In this document: in pieces, positions 1-64,000 of the stretch | Numbering within the stretch: position 1 is the stretch's first letter | Layout of the letters: the number at the start of each line of letters is the position of its first letter | Program-made: the position numbers and the translations under genes | Virus record (IMG/VR): IMGVR_UViG_3300042460_000724 | Coordinates: 1 to 64,000 of that record | From: a virus | Strand: one strand, 5' to 3' | DNA: 64,000 nucleotides | Notes under the pieces: generated by a model | What the model was told of the DNA's origin: nothing | The model's input: only the letters and a program-made list of their open reading frames with translations | The model's database searches: none

Positions 1-1593
1 GAAGTTGCGTCTGATGGTAATCTTCAGATTTGGGCTAACTCGGGCGGCAATACTGAATACAGTTGGACATTTGGCACAGATGGTACTCTAACATTGCCTC
101 AAGGTAGTCAAATAAGTGAAACTAGTAATACTAGTGTTAATATCACAGCCAATGCTAATACATGGGCTTTTGGTGTAGATGGTAAATTAACATTACCCGA
201 TATTGCTACTATTATTGCGCCGTGGACAGACGACCTAACATTAACAGCACAAGTTGAATATAATATTTGCACTATACAAAATGCAGGTAGTGGATATAGT
301 GGTGGTACTCCACTGCCGACCACAACAACAGGTGGTACAGGCTCAGGAATGACTGTAAACTTTGGATATGGTATAAGTGGTCAGTTGGTTAGTGTTAGTG
401 TAAGTAATCCTGGCACAGGTTATTCGAACGGTGATGTTATCGGAGTAGATGGTGGCACTGGCACATTTGTAATAACCAAATATAATATTTCAGCAAATCA
501 AGCCAATAATAATACTTTACCAACTGATTGGACATTTGGTACAGATGGCAACCTAACATTACCAACTGTTGGTAGTTTGGTTGGCAATCTTATTGTACCC
601 GGTTCTATTGTAAGTAGTGGGGCAAGTCCTGCTCCGTACATAAGTGGCTTCTCTAGTATTAGTGCATTAACATTAAGCGCACCAACATTGACTAACGGTA
701 ACTCAAATGTTACTGTCAATGTTAATTCAAACTTATGGAACTTTGATAGTACTGGTAATTTAACAATACCAGGATCATCAGGTGGATTCATTAAGACAGT
801 AGCAAATGCATCAATTGGTATTGCCGCAGTTGATAATGGTACAAACAATCCGGCACAATTGTTGTCAATGACTAATGCAGGCGCCGCAACTAGTATTATT
901 TCAGCATATGCTACTAATGCTACGATTCAAACTAATGCTACTGGTACATTAAAGACTTGGTCATTTGATAATGCAGGTAACTTAACATTACCAGGCAACA
1001 CATTTGCTGTTAACTATGCTAATGGTACTCAAGTACCAGTAGGAGTCACACAAGATATCACCTCCAACGGTGCTATGAGTATAATGCTCTATGATGGTAA
1101 CATAAAGTATAATAACTATGCTACTGTTGAACCAAGTACAGGCAATATTGCCGGTGGTAATATTAGTGCGTCTGGTAATATTTCAGCTAACAACTTTACT
1201 GGTAACGGTGGCAGTTTATCTAATGTTGCAACAAAAATATCAAGTAGTTGGACACTTGCGTCAGGTAATAACACCGTAAGCATTAGTGTCCCATTGAATG
1301 GAACTTATGCACTCTGGGTTAACGGTAATATTCCAAACGGTATTATAACATATACTGCTACCGCAGTTGTTACAAATACAAATGTACCAGTACTAGGTGA
1401 ACAATATGGTTGGTATTACGCAGTCGGAAATGCATTAGTGTTTACGTCAATACCTGATCAGTTTGTTGGCACTGTGGGCTCAATCAGCAATGTTAATACT
1501 TATGTAGGTAATACCGCAAATGTGTTTACATTCGGTATCACCAACAATAGTGGTAACACAGCAGTTGTTAATTATGGCTACACTAAACTGTAA
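1..1593 (+). CDS. Tail fibre / virion structural protein, 5'-truncated
   Basis: Frame is open from position 1, upstream of the 94 start. G/N/T/S-rich with repeated W(T/S/A/N)F(G/D)xxGxLT(L/I)P motifs. Confidence 0.75.
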   Translation, partial: EVASDGNLQIWANSGGNTEYSWTFGTDGTLTLPQGSQISETSNTSVNITANANTWAFGVDGKLTLPDIATIIAPWTDDLTLTAQVEYNICTIQNAGSGYSGGTPLPTTTTGGTGSGMTVNFGYGISGQLVSVSVSNPGTGYSNGDVIGVDGGTGTFVITKYNISANQANNNTLPTDWTFGTDGNLTLPTVGSLVGNLIVPGSIVSSGASPAPYISGFSSISALTLSAPTLTNGNSNVTVNVNSNLWNFDSTGNLTIPGSSGGFIKTVANASIGIAAVDNGTNNPAQLLSMTNAGAATSIISAYATNATIQTNATGTLKTWSFDNAGNLTLPGNTFAVNYANGTQVPVGVTQDITSNGAMSIMLYDGNIKYNNYATVEPSTGNIAGGNISASGNISANNFTGNGGSLSNVATKISSSWTLASGNNTVSISVPLNGTYALWVNGNIPNGIITYTATAVVTNTNVPVLGEQYGWYYAVGNALVFTSIPDQFVGTVGSISNVNTYVGNTANVFTFGITNNSGNTAVVNYGYTKL

Positions 1594-1626
1594 AACTAAC
1601 TGTTCACATTAATTTAAGGAATTATT

Positions 1627-2460
1627 ATGAAACAAGATCCTCGCTCAATAATAAACACAACTGAGGATCATACCTTTAATAAGCCTGCTGACAAAAAAGT
1701 CATACCTAGGACACTTGACAAATATAACCTAATATGGAAAACAGATAGACCAGATACAAGAGATTACAAATATCAAGTAACACAAAAAGTAAGTCCTAAT
1801 GTTGTAGATTTAAGAAGTTATTGCAGTTTAATAGAAAATCAAGGTAATCTTGGTAGCTGTACTGGTCAAGCAATTGCAGGAGCAATAGAACTACTAAACA
1901 AACGAAGTGGTAAACCAACCGATGTAAGTAGATTGTTTATATACTATTATGAACGATTAATATTAGGTACAGTCAACTACGATAGTGGTGCATACATACG
2001 TGATGGTATTAAAGCAACAAATCATTATGGTGCTAGTTTAGAAAGATATTGGCCATATGATATTAGGAAGTTTAGACAACAACCTATTAAAGAAGCAAAA
2101 AATGACGCACTTAATCGTAAAGTAACACGATACGAAAGAATAGCAGATTTCAATGGATGTATTGATGCATTATCAAACGGCTATCCAGTTATAATAGGAT
2201 TCCATGTATATACTAGCTTTATGTCTAATACAGTTGCTAGAACAGGTAATATGCCTTATCCAAATACAAAACGTGAAAAACTATTAGGCGGACATGCTGT
2301 ATTACTTGTTGGTTACGATAAAAACAAAAAAGTATTTATTGTACGAAACAGTTGGGGAACAAATTGGGGTATTAAGGGTTACTTTTATATGCCCTTCAAT
2401 GTAATAAATCCTAGTATGAGTAGTGATTATTGGATTATCAAATCAGTTAACAATCCATAA
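1627..2460 (+). CDS. Papain-like C1A cysteine peptidase
   Basis: QGNLGSC, GGHAV and RNSWG catalytic motifs. Confidence 0.92.
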   Translation: MKQDPRSIINTTEDHTFNKPADKKVIPRTLDKYNLIWKTDRPDTRDYKYQVTQKVSPNVVDLRSYCSLIENQGNLGSCTGQAIAGAIELLNKRSGKPTDVSRLFIYYYERLILGTVNYDSGAYIRDGIKATNHYGASLERYWPYDIRKFRQQPIKEAKNDALNRKVTRYERIADFNGCIDALSNGYPVIIGFHVYTSFMSNTVARTGNMPYPNTKREKLLGGHAVLLVGYDKNKKVFIVRNSWGTNWGIKGYFYMPFNVINPSMSSDYWIIKSVNNP

Positions 2461-2485
2461 GAAAAGCCCCAATAAGGGGCTTTTC
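2461..2485. terminator. Bidirectional intrinsic terminator
   Basis: gaaaagcccc-aataa-ggggcttttc between convergent genes. Confidence 0.85.
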
Positions 2486-2692
2486 TTATTTCATCTTTTC
2501 TAACATATAAGAGGTATATTTGTTTTCACACATTGCTGGGATCTCAACAAAAGGATCCTCTAGATAGAATGGACAACCATTTTTCCATTTACCACTTTTC
2601 TTAAAGAATTTGAATTCTAGCAAATCTTTTTTATCTGCAGGATTAAATTCTCTACGAGGGTTAAACGAGCGACGGAATGTAGATAGATTCAT
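2486..2692 (-). CDS. Hypothetical protein
   Basis: ORF track, 68 aa. Confidence 0.6.
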   Translation of the reverse strand: MNLSTFRRSFNPRREFNPADKKDLLEFKFFKKSGKWKNGCPFYLEDPFVEIPAMCENKYTSYMLEKMK

Positions 2693-2718
2693 AGTTAGAA
2701 GGGCCGAAGCCCTGTTAT

Positions 2719-3099
2719 TTAGAGGGGAGCGTCTTCAACTGCCGCAAGAATATCTTCTACGGACACTTCTTTAGATTTCTTTGCACGTGCTTTAATAGCA
2801 TCAAGACTTGGTTTTGTTTTAGAAGCTTTAACTTTAACTTCACTAGTACCTTTAGATTTATCTGCGATACTGTCAGCAATAGTTGCCTGATCTGCAGGAG
2901 ACTGGAAATCAGCGTGAAATGACAAATATGTAAGTGCTTCAAGTTTAGTCATTTCAGAAGGCAACTCTACCAAGTCAATGCGTGATGCACCACCCTTTGA
3001 GAATTGTTTGATTCGGCGCACCATGTCATCAGTGAAACGAACCTTTGTAGAAGTACCATGAGTTGTGATACCAGCGACTTTGAAAGTTTGATTAGCCAT
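2719..3099 (-). CDS. Hypothetical protein with K/A-rich C-terminus
   Basis: ORF with AAGGAA SD; promoter at 3164-3192. Confidence 0.7.
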   Translation of the reverse strand: MANQTFKVAGITTHGTSTKVRFTDDMVRRIKQFSKGGASRIDLVELPSEMTKLEALTYLSFHADFQSPADQATIADSIADKSKGTSEVKVKASKTKPSLDAIKARAKKSKEVSVEDILAAVEDAPL

Positions 3100-3214
3100 T
3101 TGAGTTTCCTTTATAAATTAAGCTAAGTTTAAAAATGTGCCGATATCACTCAGCACTGTTATAATGATAACACAATCGGACATTATTGTCAACCTTTGTG
3201 TTACCCATTATTCG

Positions 3215-3652
3215 TTAAACGGTGACAACTTCCCAAGAACCTTCCAGTTCATAGGGCTTGTCCCATTTGCCAATGTTAACATCAACATAGTATGCGGTGT
3301 TAAAATAATCTGTCATTGCATCGGATTCGTCATACCAATCGGCAGACTTTAATGCCTTGAATGCTTCGGTTAAGAATGCCTTAGCCTTGCCATCATAATG
3401 ATCCTGAAACCAGTAAGGGTTAACTTGATCGTAACCAGTAGTAGTAGGTTTGAAGCCACGTTGTACCTGATAAAAGTCATTACCGCAAACTCTGTTGCTA
3501 TTACCAATAAAGTCAATAGCACCTGATTTGAGGGTCAATACAATAGTACTATTATTACGTACACTCAAGGAACCTTTAACTTTGTACTTAGCCAAGATAG
3601 GCTTAAGTGCTTGAGTAATTTTTTGTTTGCGCTCTTGGTTCATGTAAGCCAT
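3215..3652 (-). CDS. Hypothetical early phage protein
   Basis: ORF with AAGGA SD downstream of a consensus promoter. Confidence 0.75.
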   Translation of the reverse strand: MAYMNQERKQKITQALKPILAKYKVKGSLSVRNNSTIVLTLKSGAIDFIGNSNRVCGNDFYQVQRGFKPTTTGYDQVNPYWFQDHYDGKAKAFLTEAFKALKSADWYDESDAMTDYFNTAYYVDVNIGKWDKPYELEGSWEVVTV

Positions 3653-3685
3653 TTGTTAGTCCTTTATTTAACTGTCTAAGATTCT

Positions 3686-3714
3686 ATTATAGCACAATGC
3701 CCATTTAATGTCAA
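3686..3714 (-). promoter_or_regulatory. Sigma70-type early promoter
   Basis: TTGACA-17-TATAAT followed by leader agaatcttagacagttaaataaagga. Confidence 0.85.
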
Positions 3715-4044
3715 ATTTAGGAGTTGACCGTTTTGAATGGGCTATAGACTTCCTTATCCTGTAAGGAATCGGACACTTCATATACCCAAATTACGGGTAC
3801 TTCTAGTACAGCAGAGATGGTCGCAGGATGTGTACCTCTCTCTAACATTTCTAGGATATCAATTTCTAAATCACTCATTTTGTTTTCCTAATGTTAAACA
3901 ATCCACCCAAAATAATTACGGCTAGCCAGGACTCTAATGAGTACTTAATAGCTAATATTGGGAACAACACATTCAATGACCAAATAGTCAATAACGGGCC
4001 AATTGCAACGAGAGCAATGACAATCACAATTCCAACAAAATATT

Positions 4045-4320
4045 TCATAACACCTCCAACATACTAGCAGGGACTCTCCAACTACGGTGCTGACTAGGTT
4101 GATCCACAATAATAAACTTACGATTGATTTTCTTTACAACACCGGAGATTGTACCACGGGTTGAACTAGTGAATTTAACATTGGAACCAATTGTCAATAC
4201 CGATTTGTTTCTTACCACTAGTTGGGCACGGGCAAAACGAATTGCATCGTTGATGCTATTCAATTGTTCATTAGTAAAGTCACCCTGCATAATAGCAGTA
4301 TTAATTTGCTTGATGTTCAT
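4045..4320 (-). CDS. Hypothetical protein (SH3-like C-terminus)
   Basis: ORF with AGGAG SD. Confidence 0.7.
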   Translation of the reverse strand: MNIKQINTAIMQGDFTNEQLNSINDAIRFARAQLVVRNKSVLTIGSNVKFTSSTRGTISGVVKKINRKFIIVDQPSQHRSWRVPASMLEVL

Positions 4321-4349
4321 AAAAACTCCTTTTGACTGAATAAGACTCT

Positions 4350-4378
4350 ATTATATACCCAAAACCATTTATTGTCAA
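4350..4378 (-). promoter_or_regulatory. Sigma70-type early promoter
   Basis: TTGACA-17-TATAAT. Confidence 0.85.
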
Positions 4379-4381
4379 ATT

Positions 4382-4648
4382 TTAGACAATGTTAACCTGC
4401 ACATCGTGATCCACACCTTGGAAATTACTGCGAGTTCCGTAGCCTACTGGAATCTCTTTTTTGCCACAACTCTTGGCTAAATCACGGGAGCATTGCAAAT
4501 GTTGCAAGGCCGAAATAACTGCAACCCGGTGTGAACTAGTAGAAAAGTTCTCAATATCAGAAACCTTACAATACATACCAAATCCGTCAATGATAAAACG
4601 AATCTTTTGGCTGTTATTCATACCAGAAACTACTTGTTGTGTACGCAT
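4382..4648 (-). CDS. Hypothetical early protein
   Basis: ORF flanked by two promoter repeats. Confidence 0.7.
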   Translation of the reverse strand: MRTQQVVSGMNNSQKIRFIIDGFGMYCKVSDIENFSTSSHRVAVISALQHLQCSRDLAKSCGKKEIPVGYGTRSNFQGVDHDVQVNIV

Positions 4649-4680
4649 TTTATGTCCTTTATTTGACTGTCTAAGATTCT

Positions 4681-4709
4681 ATTATATACCCAAAACCATT
4701 TAATGTCAA
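4681..4709 (-). promoter_or_regulatory. Sigma70-type early promoter
   Basis: TTGACA-17-TATAAT with a near-identical leader to the 3686 copy. Confidence 0.85.
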
Positions 4710-4984
4710 CCTTTTTTCAGGTATAAAAAGACCTTTTTTGTGCTTGAAGGAACCCATTTTTTGGCATCAGGACCACAGGCTTCATATGTGCTACGCATTA
4801 ATCCAGCCGTATGAAAATAACCTTCTTTGGTCTCTCCTACTACCGGATCAAATTCGGGTTCGTTCCAACTCTCGGGAAGAGTACATTTAAACCCATAAGT
4901 AAAATTAGTTAGCCTAGACATAAAGCTAGCCTGAACATTCTTACAATCCTTACAAAGAAGGTCTTTGTTAAATTCTTTAGCCAT
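4706..4984 (-). CDS. Hypothetical Cys-containing protein
   Basis: CxxC...C...CG pattern. Confidence 0.65.
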   Translation of the reverse strand: MAKEFNKDLLCKDCKNVQASFMSRLTNFTYGFKCTLPESWNEPEFDPVVGETKEGYFHTAGLMRSTYEACGPDAKKWVPSSTKKVFLYLKKG

Positions 4985-5049
4985 ATGATTCCGTTAGTTG
5001 CAATACAAGTAGTGTATCAGAAAGAGGAATTATTGTCAAATTTTGGATA

Positions 5050-5781
5050 TTATTTAACTGCCAAGAATTCTTTAATTTTTGATTCCCATTCCGGGTCTGC
5101 CAGTGCTCGGTGTGAGAACACTTTTGAATGTACTGTAGTAAAATTTGAATAACCTTCACATTTAAATCTTAATCCCGGGCGGGTTAGTAAAGGATCGTTA
5201 AGTGAAACTAAATGTAAGTATTTTATTTTTGAATTATCGATATTCTCAAATTTAGGAACACAGCTCATAGAATGAACAACTACCGCATTTACATTTTCTT
5301 GAAGATATTGGACTACCATACCACCTTCACTATGACCGGTTGCATAAATTATAGCTATCCCGTTCTTTTTAAGAACATTAACATGGTGCTCAAGTTCTTT
5401 AAGTCTAGGTGGCAATCGTTTACGAGTATCAGCGTGGTATGTAAATCCACCATTTGATGTGCAAGATGCAGAAGCATCTCCTCTTTTATGAAAATCAAGC
5501 ATTACAAAATTAAATCCTAGACCTGTGTAAAAATTCTTTAAGTCTAGATCATCGGATGATACACCTGAACATCCATGTGAATGAATAACAGTTGGTTTAG
5601 TTTTATCTGCTCTTTTAATAAATTCTTCAAAATTAAATCCAAAATCAATTAGTGATTTAGTAGTATAATAGGATGATCGAAGGTGTGACTTATCAATGAT
5701 ATCATTACTCATATCATACGTTTGGCCCATTGTTGGTATAGCGGATGCCATCAATGCCAATGCAATAATACTACGTTTCAT
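5050..5781 (-). CDS. Secreted alpha/beta hydrolase (dienelactone hydrolase-like)
   Basis: Signal peptide, HGCSG, GHSEGG nucleophile elbow, D and H downstream. Confidence 0.75.
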   Translation of the reverse strand: MKRSIIALALMASAIPTMGQTYDMSNDIIDKSHLRSSYYTTKSLIDFGFNFEEFIKRADKTKPTVIHSHGCSGVSSDDLDLKNFYTGLGFNFVMLDFHKRGDASASCTSNGGFTYHADTRKRLPPRLKELEHHVNVLKKNGIAIIYATGHSEGGMVVQYLQENVNAVVVHSMSCVPKFENIDNSKIKYLHLVSLNDPLLTRPGLRFKCEGYSNFTTVHSKVFSHRALADPEWESKIKEFLAVK

Positions 5782-6000
5782 GTTTTTCCTTTATTGAAAA
5801 TTTTAATGTTAAATTTCGTTACGGTTTGGATGCTTAGATTTACGAATGTACAGACCTTTTTTGGACTGTACAACCTTAGGTTTGAACGGAGTGTTACAAG
5901 AAAACAACACTCTATGAGCCCTATGTTTGGGCTGTTCAATAGTAAATGATAGGATTTTTTGTTTCATAATGCATATTATAGCACAGAAACATATTTATTG

Positions 6001-6315
6001 TCAAAGGGCAAATCTTACGTGCTTGACAGATCTGGTTGTAAAACTGCGCCATTCATTTTTTTCAGTATCAAACACCCTCATTGATGTAGTTGATTCTTTG
6101 CGAGGCTTTGCATCTTCTTTGATTTCAACCTTAGGTAATATATTTGGATCTAATGTACATTTCATTAGACGTTCAGTGCCATCTTTTTTTATAAACGTAA
6201 CATCCACTATACTTGATTTTAATGCACCCTGTAGCCATACCGTAAATGAATTCCATTCATTGTCTCCCCAATTACCAGTATCAGCGTGAATTGGAAGTAC
6301 GTGTGTATCACTCAT
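6001..6315 (-). CDS. WYL_2/SH3 beta-barrel phage protein
   Basis: VTFxKKDGTERxMxCTL...VFDxEKxEWRSF motif. Confidence 0.8.
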   Translation of the reverse strand: MSDTHVLPIHADTGNWGDNEWNSFTVWLQGALKSSIVDVTFIKKDGTERLMKCTLDPNILPKVEIKEDAKPRKESTTSMRVFDTEKNEWRSFTTRSVKHVRFAL

Positions 6316-6598
6316 CTTTTTTCTCCGTTTTTAAACAACCAAATACTACAACTGCAATTACTGCAATCCATGGAATTAAAATTGTTGCAGAAAACCATGG
6401 ATTAATACCAGCATCTCGACAACGCCTTGCGGTAGTAGATAGCAATGTCCATACTATTGCTAGTCCACCTAATATACCTGCAAAAAACAATGCAGGTATT
6501 GCAAGAACATAACAAATAAGACTGATTCCCCAGTATTCACTACGTGTTGCAGTTCCATCAAAATAAAAGTATTTTTTATAGTTTTTATAGTTTTCCAT
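6308..6598 (-). CDS. DUF805-like membrane protein
   Basis: FDGxATRSEYW...RRCRDAG motif with TM segments. Confidence 0.8.
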   Translation of the reverse strand: MENYKNYKKYFYFDGTATRSEYWGISLICYVLAIPALFFAGILGGLAIVWTLLSTTARRCRDAGINPWFSATILIPWIAVIAVVVFGCLKTEKKDE

Positions 6599-6885
6599 TA
6601 TGTCATCATCCTTATTAATCCCACACTATCAATTGTTACAAGTAGCAAGTAGTTAGCCAACATCCCAAAAGATTTCCTAGTAAAACTAGCCCAAGCATAG
6701 AGACCACAACCGAAGATCCAAATAGGGTAAAGAGCAAGTAACGGTGGATTGGGGACTGTAAGAGCCATGGCAATCGAACAGCCAATTGAAAGACCCCAAG
6801 CAAGCAACTCAACGACAAAGCGAAAAGGATGAGTACGGTAATCATCTTTGATCCAATTAAAAATTCCATAAAAAATATCGTTCAT
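6598..6885 (-). CDS. Small membrane protein
   Basis: Three hydrophobic segments. Confidence 0.7.
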   Translation of the reverse strand: MNDIFYGIFNWIKDDYRTHPFRFVVELLAWGLSIGCSIAMALTVPNPPLLALYPIWIFGCGLYAWASFTRKSFGMLANYLLLVTIDSVGLIRMMT

Positions 6886-6928
6886 TATATATTATACACT
6901 ATGAACGATACGATAACAAATGTTTTGG

Positions 6929-7240
6929 TCACTGATTGCAGGTTCGTGTACGAGTAATTGTTCCATCAGAGTTCTGTGTCTCAGTCCAAGGAGTGCAAAC
7001 TTGACCTAATGATGTAGTAGGATTTTGAATTACTACTTGAGTTTGCACGTGACGATTGTGTGCTTCGTTAATTGCGGCGCCAATAATCAATGCACCAACT
7101 GCAGGGGCAATCCAATTATCACGGTAGATAACACGCGGTCCGTGATAATTATGATGACGAAAGCCGTGACCATGATAATGTTGTGCCATTGCTGACCCAG
7201 TTACTGCTAGTAGTGATAATGCTAATAGAATTTTTTTCAT
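6929..7240 (-). CDS. Secreted His-rich protein
   Basis: Signal peptide, His-rich stretch, C-terminal Cys pair. Confidence 0.7.
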   Translation of the reverse strand: MKKILLALSLLAVTGSAMAQHYHGHGFRHHNYHGPRVIYRDNWIAPAVGALIIGAAINEAHNRHVQTQVVIQNPTTSLGQVCTPWTETQNSDGTITRTRTCNQ

Positions 7241-7428
7241 AAATATCTCCTATATAGATATAACGTTTTATGCAAGTGTTTCGTTGACTTTATGTTTATC
7301 AATTACTTCCTGCAAAATACCCTCTATCATCTTATTTAGCGTAATATCACGTTTATGTGCTTCCATAGCCAACAAGTATATCTCATGTTCATCTAAATTC
7401 AATTCAATTTCAACTCTGTTATCTGCTA

Positions 7429-7626
7429 TCATTTATGTTCTCCATAATGTTTTAATAGTGGTTCAATATTATTTTCATAAATCTGAGCCATTGTACTATA
7501 TAGTCCCCTACGTTCTTCCGGTGTCATTCCTGCACACCATGACGGGCTAGATGGATCTTTATCTAAACCATAATCATGACGGTACGTATAACACATATCG
7601 GTAATAATTTCTTCTTTACTTTTCAT
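7429..7626 (-). CDS. Hypothetical protein
   Basis: ORF track. Confidence 0.6.
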   Translation of the reverse strand: MKSKEEIITDMCYTYRHDYGLDKDPSSPSWCAGMTPEERRGLYSTMAQIYENNIEPLLKHYGEHK

Positions 7627-7743
7627 TTTTTATTTCCACAATGTAATACTTACTAAAAGGATACGTTTGATTAAGCCATTCAATCATCCCGTCTTCGTAA
7701 GGTAGGAAAACAGTATTTGCTTTGTTAGTAATATATCGTTTCA

Positions 7744-7941
7744 TTAAATTTTAATGTTATATTTTTTCAATATTGTTTCACCATACGTGCCGCCTCCTTG
7801 TTTATATACATCATTAACCTGTTTAGCACAATCTCGAATTAATAATTCTGCAAACTGTTCTAATGGAATGTACACCTCGTCTGACAAATTATCTAATTTA
7901 AATCCAGCCTGTTCTGCGAGTTCTTTAATTTTTTTGTTCAT
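7744..7941 (-). CDS. Hypothetical phage protein (IKELAEQAG...FAELLIRDC type)
   Basis: Recurrent small-phage-protein motif. Confidence 0.65.
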   Translation of the reverse strand: MNKKIKELAEQAGFKLDNLSDEVYIPLEQFAELLIRDCAKQVNDVYKQGGGTYGETILKKYNIKI

Positions 7942-7967
7942 TATAACGGTCCAAGTTGAATGATTAT

Positions 7968-8195
7968 TTAGCCCCAGGCTTTAGCTAAGCCAATAAAACA
8001 AGTAACGATTGCTACTAGATTAACAGTTAGTTGTGGTCGATTATTTACCCTAATAGTCCATATCATAAATGCAATTGTACCTAATGTAAATGCTACAATA
8101 TTGTAGGGATATGCATCAGGTCCTATTGAATTACAAATGTGTCCAATAATGATGAATACTGCACCTACCCATTGTAAACTGTCATTTAATTTCAT
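7968..8195 (-). CDS. Small membrane protein
   Basis: Three hydrophobic segments. Confidence 0.65.
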   Translation of the reverse strand: MKLNDSLQWVGAVFIIIGHICNSIGPDAYPYNIVAFTLGTIAFMIWTIRVNNRPQLTVNLVAIVTCFIGLAKAWG

Positions 8196-8435
8196 TAGAA
8201 TCCATCTTTCAACAGTATTGCTAGGCCCATCACAATGCCGGGCAACAGTACGATACCTAAATTAATATATGCTTGCATTTATTTTGTCTCCTGTCTGGGC
8301 AAACATACTGCCCTTACGTTTTTGTCTGTTAATTCTTTAACCGCTTGTTTACAAACTGTTTCATCAGCATAACGATTTACCTGCTGTAAACTAGGCATTG
8401 TGTTACCTAAGATGATGTATAGAACCCAACTCATT

Positions 8436-8660
8436 CTACAATCCTACACTTTTCTTAATTACATAACGGGCAATCTTTTCATCAAAGTACATACGAACAC
8501 CATCTTTGACAGGATCCGCAACTACAATTTCACCTAGTTCTGTTGCAAGTGCTTGCGTAAACTTAAGTAGAATTGTATAAGTGTCCTCAGACTGACTCAG
8601 TGGATCACGATCCAAAATCTCTACCGTACTGTTAATCAATTTTTCAATTTGTTCGTTCAT
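8436..8660 (-). CDS. Hypothetical protein
   Basis: ORF coupled (TAATG) to the upstream gene. Confidence 0.6.
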   Translation of the reverse strand: MNEQIEKLINSTVEILDRDPLSQSEDTYTILLKFTQALATELGEIVVADPVKDGVRMYFDEKIARYVIKKSVGL

Positions 8661-8998
8661 TACTTTACTCCAAATGTGTTAAGTGCGGGTTGCAATGTGT
8701 TAATTAATTCTGTTTCACGTGAATGAGCAGGACGCTTACCACGAATCACTTCCAATTTTCCAAATATAAATTGTTCGGCGCCACGCTCACGCAAGGCACG
8801 TGACAAACCCCAATCTTTATTTTCAGTCATAGCACGTTGCATATGTTTTTGCATACGACGGCGTAATGTTTTGAAAACATTACCTTTGAATGAAAGTGCA
8901 GTCAAACCAATATAGTACTCAAGTGTTACTGTATCTTGGATAAAATAAATCACTTGATTTCTATCAGTTCTACGTTTGCGGACGATTTTTGAGTTCAT
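8660..8998 (-). CDS. GIY-YIG-like nuclease
   Basis: VIY...YYIG...R...H...E...N. Start moved to ATG 8998, downstream of promoter 9005-9033. Confidence 0.7.
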   Translation of the reverse strand: MNSKIVRKRRTDRNQVIYFIQDTVTLEYYIGLTALSFKGNVFKTLRRRMQKHMQRAMTENKDWGLSRALRERGAEQFIFGKLEVIRGKRPAHSRETELINTLQPALNTFGVK

Positions 8999-9152
8999 AG
9001 ATGAATTATACACGGATATCCATTTATTGTCAAATATTGGCAAAAACCGCTAGAAGTGTATCAGAGTGTATCCCTGAATCCTCTAACGATTTTGAAGCGC
9101 CTGACTGGCTAAAATGAGTACTTTTGTTTCTTAAAAACGTAGTACTAAAGTA

Positions 9153-9443
9153 TTAGTGTACAACTTGGCCTACACTGGAATTAAGCCATATTTTAATTTC
9201 TTTTCTTAACTCTTTTTCGGTATATCCCATTTCACCTAAACGAGTTATTAATGAAATGAATAATCCATGACTTGCAATACCATATATATATTTGTCATCA
9301 TCATTATCATTTTCGAATTTATCTAATTGTTCTAGTAAAACATCATTAATAAAATCCGAAGCGATAATGGCACTGTGTTCATATTGCCACATTTCATAAT
9401 CTTCATCTTCTATTTCTTCAATTATTAGATTCTCTTTGTTCAT
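9153..9443 (-). CDS. Hypothetical acidic protein
   Basis: ORF track. Confidence 0.6.
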   Translation of the reverse strand: MNKENLIIEEIEDEDYEMWQYEHSAIIASDFINDVLLEQLDKFENDNDDDKYIYGIASHGLFISLITRLGEMGYTEKELRKEIKIWLNSSVGQVVH

Positions 9444-9912
9444 TATTATCCTCCGAGTTATCTGTATTTAACGTCGGTGTGTATTCATAATTAATTGTTT
9501 CTATGTTTTCTCTAAATATAATCGCACCATTACGTAAATGAAATCTTCTTGCCATATTAGTTTTAGGACTTAATGTTACAAATCTAGTAACACTTGGATA
9601 TTGTTCCTGAATACCCTTAACTGCTTTGTATAATAATTCAGCACCTTTTCCGGCTTTATAACTCCATATAGTGTAAAATACTGCTGTAGTTGGTACTTGT
9701 GTAGTATTATCTAAATCTTTTACATTTTCTGGAATAAAATCATGGAAACTAACACATACCATTGCATCCGGATTATCTGCTGATTCATCAGTTAATGCGG
9801 CAACTAATCTCCCATTACTTACTCTAAAATCGGTAGAAATTTCTGGTCTAACTGGATCGTCTTTAATAAAATTTAATAGTTTGTGTGTTAAGTCTGTTAT
9901 GAAGTGGAGCAT
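9418..9912 (-). CDS. GNAT-fold-like protein
   Basis: FYTIWSY-KAGKGAELL...TLSPKT..A.RFHLRNGA. Confidence 0.55.
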   Translation of the reverse strand: MLHFITDLTHKLLNFIKDDPVRPEISTDFRVSNGRLVAALTDESADNPDAMVCVSFHDFIPENVKDLDNTTQVPTTAVFYTIWSYKAGKGAELLYKAVKGIQEQYPSVTRFVTLSPKTNMARRFHLRNGAIIFRENIETINYEYTPTLNTDNSEDNNEQRESNN

Positions 9913-9999
9913 TTTAATCCTACGGGGTGTTAATCGTATTTAGCATAAATTTAAAATATGCTATTATTTAGCGACATTTTTTAACCACTAAATAAAACT

Positions 10000-10905
10000 A
10001 TGAAAAATATCATTGAGTGGAATGTTGGATTAAATGGGTACAAAAAATGTACCTTAGAATTAGGGGAAGATTCTCATAAATTTACCACAGAATTATTAGA
10101 TGTTTCATTTGAAAATGGACGTAATATTAGTGATATATTTAATGACCATTTATCCATTAGACAGACCAAATATGTAGAAGTTTTATACAGTGGTGGATTG
10201 GATAGTGAATTAGTATTACTATCCTGTATAAAAAACAGTATACCAGTAATAGCAATAACGTTGATTATTAAAATAAAAGGGTTAATCATTAATACCCATG
10301 ATTTGTATTATGCTGAGAAATTCTGTAGACAAAATGATATAACTCATAAATTAGTTGAATTAGATGCTGATAATTTTTTTCAGAATGGAGATTATCTAAA
10401 ATATTTGACCCCGTATCATATCATAGAACCACATGTAGCAACACATTTATGGTTAATTGAAAAGTGTAGTTATTTTCCTATTATGGGTGGGGATTGGCCT
10501 TGGATACATACCCATATAGAAAATAAAGTATTATCACCATTTAGACTAGAGTTTGCTAGCTATGAAAGATTTATGAGGGATAAAGGTATACACGGAATTG
10601 GCAATATGGTTGGATATAGTTTGGAATCTAGTTGTAAACTAATAAAAATACATTTAGATAATCACATAGGCGAAGAGTCTATATCTAATTTTAAATCACG
10701 TATGTATCAAACCATGTATCCTGAATTAGAACCTAGATTAAGAAGTTATGGTTGGGAATATCATAAAACATTAAAATTTAACTTAATAACATATAAGATA
10801 GAATTAATTAAACAATTAAAACATACCCTTCCGTTTATTAAATGGAATAACACCATCAAGACTCTATTAAACACACAAGCCAATGAAAATGACAAATTTA
10901 AATAA
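10000..10905 (+). CDS. Adenine-nucleotide alpha-hydrolase (SGGxDS PP-loop) protein
   Basis: VLYSGGLDSE; CTAAATA late promoter at 9988-9994. Confidence 0.75.
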   Translation: MKNIIEWNVGLNGYKKCTLELGEDSHKFTTELLDVSFENGRNISDIFNDHLSIRQTKYVEVLYSGGLDSELVLLSCIKNSIPVIAITLIIKIKGLIINTHDLYYAEKFCRQNDITHKLVELDADNFFQNGDYLKYLTPYHIIEPHVATHLWLIEKCSYFPIMGGDWPWIHTHIENKVLSPFRLEFASYERFMRDKGIHGIGNMVGYSLESSCKLIKIHLDNHIGEESISNFKSRMYQTMYPELEPRLRSYGWEYHKTLKFNLITYKIELIKQLKHTLPFIKWNNTIKTLLNTQANENDKFK

Positions 10906-11479
10906 ATTTGATACCCATGAATCTTTTTATCATGGATTGATTAAAAGCAAACTATGGTTATGTGAGGAACTAGAAACTAGTATATACCATGAATGTTTAA
11001 GTAAACCTACATTACATATTCTGGGATGTTGGGATAATCTATTAGCATTTATTCTACTCACACGTAAACCTGAACTCTATAACGTTGTATATGGTTATGA
11101 TATAAATCCAGAAGCTATTGATAATGCTAATAAAATATGTGATATGTGGAAATATGAATCTCCTAAAGTTTATAATTATGTACAGGATGTAAACGATTAT
11201 GATTACAGTCTACATACTAATAGTATTTTTATTAATTGTAGTGTAGACCAAATGGAAAGTAATATTTGGTATAATTCAATACCTAAGGGTAGTTTAGTAT
11301 GTATTCAGGCCACTGATGTGACAGATAGAGAATTTCCCTGGCTAATTAAACAAACAACTGAAAATTTAAACGAGCTACTTGATAGATTTAATTTTAACAA
11401 TTTGCTGTATTCTGGAACAACTGAGTTAGTTTATAAAGATGGAATATATAACCGATTTATGATTATAGGCCACAAATAA
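10883..11479 (+). CDS. Class I SAM-methyltransferase-like protein
   Basis: SKLWL...ILGCW...GYDIN...INCS motifs. Confidence 0.65.
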   Translation: MKMTNLNKFDTHESFYHGLIKSKLWLCEELETSIYHECLSKPTLHILGCWDNLLAFILLTRKPELYNVVYGYDINPEAIDNANKICDMWKYESPKVYNYVQDVNDYDYSLHTNSIFINCSVDQMESNIWYNSIPKGSLVCIQATDVTDREFPWLIKQTTENLNELLDRFNFNNLLYSGTTELVYKDGIYNRFMIIGHK

Positions 11480-11507
11480 AAATAGGACCCGAAGGTCCTA
11501 TTTTTTT
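11479..11507. terminator. Bidirectional intrinsic terminator
   Basis: aaaataggacc-cgaa-ggtcctatttt. Confidence 0.85.
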
Positions 11508-12090
11508 ACATTACAGGTCCGTTACCGTTTTTAAATCCAACACTACCACCTTCATTTTCAATACGTTTGATAACGTCCTCAAACAGTATAGGTGTGTAAT
11601 CTGTATGCTCAACACATACGCAATGATACCTAGGATCAATTATAGGAATGCCATACTTGCCCACCGGTTCCATCATCACTCGGTTGGCGTGTAAGTGACC
11701 GTGAATGTTAGTGCCAAAACGACCTAACGATTCAGTATGAATAGGTATGTGACTTAATATCATTCCATTCATTACGTGGTAGGCACGTAATTCACGAAAG
11801 TATAACCTATATTCATCATCACGGAAGATATCGTGATTACCACGAATCAATACTTTATCACCGTTCAAGCGAGACATAATCTTTAATGCTTTACGATTGA
11901 TAACAACATCACCCAAGTGATATACTTTATCATTAGGTCTGACTGTTTCGTTCCAACGTTTAACCATTTCTTCATCCATCTGATCCGGATCAGTCCATGG
12001 ACGTAATTTGGTAACTCCGTCGTTACGGGTGAATCTACAAACTCCGGTATGCCCGAAGTGTGTGTCACTTGTTAAAAATACTGCAGGCAT
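11506..12090 (-). CDS. Calcineurin-like metallophosphoesterase
   Basis: SDTHFGH, HLGD, GNHD and HGHLH motifs. Confidence 0.92.
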   Translation of the reverse strand: MPAVFLTSDTHFGHTGVCRFTRNDGVTKLRPWTDPDQMDEEMVKRWNETVRPNDKVYHLGDVVINRKALKIMSRLNGDKVLIRGNHDIFRDDEYRLYFRELRAYHVMNGMILSHIPIHTESLGRFGTNIHGHLHANRVMMEPVGKYGIPIIDPRYHCVCVEHTDYTPILFEDVIKRIENEGGSVGFKNGNGPVM

Positions 12091-12100
12091 ATTATTTCCT

Positions 12101-12409
12101 TTACGCTATTAACCAACCTATGTCGTCTTTTACTTCAACAGATTCAGCACCATCGTACTCATTGATTTTGAATTCAGAGCCTTCGGGCAACCAAGCTACT
12201 TCTAGTTCCATCATTCCACCTTTGTAGATTTCAGGATACTTCAATGCCACATAAGTTTGTAGTTCGTCAAACTTTTCGTCCGCTACAAATTGAGCAATAG
12301 CAGGTTCGAAAATAAGTTCAGGCATTGTTGGGTTCCAAGTGAACCACCCTGCACCAAAGCCAGGTGAATACAATACTGCTACTTTTCCATTCTTAACTAA
12401 CTTATTCAT
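12101..12409 (-). CDS. Hypothetical phage protein
   Basis: VAVLYSPGFGAGW...EYDGAES. Confidence 0.7.
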   Translation of the reverse strand: MNKLVKNGKVAVLYSPGFGAGWFTWNPTMPELIFEPAIAQFVADEKFDELQTYVALKYPEIYKGGMMELEVAWLPEGSEFKINEYDGAESVEVKDDIGWLIA

Positions 12410-12495
12410 TATATATCTCCGTTCTAATTCTTATTATACTACCAAAATGATTTATTGTCAAATGGATAAAGGTGTAATTAATTACACCTTTAATT

Positions 12496-12571
12496 TGGCA
12501 TCCCGGGTAAGCCTCGAACTTACAACCCCTGGTTTTGGAGACCAGTGCTCTGCCAATTGAGCTACCGAGAT
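12496..12571 (-). tRNA. tRNA-Trp(CCA)
   Basis: Cloverleaf, loop ctCCAaa, encoded CCA end. Confidence 0.95.
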
Positions 12572-12572
12572 A

Positions 12573-13115
12573 TTACACCAAAGCGATATTTAATTCTTTC
12601 AATTTATTTATATAGTATTCTTGGCCTTGACTAACTGTAGTACGCCAGTCATTCAATGAGTCTTCATTCGCACCATCACTAACAAACTTATAACATAGAA
12701 ACTCTATGTTATGTTTCTTACATACTTTTGCAATAGCATATGCTTCCATATCTACTACATCAGCAGGTATCAATAGATTACTATCAGTAACAAAGTTATC
12801 ACCTGTACTACAGGTTAGTCCATCACCGTTGTCAATGATGATTGTATCTTCAAATGGTGTTTGACCTGGTAGACTACCTAACTCACAGCACATCATATCA
12901 CGTTGTACAAACTTTGACACTTGATGAAATCCTGACTTAACAGTAACTCCACCTGCAGTACCAAAGTTAATAACACGCTTTGGATTGTATTTTGCAATAC
13001 ATTCAGCCGCGGTCATTGCGGCATTGACCTTACCTACACCGGTGTAGAAGACCTTCATACTAAATGATAGTTCAGGTGCTTCGTCTTTAAGTGCGATAAG
13101 AATCAAATCACGCAT
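12573..13115 (-). CDS. mtnN: MTA/SAH nucleosidase
   Basis: TGVGKVNAA, INFGTAG, TGDNF, DMEAYA and KFVSD motifs. Confidence 0.88.
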   Translation of the reverse strand: MRDLILIALKDEAPELSFSMKVFYTGVGKVNAAMTAAECIAKYNPKRVINFGTAGGVTVKSGFHQVSKFVQRDMMCCELGSLPGQTPFEDTIIIDNGDGLTCSTGDNFVTDSNLLIPADVVDMEAYAIAKVCKKHNIEFLCYKFVSDGANEDSLNDWRTTVSQGQEYYINKLKELNIALV

Positions 13116-13329
13116 TTTTTCTAATACGCTTTAAATAATCACGACCAACTAGTCCTGCTTCAATTTCCATTAATGCAGTTACAGTTGGACCTGCCTTTGT
13201 GTTAATCAATGATTTATGTCCACGCTTCAATTCTCTTACACGTTGTGAGGCGATAAGAACTAAATCAAATCGACTACCAACCATAAGTGCGGCTTCTTCA
13301 CTTGTATATCTTGCTCTGCTTTCAGTCAT
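13108..13329 (-). CDS. rpoZ: RNA polymerase omega subunit-like protein
   Basis: ARYTSEEA..MVGSRFDLVLIASQRVREL...PTVTALMEI; true start at ATG 13329. Confidence 0.85.
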   Translation of the reverse strand: MTESRARYTSEEAALMVGSRFDLVLIASQRVRELKRGHKSLINTKAGPTVTALMEIEAGLVGRDYLKRIRKNA

Positions 13330-13355
13330 ATCATCTTTCTGTTGTTGTAAAACTT

Positions 13356-13431
13356 TGGTGGGTCGTGAGAGACTCGAACTCCCGACATTCTGCGTGTAAG
13401 GCAGACGCTCTACCAACTGAGCTAACGACCC
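13356..13431 (-). tRNA. tRNA-Val(TAC)
   Basis: Cloverleaf, ctTACac. Confidence 0.95.
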
Positions 13432-13615
13432 AAATACTTTTAACCACCTTGGTTACTATCTTTAACTTCTGTTTCTCTAGCAATATTTTCAAATGCTTCA
13501 TCTTCATTCTTTTGATCCTCGATAATTCTTGGATCAGGCTTGCGAAAAATATTATCCCAATTATTGTTAAACGTATTTAAATCTACGCTATACGGTCTGG
13601 GCATACTTCCCTTGC

Positions 13616-13780
13616 TCATTTGCTATCCTTACGAGAACTGGTACGTGAATTGCTTTTTTCAATCTCAACATAACTGCGAATAAAATCTCCACGCTTATGT
13701 GCATCACGAATAAGTGTTGCCGCACGTTTAACTGCTTGGGGGAGTTTAACTGCCCTTGAATCATAACCTCTACAAGTCAT
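13616..13780 (-). CDS. Small basic protein (54 aa)
   Basis: Hand-translated MTCRGYDSRAVKLP... with AAGGA SD. Confidence 0.55.
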   Translation of the reverse strand: MTCRGYDSRAVKLPQAVKRAATLIRDAHKRGDFIRSYVEIEKSNSRTSSRKDSK

Positions 13781-13803
13781 ACTATTTTCCTTTTTAAAAA
13801 CTA

Positions 13804-13880
13804 TGGTCGGAGTACAAGGATTCGAACCTTGGACCTCATCGTCCCAAACGATGCGAACTACCGGGCTGTTCTACACTCCG
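13804..13880 (-). tRNA. tRNA-Pro(TGG)
   Basis: Cloverleaf, ttTGGga. Confidence 0.95.
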
Positions 13881-13882
13881 AA

Positions 13883-14032
13883 TTAACTTGGTATTATATG
13901 TGGTATGTATGGAACATTTCTAGGACCATGTCGTTGTTCAAAAAGCTTTTTAGCTTCCTGTACATTAGGTGCAAAGACTTTATCTTTAGTATCACCTTGT
14001 GGTGTTCTGACTGTTGTTTCATACATTGGCAT
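13883..14032 (-). CDS. Small protein (49 aa)
   Basis: Hand-translated MPMYETTVRTPQG... with AGGAG SD. Confidence 0.55.
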   Translation of the reverse strand: MPMYETTVRTPQGDTKDKVFAPNVQEAKKLFEQRHGPRNVPYIPHIIPS

Positions 14033-14046
14033 ATAATTCTCCTATT

Positions 14047-14121
14047 TGGATGCGGGGGACGGATTCGCACCGCCGATCTTCAGGTTATGAGCCTGATGAG
14101 TTACTACTTCTCCACCCCGCG
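14047..14121 (-). tRNA. tRNA-fMet(CAT), initiator-like
   Basis: CGCGGGG 5' end, C1:A72 mismatch, ctCATaa. Confidence 0.9.
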
Positions 14122-14334
14122 GTAATTAGTGAGACTGCTACTACACCACATAGCCCAATCTCTGAGTTGTTACACTGTCCATAACATTTATTCTTTTGGA
14201 AAGGTGCTATACCTCACCTAATGCGTTCCCGCCACTCCACCACAGAGTACGGATGGTCAATGCACTACACACCTAGCACTTTCTTTGGTGACTGCCCCAC
14301 CCACTTTATAACGTCAAAGTGTAAACGGGTTTCT

Positions 14335-14408
14335 TGGTGGAGGATAACAGAATCGAACTGTTACGAAGACCTTGCAAAGGTCCCAGGCTCCCATTACATC
14401 AATCCCCC
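14335..14408 (-). tRNA. tRNA-Ala(TGC)
   Basis: ttTGCaa, G3:U70. Confidence 0.9.
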
Positions 14409-14418
14409 AATATTCTTT

Positions 14419-14495
14419 TGGTGCCCTAGGAGAGACTCGAACTCTCAGCTTACGGCTTCTAAGACCGCTGTGTTTACCAATTTCACCACCAGGGC
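14419..14495 (-). tRNA. tRNA-Leu(TAG), short variable loop
   Basis: ctTAGaa, 5-nt variable region. Confidence 0.9.
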
Positions 14496-14559
14496 ATTTA
14501 ACTATTATAACAGAAAACTATTTATCTGTCAATACTTGTTTTCCCGAATAAATATTTTC

Positions 14560-14838
14560 ATGCTACAAAAGAAAGAACGTATCCCTCTTAACCTACGCCG
14601 TAGAGTTATTGAACGTGATGGTAAATGGTGTGTTTATTGTGATGAAGACTTATCCGATAAAGAAATACATATGGATCATGTTATTGCTGAATCTAAAGGT
14701 GGAGAAACTACATATAACAATCTTCAAGTAACTTGTAGAAAATGTAATCTTGCTAAGGGTACTTTAACTGAATTAGAATTTGTTGAACGGTTAAGAACCA
14801 GAGCAATAAACATTTTAAATAGAATTGGAGCGGGATAG
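14560..14838 (+). CDS. HNH endonuclease
   Basis: RDxxxCVYC...DHV...GG...NL...CxxCN; ATAAATA at 14548; start corrected to 14560. Confidence 0.88.
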   Translation: MLQKKERIPLNLRRRVIERDGKWCVYCDEDLSDKEIHMDHVIAESKGGETTYNNLQVTCRKCNLAKGTLTELEFVERLRTRAINILNRIGAG

Positions 14839-14900
14839 CGGATTCGAACCGCTGACGAACAGCTTGGAAGGCTGACACTCTACCCCTGAGTTAATCCCGC
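14826..14900 (-). tRNA. tRNA-Gly(TCC)
   Basis: ctTCCaa, U73. Confidence 0.95.
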
Positions 14901-14949
14901 AAAAAAGCCCACAATATTTAGTGGGCCCTTTGTATGTGTGTGAAAAGTT

Positions 14950-15189
14950 TTATTTCCTATCAAAGGCCCAGAATAAAACTCCTAGAGCTACAAGACCTAC
15001 TAGACCTTGACTACCCAATGCTGTCACAAATTTTAATACATTACCTAAAATGTCTAAACCGATGAATGGCACTGCCGCTCCGAAAATGATTTGTAAGATT
15101 ACACCCACTGCTAATAACTTAACTCCCATGTCAACTACGTGACCTAGAAATCCGCCAGCAATAGCGAATGCGTTATTCATTTTTTCCAT
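14950..15189 (-). CDS. Small membrane protein
   Basis: Hydrophobic helices; AAAGGA SD. Confidence 0.65.
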   Translation of the reverse strand: MEKMNNAFAIAGGFLGHVVDMGVKLLAVGVILQIIFGAAVPFIGLDILGNVLKFVTALGSQGLVGLVALGVLFWAFDRK

Positions 15190-15296
15190 GTTTTTGTTTC
15201 CTTTCACAAACTAATATTTACCTCTTTGTGAAGGCTTCAAAGCACATTCTCTTTACATTATTAGACTATTGTTATTACACAATAAATCTATATATT

Positions 15297-15372
15297 TGGA
15301 GTAGGTGACAGGAGTCGAACCTGCATAGCACGGATTTGCAATCCGCTACCTAACCATTCGGTACACACCTAC
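15297..15372 (-). tRNA. tRNA-Cys(GCA)
   Basis: ttGCAaa, U73. Confidence 0.93.
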
Positions 15373-15544
15373 ATATAAATACTATATGGAAATCAACGTG
15401 AACAACTTTTTATTGTTGTATGGAAACAATAAACATCCTTATCAACTAACTGGTAGTTGGGGTGTACACGATGGTTTTAAATTAAATGAGTTTTTACACC
15501 CGCCAAAAAAAGAATTTGTCCCTGACAAATTGCTTACAATAAGT

Positions 15545-15780
15545 TGCTCTGCATCCCCCGGCGGTACTATAGATATAACAACTTGGTTGTGCTTGCCATC
15601 CACCCATCGATGAATAGGGCACTCAGCAAGTTTTTACGCTACATCCTTCCATCCGCTTCCCGACAGGGACCGTTCTCGCATTGCTAGCGGCCTTTGGGTT
15701 TAAAGACTACCACCCGTAGTTGTCACACTACTTCTCATCGTGCGGGTCACACTATCCGAAGACACTCGGAACGTTCTGAT
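15545..15780 (-). ncRNA. Candidate structured ncRNA in the tRNA operon
   Basis: GC-enriched tract with several hairpins and no convincing ORF; boundaries approximate. Confidence 0.45.
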
Positions 15781-15790
15781 AAATAATTAT

Positions 15791-16402
15791 ATGAATAACT
15801 ATTATAAATTTATTGATATCTCTAATACTAACGAATATATAGATTATTTCTTAAATATATTTATAAAAGAACATAACTTTATGGAATTAGTTACAAAGTC
15901 AGTTAGTAAAAGATACATTGAATACCCAATAGATAAATATCACAATCCAATGACTGCTAAACTTAGTAATGAATTAACTAAAAAATACAAGTTTCCACCT
16001 ATTAGTCATTTTATATTATTTTATCATACATCCGATCAAGCTATACACGCTGATGGTTCTTTAGTTCCTAGATGGTGTAGTTTTAATTTACCATTAATAG
16101 GTTGGGAAGGTACTAGAATGAACTTTTATTCTCCTAAACCTGATGTAATATCTAAAGATAGAGAAGCTAGATACTATGCAGAAAATGATGTGATTTATCA
16201 GGATCATTTTGATTGTACTAATAATTGGGTACTATGTCATAGTGGTTTACCGCATAAAGTATGTAATATGACTACTGAAAATCCTAGGATCACTTTGGTG
16301 AATAGATTTCACGGTAATCCTACTTTTAAAGTATTAACTACTTTAGTTAACTTGTTTGGTGGAGAGTGTGGGATTCGAACCCACGCACCCATTACTGGAT
16401 GA
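15791..16402 (+). CDS. Cupin/2OG-Fe(II) oxygenase-like protein
   Basis: IHADG...FNLP...PHKV...RIT; ATAAATA at 15779; start corrected. Confidence 0.65.
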   Translation: MNNYYKFIDISNTNEYIDYFLNIFIKEHNFMELVTKSVSKRYIEYPIDKYHNPMTAKLSNELTKKYKFPPISHFILFYHTSDQAIHADGSLVPRWCSFNLPLIGWEGTRMNFYSPKPDVISKDREARYYAENDVIYQDHFDCTNNWVLCHSGLPHKVCNMTTENPRITLVNRFHGNPTFKVLTTLVNLFGGECGIRTHAPITG

Positions 16403-16444
16403 CAGATTAGCAATCTGTTGGTTTAACCACTCACCCAACTCTCC
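16357..16444 (-). tRNA. tRNA-Ser(GCT)
   Basis: ttGCTaa, long variable arm. Confidence 0.93.
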
Positions 16445-16451
16445 TAATACT

Positions 16452-16528
16452 TGGTGCCTCCACCTGGACTCGAACCAGGAACCAATGGATTATGAGTCCA
16501 CTGCGCTAACCAATTGCGCTATAGAGGC
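16452..16528 (-). tRNA. tRNA(CAT), Ile2-like (Met not excluded)
   Basis: gactCATaatc; body resembles tRNA-Ile2. Confidence 0.85.
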
Positions 16529-16537
16529 ATCATTCTT

Positions 16538-16622
16538 TGGTGCGAGTGGGCGGGGTCGAACCGCCATGCCTTGCGACGCCAGATTTTAAGTCTGGAGAGT
16601 ATACCGATTTCTCCACACTCGC
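16538..16622 (-). tRNA. tRNA-Leu(TAA)
   Basis: ctTAAaa, long variable arm. Confidence 0.95.
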
Positions 16623-16629
16623 ATTGTTT

Positions 16630-17052
16630 TTACTTATCACTCTTAAGACCAAGTGAAATATTCTTTTTATGTTCTTCAGTTTTGAGTTTACCCTTATTAC
16701 CTGAACCATGTGAATTACCAATCATCTTGTGACTATTCATCTTACAAGCTGTTTCATAACCATACTTATGTACAAGGGATTCCCAAGGACTCTTCCAAGT
16801 GCCATTATTTTTAGCATCCTGAATATTTTCTTTTCTTGTTCCCCAATAAAGATGTTTTGGATTTGAACATTTGTCATTATGACAAGCGTGACACAAATCA
16901 ACTTTACTAGGTAAATTCGTATTAAGATATTGTGCTAACACACCGCGATGAACTGTACTATTACCACCTCGTTCAATACAAGGTTCAGCCAATTCTAAAT
17001 GTTGCGTTCTTGCTTCTCTTGCTTCAGCTATCCAATTTTCAACTAAAATCAT
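16630..17052 (-). CDS. HNH (His-Cys box type) homing endonuclease with NUMOD-like tail
   Basis: LCHAC.N..CSNP.HL.WGT..EN; KGK.KTEEHKKNIS. Confidence 0.85.
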   Translation of the reverse strand: MILVENWIAEAREARTQHLELAEPCIERGGNSTVHRGVLAQYLNTNLPSKVDLCHACHNDKCSNPKHLYWGTRKENIQDAKNNGTWKSPWESLVHKYGYETACKMNSHKMIGNSHGSGNKGKLKTEEHKKNISLGLKSDK

Positions 17053-17119
17053 TTTTGATCTCCTCTATGTTTATTTATGCTAAACACAAGTAAATAAATG
17101 ATTTTGTGATTACTAAACT

Positions 17120-17196
17120 TGGCGCACCGTAGGGGACTCGAACCCCTGGCCTCTTGCGTGACAGGCAAGCGATCTAACCAACTGAGCTAACGGTGC
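17120..17196 (-). tRNA. tRNA-Asp(GTC)
   Basis: ctGTCac, G73. Confidence 0.95.
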
Positions 17197-17207
17197 ATGT
17201 TCTTGTA

Positions 17208-17846
17208 TTATAAAAAACTATCAGAAGTAACTGTAAAGTCTTTATATTTTTCTATACTTTTTTCTATTAAAGACTTCTGAACAAGTCCATCAACAATTAC
17301 TAATAATTTTTCTCTATCAGGATTATAAGTAGTTCCGTGCCAACAATGTTTGTCATTGTATGAAAACCAATTAGTTTCTTTTGGTAAAGAAAGAGGAATA
17401 GTTTTATTACCGTCTGGTAAGCTAAAATGCCATTGTTGTTCTTCCCAAGGATGATATAACATTGCTCTTATTCTCCATATATCAAGACCGTCATCCGCAT
17501 GAGGGGAAAAATTCTTAAGGCTCTTAACTATACGTATTGTTCTTACATTTGAAAACGGTAAATTAATACATTGTTGATACAACTTTGGTAAACTATGACT
17601 GATATCAACGTACGGGGATTGCCACAATGTTCTTCTCTCGCTACTCGCAGTCTGAAATATGTCCATTCCAAACCAGATATCGTTCCTACCTAACATACTA
17701 TTGTTAGGTACAGGTCTTGATACAGGATTTTGAGGTACAAAATAAGTTTTTACTAAGTTGTCAGCATTCTTATGCCATATTTCCCAAAATACATTCCAAT
17801 CATCTGGAACTAGCGGTGGTATATCTAATGGTGTAGCGATAATCAT
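17208..17846 (-). CDS. 2OG-Fe(II) oxygenase-like protein
   Basis: PHADD...WHGT...K; start corrected to 17846 after ATAAATA. Confidence 0.65.
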   Translation of the reverse strand: MIIATPLDIPPLVPDDWNVFWEIWHKNADNLVKTYFVPQNPVSRPVPNNSMLGRNDIWFGMDIFQTASSERRTLWQSPYVDISHSLPKLYQQCINLPFSNVRTIRIVKSLKNFSPHADDGLDIWRIRAMLYHPWEEQQWHFSLPDGNKTIPLSLPKETNWFSYNDKHCWHGTTYNPDREKLLVIVDGLVQKSLIEKSIEKYKDFTVTSDSFL

Positions 17847-17863
17847 ATTACTATTTATATGCT

Positions 17864-17948
17864 TGGTGGAGATTACTGGGATCGAACCAGTCGTGCTATA
17901 AAGCGGCGGATTTACAGTCCACTGCATCACCATTGATGCTTCATCTCC
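17864..17948 (-). tRNA. tRNA-Tyr(GTA)
   Basis: ctGTAaa, long variable arm. Confidence 0.93.
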
Positions 17949-18202
17949 GAATACACATAGATATGTACAATAACATTACTATCATACACATCTATATTAA
18001 ATTAGTATAAGCTACTTGTTTCCACACAAGCCCTTAATTGAGCGGTTACTCTGTCCATCCTTTTTATTCTAATGTCTGTGTGCAGAAGGATACTGCCTAT
18101 CAGATTCCGAGGGGTAGTTTCCAGCCCTACACTTACGGTCTTCTGCCACCGGATCTCTATCGCTAATCAAACGCTATTTTAACGAAAATAGTAACGGGAT
18201 GC

Positions 18203-18278
18203 TGGAGCTCGGTACGGGATTCGAACCCGTGTGAATGCCGTGAAAGGGCACTATCCTAGGCCGCTAGATGAACCGAGC
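18203..18278 (-). tRNA. tRNA-Glu(TTC)
   Basis: gtgcc-ctTTCac-ggcat. Confidence 0.93.
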
Positions 18279-18282
18279 ATTA

Positions 18283-18410
18283 TGTTATTAGTTTTGCTGA
18301 CGCACTATTTGCTATGTCTCAACGGAATCGGTGGCCACACTACCGTTTATCGTCATAGTTACGTAGGGTTGACGTTTACCCAAGGGCTTACATCAGCAAA
18401 ACTAATAACA
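18283..18410 (-). ncRNA. Candidate ncRNA closed by an 18-bp perfect stem
   Basis: tgttattagttttgctga / tcagcaaaactaataaca. Confidence 0.55.
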
Positions 18411-18411
18411 C

Positions 18412-18626
18412 ACTATATGAAAACACATTATGGGAACTATTAAACAAATAATCAGTACCGTCTACTGATGCAGTGTCATTCGTCATTACTGCCTGACTGC
18501 CCGTCACGTTCGTAACTTTCGTTATCATACGCTTCTTGTACTCTATGCGAAGCCAGTCCGTCAACTGGTTATGCTTCCATAGAGTACCTAACGGATCAGG
18601 TAACCCTTAATATGTTTACATATAGT
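18412..18626 (-). ncRNA. Candidate ncRNA closed by a 23-bp stem
   Basis: 20/23 Watson-Crick pairs plus a G-U that forms only on the minus strand. Confidence 0.55.
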
Positions 18627-18819
18627 CCCTGTAACTTAAACAGGGCTATATGATAACTTAACTTTTTAAAGAACTTTTTGCAACTGACTCTATCGTTTGT
18701 TGCTATGTGTCTATTATAACACCGTTTTGATTAATTGTCAAATTCTTTTTTGTGTCTCTGTTTCCAAGAACTTCTTCAATCAATCTAAGTATCTATTATA
18801 GCACCAAGTTGATTTATTG

Positions 18820-19053
18820 TCAAATTTTGAGTGCCTCTTTAAAGTTTTCAGAAATGATACCTTCTTTAACTCTAACATACTCACAATAAACTCTACCTTC
18901 ACCTAGGTGAAATTTCTTATCCTCGATTTGTTCTTCAATGTAGGACCAATCAAGATTATCATTTAAAACTTTCATCAATGCTTTTGCCGCATTGCGTGTT
19001 TGATATTTGTAACCTTGACCTAGCATCTCTCGGCGCCAATCATCATTCAACAT
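18820..19053 (-). CDS. Hypothetical protein flanked by promoter repeats
   Basis: ORF with AAGGAG SD; promoters at 18795-18823 and 19083-19111. Confidence 0.7.
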   Translation of the reverse strand: MLNDDWRREMLGQGYKYQTRNAAKALMKVLNDNLDWSYIEEQIEDKKFHLGEGRVYCEYVRVKEGIISENFKEALKI

Positions 19054-19115
19054 ACCAACTCCTTTAGTTAATCTAAGTATCTATTATAGCACCGATTGGA
19101 TTTATTGTCAAATTC

Positions 19116-19190
19116 TGGTCCGGGGTACAGGAATCGAACCTGTATTGACTGCTTAGAAGGCAGCTGTATTATCCATTATACTAACCCCAG
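19116..19190 (-). tRNA. tRNA-Arg(TCT)
   Basis: gctgc-ctTCTaa-gcagt. Confidence 0.93.
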
Positions 19191-19204
19191 CTACTTCAGT
19201 TGAT

Positions 19205-19280
19205 TGGCTCCCCTACGTGGGCTCGAACCACGGACATTTTGATTAACAGTCAAACGCTCTACCGACTGAGCTATAGGAGA
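19205..19280 (-). tRNA. tRNA-Asn(GTT)
   Basis: ctGTTaa. Confidence 0.95.
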
Positions 19281-19287
19281 ATAATTT

Positions 19288-19362
19288 TGGTGCCGACTAT
19301 CGGATTCGAACTGATGACCTATCGCTTACAAGGCGATTGCACTACCACTGTGCTAAGTCGGC
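19288..19362 (-). tRNA. tRNA-Thr(TGT)
   Basis: atcgc-ctTGTaa-gcgat. Confidence 0.95.
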
Positions 19363-19409
19363 ATATTTTATTTAAGTGTATTGTATCATAGGAAAACTTT
19401 TATGTCAAC

Positions 19410-19970
19410 CTATGATAGCAATATTCTACTGTGTTTGGGAACACCTGCTAACAAGTATTCCATTTGGTCTGCAAGAATTGTTCTATGTTGTAGTATCATA
19501 TTTTCGTAGTGATTAGGTATGTACGGTGTGTACAATAATTCCATACGTGACTCTTTCAATGTCTTATGACCTTTACGGCTGTTACAATCTTTACAAGCGG
19601 TAACAACGTTCATCCAAATGTTTTCGCCACCTTTACTCTTTGGATGAATATGGTCACGACTTAACATATGATAGTTAAGGAATTGCTCACCGCAGTATGC
19701 ACATACGTGACGGTCACGACCAAACAATGTTTTATTAGTTAGTGCTACACAAGAATGTTTGTATGGATTGAATCCGTGACCTTTGATAGCGATAATGCTA
19801 TTAGTTTCTAAGTAACTTAATGTACCGTCTTTTTGTATGCCGCCACGATACTTAGCCACAACTTCCCCCATACTCCATGCTATGGCATCTTTTGCTTTAT
19901 AGGTAATTGCGTCATCATTTGAGATCCACTGCCGGGGAACTCCTGAGATATCTAGTGCTAATACCGCCAT
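19410..19970 (-). CDS. HNH endonuclease (McrA-like)
   Basis: RD..CAYCG...DHI.PKS.GG...N.VTACxxCN.RK. Confidence 0.9.
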   Translation of the reverse strand: MAVLALDISGVPRQWISNDDAITYKAKDAIAWSMGEVVAKYRGGIQKDGTLSYLETNSIIAIKGHGFNPYKHSCVALTNKTLFGRDRHVCAYCGEQFLNYHMLSRDHIHPKSKGGENIWMNVVTACKDCNSRKGHKTLKESRMELLYTPYIPNHYENMILQHRTILADQMEYLLAGVPKHSRILLS

Positions 19971-20016
19971 TGTGTACTCCTTTTTGTTATTATCACTAAC
20001 TGTATTTAATGCCTAA

Positions 20017-20091
20017 TGGCGGGTCCTGCAGGAATTGAACCCACATCCCGAAGTTCGAAGCATCGTATTCTATCCATTGAACTAAGGACCC
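20017..20091 (-). tRNA. tRNA-Arg(TCG)
   Basis: ctTCGaa. Confidence 0.88.
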
Positions 20092-20093
20092 AT

Positions 20094-20169
20094 TGGTACC
20101 AAGAGTTGGACTCGAACCAACCACACCTAGTGCTTCAAACTAGTGCTCTACCTGATGAGCTATCTTGGC
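20094..20169 (-). tRNA. tRNA-Phe(GAA)
   Basis: ctagt-ttGAAgc-actag. Confidence 0.9.
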
Positions 20170-20331
20170 TTATAAAAGAGGGAGCCTAACTATCTTATTG
20201 TTAGTAAGCCTTGCTAGATTGTCTCGTATAGTCAAGTTTAACACCGGCTTCAATCATACTGTAGTGTCAACATAGCTCGCCCCACTATGTCTAGATTGGC
20301 AGGGACTCAAAACTATCGTCTATCCCATAAC

Positions 20332-20409
20332 TGGCACCCCCTGATGGATTCGAACCACCGAATGTCGGAATCAAAATCCGAGGCCTTAGACCAACTTGGC
20401 GAAGGGGGT
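20332..20409 (-). tRNA. tRNA-Gln(TTG)
   Basis: tcgga-ttTTGat-tccga. Confidence 0.92.
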
Positions 20410-20526
20410 ATTTTATCTTTAATAAAGACTCTCCTTGTACACATTACATAAATGTGTCCATGCTTCAATTTCTTGTTTATGTTTTTCTACTGATTGATTC
20501 CAATTCATTTCTGTCTCCTTAAAATT

Positions 20527-20603
20527 TGGTAGCCTCACTCTGACTCGAACAGAGGACCTATGCGTTATCAACACATTGCTCTAACCAACTGAGCTATGAG
20601 GCT
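20527..20603 (-). tRNA. tRNA-Ile(GAT)
   Basis: ttGATaa. Confidence 0.95.
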
Positions 20604-20610
20604 AAATGTT

Positions 20611-20685
20611 TGGTGGATGTAAGTAGATTTGAACTACTGACCTATTCCGTATGAAGGAATTGCACTACCGCTGTGCTATACATCC
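20611..20685 (-). tRNA. tRNA-Met(CAT), elongator-like
   Basis: attcc-ttCATac-ggaat. Confidence 0.88.
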
Positions 20686-20686
20686 A

Positions 20687-20763
20687 TGGGGTGCTTGATG
20701 GGATTCGAACCCACGTATATCGGAATCACAATCCGAGGTCTTAACCGCTTGACGACAAGCACC
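20687..20763 (-). tRNA. tRNA-His(GTG)
   Basis: ttGTGat, G-1/C73. Confidence 0.95.
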
Positions 20764-20769
20764 ATATGT

Positions 20770-20859
20770 TGGAGGAAGATAACAGAATCGAACTGTCACC
20801 TATTCATCATAAGTGGGACGGTTTTCAAGACCGTGTCCGCGCCATGCAGCCTATCTTCC
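20770..20859 (-). tRNA. tRNA-Ser(TGA), probable 8/4 fold
   Basis: acggt-ctTGAaa-accgt; acceptor GGAAGATA/TATCTTCC; 4-bp T stem. Confidence 0.85.
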
Positions 20860-21303
20860 ATTTGTTCTATTTTTAGACTTGTATGTGGGAAGTTGTGAAT
20901 CACAGTTACTACACACAAACCTTAAGTTTTCTAAACGATTATCATTATTAACCCCGTTAATATGGTCAAGTATTAACGGCATAGGTTTATCGTGCCATTC
21001 GGGCCCAAGACCACAACAAGCACATTTATATTCTATTAAGTTGTTTGTTCTTATCCTAGCCTTAACACTATGTCGGGCATAAGTGGAATTCTCACAAAAC
21101 ACAACTTCATCGGGATATAACTTATCCCATTTAGGGTGTCTACCTACCTCTTTACCTACATTCCAAGGGGTCGACCCTTTTTGTGCACCGGCTTTGTCCG
21201 AATGTTTATGCTTGATTTTATTAGGGTTACTAATACACACCATTTCGTGCGATGTTAGTGACCCTTTATTATTTATTTCTCTGTTACAATGTTGGCAATT
21301 CAT
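20851..21303 (-). CDS. HNH homing endonuclease
   Basis: CACCG...LDHING..NDNR.ENLR.VCSNC. Confidence 0.9.
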   Translation of the reverse strand: MNCQHCNREINNKGSLTSHEMVCISNPNKIKHKHSDKAGAQKGSTPWNVGKEVGRHPKWDKLYPDEVVFCENSTYARHSVKARIRTNNLIEYKCACCGLGPEWHDKPMPLILDHINGVNNDNRLENLRFVCSNCDSQLPTYKSKNRTNGR

Positions 21304-21367
21304 AATAGTATCCTCACTATTATTTATGCTTTATCGCAGAAAAACAGCAAATAAGTTCAATAAACCC

Positions 21368-21553
21368 TTAGGCTTTTTTGTCTATTTCATAGTTGTGATG
21401 CGTCGGCTCTAACTCACCGTCTCTATTATAAAGATATTGAACAACTTCAACAAGTTGTTTATTAGTTGCCGGATCTTTTACGATAGTGTACACCGTAGTA
21501 CGATATTGATGATTAATCATATCATTTATAGGTGTTGTGCTTTGTACTATCAT
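21368..21553 (-). CDS. Hypothetical protein
   Basis: ORF downstream of ATAAATA. Confidence 0.55.
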   Translation of the reverse strand: MIVQSTTPINDMINHQYRTTVYTIVKDPATNKQLVEVVQYLYNRDGELEPTHHNYEIDKKA

Positions 21554-21566
21554 ATAGTATTTATTA

Positions 21567-21585
21567 TGGTGGAAGCAGAGGGATT
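21567..21585 (-). pseudogene. 3' remnant of a tRNA gene
   Basis: aatccctctgcttccACCA abutting an HNH stop codon. Confidence 0.5.
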
Positions 21586-22163
21586 TACCTACCTAAAAGT
21601 TTTTTTGATCTTGCATAGTTATTACCTTTTGCCGATAAGCCTGCTTTAAGTAATCCTTGCCTAATATTATTAGTTTCAGTTAAACACTGTAATAAAAACT
21701 CATCAGTAACTATATTCACACCATTTTTTGAAGGTTTATTTCTACCTCGCCAAGTATCAGTTATACTATGGCAGTTTGGACACAAACCTTCTAAATTTTC
21801 TCTAACATTGTTAGTAGAGTTGCCGTCTTTATGTTCAAGTTCAAGTGGAATTTTAAAGCCTTGCCATTCACTTATACCACACTTATTACAACAGTAATCT
21901 TGTTCTTCAAACACTCTGCGGCGTCTGTTCTCTATACCTAACTCAACAAACGGGGTAGCATTGTATTTTTCTAACCACCTCTGACGAGACTTAGCGGCTT
22001 GCGCCTCCTTATCATAATGGCTTCGAAAAGCTGGTTTTCCTTTAAGTGCTATGCTCTTTTTGAGTTTAGCTTCATCAGAAAATATTCTACTATTAGCACA
22101 CGACCTAGAACAATATGTTCCTGATTTTTCGTGTTGCTCTCCGCATTTTAGACACTGTTTCAT
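21585..22163 (-). CDS. HNH homing endonuclease
   Basis: CxxC..YCSRSC; LELEHKDG...N.RENL..LCPNCHS. Confidence 0.9.
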   Translation of the reverse strand: MKQCLKCGEQHEKSGTYCSRSCANSRIFSDEAKLKKSIALKGKPAFRSHYDKEAQAAKSRQRWLEKYNATPFVELGIENRRRRVFEEQDYCCNKCGISEWQGFKIPLELEHKDGNSTNNVRENLEGLCPNCHSITDTWRGRNKPSKNGVNIVTDEFLLQCLTETNNIRQGLLKAGLSAKGNNYARSKKLLGR

Positions 22164-22223
22164 ATCGAACCTTTTTTAACTATAAAAGTATTTATCATAG
22201 TTCGATTATTTTGATTGTTTATA

Positions 22224-22297
22224 TGGTAGGCCTGCTCGGGAACGATCCGAGTTTTACTGGTTAAAAGCCAGTTACTTCACCTTAAAGTTTCAAGCCC
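22224..22297 (-). tRNA. tRNA-Lys(TTT), atypical
   Basis: actgg-ctTTTaa-ccagt; A8 and T-loop ATCGTTC. Confidence 0.82.
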
Positions 22298-22307
22298 ATA
22301 TATATTC

Positions 22308-22384
22308 TGGTGCGACCGGAGAGATTCGAACTCCCGACTCCCAAGTTCGTAGCCTGGTACTCTATCCAACTGAGTTACGGTCGC
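22308..22384 (-). tRNA. tRNA-Arg(ACG)
   Basis: ctACGaa. Confidence 0.95.
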
Positions 22385-22458
22385 ATTCTAAAATATACTA
22401 TGGCTTAACCCGTCAGAAGGGTCAGGGTACTGTTTATCCATAGTATATTTTAGAATGC
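22383..22458. repeat. 21-bp perfect inverted repeat with 34-nt loop
   Basis: gcattctaaaatatactatgg / ccatagtatattttagaatgc. Confidence 0.9.
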
Positions 22459-22754
22459 CGTGTATCTCTACACGACATGATAGGGTTGATACCCTATCCA
22501 GTAGTCTTACTCTTTGTGTTATCGCCACAAATTTTATGTGTACTGTCCGCCCATTTTATACATTTTGCGTTGTATTACGGTTCTCGTTACCTATTCACGC
22601 TGTTATCAATCAGTGTAAGTTAGTCGGTTGACTTTCTTAACAGCCTCTTGATAGACTCTAGCACGGTCGATCTTATTTTGTATCAACTGTGCCACTTGCT
22701 CATTTGTCAAAACATATTTGCTAAACCAATCATGCTTTGTTTCAGAAGTTTTGT

Positions 22755-22783
22755 ATTGTATCTCTTTATCCATTTATTGTCAA
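22755..22783 (-). promoter_or_regulatory. Sigma70-type promoter of the tRNA array
   Basis: TTGACA-17-TACAAT. Confidence 0.75.
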
Positions 22784-22801
22784 ATTCCTCTCTGTACAAA
22801 C

Positions 22802-22835
22802 AAAAAACCCTGAGAGTCTTGCGATTCCCAGGGTC
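22802..22835 (-). terminator. Intrinsic terminator (candidate attenuator)
   Basis: GACCCTGGGAATC-GCAA-GACTCTCAGGG-TTTTTT. Confidence 0.85.
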
Positions 22836-22863
22836 TTGATAAATTAGTTATGATGTTAACTTC

Positions 22864-23001
22864 TTACCTAGTCCCCGGGCCTCGTTCTTGGTTATCATTT
22901 GAGCCGCGAATACTTGTTGGATATGCTGGTGTAAAGGATACACTGGCTAATGACTGCCATTGTCCCATATGCTTCAGCGTTTTACAAGTTTTATTCATCA
23001 T
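22864..23001 (-). CDS. Candidate leader peptide, 45 aa (MMNKTCKTLKHMGQWQSLASVSFTPAYPTSIRGSNDNQERGPGTR)
   Basis: Hand-translated; CTAAATA and AGGA just upstream; 3' end forms the antiterminator arm. Confidence 0.65.
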   Translation of the reverse strand: MMNKTCKTLKHMGQWQSLASVSFTPAYPTSIRGSNDNQERGPGTR

Positions 23002-23077
23002 AGTCTTTTATTTAGTCCTAGTTGTAAATTAGTACAAATAACAGATGTTTTTTGTACCTTTTCTCAATTCAGACTGA

Positions 23078-23106
23078 AGTATAACACGGTTATTGATTAA
23101 TGTCAA
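23078..23106 (-). promoter_or_regulatory. Sigma70-type promoter upstream of the leader ORF
   Basis: TTGACA-17-TATACT. Confidence 0.75.
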
Positions 23107-23160
23107 CTTTTGATGTGCCCAAATCATTTATGAATGTAGTGTTAGAGATATAAATACAGA

Positions 23161-23463
23161 ATGATCGTAAATTCTACTACTCTCCGAGTAATTACAGCCA
23201 AGACAGATTCCTCTATAGAATTCTACAAAGATGTATCTGTTATGAATTATGTATTAAACGAATACATATTACCCAGCAAACTAGTTGCAGTCACTCGTAA
23301 AGAAGATGATGGCCTTACTGTTATAACCACATTAAATTTTGCATCAATTGAGTATATGCGTGAGTTCCTTTCCGATCCGATAATTAAAGAGTTTGGTAAA
23401 GTAAAACAAGCATATAATCAACAACATAACATAACAACCAAAACTGAGGCAATTAATGACTAG
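23161..23463 (+). CDS. Small alpha/beta protein, paralog 1
   Basis: Shares motif pattern with 26166 and 27101; TATAAATA at 23149. Confidence 0.7.
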   Translation: MIVNSTTLRVITAKTDSSIEFYKDVSVMNYVLNEYILPSKLVAVTRKEDDGLTVITTLNFASIEYMREFLSDPIIKEFGKVKQAYNQQHNITTKTEAIND

Positions 23464-23989
23464 AATAGTAAACGATTTTATATTAGAATTACCAGAAATA
23501 ATAGTAGATGTAGATGCTATATCAGATGATTGGATTAATGCTCATAAACCGAACAAAAGATTTGCTGTTTTAGATAAAATTCCTAGCGATCCTGTACTAA
23601 ATAAATTTGTAAAGTCATTTGATGAATCATTATTTGATGACCGAATTAAATTTATGATCCTTCGCTTTGACTCATATGATGAGTATGGTGCGCACGTAGA
23701 TGCTAGTAGGTATACCGGTATTAATTTGTTGATACGTGGAAATTCTCAATATAGCCCCATCAAATATTATTTAGATGATGATTTAACGAATCCAGTATTT
23801 GAATATCAATACAAAAATTACCCTATACTAATGACAAGTCAACGATATCATAGTATTAAAAATGATCATGAATCTGAAAGAATATTGTTTACCATACATT
23901 TTAAAACAGATTATACATTCCAAGGAATAAGAGATGAATGGTCTTTAGGTAATAAAGACTTGTTTTTTTCTAAAACAGGTTCTAAATAA
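23456..23989 (+). CDS. Cupin/2OG-Fe(II) oxygenase-like protein
   Basis: AHVD..R..GIN...YHSI.N...RI. Confidence 0.65.
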   Translation: MTRIVNDFILELPEIIVDVDAISDDWINAHKPNKRFAVLDKIPSDPVLNKFVKSFDESLFDDRIKFMILRFDSYDEYGAHVDASRYTGINLLIRGNSQYSPIKYYLDDDLTNPVFEYQYKNYPILMTSQRYHSIKNDHESERILFTIHFKTDYTFQGIRDEWSLGNKDLFFSKTGSK

Positions 23990-25656
23990 ATTTCATTTGT
24001 AATTTGTTGCATTTGTTGTCTAAACAAATTATAAATACCACTATTCATAATATGAATTGAGTGTACTGCAATAATATTATGCTGTAAAAAATGATCATAC
24101 ATATCATCAACCAATGAATGATATTTATAAAAATTGTCCAAGAATATATCAACTTTTCTATTCATTACTCCAAAAAAGTAATATTTGTATATATAATTTT
24201 TAACTATACCAGTATACCATTCTTTATTAGACATGCTATATGTAGATGTTATTAAGTTAGCTTCTGTAAAATAAGTTTGCAATATGTCCGGAGTTAACTC
24301 AGTAACCGTACTAGGTATTTGTAAATGTGCTACATAAACTTTTTCCACATTTATTTGATATTTTTTAATATATTCTGGGTCAGATGCCGGACTATTTGGT
24401 AACATCTCATAATAGAAATAATGTGTTTGAAATCCTAATTCAGTGGTCTCTATTAAGTTATAATCATAATGTGACAACGTTTGTCCTGGCAATCCCCAAA
24501 TATAATTAATTTTAGATTTAAAATGTCCTGCTACTTCCGGGAACTCATCAATAAATTCTTTAATCATTATCTTATGTTCTGACCATGGGATTTCGGGTCT
24601 ATCTAATTTAGCAATAACTTCTGGATCTAAATCTTGTACATCAAATTTTAACTTATTCTCTAATCCGGCTCTGATCATTTTTTTATACAATTCATGTGAT
24701 GCATCCTTCTTCACTTTAGACAACTGTAAAATAAAACTCTTAGGGCAAGTTGGATGAGTAGTTTTTAGTTTACACCAATAATCTACAATTTCACTATCTT
24801 GAGGACTTAACCCAACATTAGGATTAGACCATTGTACCATATGAAATTTTAAATCAGCAAACAACTCTAATTCTTGTTGATATGCAGGCCTTTCATTTTC
24901 AGGTAAAATGTCTTTTTTAATTCCCCAAAATCTAACTTTATTATGTAAACCCGAACTCCAATCACAAAATGAACACGCATACGGACAACCTTTTGTTGTT
25001 TCCCATACTCCTATTATAGTAGGATATCGCTTGAACCTATTAAACGAATCAGTTCGGAATTTGTTTATTACTATTTTAATTTCATCCTTATATGTTAAGT
25101 ATGGACTTTTTTTCAATGTTTCTTTATCATTAAAAACTGCATGCGGGTATACAGTCCCGTCACTTGATACAACATTAGTTAACTCTATTTGTTTTCCTGC
25201 TAAATGATCTAACAAATCAGTAAATGCTTTTTCTCCGTCCCCGTATACTACGTAATCATACCATGAATTTTTATTAAAGAATTCAGTGTCTTTGTGTGCA
25301 TCTAATTCAGGCCCGCCTGCAATAATAGTGATATTTGGTAATCTTTTCTTTATTTCTTGGCAAACTATTTTAAAGTAAACTTTATTCCATACATAAACAC
25401 TAACACCAATTATATCCACTTTATCATTTTGTAATCGTATACATAGATCATCCAAAAAGGCTGCATTAATGCCCTCACCTGGTTCAGGACCAATTAATAA
25501 ATCTTCAGGCGGTAACCAATTATATAAGTCTTTGCTTTTACTATTTGTATCAAAATACAATCTTAAAAAATAGTTAACAAAAGAGAAAAATTTTGAGTCT
25601 TGAATATTGGGGAAATAAATTCGGTATTCACTTGTTAGTATCTTTATATTACGCAT
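23911..25656 (-). CDS. B12-binding radical SAM enzyme
   Basis: GVSVYVWN, IAGGP, GDGE and ETTKGCPYACSFCDW. Confidence 0.9.
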   Translation of the reverse strand: MRNIKILTSEYRIYFPNIQDSKFFSFVNYFLRLYFDTNSKSKDLYNWLPPEDLLIGPEPGEGINAAFLDDLCIRLQNDKVDIIGVSVYVWNKVYFKIVCQEIKKRLPNITIIAGGPELDAHKDTEFFNKNSWYDYVVYGDGEKAFTDLLDHLAGKQIELTNVVSSDGTVYPHAVFNDKETLKKSPYLTYKDEIKIVINKFRTDSFNRFKRYPTIIGVWETTKGCPYACSFCDWSSGLHNKVRFWGIKKDILPENERPAYQQELELFADLKFHMVQWSNPNVGLSPQDSEIVDYWCKLKTTHPTCPKSFILQLSKVKKDASHELYKKMIRAGLENKLKFDVQDLDPEVIAKLDRPEIPWSEHKIMIKEFIDEFPEVAGHFKSKINYIWGLPGQTLSHYDYNLIETTELGFQTHYFYYEMLPNSPASDPEYIKKYQINVEKVYVAHLQIPSTVTELTPDILQTYFTEANLITSTYSMSNKEWYTGIVKNYIYKYYFFGVMNRKVDIFLDNFYKYHSLVDDMYDHFLQHNIIAVHSIHIMNSGIYNLFRQQMQQITNEIYLEPVLEKNKSLLPKDHSSLIPWNV

Positions 25657-25683
25657 AAATATATTTATCTAGAAAAGATTTGT

Positions 25684-26169
25684 ATGAAAACATCACAAGA
25701 CATTGTAAAAGCGTTTATTCAGAGCGGGTATAAACACATGGAAAACATACCGAATAATCAGGTGTTTTATACCGATAATTCTTGTAGTACATTAGCCTGG
25801 GTAGAAGATAATATAGTTATTGAATATTACTTATTATTTCCTAATTTAGAAACACCATTACATCATCACCCATTTGATAATCAAATGATATACATAACAG
25901 GTGACTTAACTGCTTATAGACAAGAAGGAGGTAAGCCTGAAACTAGATTTACTGTAAAATTTAAAGATGAGATGAAAAATCATTTAAGCAAAATAATGCC
26001 AATTGGCGGTGAACATGGATTTACAGTAGGTGAGCGAGGGGCTGTTATTTATAATATACAGATTTGGCCAGATTTAGTAAAAAACGCATTAAGTGCGGCT
26101 ATTGAGTATTCCGGTACTTCAATGGGCCCTAAACACAAAAAACTCATTGAGAGTTTTAAATCTACTTAA
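25684..26169 (+). CDS. Cupin-fold protein, paralog of 26512
   Basis: PLHHHP...HG...SAA..Y.G..MGP.H..LI. Confidence 0.7.
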   Translation: MKTSQDIVKAFIQSGYKHMENIPNNQVFYTDNSCSTLAWVEDNIVIEYYLLFPNLETPLHHHPFDNQMIYITGDLTAYRQEGGKPETRFTVKFKDEMKNHLSKIMPIGGEHGFTVGERGAVIYNIQIWPDLVKNALSAAIEYSGTSMGPKHKKLIESFKST

Positions 26170-26483
26170 ACTGTTTCTTCATTGACAACTACACCGGTAA
26201 TTCCATGTGCTGCCCAATAAATATCTCTTACAGAAAATAACCCACTATTTAAAGTAGCATCATTTTTGTAATCTAGGTAACTTTGTTGATCCGCCCATAT
26301 TTGAACTGTTTCTAATTCTAATTGATTTTCTGACAGGTTTACATTTATATGTATGCATTTTCCTGTTTCTTTATATTCTTGTACCCAGTACAAACGTATA
26401 TCATCCGAAACGATCGGATCCGCTATAGTATAAAATGAATCTGCTAAGGTTTGTCTAGTAATTTTTCCAGTCACAATGTACAT
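26166..26483 (-). CDS. Small alpha/beta protein, paralog 2
   Basis: TR....FY...Y..TGK...L...W pattern. Confidence 0.7.
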   Translation of the reverse strand: MYIVTGKITRQTLADSFYTIADPIVSDDIRLYWVQEYKETGKCIHINVNLSENQLELETVQIWADQQSYLDYKNDATLNSGLFSVRDIYWAAHGITGVVVNEETV

Positions 26484-26511
26484 GTGTATATCTCCTAATT
26501 CTATATATTTA

Positions 26512-27099
26512 TCAATTTTTATTAATTGCTATGCTAACATCAGCATATCCATCTTTAACTAACGCAGTTTCTTGGTGTTCTTTTATTAATTTTGCTTGAA
26601 TAGGTCCCTGCAATTCACCTTTCCAATGTACAGCCGCACTAGTCATTTCTTCAGAATTTTCCCATTTTTGAAACGCTAAAGTACAAAAACCAGTACTTAA
26701 TACTGTAACAGTGTCTCCACCATGATACTCTCCGGGCATTAGCTTTTTGCGAGCGGTACCCCAAATTTTAGAAACATCGTTAGATTGTCTAGGACTAAGC
26801 CCACCGCCACCTAATTCCATTGTAATAACTTCCATTCTAGGATGTGCATGCCTACGAATGTACATTTTAGGGTATTCTAAATAAAATTCTACTTGGTAAT
26901 TACCTTTTCGGAATACACATATAGCAACTGCATCATCACTCCGTATTACTTCTGCATTGAATGGTATCATCATTGGCATTTTAGATTTCATATACCATTC
27001 TACAAAATCTTCTAATGTATTCCAATCATCTGGTATCGTTATTCCATTAAAAAATTCGGTTGCATCGTATTGTTTCCATATCTCTAACTGTGTTGGCAT
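26512..27099 (-). CDS. Cupin-fold protein
   Basis: RHAHP...HG...SAAVHWKG...GP....LI. Confidence 0.7.
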   Translation of the reverse strand: MPTQLEIWKQYDATEFFNGITIPDDWNTLEDFVEWYMKSKMPMMIPFNAEVIRSDDAVAICVFRKGNYQVEFYLEYPKMYIRRHAHPRMEVITMELGGGGLSPRQSNDVSKIWGTARKKLMPGEYHGGDTVTVLSTGFCTLAFQKWENSEEMTSAAVHWKGELQGPIQAKLIKEHQETALVKDGYADVSIAINKN

Positions 27100-27100
27100 T

Positions 27101-27412
27101 TTATTCCTCTATTATTGAAAATTCTGTTTCTATATCATTGCTTTTATTATAAGCATTACTCGGCTCAATTACATTATTGTAACAAACATCATCTGTCACA
27201 AACTCTAAGAAAATAAGATGCGATTGCCAAACTGTTGTACCAATCATAGTTAATCCATCATCAGTCATATGTTTTTCTGACTTAATGAATTTACCAGTCT
27301 TTATGTACTTTTCATGAAAATACATATTGTATTTTTCTACCGTAGGATACTTTTCTGTATAAAACAATGTTTCTTTATTTGGTCTTGTTTGTTTTTTAAT
27401 TACAGTGAACAT
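27101..27412 (-). CDS. Small alpha/beta protein, paralog 3
   Basis: TRP...FY...YIKTGK...DDGLT...W.S...AYN. Confidence 0.7.
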   Translation of the reverse strand: MFTVIKKQTRPNKETLFYTEKYPTVEKYNMYFHEKYIKTGKFIKSEKHMTDDGLTMIGTTVWQSHLIFLEFVTDDVCYNNVIEPSNAYNKSNDIETEFSIIEE

Positions 27413-27421
27413 GATATCTAT

Positions 27422-28618
27422 TTAGTCATTACACAAGTAATGCCATTTAGTTTTACAAACCGATAAGGTATCTTGGTTTCGCATAAAACGCATATCAATT
27501 TGATTCAAGTAGCTTTTCCAATGATATTGCCATGCTTGCTGTATTCGTTCGAAATCAGGAACTTCTGTCAAAATATTATCCCACGCCCTTGTACCCAATT
27601 TAAAGCCATCTAATATTGCAAAAGGTTTATCTGCTTGAAAGCGATTGAAGTCCCAATATGGATAACAAACTAGTTTTGCAATTTCGGTTACTTGTGTATA
27701 TTCAAGGTAATGATGTTTATAACTCATATTAACAAATGACGGGTCTACTTTTATACGATCAGAAGTTGCCTGTACTAAGTATGCTTTGGTATTATTTATT
27801 TTAAAATAACGTTTCATCATATGAGCCTGTGCCACTGCAATATCAGGAAAATTAGGAGACCAATAAAAATACTCAGTACCGTGTGGATTATCGGGATTTG
27901 GTTGAGCCATACAAGCAGTATCAACAAAGTAAAAGAACCATTTACCTTCTTTATGAACCACACACGGCTTATCAACCCCAAATATACTAGCCACTTTTTT
28001 GCCCTGAAGTGCTAGTGTACCTTCTGTTACACTAAATGTGTTTTGTTTTTGCGCTCTGGCAATACTAGGTAAGTTACTAACATCATTGGCAAATATATCA
28101 TCTTTGTAAAATTGCTCTTTTACTGTATTAGTCCAATCTGCTATCTCAATTTTAATTTTAGGATGATTTTTACCTAGCCACTCTAAGTCTTTCTTTAAGA
28201 CTAAATCCCATTCACTGTGGAAATTTGCGTTGGTTCTGTCTAAACTATTAGGAGTATATATACCTTTATCCATTAGTTGTTCTGGCCATTGAACAAAAAT
28301 ATGATCTAATTTTATTCCATACTCTAAAAAAGTCATTAGTATATTATGACTATCGCTACCACCACTATAGTTTAGGATTAGATAGTCATTACTATCTCTT
28401 AATTGCTGGGCTCTTGCTCTATATAATTCTTTAAGCAATATGTGATTGCTATTGAATTTAATACTGGCTGCAGAAAATACATCATCATAGAAGTTCCAAC
28501 TTAATTCCGATTTTGTTTTGCTGGCCTCAAGTATTGCTTGCAATTTGTTGCCAGTAGAGACACCATTGACAATGTAATGACCATTGGTTTTATTACTTAA
28601 TATCATGCGGGATTCCAA
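27422..28618 (-). CDS. SGGxDS PP-loop (asparagine-synthetase-like) protein
   Basis: LIL.YSGGSDSHNIL...G.DKP. Confidence 0.78.
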   Translation of the reverse strand: MESRMILSNKTNGHYIVNGVSTGNKLQAILEASKTKSELSWNFYDDVFSAASIKFNSNHILLKELYRARAQQLRDSNDYLILNYSGGSDSHNILMTFLEYGIKLDHIFVQWPEQLMDKGIYTPNSLDRTNANFHSEWDLVLKKDLEWLGKNHPKIKIEIADWTNTVKEQFYKDDIFANDVSNLPSIARAQKQNTFSVTEGTLALQGKKVASIFGVDKPCVVHKEGKWFFYFVDTACMAQPNPDNPHGTEYFYWSPNFPDIAVAQAHMMKRYFKINNTKAYLVQATSDRIKVDPSFVNMSYKHHYLEYTQVTEIAKLVCYPYWDFNRFQADKPFAILDGFKLGTRAWDNILTEVPDFERIQQAWQYHWKSYLNQIDMRFMRNQDTLSVCKTKWHYLCND

Positions 28619-29519
28619 TTATCTCCGTCAATAGTTCATCTAACGTTCTATTTACTAGTTGTCTATAAGGTAAACCTTTATATTTTTGTTTGAGGAAAGA
28701 TTCAAATTCATTTATCAATTCATCAGTCTTTTCAAAACCAGTTTGTTTTTCTCTAGTTATCAGATCGGGATATGCTTCTCTAAATCCTGATAGTTTTGAG
28801 GAATTAAGTCCTAATTTTCCTATTATTTCATCATTGACTAATTGTTTAAACCATTTAAGTTGAGTATAAGATATTACTAAGCCGGGCGTCCATTTCCACC
28901 ATTGATAAATTGCAGGACGATTGTGCAATATATTGTATTTGTCGCAACCAATATCATGCTCAAAATCTTGTGCCAACCACGTAGCTTTTTTAGTATAATC
29001 ATCATGCGGCCTATACCATCGTATATCGCTATGACCTACAATGATTAATCCATCTGCACATTCGGTAAATTTAATATGAGGTAACATTCTAGGACGATCT
29101 ATCTGAGCATCCTCTGCTATTTTTTCAGCATCATTTTCATAAAATTGTTGTAAATTAAAATCTATTAAATTATATTCAACTTTTAATATTGTACAAATGG
29201 TTATAGCATAACTTACATCATAAATGTTTAAATCGTTTTCATATCGTACAATGTATACTTTAGGATTAGCACCTATATCTAAATAAGCACGTAGAATCAA
29301 TTCACTATCTACCCCACCACTAAAGAATATGCAAGGTTTTAATCCGGGGTAATGATCCAATGTACTTTTTGCTGCCTTCTGTAATTCTTCCTTAAAGGAA
29401 CCAATTGGCGTATTTGATTTACCGTAGAATGTGTTAAACGGCAAATTACTTGTTTGACGACCAAATAGTGGTTCATCACCATATTGCCATTGATACCAAT
29501 TGTTTTCACTTGTGTACAC
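28593..29519 (-). CDS. SGGxDS PP-loop protein
   Basis: IFFSGGVDSE...R.K.TGFE. Confidence 0.78.
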   Translation of the reverse strand: MYTSENNWYQWQYGDEPLFGRQTSNLPFNTFYGKSNTPIGSFKEELQKAAKSTLDHYPGLKPCIFFSGGVDSELILRAYLDIGANPKVYIVRYENDLNIYDVSYAITICTILKVEYNLIDFNLQQFYENDAEKIAEDAQIDRPRMLPHIKFTECADGLIIVGHSDIRWYRPHDDYTKKATWLAQDFEHDIGCDKYNILHNRPAIYQWWKWTPGLVISYTQLKWFKQLVNDEIIGKLGLNSSKLSGFREAYPDLITREKQTGFEKTDELINEFESFLKQKYKGLPYRQLVNRTLDELLTEIIGIPHDIK

Positions 29520-29937
29520 GTGTATATGTCCTAAATATTATATCCCATAAGGGAGTAAACAACCCGTAATTAAAAGTAGAGCGGTGATGTATTAAATGCC
29601 ATTTGCCACTAGTTAATATAGGAATGTTAAAATTTTCATTGTGTTCAATTGTTTCTTGAATAAACGCTGCCCAAACATAATAAAATAATAGTATCCACCA
29701 TTGTCCTGTTACCATTGAAAAAAGAATTGTGGGGATAACTTCAGTAAGCCACAAATCTATAGTACTAGTCCAATCATCATTGAACAAGAACAGATTAGAC
29801 CAATGCCATGTGGTCTTATATTGTAGCACAAATCTATGATGATGCATATGTACATTACGCATCACAGGTAGATAATGACCTATTCTATGAATCCAATATA
29901 ACATTAGAGTCCATAGTAAAAAATACAAAACAAACAT
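29506..29937 (-). CDS. Fatty acid hydroxylase / sterol desaturase family protein
   Basis: HRIGH, HMHHH, HLIHH, NYG..TPLWD. Confidence 0.88.
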   Translation of the reverse strand: MFVLYFLLWTLMLYWIHRIGHYLPVMRNVHMHHHRFVLQYKTTWHWSNLFLFNDDWTSTIDLWLTEVIPTILFSMVTGQWWILLFYYVWAAFIQETIEHNENFNIPILTSGKWHLIHHRSTFNYGLFTPLWDIIFRTYTRVHK

Positions 29938-30711
29938 TTAAATTTTTATCAGTTTTATGATAAGTCCGGATATATCAAATTCCCACCACTGCTTTTTAAA
30001 TGTGTAGTCTTTGGGGAATCTGTGATGATTATTGTGCCACGCTTCTCCCCAACTAGGGATGGCCCATAACCAATTATTAGCACTTTGGTCATTTAAATTG
30101 TAGCTACGATAGCTTCCCCACCATGCAGGTTTATGTCCAACATAATTAACTACGTTACTCATTACACCAGTAAGTAATGCAGGAGCCCAATGTAGGAATA
30201 TCATTAGCCAAAAGCCACCAATCATATACAATATTATACTATAAAATGCAATTATAGCAAAGTAATAACGGTGCAACAACTGTTGGAACTTATCGGTAAC
30301 AAGCCCACGCATACGCCATTTAGTATCGGTATCTACTTCATTTACATAGTCGAGTTTGAAAATGCTTAAGCCTTTATATAAAGGACTATGAGGATCTGAT
30401 GGCTTATCACTTTTTAAATGATGATTAATATGTATAGCAACCCAAGCTAGTGGACTACCTGTACCCGCAAAACAACCAAACACGGATAAAATTTTAGTTA
30501 ATAAAGGATAGGTAGTATAGCTATTATGAGTTAATCTTCTATGATACGTGACTACTATCCCCAAACATCCGTACATAAAATATCCTATAAGTATTAATAA
30601 TAATGCATTAGCCGTTATGCCATATATTCCAAAGGCTGCGATAGTACCTATCAATGATAGGATCATAAATATTTGTGCACCTTTTGTGCTTGATGATAGG
30701 TAGTGTGTCAT
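29938..30711 (-). CDS. Acyl-lipid delta-9-type desaturase
   Basis: HRRLTH, HINHH..SD...DPH and GEAWHNNHH His boxes. Confidence 0.92.
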   Translation of the reverse strand: MTHYLSSSTKGAQIFMILSLIGTIAAFGIYGITANALLLILIGYFMYGCLGIVVTYHRRLTHNSYTTYPLLTKILSVFGCFAGTGSPLAWVAIHINHHLKSDKPSDPHSPLYKGLSIFKLDYVNEVDTDTKWRMRGLVTDKFQQLLHRYYFAIIAFYSIILYMIGGFWLMIFLHWAPALLTGVMSNVVNYVGHKPAWWGSYRSYNLNDQSANNWLWAIPSWGEAWHNNHHRFPKDYTFKKQWWEFDISGLIIKLIKI

Positions 30712-30736
30712 AAAAGTATTTTATAGTGTCACTTAT

Positions 30737-31249
30737 TTAGTCGAGGTGTATTCTGTTTTTATACATAGCATCTTTTTTAAACTTATTTTTTACTGACTCA
30801 AATGATTCTTCAGTTGAACCCAATGATAGCAAATATCTCACATCCGTTTTACTATTATTTGATACACTATGAAATTGTTTGGTGTTAAGTAATACTAATT
30901 TATTTTTAGCATATGGGATAAGTTCTTTATTTTTTAAATTATTATTGTACACAAACGCACAAAAGTTATTAGAATTTTCAACCATTAGCATATTAACTGC
31001 GGCAAATCGTTTGCTATCTTTATGTATTCCATAATCCCATCCAGGTTCATTTTTAAAGAATCCAGCATCGTCAATTTTAAAAGGCATCACATTTTGAATT
31101 AAGAATCTTAGGTCTTTACTAATGTCAGCCCGACATTGCCTGTGTTTACTAGTATACCATTCTGCCTTATTCAATTCTGTGTATATGTCATCAATAAATG
31201 TAAATTCTAAGTCAATGTGATAAAAAAAATCTTCTAAATTTTCTATCAT
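30737..31249 (-). CDS. Cupin/2OG-Fe(II) oxygenase-like protein
   Basis: IHKD..R.AAVN...FHSV.N...RY. Confidence 0.65.
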   Translation of the reverse strand: MIENLEDFFYHIDLEFTFIDDIYTELNKAEWYTSKHRQCRADISKDLRFLIQNVMPFKIDDAGFFKNEPGWDYGIHKDSKRFAAVNMLMVENSNNFCAFVYNNNLKNKELIPYAKNKLVLLNTKQFHSVSNNSKTDVRYLLSLGSTEESFESVKNKFKKDAMYKNRIHLD

Positions 31250-32001
31250 GTTTTTTTCCTAAAAATATCAATACAATATCCAATTGGGTCAACTTCCCAA
31301 TATTTTATTTTAGTAGTAAAATTTCCAGGATTTTTATGATGGTTATTATGCCATCCTTCACCCCATAATATCAATGATATAAACCAGTTGTTTTTACTTG
31401 AGTCTTTAGTTTCAAAGTTTCTATATCCAAACGTATGGGACAAGAATACAAACAAGTCAAGCGCAATGTATGACAAAGTAAATGGTATCACGTAGAAGAA
31501 ATAGAATAATGCAGGTGATATCATCAGTAATGCAACCGACCAAAGAATAATAAACAGCAAGTAATACTTGTTAATATTGATATGTGGTTTATTCAACATA
31601 TCAATAATTATGCGTTTATTAATAGTATCTCCATAATGTATCAAATGCGGAAAGAATATCTTCCAACCTACAGTTGATGGATCATGTGGATCTTGCGGGG
31701 TGTCTGAAAACTTATGATGAGTTCTATGGACGTATACCCAACCTAATGGGCTACCACGACCAGCAACAATAGCAAACCAAGTGCATACCCATTTAAGAAA
31801 ATTACTCTTAAATTCAAAGGAATGGTGCGAATAATAACGATGTAGCATCATACTTACACCTATACCACTGAGTAGAAAATAACCTATTAATACGTACGGT
31901 AATGCTTCCCAAGTAAATTCAAAGACAAAAAATCCAGCAATAGTCAATACTAGCGATAATAGTTGAAGTATTGAAAGATTTTTTGCGCTGGCAGTGAACA
32001 T
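31246..32001 (-). CDS. Second delta-9-type desaturase
   Basis: HRYYSH, HRTHH..SD...DPH and GEGWHNNHH. Confidence 0.92.
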   Translation of the reverse strand: MFTASAKNLSILQLLSLVLTIAGFFVFEFTWEALPYVLIGYFLLSGIGVSMMLHRYYSHHSFEFKSNFLKWVCTWFAIVAGRGSPLGWVYVHRTHHKFSDTPQDPHDPSTVGWKIFFPHLIHYGDTINKRIIIDMLNKPHININKYYLLFIILWSVALLMISPALFYFFYVIPFTLSYIALDLFVFLSHTFGYRNFETKDSSKNNWFISLILWGEGWHNNHHKNPGNFTTKIKYWEVDPIGYCIDIFRKKT

Positions 32002-32032
32002 AAATATATTTATCTTGAAAAGTATCTACCCA

Positions 32033-32638
32033 ATGAAAATAGTACGTTATAGTGATTTAGCTGATGATGCTGAGTTTTTTAATTTTTTAAAAACACAATC
32101 ACTTGAGGTAGATCAACCTGCAAGCGTAAACCTTTGGACAGAAGATTGGGAAACAAATGTAAGTACTCTACCTTACATATTAAATAATACCAAACGATTC
32201 GACGGTACTAACGGCGAGTTTTATATACTATACGAGAATGATTTAATCATAGCGTGTGGCGGAGTGTATATTAGTGATTTCAGTAAGGATATTGCAATTG
32301 CAGGTGTTCGTACTTGGGTTAGTAAAAATTATCGGCATTTAGCGTTAAACAAAGACTATCTATTAGTAGAACATAAAAAATGGGCTATGAATAAGAATAT
32401 AAAAATGATAGCTCTTTCATTCAATGAATATAACAAGAATATTATCCAAATTTTCAAACGTAATAGATTAGGTGAGAAGCCAGGAAGAATCAACAGTCGA
32501 GAACCTCATAATATATTTTATAGTGGTCTGCATGAAGTTAACTTTCCAGTAACTATACAATATACTCGACAATGGATAATATACGAAAAAATTGACAATA
32601 CATTTAACTTTGATTGGTCAAAACTAATGAAAGTATAA
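32033..32638 (+). CDS. GNAT-like acetyltransferase
   Basis: IIACGG...RTWV.K.YR...SFNEYN; start corrected. Confidence 0.6.
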   Translation: MKIVRYSDLADDAEFFNFLKTQSLEVDQPASVNLWTEDWETNVSTLPYILNNTKRFDGTNGEFYILYENDLIIACGGVYISDFSKDIAIAGVRTWVSKNYRHLALNKDYLLVEHKKWAMNKNIKMIALSFNEYNKNIIQIFKRNRLGEKPGRINSREPHNIFYSGLHEVNFPVTIQYTRQWIIYEKIDNTFNFDWSKLMKV

Positions 32639-32639
32639 A

Positions 32640-33200
32640 ATGACAGCAATGAAGTATCATCATCTTTTAGATTTACCAACATCTTATTTTATTAAAGATT
32701 TTAATGTAATACCTGAACTACCAGAAAATAAAGAATTTCATGTATCTAGGTGTGATCCTAAACTTTATTTGCAAGATAACATATACAAAAAACTATCAGA
32801 ATTAGGAACATTGTATAGTCTAGTATTTTCTATGATTCCGGGAGCAGATAAAAAAAGTATTCATATAGATTTAGATGCCTCTACACTAGAACCATATTGG
32901 CCTAGTCTTAATATTATAATTAACGGTCAGGGTGTTATGAGATGGTTTAATCCAGCTGCCATCGGAGTTACTTTAAAAAACAACAATGCAGGAGTGTTTT
33001 ATAAAGCATGGTTTAATAATTACGGAGAACCAATTGATGAATGGAATCACGGAAAAGTAGCATTAGTACGAACTGACACTCCGCATCAGGCTTGGAATTT
33101 TGACAATGATATTAGAAGAATAGTAACTATTCGTTGGAGTAATAGGAGATCATGGGAAGAAACTATTGATTGGTTTAATAGAAACTTCCCTGATAGTTAA
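32640..33200 (+). CDS. Cupin/2OG-Fe(II) oxygenase-like protein
   Basis: IHID...LN...LVRTD.PH...N...R. Confidence 0.65.
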   Translation: MTAMKYHHLLDLPTSYFIKDFNVIPELPENKEFHVSRCDPKLYLQDNIYKKLSELGTLYSLVFSMIPGADKKSIHIDLDASTLEPYWPSLNIIINGQGVMRWFNPAAIGVTLKNNNAGVFYKAWFNNYGEPIDEWNHGKVALVRTDTPHQAWNFDNDIRRIVTIRWSNRRSWEETIDWFNRNFPDS

Positions 33201-33736
33201 ATAGAAACTTTACCTATAGAATTAACAACCGCCGCAATGCGACCAATTGCCATTAATTCTTGAGTAGTCATTCCTTCTTTTTTTAGTGTATCATAATGTG
33301 CTTTTACACAGAAATGACATTTACCAATGATACTTGCGGCTAATGAATACATTTCAAATTTCTTCTTAGATACACCACCGTGTGTAGCATACGCATTCAT
33401 ACGCAAGCCAGCTGGTAAACCCTTCATGCCTTCATCTCCTGCCATCTCAACGAATGGGTACCATACGTTGTTTTGACCCATGAGACTTGCGGCTGTCTTT
33501 GCGGCTTCACGCTCTGCTTCATTACTGAACAATGGACTGTTATGTTCAATCTCAAACGCTAAACCACCATTGCCTGCGGCTAATGCTGATACATAAGCAA
33601 TAGCGTGTGTGTCTACTGGATCTAGCCCTGAACGATTAATAACTGCATCAATGTTTAGTTTGATATCTTTAGAGTGATCTGGGATACTATCTTTTACAGA
33701 TTGTACCCAATCACCATTTAAGGTGATTGGATTCAT
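33197..33736 (-). CDS. ahpD: Alkyl hydroperoxide reductase AhpD
   Basis: KDIKLN, MGQNNVWY, E..SLAAS.IGKCHFCV.AH. Confidence 0.93.
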   Translation of the reverse strand: MNPITLNGDWVQSVKDSIPDHSKDIKLNIDAVINRSGLDPVDTHAIAYVSALAAGNGGLAFEIEHNSPLFSNEAEREAAKTAASLMGQNNVWYPFVEMAGDEGMKGLPAGLRMNAYATHGGVSKKKFEMYSLAASIIGKCHFCVKAHYDTLKKEGMTTQELMAIGRIAAVVNSIGKVSI

Positions 33737-34320
33737 AGTGTTTCACCACCAATTGGACGACTGCAAGGGCATAGTTCACCGGTTTGCAATGCATCTAATA
33801 CACGCAATGTTTCTTCTGGGCTACGACCAACATCTAAATTATTAACAGTAACGTGTTGAATAACATTATTTGGGTCAACAATGAAGGTTGCTCTCAATGC
33901 CGCTCCTGCAGGTTTGTAAAAGATACCAAGTTGATTTGCTAGACCTTCTGGAAGTTTCTTTGTCCATTTATCTGTTTCTTGATCATAACCTTCGTCTGCT
34001 TCTCTTGCGGTATCAGCAAATTGATTATGACTAATCTTTGCTAAGTCTGGATGTGCTTTTTGCCAAGCTACTTTACAGAACTCATTATCAGTAGAACCTG
34101 TTAGTAATACTGCATCACGATCAGCAAAGTCTTGTGTCAATTTGTCATATGCTACAATTTCTGTTGGGCATACAAATGTAAAGTCTTTTGGATAGTAAAC
34201 GATAATTTTCCATTTACCTGCAAAACTTTCTTCTGTAATTGGGAAGAACGCATCTTCCGGTTGTCCTGGCTTAACACCTGTTATTACAAATTTTTCTAAT
34301 TTATCACCGACTGTTTTCAT
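33733..34320 (-). CDS. ahpC: Peroxiredoxin AhpC
   Basis: YPKDFTFVCPTE...DALQTGELCPC. Confidence 0.95.
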   Translation of the reverse strand: MKTVGDKLEKFVITGVKPGQPEDAFFPITEESFAGKWKIIVYYPKDFTFVCPTEIVAYDKLTQDFADRDAVLLTGSTDNEFCKVAWQKAHPDLAKISHNQFADTAREADEGYDQETDKWTKKLPEGLANQLGIFYKPAGAALRATFIVDPNNVIQHVTVNNLDVGRSPEETLRVLDALQTGELCPCSRPIGGETL

Positions 34321-34390
34321 ATTTTCTCCTTGTGTGTAGTCTGTATGAGTATAACATACTCAGTATTATTTATACATTGAAACGGGTACC

Positions 34391-34693
34391 TTATTCTTCA
34401 CTAGATGGTAAGCCGTTACTATGTTTATCTGTAGTTTTCTCTACATCTTGGTACAATCGTTTTTCTTGTGCTGTTAATGTGTCTTTGTGTGTCCTACGAG
34501 GGTTGCCACATAGATAGCACTCTGGATTGCCGCAATCCATAGCGTGATGTTTAGCTAAACGATGAGGTTCTTTTACTGCTTTATCTTTATTAGTCAATCC
34601 GTGTGCTTTTGCTATCTTAACTTGTTTTTTAACTGCTGTTTCGTCCCTATGACGGCGTTGTGAATTTAAAAATTTTGCTAAATCATTGGCCAT
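34391..34693 (-). CDS. Hypothetical protein with Cys motif
   Basis: DCGNPECYLCGNPR. Confidence 0.7.
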   Translation of the reverse strand: MANDLAKFLNSQRRHRDETAVKKQVKIAKAHGLTNKDKAVKEPHRLAKHHAMDCGNPECYLCGNPRRTHKDTLTAQEKRLYQDVEKTTDKHSNGLPSSEE

Positions 34694-35079
34694 TATATTT
34701 CTCTCTATAATCATTTACTGCGGCTTTGATGGCGTCTTCGGCAAGGATACTGCAGTGGATTTTGACTGGGGGGAGGCTGAGTTCTTCGGCAATATGGGAG
34801 TTTTTAATTGATGTTGCTTCATCCAATGTTTTACCCTTGACCCAGTCTGTGACAAGACTTGAGCTAGCAATTGCTGACCCGCACCCATATGTTTTAAATT
34901 TGGCATCTGTTATAATTCCTGTTTCTTTATTCACTTTTATTTGGAGTTTCATTACATCTCCAACAACCACACGCCGGGGCTCCTACCATACCAGTCCCAA
35001 CGTGCGTGTCCTCCTTATCAAAAGTTCCCACATTTCGTGGGTTTTCGTAGTGGTCAACTACTTTATCTGAATATGCCAT
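34683..35079 (-). pseudogene. iscU: Fe-S scaffold IscU, frameshifted by 7 extra nt at APACGD
   Basis: MAYSDKVVDHYENPRNVG...GAPAC in one frame; GDVMKLQ...GCGSAIASSS...LPPVKIHCS in another. Confidence 0.85.
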
Positions 35080-35668
35080 TATAGTTCTCCAATATACTAT
35101 TAACTATTTCCTCAGATTGAAACGTGTCCCATTTCTTTCTGTTTTCTTCACCTGTTATAAATCTTAAATTACATAGATGTCCTATAATCATAGGATCAAT
35201 TTTAAGTTCATATCCCTGTTTAAAAGGTATGATATGATCCAATTGAATATCTGTTTTCCTTTTGCCAGTAACTGGCATTAGATTTTGCTCTCTAAGTCTA
35301 TATAGAGTCCGGCGTGTTGCTTTATTACATTCTCTCTTGTATTTAACTAACTCATCATTTATTTGTTTTTTAGGTCGTTGAACGTTTAATTTTCCTTCCC
35401 AATTTGGATTTGATGAACCAGTCCATTTTTCTTTTTGTCTTGGATTATCTTTCCCCTTGTTCCATCCATGACCCTTTTTAAGACCTTCTGTGTTTAATTT
35501 AGACTTTTGGTCAGGTGTCATTTTTATACCCTTGTTCCAAGGTATATTGCCTACTCGATTTATCGGGTTTTTGCAAGGAGTTGAACAAAACTCTAAAAAT
35601 CTAGGTTTAGTTATAAACCCAATTCCACAATGCGAGCAACATATTAATAAGCCATATTTATTTTTCAT
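35063..35668 (-). CDS. HNH homing endonuclease with NUMOD-type repeats
   Basis: PWNKG repeats; QLDHIIP...NLRFI..EEN..K. Confidence 0.85.
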   Translation of the reverse strand: MKNKYGLLICCSHCGIGFITKPRFLEFCSTPCKNPINRVGNIPWNKGIKMTPDQKSKLNTEGLKKGHGWNKGKDNPRQKEKWTGSSNPNWEGKLNVQRPKKQINDELVKYKRECNKATRRTLYRLREQNLMPVTGKRKTDIQLDHIIPFKQGYELKIDPMIIGHLCNLRFITGEENRKKWDTFQSEEIVNSILENYNGIFR

Positions 35669-35850
35669 ATAACTATTTATCTAGGTGCGCCCGTTTGTGA
35701 GGATTATCAATCCTTTTTGAACATAGTCAAAATCTTTGTTTGAATGTTCTTTGCAAACTGAGGTTGAGGGAAATTCCAACCAATAAAAGCACCTAGTGCT
35801 AACCAAAATAATGTTTCTAACATGATATATACTCCTTGTATGTATTGTAT

Positions 35851-36417
35851 TTAGTATGCTTCAGCTTCTTCGTCTACTACTATCCAACCTAACTTTAACA
35901 AATCTTCTCGTATTTCATCAGTTACACAACTTTCTGGTACAAACTTTTTACTTTGTATATATGCTTCTTGCAGTTCCTTAGTAAGGGCACGAAATTCATC
36001 ATCATCTAGTATCTTGGCATCCCTGATACCACTGCAGTACCAGTCAATGTAATCACCCTTGCCTTGCATATCAGCAATAATACCGCCGGCGTGTCTCCAA
36101 CTACAACTCCAACGTTTCTCAGTTAGTATGGGCCACACATCATTTTTAATAAAATCATTGTTACACATTGAGGCATACAAATGTTGTGCATAAACATCGT
36201 CTAATTTAGCTTTGTCTACGATCCATTGAGTACTACGAAGGTCATACTCCATGTTGTCTTTTTGCCAGTCGGGATCTACGATATTAGCTTCATCTTGTTC
36301 TTGCCAAGTTTTATACATTTGAATATAGTCGGGATTAGGCTCTTCACCTTTTTCTTCACAACGTTTAATATAACCTTCTTTTTGAAAAGTATTTCTATCT
36401 GGACTACTACTTATCAT
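35851..36417 (-). CDS. Hypothetical phage protein
   Basis: YAQ.LY..MCNN...SWR.AGG..A...GDYIDWYCSG. Confidence 0.75.
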   Translation of the reverse strand: MISSSPDRNTFQKEGYIKRCEEKGEEPNPDYIQMYKTWQEQDEANIVDPDWQKDNMEYDLRSTQWIVDKAKLDDVYAQHLYASMCNNDFIKNDVWPILTEKRWSCSWRHAGGIIADMQGKGDYIDWYCSGIRDAKILDDDEFRALTKELQEAYIQSKKFVPESCVTDEIREDLLKLGWIVVDEEAEAY

Positions 36418-36883
36418 CTTCTACCTCTATCCAAGTGTGGTCACCTAACCATTTAACTTTGCAAATATATTCATAGTCAATCGGCTTACCAGCAGACCAA
36501 TCATTAGGTCCATGAATACTTAATCTTGTAAACTGTTTACGTATATCAAAGAGTAACCAATATATGTTACCATTTGATAATTGAAAATCATATTTAGCGG
36601 CGTGAACCATATCAGTCAAATCAAGTCTATGTTTAATCTGTTCAGCTTGCTTTTGTAATACTTCAACCAGTTCCATGATTCTATCATACTCTTGTTTGGC
36701 ATGTAAACGTGCTACATTAAGCATAATGTCTTTATGTTTTTCTACTGGTACTAAATCAAATTTAGGTCCTGAACTTTCAGTAGCATATGGTGTTACGTTG
36801 CGATTAAAGAAATGTATCAACGATCCGGAACTAGTAGAATCATAACTACTGACACCGTTAGCTGAATTTGGTTTTTCAATCAT
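36407..36883 (-). CDS. DUF2452-like protein
   Basis: Coiled coil, then AKYDF...G.IY...LS..P.DW...D.TW. Confidence 0.65.
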   Translation of the reverse strand: MIEKPNSANGVSSYDSTSSGSLIHFFNRNVTPYATESSGPKFDLVPVEKHKDIMLNVARLHAKQEYDRIMELVEVLQKQAEQIKHRLDLTDMVHAAKYDFQLSNGNIYWLLFDIRKQFTRLSIHGPNDWSAGKPIDYEYICKVKWLGDHTWIEVEDDK

Positions 36884-36889
36884 TGTATA

Positions 36890-37507
36890 TTATATCTTAT
36901 TTTCATTAGAAGCTACAGTCTTTTGGGAATTTTTTGTCTTCTTATTTTTACTGTAAAAGATATGATTACCGATCTTAGCTACTTGCTTATATGGCCATAA
37001 TGGATCCACTTGCAAGTTATGAAAAAACAATGCTGTTTTTGGCAGTACATCTATATAAGCATCATATGCTAATACTTCATATGCAACACGTTCAGCTTGT
37101 TTATATGTTGGGTTGTTTTGATTAGGTTCCCCTTTACCTTCACAAACCCAACTAAACTGACATAGTTTTACTTTTTGTATTTCATCGTCAACTAACCTAT
37201 CTATCATATTTGATTGATATATAACTGCACAAGGGTTCTTTTCAAAACCGTATGCTATTCTATTCATCACTACCCGTGCTACTGCCGCTTGCCCAATCAA
37301 CGGTTCACCACCTGCTTCATAGAATATATTTTTAGCTAAACATTTTAATTGTTTTGGATCTACTAATTTAGCAACAACTTCAACAACTTTTTCTTCTTGT
37401 TTTTCCTTAGCCAAATTTATATTAGTTGATCCTGCAGTTAATAGACCCATACACAATACTATTATAGTTAGTATTTTTTGAGGGAGGTTGAATTTCCATA
37501 AAAACAT
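36890..37507 (-). CDS. Cell wall hydrolase (SleB/Hydrolase_2)
   Basis: CLA.NIF.EA.GE..GQ.AVA.VV.NR...CQFSW...IGNHIFY. Confidence 0.9.
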   Translation of the reverse strand: MFLWKFNLPQKILTIIVLCMGLLTAGSTNINLAKEKQEEKVVEVVAKLVDPKQLKCLAKNIFYEAGGEPLIGQAAVARVVMNRIAYGFEKNPCAVIYQSNMIDRLVDDEIQKVKLCQFSWVCEGKGEPNQNNPTYKQAERVAYEVLAYDAYIDVLPKTALFFHNLQVDPLWPYKQVAKIGNHIFYSKNKKTKNSQKTVASNENKI

Positions 37508-37544
37508 AATGTTTCCTTTCTGCTTATTACTAAGCAATATGGTA

Positions 37545-39047
37545 TTAAATGTTATCCCAACAATCGCAATTACAACGAATTACTTCATCAATTGCTTCTT
37601 GTACAGGATAAGTTGCGGGTAATAATATATCAGAAGTATATATTACTGAAAGTTCAGGACTTATTAAGTTCTGATAACGTGAACCAGCAAAGCTGCCTGG
37701 TTCATTTGCTTGACCGGTATCTATTGCAACACCGTCACTATAATAAAGTTCAGTAGTTGGGTCATAATAACCATATGGATCAGGAGATCCAATGTCAGTT
37801 ATTAATGTTGCCGGTGCACTACCTGCCAATGTACCGTTTGCAATTAACTCTGATTGTTGATTTTTAGTTAATGTATTATCTATGTTGTTATCTAATGGAA
37901 TACCAGCTTCTTGTAATCTAGCTTGATTACGTGCTTGACGTAACATTGCTACTATACTTCTTCCGCCGACCGTATTATAATTTGCAATAGCTTCTAATGT
38001 TTGTGAATACATATTAGGTTGAGTAAACATTGCATAATTAGGTATAGTATCAACAAATGCATATTGAGTGCCAGGATAGCTAGCTATCGTAGGTTCTCTC
38101 TCATAATCAGGAGAACTATTAGGTACACCAATTGCTAATCCTGTTGCAATTGCACGTTGTTCTATTGATAATAATGTTCCAGTGGTATTCCAATTAGTTA
38201 TTAATTGTTGCGCAAGTGCAGGTTGTGCATTTCTGATACTTGCTATCTCTGCATTAGCGGCATCAATATAAGTCTGTACCGTAGTATTCATAGTAGGCCA
38301 ACCACCACCGGGAGGTGCATTAATCACCACAGTGCCGGCTACGCCTGAATAACTTATAGATATAATTCTTCCAAAAGTAGTTATATTATTAGGATCTGTA
38401 CCTATTGTTGCTGTTGCTGGATTGCCACCTACTGTAACTGTTGGTGCAGATGCATATCCACCACCTTTGTTTGTATAAGTAAATGTTGTACCATTCCAAG
38501 TAGCAGTTGCTTGTTCCCAAGTTACTGCTAGATATAAATTTTTATAAATCGTATATAGATTAGTTGTTTCTAATTGCTGAATGAGAGGTGTAATGTTTAT
38601 ACCAAGATAGGGTAATCCACTCATACATCCTAAGAAGTTACTCATCGTATATGTATTATACGGTCCATTGCCTAACGCAATTAACGCTAATCCCTGACTT
38701 GCTAACGTTGTATCAGTAGGAACACTAGAGCCATTGACATTTAATCCCTTAGTTGTTTCTAAACTATTAACTACTTGTGCAAACTTTTCAATTGGTATAC
38801 TTGATATGTTTTTAATCTGTTGCATTGATACACTAAACGAACCGGCAGCTGTAGCAATATCAGGAGGTAATATGCCATCTAAATATGCACCAAATCCTTG
38901 TGGGATAACTTGAATGTTTGTTATGTTTGATTGTGTTGTTCCTGAATCAGGTAATACGTTGGTAGTGGATGTGCCGGTAGTTGCATATGCGCTACTACTA
39001 GGTGCACTTATATCATCTCTTAAATTTTGATTAAAAATGCCTGCCAT
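37545..39047 (-). CDS. Putative baseplate/tail structural protein
   Basis: Large T/N/G-rich ORF in an operon with the PAAR gene. Confidence 0.6.
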   Translation of the reverse strand: MAGIFNQNLRDDISAPSSSAYATTGTSTTNVLPDSGTTQSNITNIQVIPQGFGAYLDGILPPDIATAAGSFSVSMQQIKNISSIPIEKFAQVVNSLETTKGLNVNGSSVPTDTTLASQGLALIALGNGPYNTYTMSNFLGCMSGLPYLGINITPLIQQLETTNLYTIYKNLYLAVTWEQATATWNGTTFTYTNKGGGYASAPTVTVGGNPATATIGTDPNNITTFGRIISISYSGVAGTVVINAPPGGGWPTMNTTVQTYIDAANAEIASIRNAQPALAQQLITNWNTTGTLLSIEQRAIATGLAIGVPNSSPDYEREPTIASYPGTQYAFVDTIPNYAMFTQPNMYSQTLEAIANYNTVGGRSIVAMLRQARNQARLQEAGIPLDNNIDNTLTKNQQSELIANGTLAGSAPATLITDIGSPDPYGYYDPTTELYYSDGVAIDTGQANEPGSFAGSRYQNLISPELSVIYTSDILLPATYPVQEAIDEVIRCNCDCWDNI

Positions 39048-40306
39048 TACACTATTCCTTGCGCTGTAGGAGAAGTTAAATTACTATTCAGGCCACCATT
39101 ACTATATATAGGATAATATATCTTACTATTAGCAGGTCCACCTACTGTATTATACACTGGAACTGTTAATGTTGCATAGCTATTTGGGAATAATTTTATG
39201 GGATTGAGTAAATCACACAATGATTCTAACCCTATAGTCTTACAATTTAATGATACTAATATATCTTTTAAATCTTGTCCCAAAATAATACCAAATGCTC
39301 CGTATATTTTACGTTCTTGTTCTTTGGTAACTGGTTGTATGTTACCTAATATTTCTCCCAATTCAGCTACTGTTATGCCACTTGCAATTAATGCAAGACT
39401 TACTGATTTAGTGACTGCATTATTTTGTTGTAACGTTGATAATAAATTACTAGGTAAACCAAATGTTGATATAGATTGTAAATTTATAGCTTTGCCACTA
39501 GCAATTAAATCTTGACCAAATACAGTTGTTGCTATACTTACACCGGCAATATCACCGGTAATTAAGTCATCCATATTACTATAAGTACCATCTAAAAATT
39601 CTTGTGAATTATTTACTGCTAGTATAGTACTATTACTGTATTCAATAAAACTATATGCTGTCATAAACCCAGATAGAAAATCTTTATAGGCTCCACTATC
39701 GGCTGATATTCCGCTGTTGTAATTAAACTCGTTATAACCTTGCAATGCAAATAATCTAGTATAACCCCATCGTGTTACTTCATTAGTGTAATTGTAGTTA
39801 CTTGCCCAATTAGGATAACCAGTCCAATTAAACGTTGACGGAGGACTATTACCTAATGCAGGAATACTATTAGATCCGATAGATATTAAATTATTGTATG
39901 TTGTGCTATCAACTGTATATGACGTAGTGGTAGTTGCTGTGCCTGTACCAGATCCTATACCGGATGCAGTAAATGTCACTCCCACTGTATTACTAGATGC
40001 ACCAATAGCTACAAAGTTAGTAGTACCTATATATGTAATAGTATAACTGGATCCCACAGTAAAGTTTCCTGCAACAACAGTAACATTTGGTGCGCCTCTA
40101 CTATAAGCATCATTAATAGCATATGTAAGTAATCGTAAACAGGTATCGTTAACAATATTACCCAAGTTGGCAGCAGATGATGTACTAGTACTAGATCCAA
40201 CAAAGTTTACCATTATGGGATTAATATTAAACCCAATATTTTGCAATAATGAGCTTAATGTATTAACACCTAATGGACTTTGTTTAGCTGAATCACTCAT
40301 GGACAA
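39047..40306 (-). CDS. Putative baseplate/tail structural protein
   Basis: Follows PAAR; contains an AGNFTVGSSYTI...GTTNF..IGA..NTVG..FTA module. Confidence 0.6.
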   Translation of the reverse strand: MSMSDSAKQSPLGVNTLSSLLQNIGFNINPIMVNFVGSSTSTSSAANLGNIVNDTCLRLLTYAINDAYSRGAPNVTVVAGNFTVGSSYTITYIGTTNFVAIGASSNTVGVTFTASGIGSGTGTATTTTSYTVDSTTYNNLISIGSNSIPALGNSPPSTFNWTGYPNWASNYNYTNEVTRWGYTRLFALQGYNEFNYNSGISADSGAYKDFLSGFMTAYSFIEYSNSTILAVNNSQEFLDGTYSNMDDLITGDIAGVSIATTVFGQDLIASGKAINLQSISTFGLPSNLLSTLQQNNAVTKSVSLALIASGITVAELGEILGNIQPVTKEQERKIYGAFGIILGQDLKDILVSLNCKTIGLESLCDLLNPIKLFPNSYATLTVPVYNTVGGPANSKIYYPIYSNGGLNSNLTSPTAQGIV

Positions 40307-40590
40307 AATACATCAGGACTACCCTGTACGATACTATGACCGCAACTGTTTCCTGATCCTACTCTAAGTACCGGACTACCTTCGGCAAAAACTGTAGGAC
40401 TACCTTCTGTAGTAGTTGCTGCCGCGTGTGGTGGATGGGGGTTGTTTCTTTTTTGTGGCCAAGGAGCGTGTGGAGTGATTTGACTAACGTGTAATCCAAC
40501 AGAAATTCCATTGGCAAACACAGTGCCGGCACCTCTAATGATAGTACCGCCAACTTGATTTGCATCACCTATACGACTTAATTGTGCCAT
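40297..40590 (-). CDS. PAAR spike-tip protein (gp5.4-like)
   Basis: RIGD...VFANG...GS.TVF.EG..V.RVG...CGH. Confidence 0.9.
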   Translation of the reverse strand: MAQLSRIGDANQVGGTIIRGAGTVFANGISVGLHVSQITPHAPWPQKRNNPHPPHAAATTTEGSPTVFAEGSPVLRVGSGNSCGHSIVQGSPDVFCP

Positions 40591-40591
40591 T

Positions 40592-40897
40592 TTATCCCAA
40601 TACGATTTTTTTACTAGGTACTTTAATACCAGTTGTTGCTTCTAAGTACTTGTCTTTGATGTTATCATCAGTTTCAGCATACATTGCAACACTAGTAGTA
40701 TTTAGCTTAAATTCACCCTTTGGATTTGCAGTAAAAATACTTGGAATCATTTGCATACCCTGTTGTGATGGGGCAATAGATACTGGTTCTTCAATCTGAA
40801 TAAACTCTGAACCTGATTGAATTACCTTTGCAATTAATTCCTCCCCGGAATTAAGCTTAAATGTGTACACTGTATTTGGATGGATTGCTATTTGCAT
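40592..40897 (-). CDS. Sm-like fold phage protein
   Basis: FKL.SGEELIA...Y...TTGI..P. Confidence 0.6.
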   Translation of the reverse strand: MQIAIHPNTVYTFKLNSGEELIAKVIQSGSEFIQIEEPVSIAPSQQGMQMIPSIFTANPKGEFKLNTTSVAMYAETDDNIKDKYLEATTGIKVPSKKIVLG

Positions 40898-41127
40898 TAA
40901 TTACTTTCTGTTAATTTTTGTTTTAGTTCGGTGAAACCACCGATCAGTACACCATCTAAGATGATTTGAGGTACTGTTCTTGCTGATGGAATTTCTTCTA
41001 ATAGTTCTTCTTTTGTATACCCGTCTCCGATTTTCTTTTCTTCAAATTGGATACCTTTTTGATTTAACAATGCCTTTGCTTGGTCGCAGTAAGGGCAGTG
41101 ATATTTACTCCATACGATTGCTTTCAT
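40897..41127 (-). CDS. Glutaredoxin
   Basis: CPYC, TVPQI and IGGF. Confidence 0.95.
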   Translation of the reverse strand: MKAIVWSKYHCPYCDQAKALLNQKGIQFEEKKIGDGYTKEELLEEIPSARTVPQIILDGVLIGGFTELKQKLTESN

Positions 41128-41139
41128 TTTTTATTCTCC

Positions 41140-42240
41140 TTATATATTTGGCAAGTCATCATAGTTTAATGATTCACTCATTACACCTATAACGTAATTT
41201 GTTGATTCGGTTTCCTGCAATGCAGATTGTTTTTTACTTGTGTCACTATGTTTATTGAACCAAGGAATAGGTGTACTCTTTGGCGCAGGATTATTATATC
41301 GTATACCGATTTCTTTCAATGCTCCTACAGCAGTATAATCTACAAAGTCTTTTAACACAGTTGCATTCAATCCAATAACTGGTCCCAGTTTAAACAAATA
41401 GTCAGCCCAATCTTTTTCTTCTTTAATTACATCTAGGTAAAGTTGATATACTTCAGCTTCACATTCTGATTTTACTTGTGCAAATCTGCTATCTTCTTTT
41501 ACTACTTGATTAATAAGGTAAGCAGTCCAGCCTTTATGTAACAATTCATCTTGGAGAATTAAACTGATAATGTTACCATTACCAATAAAGATTTTGTTCT
41601 CAACCATTGCTAGACTTGTAGCAAATGATACCATAAAGCGGAATGCTTCTAATGCGTAACTAGCGTGTAATGCCATATAGATGGCTTTGATGTGTTCTTT
41701 TTCATTTACATCTATACCTAACTCTTTACGGCAATTAACTTGATGTAACTCATCATAATAAAGTCCAACACTACTTGCCATATCTACAATTTCTTTTGTG
41801 TCGTGGATAGTGTTGAATACATCTTTAGGCACATTGTAGATATTACGAATGATGTGACTATACGAACGACTATGGATGTTAGTCTCAAAGAAGCTCCAGT
41901 TATAGATCAATGCTTCTAGTTCGGGTAATGATACAACAGGAGTAAACACTTGACTTGGTGCTCGTCCTTGCAAACTATCTAATGCTGTTTGTCGTAATAG
42001 ATTACTAGTAAAGATATGCTTTACCGCATCGCTTGCATCTTTGAAATCATTGGCATCCTTGGTTAGAGAAATTTCTTCTGGAATCCAAAAGAAACCACGT
42101 GCCGTTGTTTCAAAGTCTGCAATCTTTTTATATTTCACCTCCTCAAACCTTTGAATGGTTACGGGACCTTCCGGGTCCAAAAACATTTTTCTATTCAAAT
42201 AATCTGTCTTAGTGTTTAGGTTGTATTGTTGTTTTGACAT
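41140..42240 (-). CDS. nrdB: Ribonucleotide reductase Ia beta subunit
   Basis: FFW.PEE, LDSLQGR, ETNIHSRSY and DELLH. Confidence 0.96.
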   Translation of the reverse strand: MSKQQYNLNTKTDYLNRKMFLDPEGPVTIQRFEEVKYKKIADFETTARGFFWIPEEISLTKDANDFKDASDAVKHIFTSNLLRQTALDSLQGRAPSQVFTPVVSLPELEALIYNWSFFETNIHSRSYSHIIRNIYNVPKDVFNTIHDTKEIVDMASSVGLYYDELHQVNCRKELGIDVNEKEHIKAIYMALHASYALEAFRFMVSFATSLAMVENKIFIGNGNIISLILQDELLHKGWTAYLINQVVKEDSRFAQVKSECEAEVYQLYLDVIKEEKDWADYLFKLGPVIGLNATVLKDFVDYTAVGALKEIGIRYNNPAPKSTPIPWFNKHSDTSKKQSALQETESTNYVIGVMSESLNYDDLPNI

Positions 42241-42249
42241 TGTTTTTCC

Positions 42250-44571
42250 TTAAAGCTTGCAGGACAAGCAATCTTCCTCTTCATCCATATCATTAAAGCC
42301 GCTTGGCAAATCTAATACAGTTTCATCTTGACTCTTACTACCTGCTTTGTTAATCAAGCTATAGTAGAATGTTTTTAATCCCCACATATGTGCCTGCATC
42401 AAGTTCTTAGCAATCAATGTTGTTGGGACTTTACGTTCAGGGAAATGTGCTGGATTGTAGAAAGTATTAGTTGATATACTTTGATCCACATAGGCTGCAA
42501 TCACAGCCGCTGTCTTTAAGTAACCATCACAATCTTTTTGATCCCACATCAATTGATATTTGTTTTTTAACTTATGATATTCTGGAACAACTTGTACAAA
42601 ACTTCCTGCTTTACTTTCTTTTACACTAATTAAACTCATTGGCATTTCAATACCATTAGTAGAGTTAATTACTACTGAACTAGATTCTACAGGAGCTACA
42701 GCCATTTGTGTAGCATTACGGACACCATGACTACGCATCATAGCACGTAGTCCTTCCCAGTTTAATTCGGGTTCAAAGTTAGCTAATTCGTTAACACCTT
42801 TAGCTCTTAGTTCCCAGGGGAAGATACCTTGACCATATCTTGTTTTATCACTATGTTCACATCTACCGCGTTCCTGTGCTAGTTCTACACTTGCTTCAGT
42901 TAAGTAGAAGGATAAGTGTTCCATCCACGTCTTGACTTCAGCCAAGGAGTCTTTTTCTCCGTACTTAAGACTTCGCTTGGCGTGCCAGTAGGCAAGATTA
43001 GTAATTCCAATTCCAAGAGGTCTGATTTCATCGTTTGATAGTTTAGACTGAATGGATAGAAAGTCTTGATAGTCAAGAATGTTATTGAGGCTACGATGCA
43101 ATATGCGACAAGCACGGCGCATATCTTCTGGGTTACGGAACGCACCCCAATTGATACTGCCCAATGTGCAAAGAGCGATACGACCATCGCTGTCATCCAA
43201 ACGTTTAAAGGATTTAGTAGGTAAAAGAATTTCACAGCATAAATTACTCTGGTAAATTGTATGATATTCAGGATCAAATGGACCTTGATTCATAACGTTA
43301 TCAACGAACACTAAGTAGATACGTCCTGTATCTGTTCGTTCTTTTAATATGCCTGACTTGAATACTTCTTCAGCAGACATTGTTTTCTTTCTTAAGTCTT
43401 TACGTTTTTCATATTTTACGTATAGTTCTTCAAATAGTTCTGTGTTTTTGTAAAATGCTTCGTATAAATCAGGAACTTCATTGGGGTCAAAGAATGTTAT
43501 TTGTTCTTTGTTTTTAAATCGTCTCCAGAAGAATGCACTAAGCACAACCCCATAATCCATATGACGGACTCGGGTTTCTTCTGTTCCTTGATTGTTTTTA
43601 AGGACAATAAGATCATCAAACTGATGATGCCAAATAGGATAAAAAACAGTAGCACTTGCATTGCGGATACCTCCTTGTGAGCAACTTCTTAAATCACCGA
43701 ACCATTTCTTTAAGAACGGAATCATGCCGGTGTGCATAATTTCGCCACCGCGAATGGGTGATCCTAATGGTCGTAGTCTACCAATTTCGAGACCAATGCC
43801 AGCACGTTTGCTAGCATATTTTGCCATCATTTCACCAGAAGCAAAAATACTATCCAAGTCATCATCACTGCGAATAAGTACACACGAACTGAATTGTTTA
43901 GTAGGGGTGCCGAGACCAGCAAGGACGGGAGTAGCCAGAGTAAATAATCCATCACTTGCGGCATTATAATATTCCTTTATATAGCGCAGCCTTGCGTTGT
44001 TAGGTTCTTCTTTATGAAATACTGTTGCGGCTGCGATCATATATCTAACTTGTGGTGTTTCATATGTTTGTTTTGTTGAACGGTTGCGGACAAGATATTT
44101 TTCAATCAATTGTTCAATAGCGGCATAACTATATTGTTCATCCTTAGAGTGGTCAAGCAGGTCATCCATTTTGTTCCAATCTTCTTCAGTATACCATTCT
44201 AGTAACTCCGGTGTATATAAACCAGTAGCTACATTAGTTGTTACAATATTATAAAGACTGGGAGGTGAATAATCCCCATAAACATCTTTACGTAACATAG
44301 ACAGACGTTGTTTACCTGCTACATATTGATAATTTGTATGTCCTACATCTGGATTATTTTCTACGTCAATCAAGTCAACTACAGCACGTAGAGTAATTTC
44401 GTCAATTTGTCTGGTTGAAATCCCATCATAGAAGTGTAGTTGTGATTTTATTTCTACCATTGACGGGCTAACATCTGCTATCCCTACACATATTTTTGCC
44501 ACTTGTGCTTGCCATTTTTCTAACATTAATGGCTCTTTTGTCCCATCTCGTTTGGTGACGTGTATTTTCAT
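42250..44571 (-). CDS. nrdA: Ribonucleotide reductase Ia alpha subunit with ATP cone
   Basis: VTKRDG, QFSSC, SNLCCEI, KTFYY and C-terminal CxxC. Confidence 0.97.
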   Translation of the reverse strand: MKIHVTKRDGTKEPLMLEKWQAQVAKICVGIADVSPSMVEIKSQLHFYDGISTRQIDEITLRAVVDLIDVENNPDVGHTNYQYVAGKQRLSMLRKDVYGDYSPPSLYNIVTTNVATGLYTPELLEWYTEEDWNKMDDLLDHSKDEQYSYAAIEQLIEKYLVRNRSTKQTYETPQVRYMIAAATVFHKEEPNNARLRYIKEYYNAASDGLFTLATPVLAGLGTPTKQFSSCVLIRSDDDLDSIFASGEMMAKYASKRAGIGLEIGRLRPLGSPIRGGEIMHTGMIPFLKKWFGDLRSCSQGGIRNASATVFYPIWHHQFDDLIVLKNNQGTEETRVRHMDYGVVLSAFFWRRFKNKEQITFFDPNEVPDLYEAFYKNTELFEELYVKYEKRKDLRKKTMSAEEVFKSGILKERTDTGRIYLVFVDNVMNQGPFDPEYHTIYQSNLCCEILLPTKSFKRLDDSDGRIALCTLGSINWGAFRNPEDMRRACRILHRSLNNILDYQDFLSIQSKLSNDEIRPLGIGITNLAYWHAKRSLKYGEKDSLAEVKTWMEHLSFYLTEASVELAQERGRCEHSDKTRYGQGIFPWELRAKGVNELANFEPELNWEGLRAMMRSHGVRNATQMAVAPVESSSVVINSTNGIEMPMSLISVKESKAGSFVQVVPEYHKLKNKYQLMWDQKDCDGYLKTAAVIAAYVDQSISTNTFYNPAHFPERKVPTTLIAKNLMQAHMWGLKTFYYSLINKAGSKSQDETVLDLPSGFNDMDEEEDCLSCKL

Positions 44572-44574
44572 TTT

Positions 44575-45012
44575 TTACCCTATATTCTTATTAATTGTTG
44601 TTATATCTAACTTGCGTACTATTTTAAAATCTTTTAGATTATTACTTATCACCGTATCTGGCCAGTAATTCAGTATATATTTTGCGTTGTCAACCAAGAC
44701 TAATGATATGTCATCGCCCTGTACATCCGTTGCTAATACAAATTCTATATCAGAAATATCCATTAACAGTAGAGTATAACACATTCCTAGACCCCTTGCA
44801 AGTGTACAGTAGGTGTTTTCTACCAAAAGATCCCAAGGACCGGGCCACTCACTGACTTCATTTGGGTGAAGATGATAGTTAATTAATGGTGCATTTTGCC
44901 ACCATTTATCTACTTCTACACATTGTTGAGATAAATCAAGATTTTTGATTTTATTGCGTAATTTGTACCAGCTTTGTAATCTATTGTCATAAGACGATTG
45001 AAATATATTCAT
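44575..45012 (-). CDS. Hypothetical phage protein
   Basis: RL..W..LR...WW..AP...WP.PW.L. Confidence 0.7.
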   Translation of the reverse strand: MNIFQSSYDNRLQSWYKLRNKIKNLDLSQQCVEVDKWWQNAPLINYHLHPNEVSEWPGPWDLLVENTYCTLARGLGMCYTLLLMDISDIEFVLATDVQGDDISLVLVDNAKYILNYWPDTVISNNLKDFKIVRKLDITTINKNIG

Positions 45013-45023
45013 TAGATAACTAC

Positions 45024-45800
45024 TTATCTTTTTTCAATATTAGCTAACGTTTTCCTTGTTTTAGTCATATCAGCACACGTATACTTCTGATAACTAGCTT
45101 TCAATATCTCCGGCATAGGAATCTCTACTACTTTTACATTAAATGTGTTTGCTACATCTAAAAAGCTAATAGGTTTCCCACTACCTATATTAAATATACC
45201 TGATTCTTTAATATTTAAAAACTGTAAATGCGTATCTATCACTTCTTCTACCGGTACAAAATCTCTTTTATGATCTGCACTATTCTCAAATACACGTATT
45301 TCACCTGTTTTTGATTGTTCATAAAACTGAAAGAATGGACTTGCTTGCTTATCTTTGTGTTCTTCGCCTACACCATTAGATGCGTATACATTGAAATATC
45401 TAAATCCTTGTACTATACTGCCTGTAGGATGTTTCTCTACATATCTTTCAAACAAATACTTGCTCCAAGCGTATGGATTTCTTGGATCTACAGGTGCTGT
45501 TTCACTAAAATCAGTCCCTAATCCATACACGCTTGCACTACTAGAATATTGCATATTAACTCCAAACGTCTTACATTCTTCATATAAGTCTATGCTAAAC
45601 TCTGTATTCTGTCTAAGTATCTTATCTATATCACGCTCAGTGGTGCTACTGATTCCTCCCATATGAATGACCCATTCGAATTCCATTACGCTAGGTCTAA
45701 TTCCATCTGACCATTCAAATGTCGTAACATCGTGTTCTTTTAGTGCTTTAAGCATATAACTGCCAATAAAGCCGTTGTGTCCAGTTAATAGTATTTTCAT
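45024..45800 (-). CDS. hldD: ADP-L-glycero-D-manno-heptose 6-epimerase
   Basis: TG..GFIG, SSTTE.D, YSSSASVYG, YAWSK, RYFNVY, RDF and YQ.YT.AD. Confidence 0.88.
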   Translation of the reverse strand: MKILLTGHNGFIGSYMLKALKEHDVTTFEWSDGIRPSVMEFEWVIHMGGISSTTERDIDKILRQNTEFSIDLYEECKTFGVNMQYSSSASVYGLGTDFSETAPVDPRNPYAWSKYLFERYVEKHPTGSIVQGFRYFNVYASNGVGEEHKDKQASPFFQFYEQSKTGEIRVFENSADHKRDFVPVEEVIDTHLQFLNIKESGIFNIGSGKPISFLDVANTFNVKVVEIPMPEILKASYQKYTCADMTKTRKTLANIEKR

Positions 45801-46090
45801 CTAAAATATGTACCTACATTAAAAGCTTTATCATCTATCCACATATCATATGCAGGTTTACCTACCTCAGCCGTAGTATACTTAACACCCCAATCATTCA
45901 ATTGTTTAAGTGTAAGTTCAAGCCAATTCTTACCTGTATTACTGCCACGTGCTGTCCAATAATGTATCTCGTTGCCTGCGTCATATAACTTATTAAAATG
46001 TTCTATACGTGATAGATACGGTTCTGCGTTTGCATAATCTCCATTAGTTGTAGTACAAATAGTACCATCAATATCTACTATAATTTTCAT
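45797..46090 (-). CDS. Small HAD-superfamily phosphatase
   Basis: VDIDGTI, WTARG, GKP..D.WIDDK. Confidence 0.85.
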   Translation of the reverse strand: MKIIVDIDGTICTTTNGDYANAEPYLSRIEHFNKLYDAGNEIHYWTARGSNTGKNWLELTLKQLNDWGVKYTTAEVGKPAYDMWIDDKAFNVGTYFR

Positions 46091-46443
46091 TTCTGACTGT
46101 CTCCCGGTAATACTCTATAGTTATCTTCTACACTATCAGGTGTACTAACTTCAATAATAGTACCTTCTTCTAAGCATATAACCTGATGAGGTTGAAGTGG
46201 TCTATTGCGCCATACTTCACCCTCTTTTAATGTAACATCGTGTAAGCTAGCATCTTGCGTTTCAATGAATTTAATCATAAATAATCCACTTAATATATAC
46301 CAACTTTCATCCTTTTCAGCGTGAAAATGCATACTGAATTTTGCACCCTTATTGAATTTCAATAACTTGCCGCAATACTTATCAGTAGTAGCCCATATCA
46401 ATTCGTGGCCCCAACCTTTTTCTACAAATCCTTCAAGTCGCAT
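46087..46443 (-). CDS. Cupin sugar isomerase-like protein
   Basis: VEKGWG.E...SMHFH..KDE...H...EVST.D..ED.YR. Confidence 0.8.
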   Translation of the reverse strand: MRLEGFVEKGWGHELIWATTDKYCGKLLKFNKGAKFSMHFHAEKDESWYILSGLFMIKFIETQDASLHDVTLKEGEVWRNRPLQPHQVICLEEGTIIEVSTPDSVEDNYRVLPGDSQK

Positions 46444-47188
46444 TTATTTCCTCCAATGTAGGTGCGTATACACCAACGTGTTGCACTGTAATAGAACTAG
46501 CTCTGATGGCAAACTCTATTGCTTGTTCCATATCGTCTGCTACTAAGTAGCCATATGTTAACGCTGATAAGAAGGTGTCCCCCGCTCCACAAACATCAAA
46601 CACATCTACTTTAGGTACACTAAATGTTTTATTATTATATGATACCCCGCTACTACCACGTGTTAATACCATATTAGAACAATCACTAATTCTACTAGAA
46701 TATTCTGTTTCGTTAATCTTTACAATGCAACCTTCAAATAGTTTTAAATCACGTTTCTTGGTATCAACAAAGATAGGACCTTCATACTGTTGTCTAATAC
46801 CCTTAATAAAATCTTCTGTGACAAATCCTTTAGCATAATCAGATATAACTACAGCATCACTACCTTCTAGAAATTTCATTACATAATCTAAATTGCAGGG
46901 ATTAGACTTTACATCATCATCTATACGCATTAAATGTTGCTTAGACTTTGCATCTATTAAACGTTTCTTTTTAGATGGGTCTCCCAAGAATGAGGTGACA
47001 TTTAGTCCCAATGCTAATAGATTTTCTTTAACATTACTTCCCATACCTGATTTAGTTTCAGTGTGTTTAGGAACAAAAACAGGTACAGGAGCTTCAGGGC
47101 TCATTCTATCTACTGTACCATATTGATATTCATCAATGCAGGTGTCGCCTATTAATATAATTTTCAATTGTCTTTGTGGTTGATTCAT
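46433..47188 (-). CDS. hldA: Heptose-7-phosphate kinase (HldE kinase domain, PfkB)
   Basis: GD..ID.Y..G...RMSPEAPVPV, ISDY.KG and DVCGAGDTF. Confidence 0.9.
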   Translation of the reverse strand: MNQPQRQLKIILIGDTCIDEYQYGTVDRMSPEAPVPVFVPKHTETKSGMGSNVKENLLALGLNVTSFLGDPSKKKRLIDAKSKQHLMRIDDDVKSNPCNLDYVMKFLEGSDAVVISDYAKGFVTEDFIKGIRQQYEGPIFVDTKKRDLKLFEGCIVKINETEYSSRISDCSNMVLTRGSSGVSYNNKTFSVPKVDVFDVCGAGDTFLSALTYGYLVADDMEQAIEFAIRASSITVQHVGVYAPTLEEINAT

Positions 47189-47540
47189 CTATTACCCTAT
47201 CAAAGAATACTAATTCCTCAGCATACTCCGAACCTATTACTTTTTTATTCTTCCAATCACTTCCGACTATCATAATGTTCGGCTTGTATTGTTCAATGAT
47301 ACTCTCTAACTCAAAATCAGTATTGAATACTAATACCTTATCTACTGCTTTTAAATTACTGAGTAATGCTACCCTATTATCTATTTTGTTGAATGGTCTA
47401 TCACTACCTTTTTTCTCGGTTACACGATTATCAGAATCAATTGCAACCAATAGATATGTGCCTAAACTCTTTGCATAGTTTAATAAGTCTAAATGACCCA
47501 TATGTAATATATCAAACGTTCCATTAACAAAAACTTTCAT
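47133..47540 (-). CDS. hldC: Heptose-1-phosphate adenylyltransferase (HldE C-domain)
   Basis: NGTFDILH.GH, DSD.RV..KG..RP and STT. Confidence 0.88.
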   Translation of the reverse strand: MKVFVNGTFDILHMGHLDLLNYAKSLGTYLLVAIDSDNRVTEKKGSDRPFNKIDNRVALLSNLKAVDKVLVFNTDFELESIIEQYKPNIMIVGSDWKNKKVIGSEYAEELVFFDRVIDESTTKTIENYINRRHLH

Positions 47541-47570
47541 ACACTATTCTAACATAACCTGTAGTAAATA

Positions 47571-48575
47571 TCAAGCTTTTTGTTCCAAAAATTGATGGGC
47601 AGTTTCTAATGATGAACTAATAGCCATATGCATATCAATATACACATACATTCCACAACGTCCAATAAACGTATTTTTTGTATTTTCGATAGCTTTATAC
47701 TTCTTATATAACTCTCTATATGTATCAATTGGATAATAACGTTCATTATTATTGTCTTTATAATCACAAGGTTCTTCAAATGTTAATGTTGTATTACCCG
47801 TATTAATATTATTGGGTAGTTTATTCCATTCAGTCATTCTGGTAAACGAACCATTATCAGTAAAATTAACTACGGTAGTAGGTAACATACTGGGTGAGGG
47901 AAACGTTATTGAATGAAATTTAATAGACCTATATGGTAATTCCCCGTATATGAAATCATAATATACATCTATGGGCATAGAATTAAAGATATGATCATAA
48001 TTATCTTCCATACTCTTATCAAACATCGTATTCAACTTAACGGTAATGTTTGGATGATTTAATATATTAGTGAATAATGTCGTATATCCGTGTGTCGGTA
48101 GATATTGATATTCATCTCTAAAATATCTACTGTCGTCATTATCTCTAGTACTAACTCGATTTAATACGTCTTTGCTTAGTGTTTTATAATGTTCTCCCCA
48201 CATCTTTTTACTGTAGGGTTCAAAAAATGTATTGTTTATATCTTCTTTTTTTACTGTTTCTAATGTGATTGTGTTAACCGGAAACGGTACATATTTGCCA
48301 CTTTCCAGTAACGCCAACACGTGATGTTCATAGAATGTCCACTCGGTAAATTTACTAACCCAATCAAATACTTTTTTGTTACTAGTATGAAAGATATGCG
48401 GTCCATATTTATGAATGCGTAATCCGTGTTCATTGATATAGTCATATGCATTACCACCAATATGGTCTCTATTATCAATAACTATTACGTTGTAATTGTT
48501 TTCTGCAAGTTCTCTCGCTACTACACTACCAGCAAAGCCTGCCCCTACTATTAAGATATTTTGTTTTGTTCCCAT
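47571..48575 (-). CDS. glf: UDP-galactopyranose mutase
   Basis: GAGF.G, HIGGNAYD, YGPHIFHT, LPYRS, YYP and GR.G.Y.Y. Confidence 0.93.
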   Translation of the reverse strand: MGTKQNILIVGAGFAGSVVARELAENNYNVIVIDNRDHIGGNAYDYINEHGLRIHKYGPHIFHTSNKKVFDWVSKFTEWTFYEHHVLALLESGKYVPFPVNTITLETVKKEDINNTFFEPYSKKMWGEHYKTLSKDVLNRVSTRDNDDSRYFRDEYQYLPTHGYTTLFTNILNHPNITVKLNTMFDKSMEDNYDHIFNSMPIDVYYDFIYGELPYRSIKFHSITFPSPSMLPTTVVNFTDNGSFTRMTEWNKLPNNINTGNTTLTFEEPCDYKDNNNERYYPIDTYRELYKKYKAIENTKNTFIGRCGMYVYIDMHMAISSSLETAHQFLEQKA

Positions 48576-49351
48576 AATTCTTCCAAATCTTTTACATAAA
48601 AAGATATATCTTTAGCTTCCCCTAAATGAATAGCTAAAGTTTTCATAGGCATCATCATCCTAACTTCAGGTTGTTGCCATACTTTACTTATTGTGTTACC
48701 TTCCCAATAGCCTTCTATTGTGCCGATATCCAATAAACTATAAAATTCTTCTTTATATTTTTTAAATAAATTTACTGGTATTAAAAATGATTCGTGTGTA
48801 AACCAAGTATTTCTATAATATCTATCTGGTCCTGGTATAACCATACAGGGATAAACATATGTTCCGTTGAAGGGATTCTGTGGATGATAGTATAGTTGAT
48901 TAAAATCTTGAGGAAAAATACATATAGTTAACTCAGGACTAATAGATTCTAAATAGTTTCTTGCATCTATCATTGTAGCAATACTATTTGGATAATGCAA
49001 ATAGTCATCTTCTACTAGATAAACAAGTTCATCGTCCGGTAACTGACTAATGTAGTCTAATGCAATCTTTAAACTATATCTAGATTTTTGTTTAATATCT
49101 TTAAATTCAATTGTTGGATCAACTACTACATCTTGTATTGTAGCATTAGCAAAATGGTTATGTAAGAACTGTTTAGTCTCAATGGAAGAATCATCATCAA
49201 TTACGTGTAAACTAAAAGGGTTATTATAATTAGTTAATGACGTTACTAGTGAGTTATAACATCTTTTTACACATTCGTCTTTTGGCACAATGCGATTACT
49301 TGCCAATGAGGCTTTATCACAGGTCCTTAATACCACATTTAGTTTTTGCAT
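48551..49351 (-). CDS. GT-A fold glycosyltransferase
   Basis: VIDD.S...YLVEDDYLH; start at TAATG 49351. Confidence 0.75.
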   Translation of the reverse strand: MQKLNVVLRTCDKASLASNRIVPKDECVKRCYNSLVTSLTNYNNPFSLHVIDDDSSIETKQFLHNHFANATIQDVVVDPTIEFKDIKQKSRYSLKIALDYISQLPDDELVYLVEDDYLHYPNSIATMIDARNYLESISPELTICIFPQDFNQLYYHPQNPFNGTYVYPCMVIPGPDRYYRNTWFTHESFLIPVNLFKKYKEEFYSLLDIGTIEGYWEGNTISKVWQQPEVRMMMPMKTLAIHLGEAKDISFYVKDLEELWEQNKIS

Positions 49352-49485
49352 TACTTCAAGCCTAAACTCTTGCAAATATGTGCTAGATGGATTTTGTCCG
49401 AGCTCGGTAAGCCCGTAATAAGAATACGTGGTGTCATACTATTTCCTGTAAAATATTTATAATAGAGACAGTATAACCATTTATT

Positions 49486-49905
49486 TTACATCAAAGCGTC
49501 TACTTCTTCATGTGTCGTAGCGGCTTCAATTTGAGCTATTTTTGCTAATAATGTTTCTTTGGCAGCACTAACCAAACTAGTATCAAATTCTTCTGCAGGA
49601 TTAGCACTCAGTTGTAGTTGTATTTGTTGGTAAACAACCTGCTGAAATAATCCATTAGCTTGTCCGATTAACGAACCTTTGCGTTCATCTATTTCTAAAT
49701 CACGTTTACCCCAAATAATTTCAACTGGACTTTTACTAAGATCAAATGTGTGTGTGGTCATTATTTCACGATTTTGTATTAGATCAGGGATTATTTCAAC
49801 TGCTTCATTCCAACCATCTTGACCTGCAGGTGGTGCGGAGTCCCAGCAGTCTGTTACTGAATTATCTATTACCCTTACCCAATATCCTGTTTTAATTGTA
49901 CTCAT
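49486..49905 (-). CDS. Tail-fibre assembly/chaperone-like protein
   Basis: C-terminal I.AATT.EEVDA. Confidence 0.5.
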   Translation of the reverse strand: MSTIKTGYWVRVIDNSVTDCWDSAPPAGQDGWNEAVEIIPDLIQNREIMTTHTFDLSKSPVEIIWGKRDLEIDERKGSLIGQANGLFQQVVYQQIQLQLSANPAEEFDTSLVSAAKETLLAKIAQIEAATTHEEVDALM

Positions 49906-49967
49906 TTTAAATGTTCCTTATATTATATTTATATTAACTTTTCTTGTTTTTTTGTATAACTAAAATA

Positions 49968-50792
49968 TCAGTTAGGTGGATTTTTTCCTAAAGTTTCTAA
50001 TAATTTTGATTTCAATAATATGTCTAATGGTACATTCTGATAGATGTAAGTTAATATGCCGCGTACCTGTGTATATCTTTCATCTTTGTGAGTGTGATTG
50101 ATAAACACTATCCCGCAAGTAACATAGTTTTCTAAATCTTCTATTTTATAATAATGCGCCAACAAGTACCATAAAGTCCAACAGTTAGTTGGATTGCTTT
50201 CAAACTCATCTTTTAACATTTTTATATACAATTCAGGGCGAGATTGTTTTTTAAAATCTTGGTCATGTATTAGATAGATATTTTCATTATATATTTCAAC
50301 TTCATATCTATCTTTGTGCTTAAACCAAAGATGTTCATAGATAGGTTGTGCCCAAGTATAATCGTGTCTACGATGTATTTTGTTTGTACCTAAAAAGTTA
50401 GGAGGACCTACTCTAACATTTTCTGTATATAAATCTAATCTATCACACGATATGTTAGTAACAGTAGGATTAGCTTCCATTGTGTTTTTCATTTCAGCTA
50501 ACACATTGATACTGAAATATTCATCTAGATCCGGACTTAAACACCAATCTACGTCAGTAGGAATCATATCTAAGTTGTAGTTACGTGCTACATTAAATAT
50601 CCATGGGGTGAATATCTTTTGCTCAATAATCAGATTAGGATCGACCTTTGCAGCCTCTTGAAACATTTCCCAAGTCCCGTCAGTTGAACCGGTATCAAGT
50701 ATCACTCTATATGTAAATTTTTTGGTATAGTATAACCACTTCTCTACGTATTGAAGTTCATTTTTACAGATTGTATATGCTGCCGTTTTCAT
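49968..50792 (-). CDS. GT2 glycosyltransferase with TPR-like tail
   Basis: I.KNE, DTGSTDGT, F..ARN, D.DE and W..PI.E. Confidence 0.88.
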   Translation of the reverse strand: MKTAAYTICKNELQYVEKWLYYTKKFTYRVILDTGSTDGTWEMFQEAAKVDPNLIIEQKIFTPWIFNVARNYNLDMIPTDVDWCLSPDLDEYFSINVLAEMKNTMEANPTVTNISCDRLDLYTENVRVGPPNFLGTNKIHRRHDYTWAQPIYEHLWFKHKDRYEVEIYNENIYLIHDQDFKKQSRPELYIKMLKDEFESNPTNCWTLWYLLAHYYKIEDLENYVTCGIVFINHTHKDERYTQVRGILTYIYQNVPLDILLKSKLLETLGKNPPN

Positions 50793-51394
50793 TCTTGTGT
50801 CTTAATAAATGATGTCTGTGATCCGTCTGGAATATTCAATATGTTTAACTTATGCCAATTGCATTGTATAAACATCTCCACTGCCATTCGCACACTCATC
50901 TGTGCTGATTGTGTGCCATTTTTGTCGGTATAACGCCAAGTAGTGGTATCGTCACATAAAATAACTCCACCTACACGTAGTATTTTCCAAGCTAATACCA
51001 AGTCTGTTAATACTTCGCTTGCTTTGTGATCTCCGTCAATATATATAAACTCTGCGTTGACGTTGTTATTAATCAAATCAATTAGTCCATCTGTACTATG
51101 TTTTTGTATATAAGTTACATTGTTATTTTTATTGAACCCAAGATTATCTAAGAAGTTTTGTTTTACAATATTAAAATCCTCGCTCATATCATTACTACCA
51201 ATATGCGGGTCTATTGCATATATTTTCAGGTTAGGATTATACGGTGTAAGTTGGTCACTCATCCAAAATGTTGTAGAGCCTTCAAACACACCAATTTCTA
51301 CAATTGTATTTGGTACTCCGTATGTGTTTACTAAGTGACCAACATTAGTCATTGCACCCTTACCACAATTAAAATCCATGCTAAATTTGTACAT
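50789..51394 (-). CDS. SAM methyltransferase (Methyltransf_24-like)
   Basis: VEIGVFEGS, IDP, IYIDGDH and GG....DD. Confidence 0.88.
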   Translation of the reverse strand: MYKFSMDFNCGKGAMTNVGHLVNTYGVPNTIVEIGVFEGSTTFWMSDQLTPYNPNLKIYAIDPHIGSNDMSEDFNIVKQNFLDNLGFNKNNNVTYIQKHSTDGLIDLINNNVNAEFIYIDGDHKASEVLTDLVLAWKILRVGGVILCDDTTTWRYTDKNGTQSAQMSVRMAVEMFIQCNWHKLNILNIPDGSQTSFIKTQE

Positions 51395-51999
51395 TATTGC
51401 TTTCTATATATAACTATATTCTTCTCAGGATTGATATAGGGTGTTTCTTTTACTTTAGTTAAGAGTTTCTCTATTGCAGTAAACACATTGAAGTAGTCAT
51501 TATCCCAGATAACAAAGCCCTTAGAGTCTACATCACTGGGTATGAATCTGTTATCTTCATTTATTAAAACTAAGTAACCGTTTGGTTTTAGCGTATTGAC
51601 TATCTTTTCTATCTCTTGTTGTGGGTTCTCTACGTGTTGTAATACAAATACCGCTAAACATACATCTACTGAATTTTCATCGGGTAGTTGTGATATTATT
51701 TTAAACTTCCTTGGGTTAGAAACATATAGGGTAGCAAAAGTTTTCATACTTTCACTGATATCAAAACCCAATACAGAGCAATCAAACTTAGTAATTAGTT
51801 CTTTACTAACACGACCCATACCACAACCAAAGTCTAATACAGTTGATTGATTAGTAATAATGTTTTCATTATATATTGTATCAACTAAGAAATGTGTTTC
51901 TTTGTGGAACTTTTCTGGTTTATCAGATTCAAAGCTGAGAACCACATTCATTGCCTGAGTGATTGTGGTTACATCAAATGCTTCTTTAACATATCTCAT
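51394..51999 (-). CDS. Class I SAM methyltransferase
   Basis: VLDFGCGMGR, DIS, VLQH and LKPNG. Confidence 0.9.
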   Translation of the reverse strand: MRYVKEAFDVTTITQAMNVVLSFESDKPEKFHKETHFLVDTIYNENIITNQSTVLDFGCGMGRVSKELITKFDCSVLGFDISESMKTFATLYVSNPRKFKIISQLPDENSVDVCLAVFVLQHVENPQQEIEKIVNTLKPNGYLVLINEDNRFIPSDVDSKGFVIWDNDYFNVFTAIEKLLTKVKETPYINPEKNIVIYRKQ

Positions 52000-52715
52000 G
52001 TTTTAAGTTTATCGTTACGTTCCGTAGTTCTACCGGTTAATGGTCTAGCTAGAATTGTAGTGTCAGTAGTTACGTTTATGTTTTTATCATAAGCGAACAT
52101 ACCTTGATGTGTAATATTAAACAAGTCTGCTCTCATCATAATATCTAACGGAGCACATATACCCATTTTTAATACGTGCGAGATTAAGTTCTTTGCCATT
52201 AATGGGTCTAATGCATATGCGTGGGCACGACAGATAAACAGATAATTAGGTCCTTCACTAGCGTGAGGTGGTATAGTTGGATGTATTTTCCATCCTTGCT
52301 CTGCCCACTCAGCACCGCCTAGGTAACATATTGAGTTAACTGAATCATATGAAGTAAACTTCTTAGTCATAATGCTATCGTGTTCTAAGATAACAATAGG
52401 CTTATCAATCTTGGCGCAATGAACCCACAGGCTGATGTGACTTAATGCACAAGCAACTTCACCTCTAGTTAAGTAATGGTCTGTAATCTTTAGCATTTTG
52501 ATTACTGAATCACCTACGCTGTGGTCAGGTACTGTAATTTCAGAGCCAATGCCGTTGAAGGCATCCCATACTTTATATTGCATACCTACATTCATACAAC
52601 TGAGTTGGCATCGTTTAGAATACCGTTCAGATGATTCATTACCTTTTACAGTAATGATGTAAGCGTGTTCTACTTCAAAATCACGTTTATAGAATAAATT
52701 AAGATTTGTGTCCAT
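51996..52715 (-). CDS. GT25-like glycosyltransferase
   Basis: GEVAC.LSH..LW...ILEHD...AHAY...P.D. Confidence 0.82.
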   Translation of the reverse strand: MDTNLNLFYKRDFEVEHAYIITVKGNESSERYSKRCQLSCMNVGMQYKVWDAFNGIGSEITVPDHSVGDSVIKMLKITDHYLTRGEVACALSHISLWVHCAKIDKPIVILEHDSIMTKKFTSYDSVNSICYLGGAEWAEQGWKIHPTIPPHASEGPNYLFICRAHAYALDPLMAKNLISHVLKMGICAPLDIMMRADLFNITHQGMFAYDKNINVTTDTTILARPLTGRTTERNDKLKT

Positions 52716-54420
52716 CTAATGCCCGTTTAAATTCACTGTAGTCAATACGACCAGGTTTGTGTACTTGAATTAACATTCTAGTTGATAATGCTACATTATT
52801 CAAGTGATTTAGGGCATGAGTAAGTTCTTCTTGCGTTATTTTGCCATTAGATAGACGTTGTTGATATGGATCAGTATACTCAAACTGAGTATCACATACT
52901 TCGATATCAATATCTTCTTCAAATGCTAGTAATGAATCACTTTCACCTTTATTTGCTTTTTCAAACATATGACGTTTGTTAAACAAGTTAAACATAGCAA
53001 CAGTAATCAATCGTTTATGTGTTGGGTCATCTAATGCAGTATCACAGCGCCAATGTGGAGTTTGTATTTCCCAAACAGCACCATTCTCACTTACACGATA
53101 TAGTTCTTTAATAACATCAATGAAGTCTCTACCAGTTTCTCCTAGATGTTCTAATATATCTTTAGCTACAACGTGTGAGTATTCGTTGTCTTTCCATGGC
53201 CAAGGTAGAACACTTAAATCAACCTGTTCATCGGCATCAATGAATGGTGATTTATCAACGTTAACAAATCCATCAAATTTCTTAAAGCCACAACCCAAGT
53301 TAAGTTTCTTAGTGACACGATCCTCATTTGGTTGATCGATATGTTTTAAGTTGAAACGTGCTTCTAGTGCAGTGTAAAGACTTTGGAATGTTGGGTCCCA
53401 TTTCTTTGGATCTGTTTGTCTAAAGATTTGTACACATTTGTAGTATGGGCTTGTGTTAGCATCAGGTGAGCCTGGTGTCCACGTATGATACGGGAGTATA
53501 GGAACGATGACCCATGTTTCTTTACCCATTGCGGCTGCTAAGTGTGCTACACTTGTACAAGATGAGATAACGATATCCATATTAGCAATAGCTGCCATTG
53601 TATCTTCCCAGCTTAACAAGAAGTGTTGCAAGTCAGTTACATTTTCAGGTAGTTGAATAATGTTATGATCCTTTTGCAAACTATATACCTGTAGTTCATC
53701 ATATTTTGCTAAGTTAGTGATAAAGTTCTCTGGAAACTTTCTAAATTGTTGATGTTCAAATTTAGGATTGCCTGCCCAACGAATACCAACTTTAATTTTT
53801 TCGCTGTTGACGAATGTTTTCCAAATTTCAATACTATCAGCTTTAGCAGTTAGATAAGGATCGTTTGGAAAGTTTGAGAATTCGTGACCAGCTACCCATC
53901 CGGCACTAAATCCAGGAACCCAATAATCATGAGGTACAGTATGTGATTGATTTCGTAGTATAACTTTATCTACACCTTCAATACGTTCAAATACTGATAC
54001 TAGTTCAGGTGCACAAGCGATGTATACTGATTTTGCACCTTGTTTTTTAAAGCTAGTAGCAAAACGTGCGTGAATGATTTCATCTCCGTACCCACCTTCT
54101 AGTGATACAATAATAGATTTATCGTTGATAGAATGTTTTTCTGGGTTAAAAATAGGTGCATCTGTTTTAAGAGGAGGGCTACCGTATACATTTAAGAAGC
54201 GACCATTCTCTAATAGTTGACAGCCTTTTCTATAGTCACCGTCTTGAATCATAAACCAACCACGGTTAAAGCAATGACGCATCCAAATATCTTCTGTATT
54301 TTGTCCTTTAGCGTCTACTATTTTTTCAGGGCCTATGTTTTCTAATTTATCTGATAATATTCTGGCTTCTAGATGTTTACCTTCTAATTGAAGCTTGAGC
54401 ATCATATCTATTTCGTGCAT
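52699..54420 (-). CDS. GT9 (heptosyltransferase-like) fused to a methyltransferase domain
   Basis: EGG.GD.I..ARF, VGIRWAGNP and DT.A.I..MD.VIS..TSVAHLAAAMG; C-terminal KLNLGCG...DPTH. Confidence 0.85.
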   Translation of the reverse strand: MHEIDMMLKLQLEGKHLEARILSDKLENIGPEKIVDAKGQNTEDIWMRHCFNRGWFMIQDGDYRKGCQLLENGRFLNVYGSPPLKTDAPIFNPEKHSINDKSIIVSLEGGYGDEIIHARFATSFKKQGAKSVYIACAPELVSVFERIEGVDKVILRNQSHTVPHDYWVPGFSAGWVAGHEFSNFPNDPYLTAKADSIEIWKTFVNSEKIKVGIRWAGNPKFEHQQFRKFPENFITNLAKYDELQVYSLQKDHNIIQLPENVTDLQHFLLSWEDTMAAIANMDIVISSCTSVAHLAAAMGKETWVIVPILPYHTWTPGSPDANTSPYYKCVQIFRQTDPKKWDPTFQSLYTALEARFNLKHIDQPNEDRVTKKLNLGCGFKKFDGFVNVDKSPFIDADEQVDLSVLPWPWKDNEYSHVVAKDILEHLGETGRDFIDVIKELYRVSENGAVWEIQTPHWRCDTALDDPTHKRLITVAMFNLFNKRHMFEKANKGESDSLLAFEEDIDIEVCDTQFEYTDPYQQRLSNGKITQEELTHALNHLNNVALSTRMLIQVHKPGRIDYSEFKRALDGHKS

Positions 54421-54504
54421 ATTTTCTCCGTTATGTGTTGTGTTGGTTTTTTGTATATAAAACTGTAAAGTTATTTATATACAAAAAACGAAATTAATTA
54501 ATTT

Positions 54505-57500
54505 TTACTTAGTAAACCCGAAGTGATTAAAGCCATTTGATACGGTCACTGCAGAGTAACCAACCGACGTAATTGCCGGTATTAATGGGCGATTGTCGTT
54601 GAATCCCCATTCGTATAATACATTGTTAGGATCTATGACAAAAGTACTATTAAAATTCGCAGATACCTGTGTCCAAGATGATGTACCAATTTGTGTAGGC
54701 ACACTATACATATTAGGAGGAGTATATGCTTGATTAGTGCCTAATTGAACTGGGCTGGATTTAGAGATCCTATCATTTAGACCAAGTTGACCACTAGTAT
54801 TAAGACCCCAAACATAAAGTTTGTTATCATTGCGAGTAGCCATCGATGAATTTATATTGGATCCACCTTTATTTAAATTAGTATATATAGAAGTACCAAG
54901 TTGTACCGGAGCTGATCTAGATAGAATGTCTAATAATCCTAATTGACCATTAGCATTATTACCCCAAGTAAACAAATAGCCATCACTACGTATAGCAAAT
55001 TGACTTGCACCAGTTGTTGAAGTGATAGTCCAAGAATCGGTTGCTGTGGGCAAGAATATTGGACTTAATGCAGATGTTACTGAATTAATTCCCAATTCAC
55101 CATTGGTATTAGTTCCCCAAGTATATAAACCATATAACTGATCTAATCCAATAGTAAATAGACCACCAGCTGAGACCATAGCCCATGAACTTGTACCAAT
55201 TTGTATTGGGCTTGATTTTGAAATTATTGTACTATCCCCTAATTGACCACTAGTACCTAATCCCCATGTAAATAATAAGTTATCGCTACGTACACCAGCC
55301 ATATAGTTTACACCAGAACTAACAGATGTCCAACTAATAGTGCCTAGTTGTACCGGACTACTTCTTAGTATCACATCGTTTGTTCCTAGTTGTCCGCTAG
55401 CATTATTTCCCCAAACATATAATAGTCCATCACTAGTAATGGCTGCTGTTGCAACACTACCGGCTGAAATAATACTCCAGCTATTTGTACCTATTTGCAC
55501 AGGACTACTTCTGCTTAATATAGCATTGTCACCTATTTGACCATTAGTACCAAGTCCCCACATAAATAGTGCACCATCACTACGTATTGCACCACGTGAT
55601 GTATTTTTAGAAATACTTGTCCAAACAGTACCAACGCCAATTTGTACTGGACTACTACGAGAGACTGTATCATTTTGTGCTAATTCACCGTTTGTATTAA
55701 TACCCCAAGCCCATAGTTTATTAGTAGCATCAAGAGCCATAAAGTTTGCAAGACCTGTTGATGAAGATACGGTGGTCCAACTACTTGTACCAACTTGTAC
55801 TGGACTACTACGATGTACTAAATTATTTGATGCTAGTTGTCCTGATGCGTTATCACCCCAAGTAAACAATCCACCGTCAATACGAATAGCGACGGTTGAT
55901 GTAGTAAATAAACCAACAGCAGTCCAAGAGCTTGTGCCAATTTGTACTGGACTGCTACGAGATATTGTATCATTTAGACCTAGTTGTCCACTAGTACCTA
56001 AACCCCACATAAACAATGCACCGTCACTACGAATGGCAGCACTAGTAGACAGTCCAGTTGATATTGTATTCCAGCTTAAGGCTGCAGGTTTGCTTGTAGT
56101 AGTCAAGTATGTCTGTTGTATCTCTGCACTTGTGAATGAATTTACTTGTACTGGACTAGACCTATTAGCAATGGATCTATCTCCTAATTGTCCACTAGCA
56201 TTACCGCCCCAAACATATAATAAATTATTTGTATTAATTGCAGAAGTTGAGCTTTGTCCAGCACTTACTATATTCCAGCTTGTACCAACTTGAACTGGAC
56301 TACTGCGGGATAATACTGTAGTATCTCCAAGTTGTCCTGTAGTATTAATACCCCAAGTAAACAATCTATTATCAGATGTAATTCCACCCACAAAAGTTAC
56401 GCCTGCACTTATTTGTGCCCAACTACTTGCGCCAATTTGTACCGGAGCAGATCGAGATATGATAGTAGTATCACCTATTTGACCACTAGCGTTAAGACCC
56501 CAAGCAAATAACAAGTTATCAATACGTATACCATATGATGTAGTTCCACCTGAGCTTACTGCATTCCATGACTCATTTATTGATCGGATAAATACTGGAC
56601 TACTTCTGGCTCCAAGAGATTCACTTAATCCAAGCTGTCCATTATTATTTTGTCCCCAAATGAAAAGTTGATTATCAGTATAAGTCAACGCCATAGTTAC
56701 TCCAGGAGACGTGCCTATACTAACCTGTGACCAACTGCTTGTACCAATTTGTACTGGACTACTACGAGGTAATATTGTATTGTCTCCTAGTTGACCATTA
56801 GTATTAATACCCCAAGACCAAAGAGTGTTGTCAAGACGTAAGGCAGTGGTTGTAGCAAATCCAGTTGATATAACAGACCAACTGCTTGTACCAATTTGTA
56901 CTGGACTACTACGAGGTAATATTGTATTGTCTCCTAGTTGACCATTAGCATTAATACCCCAAGACCACAGTGTAGAGTTAGTTCGGATAGCCATAGCATA
57001 CGACAGTCCGGCTGACACACTAGACCAACTGCTTGTACCTATTTGTACTGGACTACTGCGTGGCACGATAGTAGTTGATCCTAATTGTCCACTAGTATTA
57101 TCTCCCCAGGAGAAAAGAGCACCATCCAAACGTATAGCATATACACTTACATCTCCGGCACTAACCTTTGTCCAACTACTTGTACCAACTTGTACAGGAC
57201 TACTACGATGTAGTATAGTGCCATCACCTAATTGTCCGGCGTTATTATTACCCCAAGTAAACAATGCACCATCACTACGTATTGCACCAACACAAGCCAG
57301 AGTACTTACAAGAGTTCCTGTTGCAACACTTCCTGAAACTATAGTCCAGCTACTTGTACCAACTTGTACAGGACTACTGCGATGTACTAAGTCATTTTGA
57401 CCTAATTGTCCTATTGTATTTAATCCCCATGACCACAACGTATTATCATTACGGATTGCATACATTGCATTATTGCCTATTGATATCTGAGACCAGCTAG

Positions 57501-60500
57501 TTGTACCCAATTGTATTGGACTATTTGTATTAACAGTCGAATTTTGTCCTAGCTGTCCAAATGAATTAATTCCCCAAGTAAACAATGCTCCGTCACTACG
57601 TATTGCCGCTGAACTCCCAATAGACCCACCTGCATTGATTTTGGTCCAACTGAATCCTGTTTTACCGGTAGCAGTTAAGTAAGTACTTTGTAGAGTGTTA
57701 TTTGTAAATGAACTAATTTGTACTGGGCTACTCTTGTTAGCCACAAACAGTTGACCAAGTTGTCCACTAGCACCTGCACCCCAACCATATAATACGTTGT
57801 CTGCGGTTAATGCTAAAGTTGTAAAGTCGGTTCCTGCTGTTATTCCACCTGCACTAACAGTAGTCCAACTACTTGTACCTATTTGAACTGGGCTACTACG
57901 ATGTAATATAGTGTCATCACCCAAATTACCAACTGCGTTATTACCCCAAGTAAATAGTGCACCATCACTACGTATACCTGCAAAATGTCCGGCTGAGCTA
58001 GATAATGCAGTCCAACTATATGCGGTAAACGTATTAGCGGCAGGGTTACCCCAACCATACAATTTGTTATTTGTCTTTATACCTACATTATGGCTATAAC
58101 CTGCACTAATTTTACTCCATGTATCTCCTGTGATTTGTGTAGGCATTGGTTGGTAGCTAGCAATTTGTACTGGACTAGATTTACTTACTACAGTATTATC
58201 ACCAATAGCGCCGTAGCTAGCACCCGAACCCCAACCATAAAACAATAGATTACCATCGAGCACACCGTAACTATTAGTAGATCCAGTACCAATTATAGAC
58301 CAACTACTTAAACTTACTAATGTTGGGCTAGATGTAGCAACAACAGAGTTAATACCTAATTCTCCGCTGCCGTTACCACCCCAAGTATATAGTAACTTAG
58401 TAGAAGTTAACCCTACCATATGGCTTTGACCAACAGTAATTTGTGACCAGCTACTTGTACCAAGTTGGGTTGCACTACTACGGTGGACTAGATCACCTAA
58501 ACCTAATTGTCCATTAGCATTTTGCCCCCATACAAATAATAAACTATCACTGCGTATTGCAGCCGCAGTGTTTACATTCATTGATACTTGTGACCAAGAC
58601 TCATTAGCAGTACGAATGAACACCGGGCTAGTAGATTGTGTAACAGTATTATTGCCTATTGCACCAACAGCATTTTGCCCCCATACAAATAATTGCCTGC
58701 TTGTGTTATCTATAGCTGCCGTATTAATATATAATCCACTAACCTTATACCAAGTACTAGTACCAATTTGTACCGGACTAGATCGGGAGATAGCAGTACT
58801 ATCTCCTAATTGACCGTTTGTGTTTAGTCCCCAGCCCCATAATGTATTATCACTACGAATAGCAACTGAGTATTGATTACCTGCGTTAACACTTGTCCAA
58901 CTACTAGTACCAATCTGTACTGGACTACTTCTAGGGAGAACATTAGTTAAACCTAAACCACCATTAGTATTAATGCCCCATGACCACAATGTATTATTGT
59001 TTAGTAGTCCTACCATGTGTGAGTAACCAACTGCTATTTGACTCCAACTACCTGCACCAAGTTTTACAGGACTAGATTTACTTACTACGGTATTATCACC
59101 TAACTGTCCGTTTGTATTAATTCCCCAAGTGAATAGTCCGCCGTCACTACGCAATGCGGCAGTTATAGCACCATTAGTACTAACCTGTGTCCAACTACTT
59201 GTACCAACTTGTACAGGACTACTACGAGCTACAAGATCACCTAGTCCTAGTTGACCACTAGCATTAATTCCCCAGGCAAATAAAGCACCACCAAGTCGTA
59301 TTGCAGTTACAGTCGATATCCCTGCCGCAACACTTGTCCAACTACTAGTACCAATCTGTACTGGACTACTGCGTGGCAATACATCAGTTGTACCTAATTG
59401 TCCACTAGTATTTAGACCCCACACAAATAATGCTCCATCGTTACGTATAGCATATGTAGAAAAATCTCCCACTGCTACCTGAGTCCAACTGCTTGTGCCA
59501 ATTTGTACTGGACTACTACGATGGATGATAGTATTATCTCCTACACCGCCGTTGTTATTAGTTCCCCACGTGAATAATGCTCCATCATTACGTATGGCTG
59601 CAGTCATACCATTTACACCACCGGAGCTTATTACAGACCAACTAAATGTTGTTGTTCCAGTTGCAGTTAAATAACTATTTTGCTGTGCAAGAGAATATAT
59701 CGATCCTACTTGGGTTGGACTACTTTTATTGACAGTATCATTTAAACCAAGACCACCGATGCCGTTAATACCCCATGTAAATAACAAACCATCACTACGT
59801 ATACCAGCCATAGTTGTAGCTGCCTTACTATTAATTAAAGTCCAACTACTTGTACCAATTTGTACTGGGCTACTTCTACTAAGTATTGTACTATCCCCTA
59901 GTTGACCACTAGTACCTAATCCCCAAGTCCATAAACTACCATCATTACGTATAGCCCCAAGTCCACCTACTTTACTCCAAGTAGTATCGGTACCAATTTG
60001 AACTGGACTACTGCGGTGGACTAAATCATTTAACCCTAAATATCCGTCAGTGTTGTTACCCCAAGCCCACAATGTACCATCACTGCGTATAGCTGTAGTC
60101 CAAGATGTTTCCGAATTAACCTGTATCCAACTACTAGAACCAACTTGTACTGGACTGCTTCTATGAAATATATCACTCAGTCCTAATTGTCCAGATTCGT
60201 TAGCTCCCCAAGTCCATAAACTACCGTCACTACGAATACCAGTGAATCGTAAATTTTGTCCAGTCAATATTGACCAAGATGTTGGAGAATTAACCGGCAA
60301 TATAAAGTTTGTGGGACTTAATGTTGGATTATATGGCCATTGTTGATATTGTAATCCCCACCCATACAATGTATTATCTGATGCAATAGCAAGTGAATGT
60401 ACGTTGCCAGCACTTATTTGTGACCAACTACTAGTACCAAGTTGTACTGGACTACTACGATGTAATCCCTCATTATTTACCTGATATGAACTATTATTAC

Positions 60501-63500
60501 CCCAGGCAAATAATTTATTAGTACTAGAAATAGCAAGCACGTGACTTATACCTGCACTAACTTGTGACCAACTGCTAGCACCTATTTGTGTTGGGCTATT
60601 TGAGTATGGTGTTGCACCAACTTGTACTGGGCTACTACGATGTTCTAACCAACTACCTGATATAGTTGTTGGATTAAATGCTAATCCTAGTGCTCCATTA
60701 GTGTTATTACCCCATATATATGCTATACCAGTAGTTGTGATTGCATTGGTTATTCCTGAACCGGCAGCACTAACACTTGCCCAGTCGCTATTATTACCTA
60801 TTTGAGTAGGATATGATTTACTAGTTGTAGAATTATCACCCAACTGTCCAAAAGTTGTATTAATTCCCCAAGTAAATAGTTTTCCATCGGATCTAATAGC
60901 TGATGACAAGCTTTGTCCAGCGCCAACGCTAATCCAGGAATCATTCATTGAGCGAATGAATACCGGGCTACTGCGGCTGGTAATTCCTAATATACCCAAT
61001 TCTCCACTAGTACCAAGTCCCCAAGTAAATAATGCGTTACCTGTATCGGCTGCAGTAATACCTAAAATGTTAGTATAGCCAGTTACCATTGTCCAACTAT
61101 TTGCACCAATTTGTACAGGGAATGATTTAGCAACTGTGGTACCATCACCCAATGATCCAGCAGTATTATTTCCCCAAGCAAACAGTAAACCATCACTTCG
61201 TATTCCTGATAATCCTGCAACAACTGTACCAATTGCAGTCCAAGAATCTGCTACTGAACGAATGAATACTGGGCTGGATCTACCGGCAACAACACCATTA
61301 CCAATAACGCCATCCCCACCTGCAGTAGTTCCCCATGTAAACATTTGCCCATTTGCATCAAGTGCGACTATTGCACTACCTGCATTAACGGTAGTCCAAC
61401 TACTTGTACCTGTAGTAAGTGTTGGACTAAAATATGTGTTCACTAGTGAGTTATTACCAAACTGTGCATTAGCTCCACTACCCCACATATATAGTAAATT
61501 ACCACTTATACCGGCTGTGACTGTGCCGCCTGCAGTTACTACACTCCAACTACTTGTACCAATTTGTACAGGACTACTACGATGTTGGGTAGAATCCGGA
61601 GTTCCTAACACACCACTAGTACCTGCACCCCAAGTGAATAATGAACCATCACTGAGAATTGCTACTGTCCATGATAAACCAGATGCTACTGCAGTCCAAC
61701 TGCTACTACCAATTTGTACTGGGCTACTACGATTTAGAGCAGTGCCATCACCTAGTTGTCCAAATGTGTTTACTCCCCATGCATATAATGCGCCAGTAGT
61801 ACGTATAGCATTACTTCTATTATTTGCAGAATAAACTTTTGACCATGTGTTTTCAGTACCGATTTGTACTGGACTACTACGAGCTACTACTGTGTTTAAT
61901 CCCAGTTGACCTACATCATTAGCACCCCAACTCCATAATGTACCATCACTACGAACCGCTAATACTGTACCGCCGGTAGTGTTAAACGGTCCTGTTGCAA
62001 CAGCAGTCCAACTACTTGTACCAACTTGTACCGGGCTACTACGATGAGCCTGTGTACCATCACCTACAGTACCTGCAGTGTTAACTCCCCAAGTCCATAA
62101 TGTATTATCACTACGTATGGCAGCCGTGAATGATGCTCCTGCTGATACTGTCAACCAGCTATTAGTACCAACTTGTACAGGACTACTACGATGCACTATG
62201 TCATTTAGACCTAATGCGCCATTGATGTTATTACCCCATGCAAACAATAAGCCGTCATTACGAATAGCAAACATTGTATTATTGGTATTTACCACAGTAG
62301 ACCAACTGTAACCAGTCTTACTTGTCTTTGTCAAATATGCCTGTTGTTCTGCAGGTGAAGAGAACGAAACAATTTGTACAGGGCTATTACGAGCAACTAC
62401 AGTTCTATCCCCTAATGCACCACCTGAACCAGAACCCCACGTGTACAATGTATTGTTAGCCATTATACCTGCTGTTGTACCAGATGCTTGTGTAGCAACA
62501 ATATTCCAATTACTTGTACCAAGTTGTACAGGGCTACTGCGTGAAATTGAGTCACCGATGCCAAGCTCACCGGCTGTATTTAATCCCCATGCAAATAATT
62601 TACTATCAGTTCGTATTGCAAATGTGCTGTTACCATTTGCTGTTACTAATGTCCAGCTGTTACCCGTACCTACTTGTACTGGGCTACTTCTAGCGATAAT
62701 ATCGTTTACTCCAAGATTACCAGAACCATTGACTCCCCAACCATATAATTTTCCATCCAACGTAATAGCAAAGGTAGATGTAGCGTTAGTTGTACTATTA
62801 GATGGTACAACTGACCAACTACTTGTGCCTAGTTGAACTGGGCTACTACGATGTACTAAATCATTTAGACCAAGTTGACCATTAAAATTGCCACCCCAAA
62901 CAAATAATAGTCCGTCACTTCTAATAGCGTAAGTATGGCTTATGCCAGCAGCAATACCACTCCAATTACTTGTTCCTATTTGTACCGGACTACTTCTGTG
63001 TAGAATATCATTTAAACCAAGTTGTCCGATACTGTTAGTTCCCCATGCAAATAACTTACTATCGCTACGAATAGCAAATGAAGTAGATGCACCTGCGGTT
63101 ACTGTAGTCCAACTCAATGTTCTAGGTTTACCTGTACTAGTTGACCAAGCAATTTCATCAGCTAATGTAATTAGTGATGAAATTATTACAGGTAATAAGA
63201 TTGTTCCTGGAGCATTACCTGTACCCAATTGACCATTATCATTATTGCCCCAACCGTATAAAACATTGTCCATGGTTAAAGCTAATGTATGAGTAGAGCC
63301 GGTGCTTATCATAGTCCAGCTACTTGTACCAACTTGTACTGGACTTGATTTTAGTATGACGGTGTTGTCCCCCAATTGACCAACATCATTATTACCCCAT
63401 GACCATAATGTTTTATCATTACGAATGGCCGCGGTAAATGTATCACCCTGTGCAACTTGGTACCAAGTATTAATAGTTGCATTTACTTGCACTGGGCTAC

Positions 63501-63999
63501 TAGTATCTACTACACTGTTAATACCTAATTCACCGACTGTATTACCGCCCCATGCGTATAAATACCCATTACCATTAGTGTAGTCCTGTATTATTCCCAT
63601 GCGTCCAGCAACCATAGTCCAACTACTTGAACCAATTTGTACTGGACTAGATTTATTTACAATTGAGTTGTCACCTAATCCACCATACGTATTATTACCC
63701 CAAGTAAATAAGGCTCCATCACTTCTTATTGCAGAAACAACGTATGCATTTCCAATATCACCAGATTGTCCTGCACTAACCATAATCCAGCTACTTGTAC
63801 CAACCTGTACTGGACTACTGCGATGTACTGTGTCATTAAGGCCCAATTGTCCTTGGCTATTAAGTCCCCATGACCACAAATAATTATTAGTGTCAATACT
63901 AAAAGCATTACCGAAGCCTGCCGCTAGTTGTTTCCAACTACCGGTACCTATTTGTACTGGACTACTTCTATTAATACCATCATTCTCTCCTAACTCCCC
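54505..63999 (-). CDS. Giant RCC1/BLIP-II repeat beta-propeller protein, 5'-truncated (probable virion adhesin/fibre)
   Basis: About 60 repeats of W(S/T)xVxAG...AIRxDGxLxxWGxNxxGQLG...RSSPVQIG; frame is open to the window end. Confidence 0.92.
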   Translation of the reverse strand, partial: GELGENDGINRSSPVQIGTGSWKQLAAGFGNAFSIDTNNYLWSWGLNSQGQLGLNDTVHRSSPVQVGTSSWIMVSAGQSGDIGNAYVVSAIRSDGALFTWGNNTYGGLGDNSIVNKSSPVQIGSSSWTMVAGRMGIIQDYTNGNGYLYAWGGNTVGELGINSVVDTSSPVQVNATINTWYQVAQGDTFTAAIRNDKTLWSWGNNDVGQLGDNTVILKSSPVQVGTSSWTMISTGSTHTLALTMDNVLYGWGNNDNGQLGTGNAPGTILLPVIISSLITLADEIAWSTSTGKPRTLSWTTVTAGASTSFAIRSDSKLFAWGTNSIGQLGLNDILHRSSPVQIGTSNWSGIAAGISHTYAIRSDGLLFVWGGNFNGQLGLNDLVHRSSPVQLGTSSWSVVPSNSTTNATSTFAITLDGKLYGWGVNGSGNLGVNDIIARSSPVQVGTGNSWTLVTANGNSTFAIRTDSKLFAWGLNTAGELGIGDSISRSSPVQLGTSNWNIVATQASGTTAGIMANNTLYTWGSGSGGALGDRTVVARNSPVQIVSFSSPAEQQAYLTKTSKTGYSWSTVVNTNNTMFAIRNDGLLFAWGNNINGALGLNDIVHRSSPVQVGTNSWLTVSAGASFTAAIRSDNTLWTWGVNTAGTVGDGTQAHRSSPVQVGTSSWTAVATGPFNTTGGTVLAVRSDGTLWSWGANDVGQLGLNTVVARSSPVQIGTENTWSKVYSANNRSNAIRTTGALYAWGVNTFGQLGDGTALNRSSPVQIGSSSWTAVASGLSWTVAILSDGSLFTWGAGTSGVLGTPDSTQHRSSPVQIGTSSWSVVTAGGTVTAGISGNLLYMWGSGANAQFGNNSLVNTYFSPTLTTGTSSWTTVNAGSAIVALDANGQMFTWGTTAGGDGVIGNGVVAGRSSPVFIRSVADSWTAIGTVVAGLSGIRSDGLLFAWGNNTAGSLGDGTTVAKSFPVQIGANSWTMVTGYTNILGITAADTGNALFTWGLGTSGELGILGITSRSSPVFIRSMNDSWISVGAGQSLSSAIRSDGKLFTWGINTTFGQLGDNSTTSKSYPTQIGNNSDWASVSAAGSGITNAITTTGIAYIWGNNTNGALGLAFNPTTISGSWLEHRSSPVQVGATPYSNSPTQIGASSWSQVSAGISHVLAISSTNKLFAWGNNSSYQVNNEGLHRSSPVQLGTSSWSQISAGNVHSLAIASDNTLYGWGLQYQQWPYNPTLSPTNFILPVNSPTSWSILTGQNLRFTGIRSDGSLWTWGANESGQLGLSDIFHRSSPVQVGSSSWIQVNSETSWTTAIRSDGTLWAWGNNTDGYLGLNDLVHRSSPVQIGTDTTWSKVGGLGAIRNDGSLWTWGLGTSGQLGDSTILSRSSPVQIGTSSWTLINSKAATTMAGIRSDGLLFTWGINGIGGLGLNDTVNKSSPTQVGSIYSLAQQNSYLTATGTTTFSWSVISSGGVNGMTAAIRNDGALFTWGTNNNGGVGDNTIIHRSSPVQIGTSSWTQVAVGDFSTYAIRNDGALFVWGLNTSGQLGTTDVLPRSSPVQIGTSSWTSVAAGISTVTAIRLGGALFAWGINASGQLGLGDLVARSSPVQVGTSSWTQVSTNGAITAALRSDGGLFTWGINTNGQLGDNTVVSKSSPVKLGAGSWSQIAVGYSHMVGLLNNNTLWSWGINTNGGLGLTNVLPRSSPVQIGTSSWTSVNAGNQYSVAIRSDNTLWGWGLNTNGQLGDSTAISRSSPVQIGTSTWYKVSGLYINTAAIDNTSRQLFVWGQNAVGAIGNNTVTQSTSPVFIRTANESWSQVSMNVNTAAAIRSDSLLFVWGQNANGQLGLGDLVHRSSATQLGTSSWSQITVGQSHMVGLTSTKLLYTWGGNGSGELGINSVVATSSPTLVSLSSWSIIGTGSTNSYGVLDGNLLFYGWGSGASYGAIGDNTVVSKSSPVQIASYQPMPTQITGDTWSKISAGYSHNVGIKTNNKLYGWGNPAANTFTAYSWTALSSSAGHFAGIRSDGALFTWGNNAVGNLGDDTILHRSSPVQIGTSSWTTVSAGGITAGTDFTTLALTADNVLYGWGAGASGQLGQLFVANKSSPVQISSFTNNTLQSTYLTATGKTGFSWTKINAGGSIGSSAAIRSDGALFTWGINSFGQLGQNSTVNTNSPIQLGTTSWSQISIGNNAMYAIRNDNTLWSWGLNTIGQLGQNDLVHRSSPVQVGTSSWTIVSGSVATGTLVSTLACVGAIRSDGALFTWGNNNAGQLGDGTILHRSSPVQVGTSSWTKVSAGDVSVYAIRLDGALFSWGDNTSGQLGSTTIVPRSSPVQIGTSSWSSVSAGLSYAMAIRTNSTLWSWGINANGQLGDNTILPRSSPVQIGTSSWSVISTGFATTTALRLDNTLWSWGINTNGQLGDNTILPRSSPVQIGTSSWSQVSIGTSPGVTMALTYTDNQLFIWGQNNNGQLGLSESLGARSSPVFIRSINESWNAVSSGGTTSYGIRIDNLLFAWGLNASGQIGDTTIISRSAPVQIGASSWAQISAGVTFVGGITSDNRLFTWGINTTGQLGDTTVLSRSSPVQVGTSWNIVSAGQSSTSAINTNNLLYVWGGNASGQLGDRSIANRSSPVQVNSFTSAEIQQTYLTTTSKPAALSWNTISTGLSTSAAIRSDGALFMWGLGTSGQLGLNDTISRSSPVQIGTSSWTAVGLFTTSTVAIRIDGGLFTWGDNASGQLASNNLVHRSSPVQVGTSSWTTVSSSTGLANFMALDATNKLWAWGINTNGELAQNDTVSRSSPVQIGVGTVWTSISKNTSRGAIRSDGALFMWGLGTNGQIGDNAILSRSSPVQIGTNSWSIISAGSVATAAITSDGLLYVWGNNASGQLGTNDVILRSSPVQLGTISWTSVSSGVNYMAGVRSDNLLFTWGLGTSGQLGDSTIISKSSPIQIGTSSWAMVSAGGLFTIGLDQLYGLYTWGTNTNGELGINSVTSALSPIFLPTATDSWTITSTTGASQFAIRSDGYLFTWGNNANGQLGLLDILSRSAPVQLGTSIYTNLNKGGSNINSSMATRNDNKLYVWGLNTSGQLGLNDRISKSSPVQLGTNQAYTPPNMYSVPTQIGTSSWTQVSANFNSTFVIDPNNVLYEWGFNDNRPLIPAITSVGYSAVTVSNGFNHFGFTK
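56729..56967. repeat. 92-bp direct repeat, 147-bp period, 1 mismatch
   Basis: 56729-56820 versus 56876-56967. Confidence 0.9.
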
Positions 64000-64000
64000 T

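Follow-up and report, generated by a model that had tools for sequence, protein, structure and literature searches.

The 26 tRNA genes of an uncultured giant phage (IMG/VR record IMGVR_UViG_3300042460_000724) are headed by a tiny translated open reading frame (ORF), the whole arrangement lying on the minus strand, and the question is what a peptide of this kind is doing at the entrance to a tRNA array. We examined the 64,000-nt window (the whole stretch of DNA analysed, positions 1 to 64,000 of the record), in which every feature that an earlier, sequence-only reading of the locus had described was found again in its place (Table 1), including a 45-codon ORF that uses all 20 amino acids and 34 different codons. 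On the evidence given below we think it fairly probable that the ORF belongs to a ribosome-mediated transcription attenuator, situated at the 5′ edge of the tRNA array, that gauges the completion of translation. Transcription probably runs on when ribosomes fail to finish the leader ORF in time.

Table 1 Positions of the features at the 5′ edge of the tRNA array
Feature	Position	Strand	Description
Promoter P1	23078..23106	-	sigma-70 type, TTGACA-17-TATACT, 11/12 match, TG before -10
5′-UTR stem-loop of P1 transcript	23031..23058	-	form varies; deleted in one lineage
GGACTAAATA box	23009..23018	-	7-8 nt 5′ of ATG, invariant in 37 sequences
Leader ORF	22864..23001	-	45 codons plus TAA; 20 amino-acid types; 34 distinct codons
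Peptide core P-A-Y-P-T-S-I-R-G	22903..22929	-	codons 25-33, invariant
Antiterminator hairpin (predicted)	22827..22879	-	-21.5 kcal/mol, z -4.7
Intrinsic terminator	22802..22835	-	10-bp G+C-rich stem, GCAA loop, six U (22807-22802)
Promoter P2	22755..22783	-	TTGACA-17-TACAAT; 19 nt after U tract
55-codon ORF	22606..22773	-	start codon in P2 spacer, AGGA-type Shine-Dalgarno-like box
Structured RNA	22385..22552	-	conserved; adjoins tRNA-Arg; ends in 19-bp perfect hairpin
tRNA array	12496..22384	-	26 tRNA genes, all 20 amino acids

The leader ORF and the putative switch are kept in 46 related viral contigs and 47 metagenomic protein clusters, in which the ORF has 43-48 codons and always forms the 5′ border of a tRNA array on its own strand. 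At every locus with downstream DNA the array sets in 350-1500 nt 3′ of the leader ORF, on the same strand; no tRNA lies within 3 kb upstream of the ORF at the loci examined, and the genes upstream of it differ among loci. A blastn search of 50,697 phage records found no match to a 900-nt region of the locus, a scan of a genome collection returned a single spurious partial match, and the locus search found no relatives of an adjoining 177-amino-acid protein. The ribonucleotide reductase encoded in the window permits only a loose placement of the phage, among the T4-like phages of Proteobacteria. We also considered the leader as a RiPP precursor for a nearby B12-radical SAM enzyme and rejected this because the enzyme gene is not syntenic with the leader, a weak counterpart being present within 3 kb in one of the 46 loci.

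Alignment of relatives, a check that the sequence-only reading had itself suggested, bears out its claim of a conserved and translated ORF. The reading frame is open in all 35 distinct DNA relatives, with indels that are in-frame, and its dN/dS is 0.50 compared with 1.04 and 0.85 in the other sense frames; judged from these comparisons, the leader ORF is translated. A 60-amino-acid antisense ORF on the plus strand (22850-23032) shares its wobble positions with the sense ORF, and dN/dS cannot separate the two; this candidate was rejected on the ground that it contains stops in 8 of the 35 relatives. Within the leader, the core PAYPTSIRG has a dN/dS of 0.04, its changes being nearly all synonymous and at third positions, and the N-terminal MMNKTC and a Trp are also conserved. 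Conservation ends sharply at Gly33, the column that follows holding eight amino-acid types. By these measures the core is under very strong selection at the level of the peptide, something that a leader serving purely to sample codons does not explain, and it could represent a new ribosome-interacting peptide.

Such conservation also favours an account in which the ORF is a stand-alone small-protein gene, with P1, the 45-residue peptide and the terminator making up an insulated early unit whose product acts in trans, for instance against a target in the host or one related to tRNA. The array would then be driven by P2 and later promoters, and the hairpin at the stop codon would shape the 3′ end of the mRNA or limit its re-translation, exerting no control over read-through. 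That a leader peptide can have its own function has a precedent in peTrpL (PMC7298713). We regard this account as unlikely: the element occurs only at tRNA arrays, AlphaFold gave no confident fold for the peptide (pLDDT 61, pTM 0.15), and searches found neither longer homologues of it nor a Pfam or PHROG family to which it belongs.

The RNA at the end of the leader provides further evidence on this point. The predicted antiterminator consists of an outer stem, in which CCCGGGG (22879-22873) pairs with CCCUGGG (22833-22827), and an inner stem, in which 22870-22864, including the stop codon, pairs with 22843-22837. All 36 distinct sequences are predicted to form it, with energies of -16.7 to -22.4 kcal/mol, and in 35 of them it is stabler than the terminator; in every lineage the stop codon (22866-22864 here) lies in its 5′ strand. 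The terminator, whose stem (22835-22806) has a folding energy of -17.3 kcal/mol (z -4.9), was not listed by a simple terminator scan and is established by its fold and its conservation. Since the 5′ arm of the terminator (22833-22827) is in every lineage also the 3′ strand of the antiterminator, the two structures cannot coexist, and the mutually exclusive hairpins of the sequence-only reading are thus both conserved. The stop codon is separated from the terminator stem by 28 nt, which exceeds the footprint of a ribosome, so a ribosome at the stop would not itself block the terminator; terminators that follow a gene within a few bp are repressed, their efficiency rising with distance (PMC4824070).

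Because MAFFT could not align the CCCGGGG arm across two groups of sequences that differ in reading frame, a covariance model was used. In this model-guided alignment, which is fitted to the antiterminator structure and favours its pairing somewhat, 92.5% of antiterminator cells are paired, compared with 22-66% in slid controls, and compensatory changes are found at two pairs (10 cells), involving both stems: L062 has U-A in place of C-G, and nine sequences have A-U or U-A in place of G-C. For the terminator, 98.3% of cells are paired, with compensatory changes likewise at two pairs (13 cells). Covariation of both hairpins, another suggested check, is accordingly present in relatives; it appears modest, as both arms are highly conserved, and on this alignment the antiterminator seems as well supported by pairing and compensatory change as the terminator. 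CCCGGGG is kept as nucleotides in the two reading frames, with a stop codon 6-7 nt later, and a compensated frameshift near the end of the leader leaves the stop in place. That the last codons are kept as RNA rather than as peptide, that antiterminator pairs change in compensating fashion, and that the antiterminator strand is common to the terminator in every lineage all argue against an independent small-protein gene.

We folded ten diverged members with the ribosome masked as a 27-nt footprint, using nascent transcripts that end just past the 5′ arm of the terminator. With no ribosome present, or with codons 1 to ~38 in the P site, the probability of the antiterminator was 0.6-1.0; with a ribosome on the last ~7 codons it was 0. 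In masked folding of the full-length RNA, the probability of the terminator with the ribosome at the last codons was ~0.8-1.0. In this model a single rule would describe all ten members, namely that only a ribosome on the last ~7 codons keeps the antiterminator from forming, which reproduces in silico the attenuator logic previously claimed for the locus (terminator when a ribosome has reached the end of the ORF, antiterminator when it is upstream or absent). With full-length RNA at equilibrium, several relatives favour the terminator wherever the ribosome sits, so the switch would have to be kinetic. Masked equilibrium folding of the full-length RNA is sequence-dependent and uninformative 5′ of codon 36, the informative version being that with truncated transcripts.

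In the attenuator that we propose, transcripts from P1, and perhaps also from a promoter of phage type immediately 5′ of the ATG, would carry the short translated leader. By default, the last codons of the leader and its stop would pair with the 5′ arm of the terminator to give the antiterminator; a ribosome at the last ~7 codons or at the stop would cover this strand, allowing the terminator to fold and transcription to end at 22802, and translation that is slow, absent or stalled earlier would lead to read-through into the 55-codon ORF, the structured RNA and the first tRNAs. The switch would in this way report whether a 45-codon test message containing all the amino acids had been translated to its end in time, and decoding capacity would thereby feed back negatively on the supply of tRNA. 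We infer that the position of the ribosome decides the fold in vivo, that read-through varies, and that shortage of tRNA is the natural signal.

The invariant core has led us to consider a different input to the same hairpins. In a nascent-peptide-gated attenuator, the segment ...SF.PAYPTSIRG would bring about a pause in the tunnel, or a ligand-sensitive arrest, at about codon 33-34; the pause would keep the ribosome 5′ of the antiterminator strand and so set the level of read-through, the input being whatever releases the pause and not the general tRNA pool. The extreme conservation of nine residues and its abrupt end after Gly33 are what pausing would lead one to expect, because the later residues would not yet have been made, and with codon 33 in the P site the antiterminator strand is left free. 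The I-R-G segment recalls the MsSecM arrest segment HAPIRGSP (PMC12526060), and RNAalifold pairs codons 29-34 with the CCCGGGG strand, a trp-like 1:2 pairing that might add a third state and that single-sequence folds extending to the stop show in 7 of 8 members. We nevertheless find gating by the nascent peptide rather improbable. Arrest of the RAGP/RAPP type depends on R-x-x-P, with the last Pro being decoded in the A site at the stall (PMC12526060), but a Pro never occurs at +2 after the invariant S-I-R-G in the relatives, and the codon after Gly33 is variable; the 1:2 pairing, with 85% of cells paired, shows no covariation; and the retention of all 20 amino acids and the codon diversity described below would be left unexplained. 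The sequence-only reading had placed a possible arrest motif elsewhere, in the RGPG end of the peptide, and this suggestion fails: the C-terminal R-G-P-G reads H-G-P-G, R-S-P-G, P-R-G-T or A-R-G-T in relatives, in two reading frames, and the conserved feature is the nucleotide sequence CCCGGGG, which encodes G-P-G or P-R-G according to the group.

The composition of the leader bears on what the proposed attenuator might sense. All 20 amino acids are found in 2-5% of random 45-residue stretches from this phage's proteins, and at least 34 distinct codons in 0.4% of random stretches (mean 26.9, sd 2.5). The full set of 20 is retained in 63 of 73 members, the other 10 being short of one to three amino acids, whereas tree-aware simulations from a root with all 20 predict 27-34 (sd 10) and none of 300 reaches 63; retention of all 20 amino acids is thus not explained by the simulation. 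In 61 of the 73 members all 20 lie inside residues 1..n-6, which is close to the part that would be sensed according to the folding model. The members use 31-37 distinct codons compared with 26.9 (sd 2.5) in random windows, exceeding by 4.1 the number predicted from their own peptides, so the high codon diversity first seen in one phage extends to its relatives. The claim that many codons end in G or C in an A+T-rich genome also stands, GC3 being 38% in the leader and 24% in the phage's long ORFs, and the codon diversity may in part be a by-product of G+C-rich pairing segments in such a genome. The match between leader codons and the phage's own anticodons (39/45 compared with 78% genome-wide, P = 0.12) is not significant.

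Sensing of the whole tRNA pool is plausible, and the retention of all 20 amino acids, their position within 1..n-6 and the codon diversity are consistent with it. We put forward more tentatively the specific idea that the leader gauges the aminoacyl-tRNA pool for every amino acid (a pan-amino-acid gauge), with the core perhaps also acting in the tunnel as a new kind of pause that sets the timing of the ribosome relative to the polymerase in their race. Each amino acid would sit where a hungry codon still permits the antiterminator, and depletion of any charged tRNA, as in starvation, host shut-down or attack by host anticodon nucleases, would increase transcription into the phage's complete set of tRNAs because every amino acid is represented in the sensed part of the ORF. 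Most amino acids are present in the leader once or a few times and codon runs are absent; the sensitivity of the leader to a partial shortage may be low, because its amino acids are sparse and classical attenuators use codon runs.

Upstream of the leader, transcription from P1 is predicted to start near 23071, and a P1-like promoter is located 48-106 nt 5′ of the leader ORF in most relatives. In the 5′-UTR stem-loop, A-U/C-G pairs become G-C/U-A or U-G in relatives; shorter perfect hairpins take its place in L012/L014/L016/L018 and L017 has none. Because its form is variable and one lineage does without it, this stem-loop is likely a 5′ stabiliser that stands outside the switch. The CTAAATA noted earlier near the start codon (23015-23009, minus strand) falls in the GGACTAAATA box, and TAAATA-N5-8-ATG is also found in the same phage at gene starts without a Shine-Dalgarno sequence (10000, 23161, 25656, 32001 and 35668), a shared layout on account of which the box may be a phage-type promoter or start signal. 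Occurrences of TAAATA-N4-8-ATG are not enriched (14 compared with 15 expected), several copies standing exactly at gene starts. No Shine-Dalgarno sequence is present at normal spacing before the leader ATG, so ribosome loading on P1 transcripts may be poor.

A strong promoter followed by a terminator would also suit a ~265-nt terminated P1 transcript that works mainly as a trans-acting small RNA, its translation being incidental, in the manner of rnTrpL, an attenuator-derived small RNA that acts in trans (PMC6614838). Folding of the whole transcript is more favourable than that of shuffled sequences (z -3.6), and complementarity between the start-codon region and the loop after the stop is conserved, with no covariation. 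We think it very improbable that this is the main role of the transcript: the coding signature is clear, the fixed place of the element before tRNA arrays would go unexplained, the RNA has no known target, and no Rfam match was found in 22800-23110 at E up to 1. Such a role would be compatible with the proposed attenuator as an additional function rather than an alternative to it.

The DNA 3′ of the terminator determines what the attenuator could control. The separate promoter that the sequence-only reading had placed here, P2, is present, and it is retained in most relatives (including L062/L065, which lack the downstream ORF), being absent from three lineages (L028/L029, L066/L067 and L068). 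The 55-codon ORF has tblastn matches in 26 of the 46 loci (38-82% identity) and no Pfam family. Since its start codon is inside the P2 spacer, its N-terminus needs read-through of the terminator, which counts against the leader being an independent small-protein gene; the position of P2 directly after the terminator in most members, and the many further promoters in the array, count in favour of one. The structured RNA that follows, preceded by an A+T-rich promoter-like box, has 55 predicted pairs, of which 10 show compensatory changes among eight sequences, and no Rfam match. The count of 26 tRNAs for all 20 amino acids was borne out (25 by ARAGORN, and tRNA-Tyr(GUA) at 17948-17867 by Rfam); the genes are interspersed with HNH endonuclease and small ORFs, and the array contains five perfect matches to the sigma-70 consensus. 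Because of P2, the promoter-like box and these five promoters, the switch could govern only part of the transcription of the array, and the earlier claim that it boosts the 26 downstream tRNAs has to be narrowed to this extent. An independent small gene would show this same order of promoter, gene and terminator, with a new promoter coming next.

Leader-peptide attenuation is textbook knowledge for amino-acid biosynthesis and for some resistance genes, and in enterobacteria is represented by trpL, hisL, thrL, leuL, pheL and the ilv leaders. Like these, the phage element combines a short leader ORF that is translated with an intrinsic terminator and an antiterminator that excludes it, and the logic proposed for it is the same, in that a ribosome at the end of the ORF would cover the 5′ strand of the antiterminator and a stalled ribosome would cause read-through. 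In contrast to them, the phage leader has an invariant nine-residue core, has no Rfam leader match, and heads tRNA genes and a small ORF rather than biosynthetic enzymes. Unlike trp, it has no supported anti-antiterminator; the prediction for the phage is accordingly read-through when the leader is not translated, whereas trp then terminates. The absence of single-amino-acid codon runs, in place of which every amino acid is present, is what is new relative to known attenuators; a literature search found no published case of leader-peptide attenuation of tRNA genes and no published leader balanced over all 20 amino acids.

Other systems share parts of this design. The upstream ORF (uORF) of mycobacterial whiB7, in which stalling is believed to antiterminate, responds to the loss of many amino acids, tRNAs and tRNA synthetases (PMC10274678) and is likewise a broad gauge of translation stress; it is variable and alanine-enriched whereas the phage leader is balanced over 20 amino acids with a fixed core, its output is a transcription factor in a bacterium rather than tRNA genes in a phage, and the two are unrelated in sequence. 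The trn operon of Anabaena PCC 7120, with ~23-26 supernumerary tRNA genes that are inducible when translation is impaired (PMC8421152, PMC10272220), is an array of about the same number of tRNAs, but it is cellular and controlled by the repressor TrcR at its promoter, whereas the viral array would be controlled by a leader peptide and a terminator. Arrest peptides of the SecM type (EcSecM ...GIRAGP, MsSecM HAPIRGSP, and RAPP/RGPP motifs; PMC12526060) are similar in that an invariant I-R-G segment occurs in a regulatory small ORF and conservation ends where the stall would lie; they differ in that the phage SIRG is without an A-site Pro and the C-terminal R-G-P-G is not conserved as peptide. 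In antibiotic-responsive leader attenuators, such as that of mef/mel (PMC4335068) and those with tylosin-dependent stalling (PMC6851288), stalling in a leader ORF also turns a terminator off and the signal is also impaired elongation, but these require a drug-bound ribosome and a specific nascent peptide; no drug is implied for the phage, in which the output would be decoding capacity itself.

If the attenuator operates as proposed, large phages would monitor the decoding capacity of their hosts and adjust their own tRNA supply to it, and if the leader is indeed a pan-amino-acid gauge, tRNA supply would be a homeostatically controlled phage function. The design would be compact and portable (~200 nt, with no protein factor), a global translation sensor for use in synthetic biology. 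It would also bear on why phages carry tRNA arrays and on how they survive tRNA-targeting defences and host shut-off.

The element lies on the minus strand, where a sequence-only reading had placed a promoter (P1), a short leader ORF, a terminator, an alternative hairpin and a second promoter (P2). Each of these is present at the positions tabulated below, confirming that observation. The 5′ arm of the terminator doubles as the 3′ arm of the antiterminator, the leader TAA falls within the 5′ strand of the antiterminator, and downstream lie 26 tRNA genes (25 identified by ARAGORN plus a tRNA-Tyr(GUA) identified with Rfam) that cover all 20 amino acids. We consider a ribosome-mediated attenuator the best explanation for this arrangement, and probably the correct one; that the leader gauges the entire tRNA pool is a reading we hold only tentatively.

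Features of the leader element and of the DNA downstream of it
Feature	Position	Strand	Description
P1	23106-23078	-	promoter match, TTGACA-17-TATACT
5′ stem-loop of P1 transcript	23058-23031	-	28 nt
Invariant box		-	GGACTAAATA; before leader ORF start
Leader ORF	23001-22864	-	45 codons
Antiterminator hairpin	22879-22827	-	-21.5 kcal/mol, z -4.7 (fold)
Terminator hairpin	22835-22806	-	followed by six U; -17.3 kcal/mol, z -4.9 (fold)
P2	22783-22755	-	TTGACA-17-TACAAT; begins 19 nt past U tract
55-codon ORF	22773-22606	-	conserved in 26 loci, 38-82% identity
Promoter-like box	~22553-22566	-	A+T-rich, TGTATAAAAT / TGTATAGAAT; precedes structured RNA
Structured RNA	22385-22552	-	~170 nt, conserved; begins GGGCGGACAG; between 55-codon ORF and tRNA-Arg
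Five perfect sigma-70 consensus matches	12433-12461, 14504-14532, 18713-18741, 18795-18823, 19083-19111	-	12/12, TTGACA-17-TATAAT; inside array

The window covers positions 1 to 64,000 of a 110-kb IMG/VR viral contig (G+C ~35%; ~31% complete by CheckV), which we assign to an uncultured giant phage because relatives bearing the same element sit on contigs of 348-524 kb. Its ribonucleotide reductase is nearest to the enzymes of T4-like phages that infect Xanthomonas, Ralstonia and Stenotrophomonas. The exact terminator sequence occurred in four viral contigs, a 23-nt block of the ORF retrieved 21, and a scan with a degenerate peptide pattern 46 loci (peptide identity 51-98%), while a profile search of 5.8 billion proteins returned 47 clusters with the leader peptide, all metagenomic and all unnamed. 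No isolate phage matched 900 nt of the leader region by blastn against 50,697 phage records, the peptide was absent from the reference genomes scanned save for one spurious partial match, and we found no instance of the motif within a longer protein.

Several lines of evidence show that the leader ORF is translated, as had been proposed. Its frame is uninterrupted in each of the 35 distinct DNA relatives, its indels are multiples of three, and its pairwise dN/dS of 0.50 is below the values of the two remaining sense frames (1.04 and 0.85). A coding frame on the opposite strand with shared wobble positions would give a like signal, but it carries internal stops in 8 of the 35 relatives. Constraint is concentrated in a core, PAYPTSIRG (codons 25-33; dN/dS 0.04, as against 0.28 at the N-terminus and ~0.6 in the middle and C-terminal segments), where nearly all changes are synonymous third-position ones and conservation breaks off abruptly at Gly33. 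A gauge that merely samples codons does not need this conservation. The core could be a pause, acting in the exit tunnel, that times the race between ribosome and polymerase; it shares I-R-G with the MsSecM arrest segment HAPIRGSP (PMC12526060), but the defining Pro is absent after SIRG. By analogy with peTrpL, a precedent for a leader peptide with a trans-acting function (PMC7298713), it could also serve a second role in trans. The peptide matched no Pfam or PHROG family, and AlphaFold2 gave no confident model (42-sequence alignment; pLDDT 61, pTM 0.15).

The leader start has no Shine-Dalgarno (SD) sequence. Instead, an invariant TAAATA lies 7-8 nt 5′ of the ATG, a layout resembling that of several other SD-less gene starts of the phage: TAAATA occurs 5-8 nt before the ATG at 10000 (+), 23161 (+), 25656 (-), 32001 (-) and 35668 (-), as well as at 23001 (-). 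The motif shows no overall enrichment (14 occurrences, 15 expected); it may be a phage-type promoter yielding a leaderless or near-leaderless mRNA. The stem-loop at 23058-23031 (-) has compensatory substitutions among relatives, some of which carry shorter perfect hairpins in its place or have lost it; it probably stabilises the 5′ end.

The RGPG end of the peptide had been likened to arrest motifs, a likeness that does not survive comparison of the family. Leader C-termini read G-P-G-T-R in one group and P-R-G-T-E in another; both groups share the nucleotides CCCGGGG but read them in different frames. A single-base difference past this string lets the two frames converge on one TAA, 6-7 nt on. 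Because one string is kept in two frames, RGPG is not a peptide feature; what is conserved is the string that pairs with CCCUGGG of the terminator, together with the position of the stop codon. In one locus (L060:3116-3195, compared with L061) the CCCGGGG run is longer by one G, which moves the stop 11 nt downstream to a TAG still inside the antiterminator; this is a natural frameshift variant or else a sequencing error.

Both hairpins show compensatory change. Single-sequence folds predicted the antiterminator in all 36 distinct sequences (-16.7 to -22.4 kcal/mol, z -3.4 to -6.5), and in 35 it was more stable than the terminator. Since MAFFT failed to align the two frame groups at the CCCGGGG arm, 37 sequences were realigned to a covariance model built on the antiterminator, an alignment therefore biased toward that hairpin. 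Standard pairs fill 92.5% of antiterminator cells, a share that drops to 22-66% if the partners are shifted by 1-3 columns, and two pairs (10 cells) carry two-sided changes, a covariation score reached by none of 500 shuffles. An outer-stem C-G becomes U-A in one relative (L062), one inner-stem G-C becomes A-U or U-A in nine sequences, and the inner stem, with the stop codon, is remade from different sequence in the second frame group and in L052 and L066. For the terminator, to which this alignment was not fitted, 98.3% of cells are paired, with two compensated pairs (13 cells), so that support for the two hairpins looks about equal. Covariation is modest in each because both arms are highly conserved.

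We modelled the ribosome as a masked 27-nt footprint (-12 to +14 from the first P-site base), placed it on every codon one after another and calculated pair probabilities. In nascent RNA that extends just past the terminator 5′ arm, the decisive stage, the antiterminator forms with probability 0.6-1.0 when the ribosome is absent or its P site is on codons 1 to ~38, and with probability 0 when it occupies the last ~7 codons, a rule that holds in all 10 diverged members tested. When the full-length RNA is folded with the ribosome on the last codons, the terminator forms with probability ~0.8-1.0. These folds are consistent with the proposed logic, in which a ribosome at the end of the ORF would favour the terminator and one elsewhere, or none, the antiterminator. 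At equilibrium, however, the full-length RNA of several relatives favours the terminator whatever the upstream ribosome position, and the switch must therefore be kinetic, like classical attenuators. With 28 nt between the stop codon and the terminator stem, a terminating ribosome is too far off to block the terminator itself (compare PMC4824070). Unlike in the trp attenuator, an untranslated leader is predicted to read through. RNAalifold, and folds of 7 of 8 members, propose that codons 29-34 may pair with the CCCGGGG strand in a trp-like manner; 85% of cells are paired in this candidate interaction, which lacks covariation. There is also complementarity between the start-codon region (UAUGAUG...ACUUGU) and a conserved untranslated segment of the antiterminator loop (ACAAGU...CAUCAUA). 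Pairs fill 94-98% of cells here and all changes are wobble-preserving, and such invariant pairs are no proof of pairing; the interaction could prevent re-initiation on the finished RNA.

The composition of the peptide was as described, with 20 amino acids and 34 distinct codons; among random 45-residue stretches of this phage's proteins, 2-5% hold all 20 and 0.4% at least 34 codons. Across the family, the full 20 are present in 63 of 73 distinct full-length members, and seven of the ten incomplete ones have 19. A null of independent columns gives 19-36%, and a tree-aware simulation (FastTree tree, per-column F81 with fitted rates, all-20 root) gives 27-34 members (sd ~10), with 63 reached in none of 300 runs and, at halved rates, in ≤1.7%. 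Apparent replacements occur: where Phe23 is lost a Phe follows the core, and where both usual Lys are lost a Lys appears near the end. These statistics, from simple site-independent models and with 10 members incomplete, favour selection for a complete set. The set is contained in residues 1 to n-6 in 61 of 73 members and in 1 to n-7 in only 23, and in the folding model the last sensed A-site codon falls near n-6 (± one); this agreement is post hoc and depends on the assumed footprint. Members use 31-37 distinct codons, compared with 26.9 (sd 2.5) in the random stretches. On average they have 4.1 codons more than each peptide would give under phage codon usage, although part of the excess may be due to G+C-rich pairing segments.

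The element belongs to the tRNA array: wherever a locus extends far enough downstream, a same-strand array starts 350-1500 nt past the ORF, and this position is constant although tRNA order varies among lineages, whereas genes upstream are not conserved. No tRNA was found within 3 kb upstream of the leader ORF in the loci examined. A B12-binding radical SAM gene (23911-25656, -) adjoins the element, its 3′ end overlapping by 79 nt that of a convergent 177-codon ORF (23456-23989, +). That the leader is a modified-peptide precursor was ruled out, as only a weak counterpart of this gene lies nearby in 1 of 46 loci. Between tRNA genes lies an HNH endonuclease gene (21585-22163, -; PHROG E 6e-25), with a 97%-identical copy in the array of another locus (L037) and missing from most relatives, which fits a mobile homing endonuclease.

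The claim that the switch boosts all 26 tRNAs was overstated. The 55-codon ORF starts (ATG, or TTG in some relatives) within the P2 spacer, 3′ of an AGGA-type box, and its N-terminus is therefore translatable only from RNA that runs past the terminator; in L052 it begins 5′ of the P2 -35. The P2 -10 hexamer doubles as Ile-Glu/Gln-Tyr codons of this ORF, whose product belongs to no Pfam family and gave a single weak PHROG match of unknown function. P2 is real; it is kept in L062 and L065, where the ORF is missing, and three lineages lack it (L028/L029, L066/L067 and L068), two of them with shortened U tracts. The structured RNA, which matches no Rfam family, folds into four or five hairpins, in which 10 pairs are compensated among eight relatives, and ends in a 19-bp perfect hairpin abutting the tRNA, which may be a processing site. 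Given the five sigma-70 matches, the array is a mosaic of transcription units, and together with the promoter-like box they imply that the switch can govern only part of its transcription.

The element shares the structural criteria of leader-peptide attenuators of amino-acid operons, except for codon runs and a supported anti-antiterminator, which are missing here. The closest published counterpart in function is the uORF of whiB7, which reacts to the loss of many amino acids, tRNAs and synthetases (PMC10274678). Among published controls of tRNA arrays, the closest is that of the Anabaena trn operon, which translational stress induces via a repressor (PMC8421152, PMC10272220). A full-text literature search found no described attenuator for tRNA genes or phage tRNA arrays. 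The element is probably an attenuator of a known kind with new features, namely a leader without codon runs and a position ahead of a tRNA array.

Follow-up and report, generated by a model that had tools for sequence, protein, structure and literature searches.

A glycosyltransferase gene island next to an RCC1-repeat giant in the tail-fibre region of an uncultured T4-like phage

Gene content and setting of the island

The window, a 64,000-nucleotide stretch of DNA, belongs to a 110-kb record from an uncultured, T4-like freshwater phage. It carries 14 co-oriented minus-strand ORFs whose junctions are short or overlap, and all 14 were confirmed, so that the single gene run described in the original prediction holds. 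Listed in their order along the minus strand, the genes are:

54505..64000, minus strand: RCC1-repeat giant, C-terminal 3164 aa (PF25390, 1627 bits; PF00415, 50 stretches)
52699..54420, minus strand: 573-aa enzyme with three predicted parts (AlphaFold model, pLDDT 92.6; fold comparison; phrog_6636)
51996..52715, minus strand: GT25-family glycosyltransferase (PF01755, E 3e-13)
51394..51999, minus strand: SAM methyltransferase, Methyltransf_11 type (E 4e-16)
50789..51394, minus strand: SAM methyltransferase, Methyltransf_24 / O-methyltransferase type (E 6.5e-17)
49968..50792, minus strand: GT2-family (GT-A) glycosyltransferase (PF13704, 28.0 bits, cut-off 27.5)
49486..49905, minus strand: 139-aa protein, no assigned family (structure TM 0.59 to the Phage_tail_APC cluster)
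48551..49375, minus strand: probable 274-aa GT2-like (GT-A) transferase (PF00535, E 0.028; atlas clusters)
47571..48575, minus strand: UDP-galactopyranose mutase, Glf (PF03275, E 7e-49; TIGR00031, E 5e-83)
47133..47540, minus strand: HldC-type heptose-1-phosphate adenylyltransferase (TIGR02199, E 6e-32)
46433..47188, minus strand: HldA-type heptose-7-phosphate kinase (TIGR02198, E 1e-39)
46087..46443, minus strand: 118-aa metal cupin (invariant H39, H41, E46, H86)
45797..46090, minus strand: 97-aa HAD-type phosphatase, a mini-HAD (phrog_1238, E 1e-27; TIGR01689, E 4e-9)
45024..45800, minus strand: HldD-like ADP-heptose 6-epimerase, short SDR (TIGR02197, E 1e-58, under the equivalog cut-off)

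Family matches agree with the earlier naming of glf, hldC, hldA, the cupin, HAD and hldD genes, GT25 and the two methyltransferases, and three further assignments needed correction. The protein at 49968..50792, previously called GT2-TPR, is a GT2 enzyme but gave no TPR match; the TPR-like helices belong to aa 1-76 of the 573-aa protein. The 139-aa protein, previously called chaperone-like, matched no family in profile searches, and its structural likeness to tail-assembly chaperones is weak and offers a lead only. For the 274-aa protein the Pfam match to a GT-A family is weak, but protein-atlas features point to GT2 clusters (60% with PF00535). It adjoins glf and is a candidate galactofuranosyltransferase. 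Among relatives Glf is found in two lineages only (L005 and L038), and in 60 of 80 related loci the 573-aa gene is followed by a GT25 homologue.

The sugar genes sit within the tail-fibre region, which bears out that part of the earlier reading. Close upstream of the RCC1 giant lie genes for a tail-assembly chaperone and an S74 fibre, and other giant fibre-region proteins (966, 1548, 1401 aa and more) are encoded close upstream of the island. No membrane segments were predicted in the island proteins, and the island has no flippase, polymerase or ligase genes. Three T4-type late-promoter motifs were found:

54472..54479, minus strand: late-promoter motif TATAAATA, 52 nt upstream of the 573-aa gene start
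49926..49933, minus strand: late-promoter motif, 21 nt upstream of the 139-aa ORF
49454..49461, minus strand: late-promoter motif, 79 nt upstream of the GT-A-like ORF

The motif occurs in 3/3 of the larger intergenic gaps of the island (expected ∼0.03), and 9 of 52 non-redundant relatives carry an exact copy in the 120 nt ahead of the 573-aa homologue, versus 0.4 expected. As judged from sequence, these sites would fit co-expression of the island with the structural genes.

The RCC1 giant is 4384 aa in full; its ORF starts at 67659, past the window, and the frame is open from there to 54505. RCC1 repeats span ∼residue 25 through the C terminus, and the protein is 14% Ser and 10.8% Thr. The motif RSSPVQ.GTSSW was said to recur dozens of times in a Ser/Thr-rich protein. 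We counted 24 exact copies (47 of RSSP[VI]Q), but each has a fixed position within every RCC1 repeat and the motif is thus the structural blade consensus, not a separate Ser/Thr-rich tract. As ordinary RCC1 consensus it was rejected as evidence for glycosylation sites. The giant is presumed to be the acceptor or a fibre-region protein; no virion-attachment domain is recognisable in it, which counts against decoration of the virion through this protein.

The 573-aa enzyme and its RCC1 neighbour

The AlphaFold model predicts that the 573-aa enzyme opens with four TPR-like helices (aa 1-76); a GT-B domain follows at ∼aa 94-359, and ∼aa 367-560 form a class I SAM methyltransferase. By VIA-align, the top structural matches of the modelled GT-B domain are a Veillonella GT9 protein (3tov, Z 17.2) and WaaF (17.1), with TibC at 16.1 (rmsd 3.1, 249 residues aligned, identity 11%) and WaaC at 15.6. 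GT9 and TibC chains span Z 15.4-17.2, and the best non-GT9 GT-B protein reaches 10.7. The methyltransferase half matches phrog_6636 (E 5e-13; fold Z ∼12). Pfam gave nothing above threshold for this protein; its PF01075 hit covers 30 residues and scores 13.4 bits, below the 22-bit cut-off. The predicted GT9-methyltransferase fusion therefore stands on fold and phrog_6636 but not on a Pfam GT9 match, and the GT9-like nature of the GT-B domain rests on a confident fold model. A nucleotide-sugar motif, 'xxSxxxxxxH-AAAxG', aligns between the enzyme and WaaC/WaaF. The Asp that marks heptosyltransferases (D261 in WaaC, and its WaaF equivalent) is an invariant Cys (Cys288) in the 573-aa family, and a specific role as heptosyltransferase is not supported.

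Of 47 non-redundant informative IMG/VR lineages, 42 have an RCC1 ORF of the same orientation that ends no more than 700 nt upstream of the 573-aa homologue (49-95% identity); in a further two the distance is up to 1.4 kb, and three lineages (L047/L048, L062, L077) have no upstream RCC1 gene. The neighbouring RCC1 proteins range from 421 to >3300 aa. The same pair is present in Synechococcus phage BUCT-ZZ01 (enzyme identity 49%), where the neighbour annotated 'BNR' is an RCC1 protein (E 6e-138). At 30% identity it is found in S-SRM01, where gp337 (RCC1) and gp338 (TPR protein) come after the long-tail-fibre distal subunit, and in Marine virus AG-345-E08 the GT9-like gene is flanked by co-oriented RCC1 genes. 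RCC1 matches occur in 13 of 50,697 phage records, and all four of the aquatic ones also have a GT9-like gene. GT9 and hld genes had both been expected to co-occur with RCC1 giants; the GT9-like gene does so in these relatives and in three independent cultured or single-cell phages, but the hld genes do so only patchily. Downstream, the island is bordered in many relatives by T4 neck protein, gp15 and terminase genes, and the variable genes there include a second GT9-like paralogue, sulfotransferases, an APS-kinase-like gene, methyltransferases and hld cassettes.

A patchy heptose cassette

The phage was thought to make its own ADP-heptose and UDP-Galf. It encodes UDP-Galf mutase and most of the ADP-heptose route, but no SIS-type GmhA in the 110-kb record. 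The 118-aa cupin, which invariably accompanies HldA and HldC, is a candidate sedoheptulose-7-P isomerase or CapF-like sugar-nucleotide epimerase, and the 97-aa HAD protein a candidate GmhB substitute. HldA is 41-44% identical to genes of P-SSM2, S-SSM7 and S-CAM1, whose 'LPS' clusters hold the same HldC-HldA-HAD-cupin-HldD cassette (35-44% identity) without the RCC1/GT9-like pair; their published reading, as a predicted function, is host surface alteration (PMC1079782, PMC12801897). These three are among 34 phage records with the cassette, all from cyanophages, marine viruses or uncultured phages, and 33 of the 34 HldA-bearing records have no detectable 573-like gene.

The cassette is present in 14 of 43 scoreable lineages. 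On the tree of the 573-aa enzyme its distribution takes at least six changes, three of which are forced by well-supported branches. It is missing from the complete BUCT-ZZ01 genome and from a 95%-identical sister contig; since it differs even between the phage and so close a relative, heptose is an optional building block. The cassette is a mobile accessory module, and the GT9-like enzyme does not have heptose as its defining donor. The proposed line from heptose through the GT9-like enzyme to RCC1 fails on this distribution, on the HldA records that lack a 573-like gene and on the Asp to Cys change.

Glycan decoration of the virion and its alternatives

The island may be a late-expressed, hypervariable glycan-decoration set tied to the fibre region, and we regard fibre or virion glycosylation as plausible, with about an even chance of being right. 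Its conserved anchor is the RCC1 beta-propeller gene followed by the gene for a soluble TPR-like/GT-B/SAM methyltransferase enzyme. In the mechanism that we infer, together with its acceptor, donors and any glycan, the enzyme would bind the propeller protein in the cytoplasm, add the first sugar and then methylate that sugar or an adjacent one. GT25, the two GT2-like transferases and the two methyltransferases would then lengthen and tailor the glycan, with Glf supplying UDP-galactofuranose and the HldC-HldA-cupin-HAD-HldD cassette supplying ADP-heptose as an optional building block. We found no virion glycoprotein data in the literature for phages with the RCC1/573-like pair.

The autotransporter heptosyltransferases of E. 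coli, TibC (target TibA) and AAH (AIDA-I) (PDB 4RAP, 4RB4), are likewise soluble GT-B enzymes of GT9-related fold. Here too the gene adjoins that of a large repeat-rich protein, the presumed target of modification in the cytoplasm before it reaches the surface, and an ADP-heptose supply is present in the phage. Unlike TibC and AAH, the phage enzyme has a TPR-like head and a fused methyltransferase, and would modify a beta-propeller instead of a beta-helix passenger. As the enzyme is conserved in phages without heptose genes, its donor is probably not ADP-heptose. It differs from WaaC and WaaF (CAZy GT9, Pfam PF01075) by its extra domains and by the position of its gene in a phage fibre region, not an LPS core operon. 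FlmG, the flagellin O-glycosyltransferase of Caulobacter crescentus, is modular and soluble, with N-terminal helical repeats that bind the substrate and a C-terminal GT-B domain that transfers pseudaminic acid ahead of surface filament assembly (PMC7591256). FlmG is a precedent for a modular soluble TPR and GT-B protein O-glycosyltransferase, but its TPR domain is ∼310 aa, compared with ∼76 aa for the phage head, which comprises four helices only and has no Pfam TPR match, a point against the decoration model. Mycobacteriophage capsid and tail proteins are glycosylated by virus-encoded soluble transferases, and chlorovirus A064R is a multi-domain transferase whose fused methyltransferase domain tailors the sugar; the enzyme families, acceptors and virus groups all differ from those of the phage island. 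To our knowledge, virion glycosylation has no demonstrated case among T4-like aquatic phages.

The same enzymes might instead act on the host envelope during infection, making ADP-heptose and UDP-Galf and placing methylated sugars onto LPS core, exopolysaccharide or S-layer, which we consider rather unlikely. Such remodelling would block superinfection or keep progeny from re-adsorbing to lysing cells. HldA, HldC, HldD, GT25 and the GT9 fold are LPS-core families, the cassette occurs without the RCC1/GT9-like pair in 33 of 34 phage records, and cyanophage hld cassettes are classically read as LPS or cell-wall-modification genes (PMC1079782, PMC12801897). Lipid-carrier, flippase and ligase genes are absent from the island, which argues against remodelling, but the absence of membrane proteins still allows a host LPS acceptor, since WaaC, WaaF and GT25 enzymes, which build the LPS core, are themselves soluble or peripheral. 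The late-promoter motifs and location inside structural modules, the tight, ancient adjacency of the GT9-like gene to RCC1 genes and the heptosyltransferase Asp to Cys change weigh further against it, and the P-SSM2 cassette too is set between tail-fibre genes.

We give still less credence to another virion acceptor, such as the LamG giants, the S74 fibre, or capsid or sheath proteins, with RCC1 as a mere neighbour or a lectin-like glycan-binding adhesin. Phage virion glycosylation is known on capsid and tail-tube proteins from mycobacteriophage work, several further giant proteins are encoded close upstream, and the enzyme persists in three lineages that lack an upstream RCC1 gene. Against this, no neighbour but RCC1 persists across relatives of 30-95% identity, and the other fibre genes vary.

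A recombination hot spot shared by both genes in the fibre region could also account for the RCC1/GT9-like adjacency, with no enzyme-substrate pair. That such a hot spot merely collects 'moron' cassettes, with sugar genes for metabolism or for the DNA modification proposed for cyanophage glycosyltransferases (PMC12801897), is in our view very improbable: the genes downstream of the 573-aa gene are highly variable and the hld cassette undergoes gain and loss, but a hot spot predicts variability on both sides and the junction between the RCC1 and GT9-like genes hardly varies, known DNA glycosyltransferases do not include GT9-like or GT25 folds, and the island genes form a coherent set for activation, transfer and tailoring.

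Pairing of RCC1 and GT9-like genes

The gene for the 573-aa protein, which joins a TPR-like head to a GT9-like GT-B domain and a SAM methyltransferase, lies directly downstream of the gene for an RCC1-repeat protein of 4384 aa (the giant). All of the ORFs listed for this island by the original prediction are present, on the minus strand, co-oriented and with overlapping or short junctions:

Features of the island
45024-47540, minus strand: heptose (hld) cassette, consisting of the next five genes
minus strand: HldD-like epimerase (TIGR02197, E 1e-58)
45797-46090, minus strand: 97-aa HAD phosphatase (phrog_1238, E 1e-27; TIGR01689, E 4e-9; PF25109, E 0.015)
46087-46443, minus strand: 118-aa cupin
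minus strand: HldA kinase (TIGR02198, E 1e-39)
minus strand: HldC adenylyltransferase (TIGR02199, E 6e-32)
minus strand: Glf (PF03275, E 7e-49, 166.7 bits; PF13450, 70.4 bits; TIGR00031, 279 bits, cut-off 303.75)
minus strand: two GT2 transferases (one clear match, one weak)
minus strand: two SAM methyltransferases
minus strand: GT25
52699-54420, minus strand: 573-aa protein
54505-64000, minus strand, extending to 67659 of the contig: RCC1 giant

Glf has the features of a UDP-galactopyranose mutase, FAD-binding N terminus included. One protein had been labelled GT2-TPR; we found no TPR match in it and dropped the label.

More than 2200 full-length relatives of the 573-aa protein were found at E ≤0.001, and the best 120 listed are 69-92% identical. 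We took 80 IMG/VR loci with flanking sequence and collapsed them at 97% identity, yielding 47 lineages with at least 1.5 kb of upstream sequence. In 42 of the 47 lineages the end of a co-oriented RCC1 ORF (encoding 421 to >3300 aa) is no more than 700 nt upstream of the gene for the 573-aa homologue, and in two more it is no more than 1.4 kb upstream. The upstream RCC1 gene is missing in three lineages, one of which (L047/L048) has at this position a 2576-aa giant (L048 2096-9826) with no RCC1 match and only a weak DUF6242 match; this giant may be a different class of acceptor.

Synechococcus phage BUCT-ZZ01 (Kyanoviridae) encodes a 49% identical homologue, UTS52179, with an RCC1 gene upstream. 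The product of that gene, UTS52180 (L085 6131-8233), carries the annotation 'BNR repeat domain protein' and belongs by its PF25390 match (E 6e-138) to the RCC1 propeller proteins. The S-SRM01 homologue is 30% identical to the 573-aa protein, and the gene order there is long-tail-fibre distal subunit, RCC1, hypothetical, RCC1, TPR/GT9-like and 2OG oxygenase, with another RCC1 gene, a sulfotransferase, a glycosyltransferase and an epimerase farther on; its RCC1 proteins are gp335, gp337 and gp344. Marine virus AG-345-E08 carries RCC1, RCC1, GT9-like, RCC1, GT25 and HldC-HldA-HAD-cupin on one strand. RCC1 matches occur in 13 of 50,697 phage records, and the four aquatic ones are exactly those with a GT9-like gene; Clostridioides and Marinobacter phages encode RCC1 proteins (24-27% identity) without having that gene. 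The predicted co-occurrence of GT9 and hld genes with RCC1 proteins was therefore borne out for the GT9-like gene and not for the hld genes (14/43 lineages).

RCC1 repeats span the giant from approximately residue 25 to the C terminus, and no virion-attachment or trimerisation domain was recognisable in it (window 54505-64000, contig to 67659). The sequence RSSPVQ.GTSSW, which might be taken for a Ser/Thr-rich motif marking glycosylation sites, is indeed highly repeated (24 exact copies, and 47 of RSSP[VI]Q). Because its position is constant within every ~50-residue RCC1 repeat, it is the RCC1 blade consensus rather than a separate Ser/Thr-rich tract, and we rejected its reading as glycosylation sites. 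Upstream of the giant are a tail-assembly-chaperone gene, a fibre protein with an S74 chaperone and LamG giants. In many relatives the downstream border of the island is formed by a T4 neck protein, gp15 and terminase, placing the RCC1 gene between fibre and neck genes.

The source record is an IMG/VR virus contig of 110,305 bp, about 31% complete by CheckV, and the window is its first 64 kb. A match to the T4-type major capsid protein (gp23) at the end of the contig shows that the phage is T4-like. Class Ia RNR genes just downstream of the island have their nearest relatives in T4-like phages of Xanthomonas and Stenotrophomonas, whereas matches to the heptose genes are confined to cyanophages, marine viruses and uncultured phages. 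No psbA was found in the 110-kb record, a PHROGs search with ten other ORFs of the record gave almost no matches, and megablast of the island against the 50,697 phage records gave none.

Fold and family of the 573-aa enzyme

The 573-aa protein has no Pfam match that clears the threshold; PF01075 scores 13.4 bits (E 0.049) at residues 272-301, below the gathering cut-off of 22. Its N-terminal domain gave nothing over threshold in Pfam, NCBIfam or PHROGs, and PDB sequence searches with the protein and its profile gave no meaningful match for the transferase half. An AlphaFold model (52 homologues in the input, pLDDT 92.6) is laid out as four helices (aa 3-76), a GT-B domain (~94-359) and a class I methyltransferase (~367-560). 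In fold searches the GT-B domain (residues 94-359) matched 3tov (Z 17.2), WaaF (1psw, Z 17.1), TibC (4rap_B, Z 16.1, rmsd 3.1, 249 residues aligned) and WaaC (Z 15.4-15.7), and the best GT-B match outside GT9 had a Z of 10.7. At rank 9 (Z 14.5), between the GT9 enzymes and the other GT-B folds, came 9grx_1, a chain from the NDH-PSI-LHCI supercomplex of spinach.

The motif ISSCTSVAHL of the 573-aa protein aligns with VSVDTGLSHL of WaaC and VTNDSGLMHV of WaaF, in a clear register within an hhalign alignment of low overall probability. Cys288, invariant in 25 homologues, occupies the position of WaaC D261, an Asp that is conserved in the C-terminal D(T/S)G..H motif and required for activity. Past the first GT-B strand is a GGxGDE motif, also invariant, which includes D113; it gave no confident residue-level alignment to WaaC D13, the N-terminal catalytic Asp. 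Of the 'GT9-methyltransferase fusion' originally predicted, the GT9-like fold (Z 15-17) and the methyltransferase domain hold in the predicted structure, while the PF01075 threshold is not reached and the Asp is replaced. Neither GT9 membership nor the use of ADP-heptose follows from the fold.

A representative library contains 26,712 relatives of the N-terminal, GT9-like domain. Many of them are giant TPR proteins (1300-3100 aa, e.g. P0122) in which the domain is repeated in tandem three to six times; these more distant, multi-domain relatives have PF01075 matches at the same motif. In some relatives a sulfotransferase or FkbM methyltransferase domain is attached.

Variable genes and a mobile heptose cassette

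The content downstream of the 573-aa gene is highly variable, with GT25 in 60 loci, Methyltransf_24 in 29, a second GT9-like paralogue in ~15, and also sulfotransferases (PF13469, six loci), an APS-kinase-like gene and hld cassettes. The second GT9-like gene (395-410 aa, without the methyltransferase half) directly follows the first, in loci including L016, L037, L064, L068, L072, L076, L080 and L083. L038 and L005, whose enzymes are 95% identical to that of the window, have two additional genes, one for a GT9-like paralogue of 595 aa and one that is APS-kinase-like (L038 14489-17561, L005 4425-7497), both absent at window 49376-49967, and are without the hld cassette; island content therefore varies even among the closest relatives. 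Glf, rarer than the cassette, was found among the relatives only in these two loci.

HldA, HldC and the cupin are present together in 14 of 43 scoreable lineages. On a quick IQ-TREE tree of the 573-aa protein the distribution of the cassette requires six or more gain or loss events, of which well-supported branches force three, and the sister of the window, L038 (SH-aLRT 100), is without it. HldA is absent throughout five hld-negative contigs (50-244 kb) and the complete BUCT-ZZ01 genome. It occurs with the same neighbours in 34 phage records, including P-SSM2, P-SSM5, S-SSM7, S-CAM1/3 and S-T4, among which only AG-345-E08 also carries a 573-like gene. P-SSM2 has HldC-HldA-HAD-cupin, with HldD on the opposite strand, between tail-fibre genes. 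Since the cassette is patchy and found mostly without a 573-like gene, heptose synthesis is a mobile accessory module untied from the GT9-like enzyme. Conservation without hld genes argues, indirectly, against ADP-heptose as the donor, because the enzyme is 95% identical in an hld-less contig and present in HldA-less BUCT-ZZ01. A heptosyltransferase fed by the cassette was rejected as the default reading of the 573-aa enzyme, given this patchiness and the change of Asp to Cys288.

The kinase, adenylyltransferase and 6-epimerase of the ADP-L-glycero-beta-D-manno-heptose pathway are present as best family matches, all below the equivalog cut-offs, and no SIS-type GmhA (PF13580) was matched in the 110-kb record, which is ~31% complete. 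The proposal that the phage supplies its own ADP-heptose and UDP-Galf is thus matched by HldA, HldC, the HldD-like protein and Glf, and falls short at GmhA in this incomplete record. The 97-aa HAD is much shorter than GmhB.

Across relatives the minimal cassette is HldC, HldA and the cupin, with HldD and the mini-HAD optional. The cupin, which has an invariant metal site (His39/His41/Glu46/His86), always accompanies HldA and HldC, even where HldD or the HAD is missing; this constancy is consistent with a core role, for instance in isomerising sedoheptulose-7-P, and the candidate cupin may be a non-homologous replacement of GmhA. Its model (pLDDT 93.5) matches the C-terminal cupin of CapF (Z 15.9), phosphomannose isomerase (Z 14.2) and D-lyxose isomerase (Z 13.8), scores that do not separate isomerase from epimerase. 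As the CapF cupin is the best fold match, the modelled protein is possibly a CapF-like sugar-nucleotide epimerase. The cupin is widely annotated as 'cysteine dioxygenase'. PHROG 1238 is named 'phosphoheptose isomerase', a name copied into cyanophage records (P-SSM2 PSSM2_311, L088 13312-13656); judged by its Pfam and NCBIfam matches the protein is a HAD-type phosphatase, and the annotation is probably wrong.

Proposed glycosylation of the propeller protein

The T4 late-promoter motif TATAAATA is present in each of the three larger gaps between island genes, at 54472, 49926 and 49454 of the coding strand and 21-79 nt ahead of the next start, where ~0.03 hits are expected. Across the whole window its 13 occurrences (15 expected) are not above chance; only the gap placement is. 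Of 52 non-redundant loci, 9 (0.4 expected) have an exact copy of the motif in the 120 nt ahead of the gene for the 573-aa homologue.

We propose that the RCC1 protein and the enzyme with a TPR-like domain, GT9 fold and methyltransferase form a conserved acceptor-enzyme pair. Late in infection and within the cytoplasm, the 573-aa enzyme would prime a glycan on the propeller protein and methylate it, and the variable genes would lengthen and tailor this glycan, here with galactofuranose and heptose. Our confidence in this mechanism as a whole is evenly balanced: the analysis shows the gene content, the folds, the synteny, the promoter motifs and the mobility of the cassette, and from these we infer the acceptor, the donors and a glycan as such. 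Its working model is FlmG, which holds its substrate with a helical-repeat domain and adds the sugar with a GT-B domain (PMC7591256), with TibC/TibA as the second. In the 573-aa model four helices (aa 3-76) precede the GT-B domain and give no Pfam TPR match; long TPR arrays are a frequent fusion partner among relatives of its GT domain. The fold score to TibC is tied with those of the LPS heptosyltransferases and is hence non-discriminating. As with TibC and AAH, the gene adjoins that of a repeat protein (42/47 lineages, BUCT-ZZ01 and S-SRM01; between RCC1 genes in AG-345-E08), and we infer that the RCC1 protein is the substrate.

That the island instead remodels the host envelope is unlikely. 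The hld cassette corresponds to the cyanophage 'LPS genes' of Sullivan et al. 2005 (PMC1079782), which are still read as host-surface modification (PMC1079782; PMC12801897). No membrane segments were predicted in any island protein, and the island holds no flippase, polymerase, ligase or lipid-carrier transferase. Virion glycosylation on another acceptor, with fibre and LamG genes nearby and a non-RCC1 giant in one lineage, is quite improbable beside an RCC1 neighbour in 42 of 47 lineages. Mere accretion of genes at a hot spot would suit the variable downstream content and, set against the recurrent pair, is very doubtful.

The hld cassette has already been annotated in cyanophages. We found no paper that treats cyanophage RCC1 proteins, glycosylated virions of T4-like aquatic phages or the pairing of RCC1 and GT9-like genes. 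We suggest tentatively, with doubt slightly uppermost, that the pair is a widespread uncharacterised system of aquatic T4-like phages, cyanophages included, that glycosylates and methylates (in relatives, sulfates) their own propeller fibres, and in which the virion surface is diversified by exchangeable sugar cassettes, the heptose 'LPS genes' among them. If so, the cyanophage 'LPS' clusters, unexplained for twenty years, would gain a function, and phages would have one more class of determinants for host range or anti-recognition, a new one. T4-like cyanophages and the freshwater phages related to them rank with the most abundant viruses in water; their 'LPS' or cell-wall-modification genes have appeared in catalogues since 2005, none of them, to our knowledge, with a tested function. 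Virion glycans of this kind have been documented mainly in mycobacteriophages and giant viruses. On decorated fibres, glycans would be a variable layer of host recognition, protection from proteases and grazers, and competition between phages. The pairing offers a compact two-gene test system, and one carrier, BUCT-ZZ01, can be cultured on a host open to genetics, Synechococcus elongatus PCC 7942.

Genes for 2OG-Fe(II) oxygenases lie by the GT9-like gene in S-SRM01 (gp339, L086 9758-10216) and by the hld cassette in P-SSM2 (PSSM2_314, L088 14795-15292), which hints at hydroxylation as an extra tailoring or acceptor-preparing step.

Follow-up and report, generated by a model that had tools for sequence, protein, structure and literature searches.

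Balanced junction motifs divide a giant viral RCC1-repeat protein into groups of seven blades and suggest a nested tree of propellers

The window analysed here is a stretch of 64,000 nucleotides of viral DNA, positions 1 to 64,000 of IMG/VR record IMGVR_UViG_3300042460_000724, and its minus strand carries part of a very large gene for an RCC1-repeat protein. The gene spans 54505..67659 and extends past the window within the 110-kb virus record. Its product is 4,384 amino acids long, and the part in the window (54505..63999), recognised by its open frame and by a repeat HMM, is rich in RCC1 repeats and encodes residues 1221-4384. Membership of the RCC1 family was judged by repeats of about 50 amino acids matching an RCC1 profile (PF00415, PF13540, PF25390) beyond the curated cut-off, and the giant protein has such repeats: in a Pfam search it reaches 1205.9 bits with PF00415 over 50 stretches and 1627.3 bits with PF25390 over 16, and only families of the RCC1 type were matched, the WD40 repeat family not being among them. 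The repeat HMM counts 84 blades (12 x 7) over the entire protein, 61 of them in the window part. Upstream on the same strand lie other large genes, the first starting about 0.9 kb away, with PHROG matches to tail-fibre, baseplate-wedge and virion-structural families, while the giant protein's own PHROG matches are to 'regulator of chromosome condensation' families only.

Two kinds of conserved junction recur along the protein: seven entry linkers of about 18-24 amino acids each, and seven exit motifs of the form SP[VI]F[IL]..[DE]SW, at which the junction from the D strand to the SW is 2-3 residues longer than normal. The first-pass annotation had read such linkers as opening brackets and the exit motif as the closing bracket; the four linkers that it quoted were all recovered, together with a fifth (..ADEIAWSTSTGKPRTLSW) and the exit motifs. 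Over the whole protein, a rule-based stack parser reads the two kinds of mark as the balanced bracket word (())(())()()(), with own-blade counts per bracketed node of 7,7,7,7,7,7,7. The annotation had further claimed four bracket pairs of exactly seven repeats each, and interrupted units of composition 5+[7]+2, 4+[7]+3 and 2+[7]+3+[7]+2, and the repeat HMM parse returned the same counts in every case. In all, the protein holds five uninterrupted units (I1-I5) and four interrupted ones (5|2, 5|2, 4|3 and 2|3|2, the last with two inserts), and every group, bracketed or interrupted, totals exactly seven repeats. When marker positions were drawn at random with the bracket word kept, the all-sevens outcome appeared in 0/2,000,000 trials (chance below 5e-7; about 1e-6 analytically).

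Read in the direction of translation, with all features on the minus strand and the blades of the interrupted and uninterrupted units placed by the repeat parse, the window part begins with backbone blades 24 (in part) to 29 (63181..63999), assigned by their orthology across relatives, with blade 29 taken to open the last backbone propeller. Entry linker O3 (..SSLITLADEIAWSTSTGKPR; 63121..63180), which has invariant residues and is helical in an AlphaFold model, leads into blades 30-34 of unit U2 (62371..63120), the '5' of 5+[7]+2. Entry linker O4 (..SPAEQQAYLTKTSK; 62317..62370), placed by the parse, by ortholog residues and by a helix in the AlphaFold model, then opens uninterrupted unit I2, blades 35-41 (61261..62316), and exit motif SSPVFIRSVADSW (61240..61278) follows blade 41. 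Blades 42-43 (60955..61251) supply the '2' of U2 and are followed by exit motif SSPVFIRSMNDSW (60934..60972); both exits were placed by ortholog residues and the parser. Next come backbone blades 44-47 (60343..60945), with features that are kept in relatives: blade 45 has an additional D-like strand, and blade 47 ends after its C strand (GWG). The connector out of blade 47 (QWPYNPTLSPTNFILPVNS; 60286..60342, from the parse) is succeeded by blades 48-51 of unit U3 (59707..60285), the '4' of 4+[7]+3, and by entry linker O5 (..SLAQQNSYLTAT; 59659..59706), which was placed by the parse and a model and whose helix covers residues 203-211 of AlphaFold model 2. Uninterrupted unit I3, blades 52-58 (58615..59658), closes with exit motif TSPVFIRTANESW (58594..58632, parser) after blade 58, and blades 59-61 (58162..58605) make up the '3' of U3. 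A returning D-like strand, ASYQPMPTQIT (58129..58161), conserved in relatives, would complete blade 47. Backbone blade 62 (58027..58128) consists of A-C strands only, after which comes the connector NPAANTF, and the pattern GWGN.AAN.F..YSW is kept in relatives. Interrupted unit U4 starts with blades 63-64 (57715..58026), and entry linker O6 (..NNTLQSTYLTATGK; 57661..57714, from the parse) opens uninterrupted unit I4, blades 65-71 (56587..57660), which exit motif SSPVFIRSINESW (56566..56604, parser) follows after blade 71. U4 resumes with blades 72-74 (56143..56577), and entry linker O7 (NSFTSAEIQQTYLTTTSKPA; 56083..56142), placed by the parse and by alignment, begins a module that is absent in the ortholog P0007. 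The module continues with uninterrupted unit I5, blades 75-81 (55051..56082), identified by the parse and as missing from the same ortholog by alignment, and with exit motif LSPIFLPTATDSW (55030..55068, parser) after blade 81. Blades 82-83 (54742..55044) end U4, a second returning D-like strand (GTNQAYTPPNMYSVPTQI; 54688..54741), also conserved in relatives, would complete blade 62, and the parse ends with the last backbone blade, 84, and a C-terminal tail that resembles an extra A+B hairpin (..YSAVTVSNGFNHFGFTK; 54508..54687). This tail is common to six relatives (P0007, P0010, P0052, P0107, P0105 and P0358).

The two divergent backbone blades, 47 and 62 (residues 2408-2439 and 3178-3211 of the full protein), have neither the GQLG loop nor a D strand, and, as the first-pass annotation had claimed, the units 4+[7]+3 and 2+[7]+3+[7]+2 begin directly after their GWG. 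An extra D-like strand trails each of these inserted units (..PMPTQI after the first, ..SVPTQI after the second), so that at the level of sequence the D-like strand returns 14 and 21 blades after the blade that stops at GWG. Split blades of this kind, with A-C strands and a distant D-like strand, are kept in all six architectures that we compared, with intervening inserts of 7, 21 or 28 blades. Splicing the two halves together in silico neither raised the HMM score nor extended the match into the D strand.

Five orthologs, 60-75% identical overall, have invariant linker and exit residues. Three orthologs from other metagenomes (70-75% identical) retain both the 84 blades and their pattern; orthologs with this pattern are 4,367-4,388 amino acids long and are found in independent assemblies from JGI and ENA. 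In the ortholog P0007, the sole large gap (query residues 3840-4221) removes linker O7, seven blades and an exit; after the gap the chain runs on through a normal blade junction (SSPVQV|GTSSW), and the total is 77 = 11 x 7 blades. Indels that did not come in units of seven blades had been named as grounds for refutation, and this one corresponds to exactly one module of linker, seven blades and exit. Scanning viral contigs for DNA patterns returned one ortholog locus and fragments, and nothing else. Another database relative, P0013 (2,605 amino acids), has its modules in a scrambled order.

More distant relatives were chosen by a common N-terminal MLL.KWLL motif and/or the common C-terminal tail. 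The five that we parsed by hand have the same termini but trees of their own, nested to as many as six levels, and in each of them every node totals seven. P0010 has 91 blades, nested as 4[4[4[4[7]3]3]3]3; P0358, P0107 and P0052 have 49 blades each; and P0105 is truncated at its N-terminus, yet its nodes still total seven. Exits in these proteins were also placed by hand, as the automatic parser, which uses regular expressions, was noisy there and missed marks. One site can be followed through the set, the point at which the last backbone propeller has completed its first blade: P0358 has nothing there, P0107 and P0052 have a Laminin_G_3 domain, P0010 has one propeller, and the query has a nested pair of 14 blades. 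Such comparisons support the insertion of whole propellers. Plain tandem relatives of 21 blades, by contrast, have propeller borders with neither entry linkers nor exit motifs, and most of the tandem relatives have a blade total divisible by seven (21 in 59/115).

The reading that we consider likely is that the single chain forms twelve seven-bladed propellers of the RCC1 type, arranged like a tree rather than a string. Units I1-I5 would each be a complete propeller, sitting between adjoining blades of an interrupted unit whose own ring closes around the point of insertion. Through the helical entry linker the chain may leave the parent at its rim and reach the daughter at its central A strand, and the exit motif may return it from the last outer strand of the daughter. 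All four interrupted units would themselves be inserted into a backbone of 21 blades, equal to three propellers; two of these insertions would lie between blades and two within a blade, between the C strand and the returning D strand, as in the solved WD40 protein Trm734 discussed below. We infer a partition of this backbone, with both termini joined in it, and the likeliest grouping would be blades 1-5 with 20-21, blades 22-28, and blades 29, 44-47, 62 and 84.

Structure prediction gave a mixed picture. AlphaFold model 1, of the 5+[7]+2 fragment, was built from 4 orthologs and 1 paralog and has low confidence (pLDDT 52.6, pTM 0.42), too low for reading topology, with Foldseek rmsd of about 21; its structural matches start at residues 295-300, directly past the linker, and extend to 618-655, and the five outer blades are matched separately (residues 2-281, rmsd 3.2-3.4). 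Model 2, of the 4+[7]+3 fragment, reached a pLDDT of 77.5 from an alignment of 4 orthologs and 73 tandem relatives (73/77), which favours tandem closure and is sparse over blade 58; a clean seven-blade ring was sought in this tandem-dominated model and was not found (Foldseek TM about 0.56, rmsd about 9), and its best superpositions cross the linker (4..433 and 55..463, with BLIP-II at 6..384 and rmsd 3.4). In both models the entry linkers are helical and the best structural matches are RCC1-like domains, such as RCC1 and UVR8, and in neither fragment model does the interrupted unit close. The proposal that predicted propellers would respect the linkers fared differently in the two models: the linker marks the domain borders in model 1, whose confidence is low, and is crossed by the best superpositions in model 2. 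A complex prediction from four separated backbone pieces (residues 1444-1496, 2239-2458, 3165-3213 and 4307-4384) scored 0.33 against a mark of 0.34, which speaks neither for nor against the tree. A phylogeny at the level of single repeats, also proposed in the first-pass annotation, yielded no independent signal for nesting. A blade-register signal under the nested parse was discarded: it was lost once the bracket-adjacent blades (positions 1 and 7) and the junctions were masked, and the test was therefore circular. Position-specific HMMs from 21-blade tandem proteins had a cross-validated accuracy of 0.25 against 0.14 by chance, which is too weak for phasing. As for the annotation's choice of recursive insertion over a tandem arrangement, the P0007 indel and the node sums of the relatives speak for it, but AlphaFold gave no confirmation of nesting.

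The count rule by itself is no proof of nesting, because cassettes of seven blades in a tandem array that re-phases its rings would also keep multiples of seven. We regard such an array as rather improbable, but it deserves weighing in full: twelve propellers would each be made of seven consecutive blades, and the linkers and exits would be scars of seven-blade cassettes, lying as loops inside rings. Gaining or losing seven blades at any phase leaves the rings closable, and both the count grammar and the P0007 indel would be equally expected; moreover, the wider family is made up of plain tandem arrays, 21 blades being the usual number, and the best superpositions of model 2 cross the linker, although that model has no clean ring either and the domain borders of model 1 do fall at the linker. 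Scars without a structural role should decay, however. Length and motif are instead conserved in about 40 linkers from six architectures at about 40% identity, the linker residues are invariant in the orthologs, and propeller borders in tandem relatives need no linker. Rings of consecutive blades would also mean that every family member has two blades permanently lacking their D strand, with two orphan D strands at a distance of 7k blades, and the recurring 4|3 split of P0010 and P0107 would be meaningless.

A further reading, in which only the uninterrupted units are closed and the partial groups are open arcs, or are closed between copies or with other virion proteins, strikes us as quite unlikely. 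In other propellers, for example Sec13-Sec31, a second chain is known to complete the ring; the low-confidence model 1 separates only the inner unit and the five-blade arc, and closure of the outer unit is absent from all models. Closure between chains would not demand, however, that the partial groups total seven within one chain at every level and in every relative, as they do by the hand and rule-based parses. That the giant gene is a mis-assembly of shorter metagenomic RCC1 genes is hardly credible: highly repetitive DNA does mis-assemble easily, and P0013 might be cited for its module order, but the three 84-blade orthologs from other metagenomes, the divergence of the blades (normalised pairwise scores 0.2-0.8, enough to assemble) and a reading frame open across 13 kb all stand against it.

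If the chain is the nested tree that we favour, its nearest solved counterpart is built from another repeat family. Solved RCC1-like domains, RCC1 and UVR8 among them, have seven blades. RCC1, UVR8, the RLDs of HERC2, RPGR and BLIP-II resemble the giant protein in repeat sequence (PF00415/PF25390), and their seven-blade ring would explain the count rule; they are, however, single propellers, or propellers with other domains between, and we know of no report of a propeller inside a propeller among them. DDB1, CPSF160 and SF3B3 are triple WD40 propellers similar to Trm734. In the solved structure of the WD40 protein Trm734, strands c7 and d7 of a blade of one propeller (BPA) flank an entire second propeller with seven blades (BPB), and the N-terminal strand is part of the last propeller (PMC6847430). 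Insertion of a propeller into a propeller is thus not wholly new, since Trm734 has one level of it (PMC6847430). The likeness to Trm734 is one of topology only: we infer the same split blade, with A-C strands, insert and returning D strand, at blades 47 and 62, and possibly at both termini. Proteins of the Trm734 type are eukaryotic, of WD40 repeats, with three propellers and one nesting level, whereas the RCC1-type chains described here would hold 7 to 13 propellers, with three levels in the query and six in P0010, would also take inserts between blades, a second mode of insertion that has a helical entry linker and an exit motif of its own, and differ among relatives in what their sockets contain. 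Integrin alpha, whose I domain separates blades 2 and 3, and the UBR5 RLD, with its inserted domains, use a loop or inter-blade junction of the propeller as the socket for an entire domain, much as relatives of the giant protein have Laminin_G_3 lectin domains in such sockets, but in those two cases guest and propeller differ in fold and there is no recursion. Tandem RCC1 proteins of phages and metagenomes (PHROG 7220/4219; phAPEC6; Synechococcus phages S-SRM01 and BUCT-ZZ01) have the same blade family and a similar N-terminal MLL...LL, but their blades are unbroken, without entry linkers or exit motifs. The jumbo phage phAPEC6 has eleven RCC1-like proteins (PMC7247149). Literature searches for nested RCC1 proteins or propellers within propellers in phages found nothing specific, and one candidate match (PMC13558084) proved to concern strain numbers only.

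The tail-fibre neighbours and the lectin inserts in relatives suggest that the giant protein may be an adhesin; the guanine-nucleotide-exchange and chromatin-binding activity of eukaryotic RCC1 is not expected in a protein from a phage structural region. A putative role would be that of a branched, multivalent binding scaffold borne on the virion, with sockets that accept propellers or lectin domains and whose content changes through the gain and loss of cassettes. We offer, tentatively, the picture of a plug-and-socket system for branched proteins, in which a root propeller holding both termini might anchor to the virion, a tree of up to six levels of propellers and lectin domains might grow from defined sockets, each with a helical entry and a short exit, and turnover of cassettes might retune multivalent binding to the host. 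The count rule is a simple and falsifiable annotation tool for giant RCC1 genes. If the nesting is true, recursive domain insertion would go far past the single level of Trm734, to 12 propellers on three levels in this protein and to six levels in one of its relatives, with a closed repeat fold repeatedly both host and guest and a conserved 'grammar' of junctions legible from sequence. It would be a natural template for engineered branched multivalent binders, and it would give a structural logic to the many unexplained RCC1 proteins of phages, as sockets beside tail-fibre genes in which propellers and lectin domains are swapped.

The giant open reading frame lies on the minus strand, ending at position 54505 and running off the window to 67659 of the source record (an IMG/VR virus record of 110,305 bases, judged ~31% complete); it starts with ATG and encodes 4,384 residues. 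Pfam matches in the protein are all to RCC1-type families: 50 stretches match PF00415 and 16 match PF25390. A repeat HMM of our own, trained on 18 canonical repeats of 49 residues, counts 84 blades (12 × 7) in the whole protein, and the window part, residues 1221-4384, holds 61 of them. Three orthologs from other assemblies (4,367-4,388 residues, 70-75% identical) keep the 84 blades and the same pattern, and one of the three was also recovered as DNA, so the giant gene is not a mis-assembly.

The regular run of blades is broken by entry linkers and exit motifs, which can be read as opening and closing brackets. Where an entry linker occurs, 16-29 extra residues, Q/E-rich and with an aromatic-[LV]-[TS] motif, separate a blade's D strand from the SW of the blade that follows. 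In the exit, four to six residues separate SP[VI]F[IL] from [DE]SW, which makes this junction longer by two or three residues than the ordinary one, SPVQIGTSSW. The linkers quoted in the first-pass annotation are all present, a fifth lies in the window, and two more lie upstream of it. A rule-based stack parser reduces the whole protein to the bracket word (())(())()()(), in which every closed node owns exactly seven blades, and 21 blades remain outside the bracketed and interrupted groups as a backbone. When the bracket word was held fixed and the marker positions were randomised, none of 2,000,000 trials gave seven per node; as a sequence observation, the seven-blade grammar is real and far beyond chance. 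The parse reproduces the groups 5+[7]+2, 4+[7]+3 and 2+[7]+3+[7]+2 that had been read by hand in the window. The latter two start directly after the GWG of the divergent blades 47 and 62, which lack the GQLG loop and the D strand, and an extra D-like strand follows each group (..PMPTQI and ..SVPTQI, respectively).

Other irregularities carry no bracket. Two slightly long junctions within an unbroken backbone run, ..PIQLGKDLLSW after blade 20 (residues 1030-1036) and ..PVQVNATINTW after blade 27 (residues 1393-1397, window 63469-63483), stand exactly seven blades apart; a ring border might lie there, or blades 21-27 might be a degenerate insertion. After blade 45 (window 60586-60621) there is an extra D-like strand of twelve residues, GATPYSNSPTQI, with no insert behind it; kept at the same backbone blade in the distant relatives P0010, P0358, P0107, P0052 and P0105, it is either part of a five-stranded blade or an empty socket.

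The three orthologs show no variation in their linker and exit residues. The first-pass annotation had proposed checking whether homologs differ by units of seven blades, and the ortholog P0007 (58% identical, 77 blades) does so: its sole large gap against the query, residues 3840-4221, covers one entry linker (O7) together with seven blades and their exit, leaving an ordinary junction of SSPVQV and GTSSW and turning 3+[7]+2 into a run of five. An NCBI-derived protein, P0013 (2,605 aa, 75% identical to the query), has its modules in scrambled order, with linker O7, for example, before the O3 region; this record of the same gene family is probably chimeric or mis-assembled.

The distant relatives build different trees, and what they have in common with the query is the MLL.KWLL motif at the N-terminus, the blade and tail at the C-terminus, or both. 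Parsed by hand, P0010 has 91 blades, with six blades followed by 4[4[4[4[7]3]3]3]3 and later 4[4[2[7]5]3]3 inside a split blade; P0358, P0107 and P0052 have 49 blades each, and P0105 is N-terminally truncated. Every node in these five proteins holds seven blades, a count open to some confirmation bias, as the regex parser misses some marks there and the exits were assigned manually from anomalies at the junctions. Across the distant relatives, the last propeller's seven backbone blades can be recognised as orthologs, and the site after the first of them is empty in P0358, carries a Laminin_G_3 domain in P0107 and P0052, one propeller in P0010, and a 14-blade nested pair in the query. Because it accepts an unrelated fold, this site is a genuine insertion socket. 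Laminin_G_3 inserts (concanavalin-like, ~215 aa) are found in P0107, P0052 and P0105, between blades of this same scaffold, in sockets that hold propellers in other members; such inserts hint at carbohydrate binding.

The blade arithmetic and the P0007 indel would also fit a tandem array in which rings form from consecutive blades and the linkers are scars of seven-blade cassettes, since seven blades added or deleted at any phase still leave closable rings. Against such an array, roughly forty linkers keep their length and motif at about 40% overall identity, the split into four and three blades recurs, and plain tandem relatives (21 blades in 59 of 115) lack entry linkers at their propeller borders. 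The strongest point against it is the split blades of all six architectures: in each, GWGN.AAN.F..YSW marks one backbone blade that ends at its C strand, and 7, 21 or 28 blades later comes a returning D-like strand, ..Y..PTQIG.SSW. This is the solved topology of Trm734, where propeller BPB is flanked by strands c7 and d7 of BPA and the last propeller includes the N-terminal strand (PMC6847430), so one level of propeller-in-propeller insertion is established biology, though in WD40 proteins.

The repeat-level comparison proposed in the first-pass annotation did not add to this. The nested parse seemed to show a good register and none of the seven tandem phases showed any, but this signal was lost once bracket-adjacent blades and junction residues were masked, and thus is no more than a restatement of the brackets. 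Position-specific models built on tandem proteins were too weak to set the phase of the query, and splicing the split-blade halves in silico did not improve their HMM match.

Structures were predicted for two fragments. The 5+[7]+2 fragment, modelled from an alignment of orthologs and one paralog, was of poor confidence (pLDDT 52.6, pTM 0.42), and closure of its outer unit was not seen; its matches to RCC1, UVR8 and HERC2 nevertheless run from residues 295-300, just past the linker (280-297), to 618-655, against 298-649 for the bracketed unit, and its five outer blades matched separately (2-281, rmsd 3.2-3.4). The 4+[7]+3 model (four orthologs and 73 tandem relatives) was locally better, with pLDDT 77.5, six inner blades above 90, and the seventh and the exit below 50. 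In it, no run of seven consecutive blades gives a clean match to a solved ring (TM ~0.56, rmsd ~9), and the best superpositions cross the linker (4..433; BLIP-II 6..384 at rmsd 3.4). In form this is the outcome that the first-pass annotation named as refuting, but we give it little weight because its alignment carries explicit tandem co-variation. Entry linkers are helical in both models.

The nested tree is the best explanation, resting on independent architectures and a solved precedent. Recursive insertion of at least seven propellers, as first proposed, is favoured by the parse, the P0007 indel and the relatives, though the structure models do not confirm it; we now read twelve propellers at three levels, and consider this reading probable. 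Five uninterrupted units would each sit between two adjacent blades of an interrupted unit; the four interrupted units would in turn be inserted into a backbone of three propellers, two of them between blades and the other two each within a blade. Reasoning from the four-strand meander, a daughter's inner A strand would start, and its last outer D strand end, on one face with roughly a blade radius between them, so that a helical linker of about ten residues with short coils could bridge rim to centre while a short exit suffices. The backbone propellers would be blades 1-5+20-21, 22-28 and 29+44-47+62+84, a less certain partition drawn from orthology with P0010, P0358 and P0107. Compared with Trm734, such nesting would be new in being recursive, of RCC1 type and marked by a dedicated junction grammar, and is not categorically new.

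The C-terminal tail (..SAVTVSNGFNHFGFTK, window 54508-54570), conserved in the nested family, looks like an A+B hairpin, and a normal B strand is missing from the first blade; for that reason the termini could be joined as a velcro closure, which is speculation. The N-terminal motif MLL.KWLLTVQ (record 67590-67659, beyond the window) is likewise conserved in the nested family, and plain 21-blade tandem relatives have akin N-termini (MLLIEQLL, MILETWLL). Motif and hairpin may serve closure between the chain ends or be a virion-attachment signal.

Directly downstream (window 45024-54420) lie genes for a GT25-like glycosyltransferase, two methyltransferases, a GT2-like protein, UDP-galactopyranose mutase and a 573-aa protein with a methyltransferase-like part; the giant, which is rich in Ser/Thr/Asn, could serve as a substrate, adjacency being the sole link between them. 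Further downstream on the same strand (41140-44571) are the large and small subunits of a class I ribonucleotide reductase, with an ATP-cone, an enzyme typical of large lytic phages. Upstream, also on the same strand, very large genes match PHROG tail-fibre, baseplate-wedge and virion-structural families; those in record 67600-106999 encode 966 to 1,620 aa, with repeated stretches matching these and head-decoration families. The phage seems to put much into its surface appendages. The giant's own PHROG matches are 'regulator of chromosome condensation' families only, and among cultured phages, freshwater Synechococcus phages are the nearest that carry such arrays. Jumbo phages are reported to have RCC1-like proteins, with no known role (PMC7247149). 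It is a reasonable inference, strengthened by the lectin inserts in relatives, that the giant is a putative virion-borne multivalent binding scaffold.
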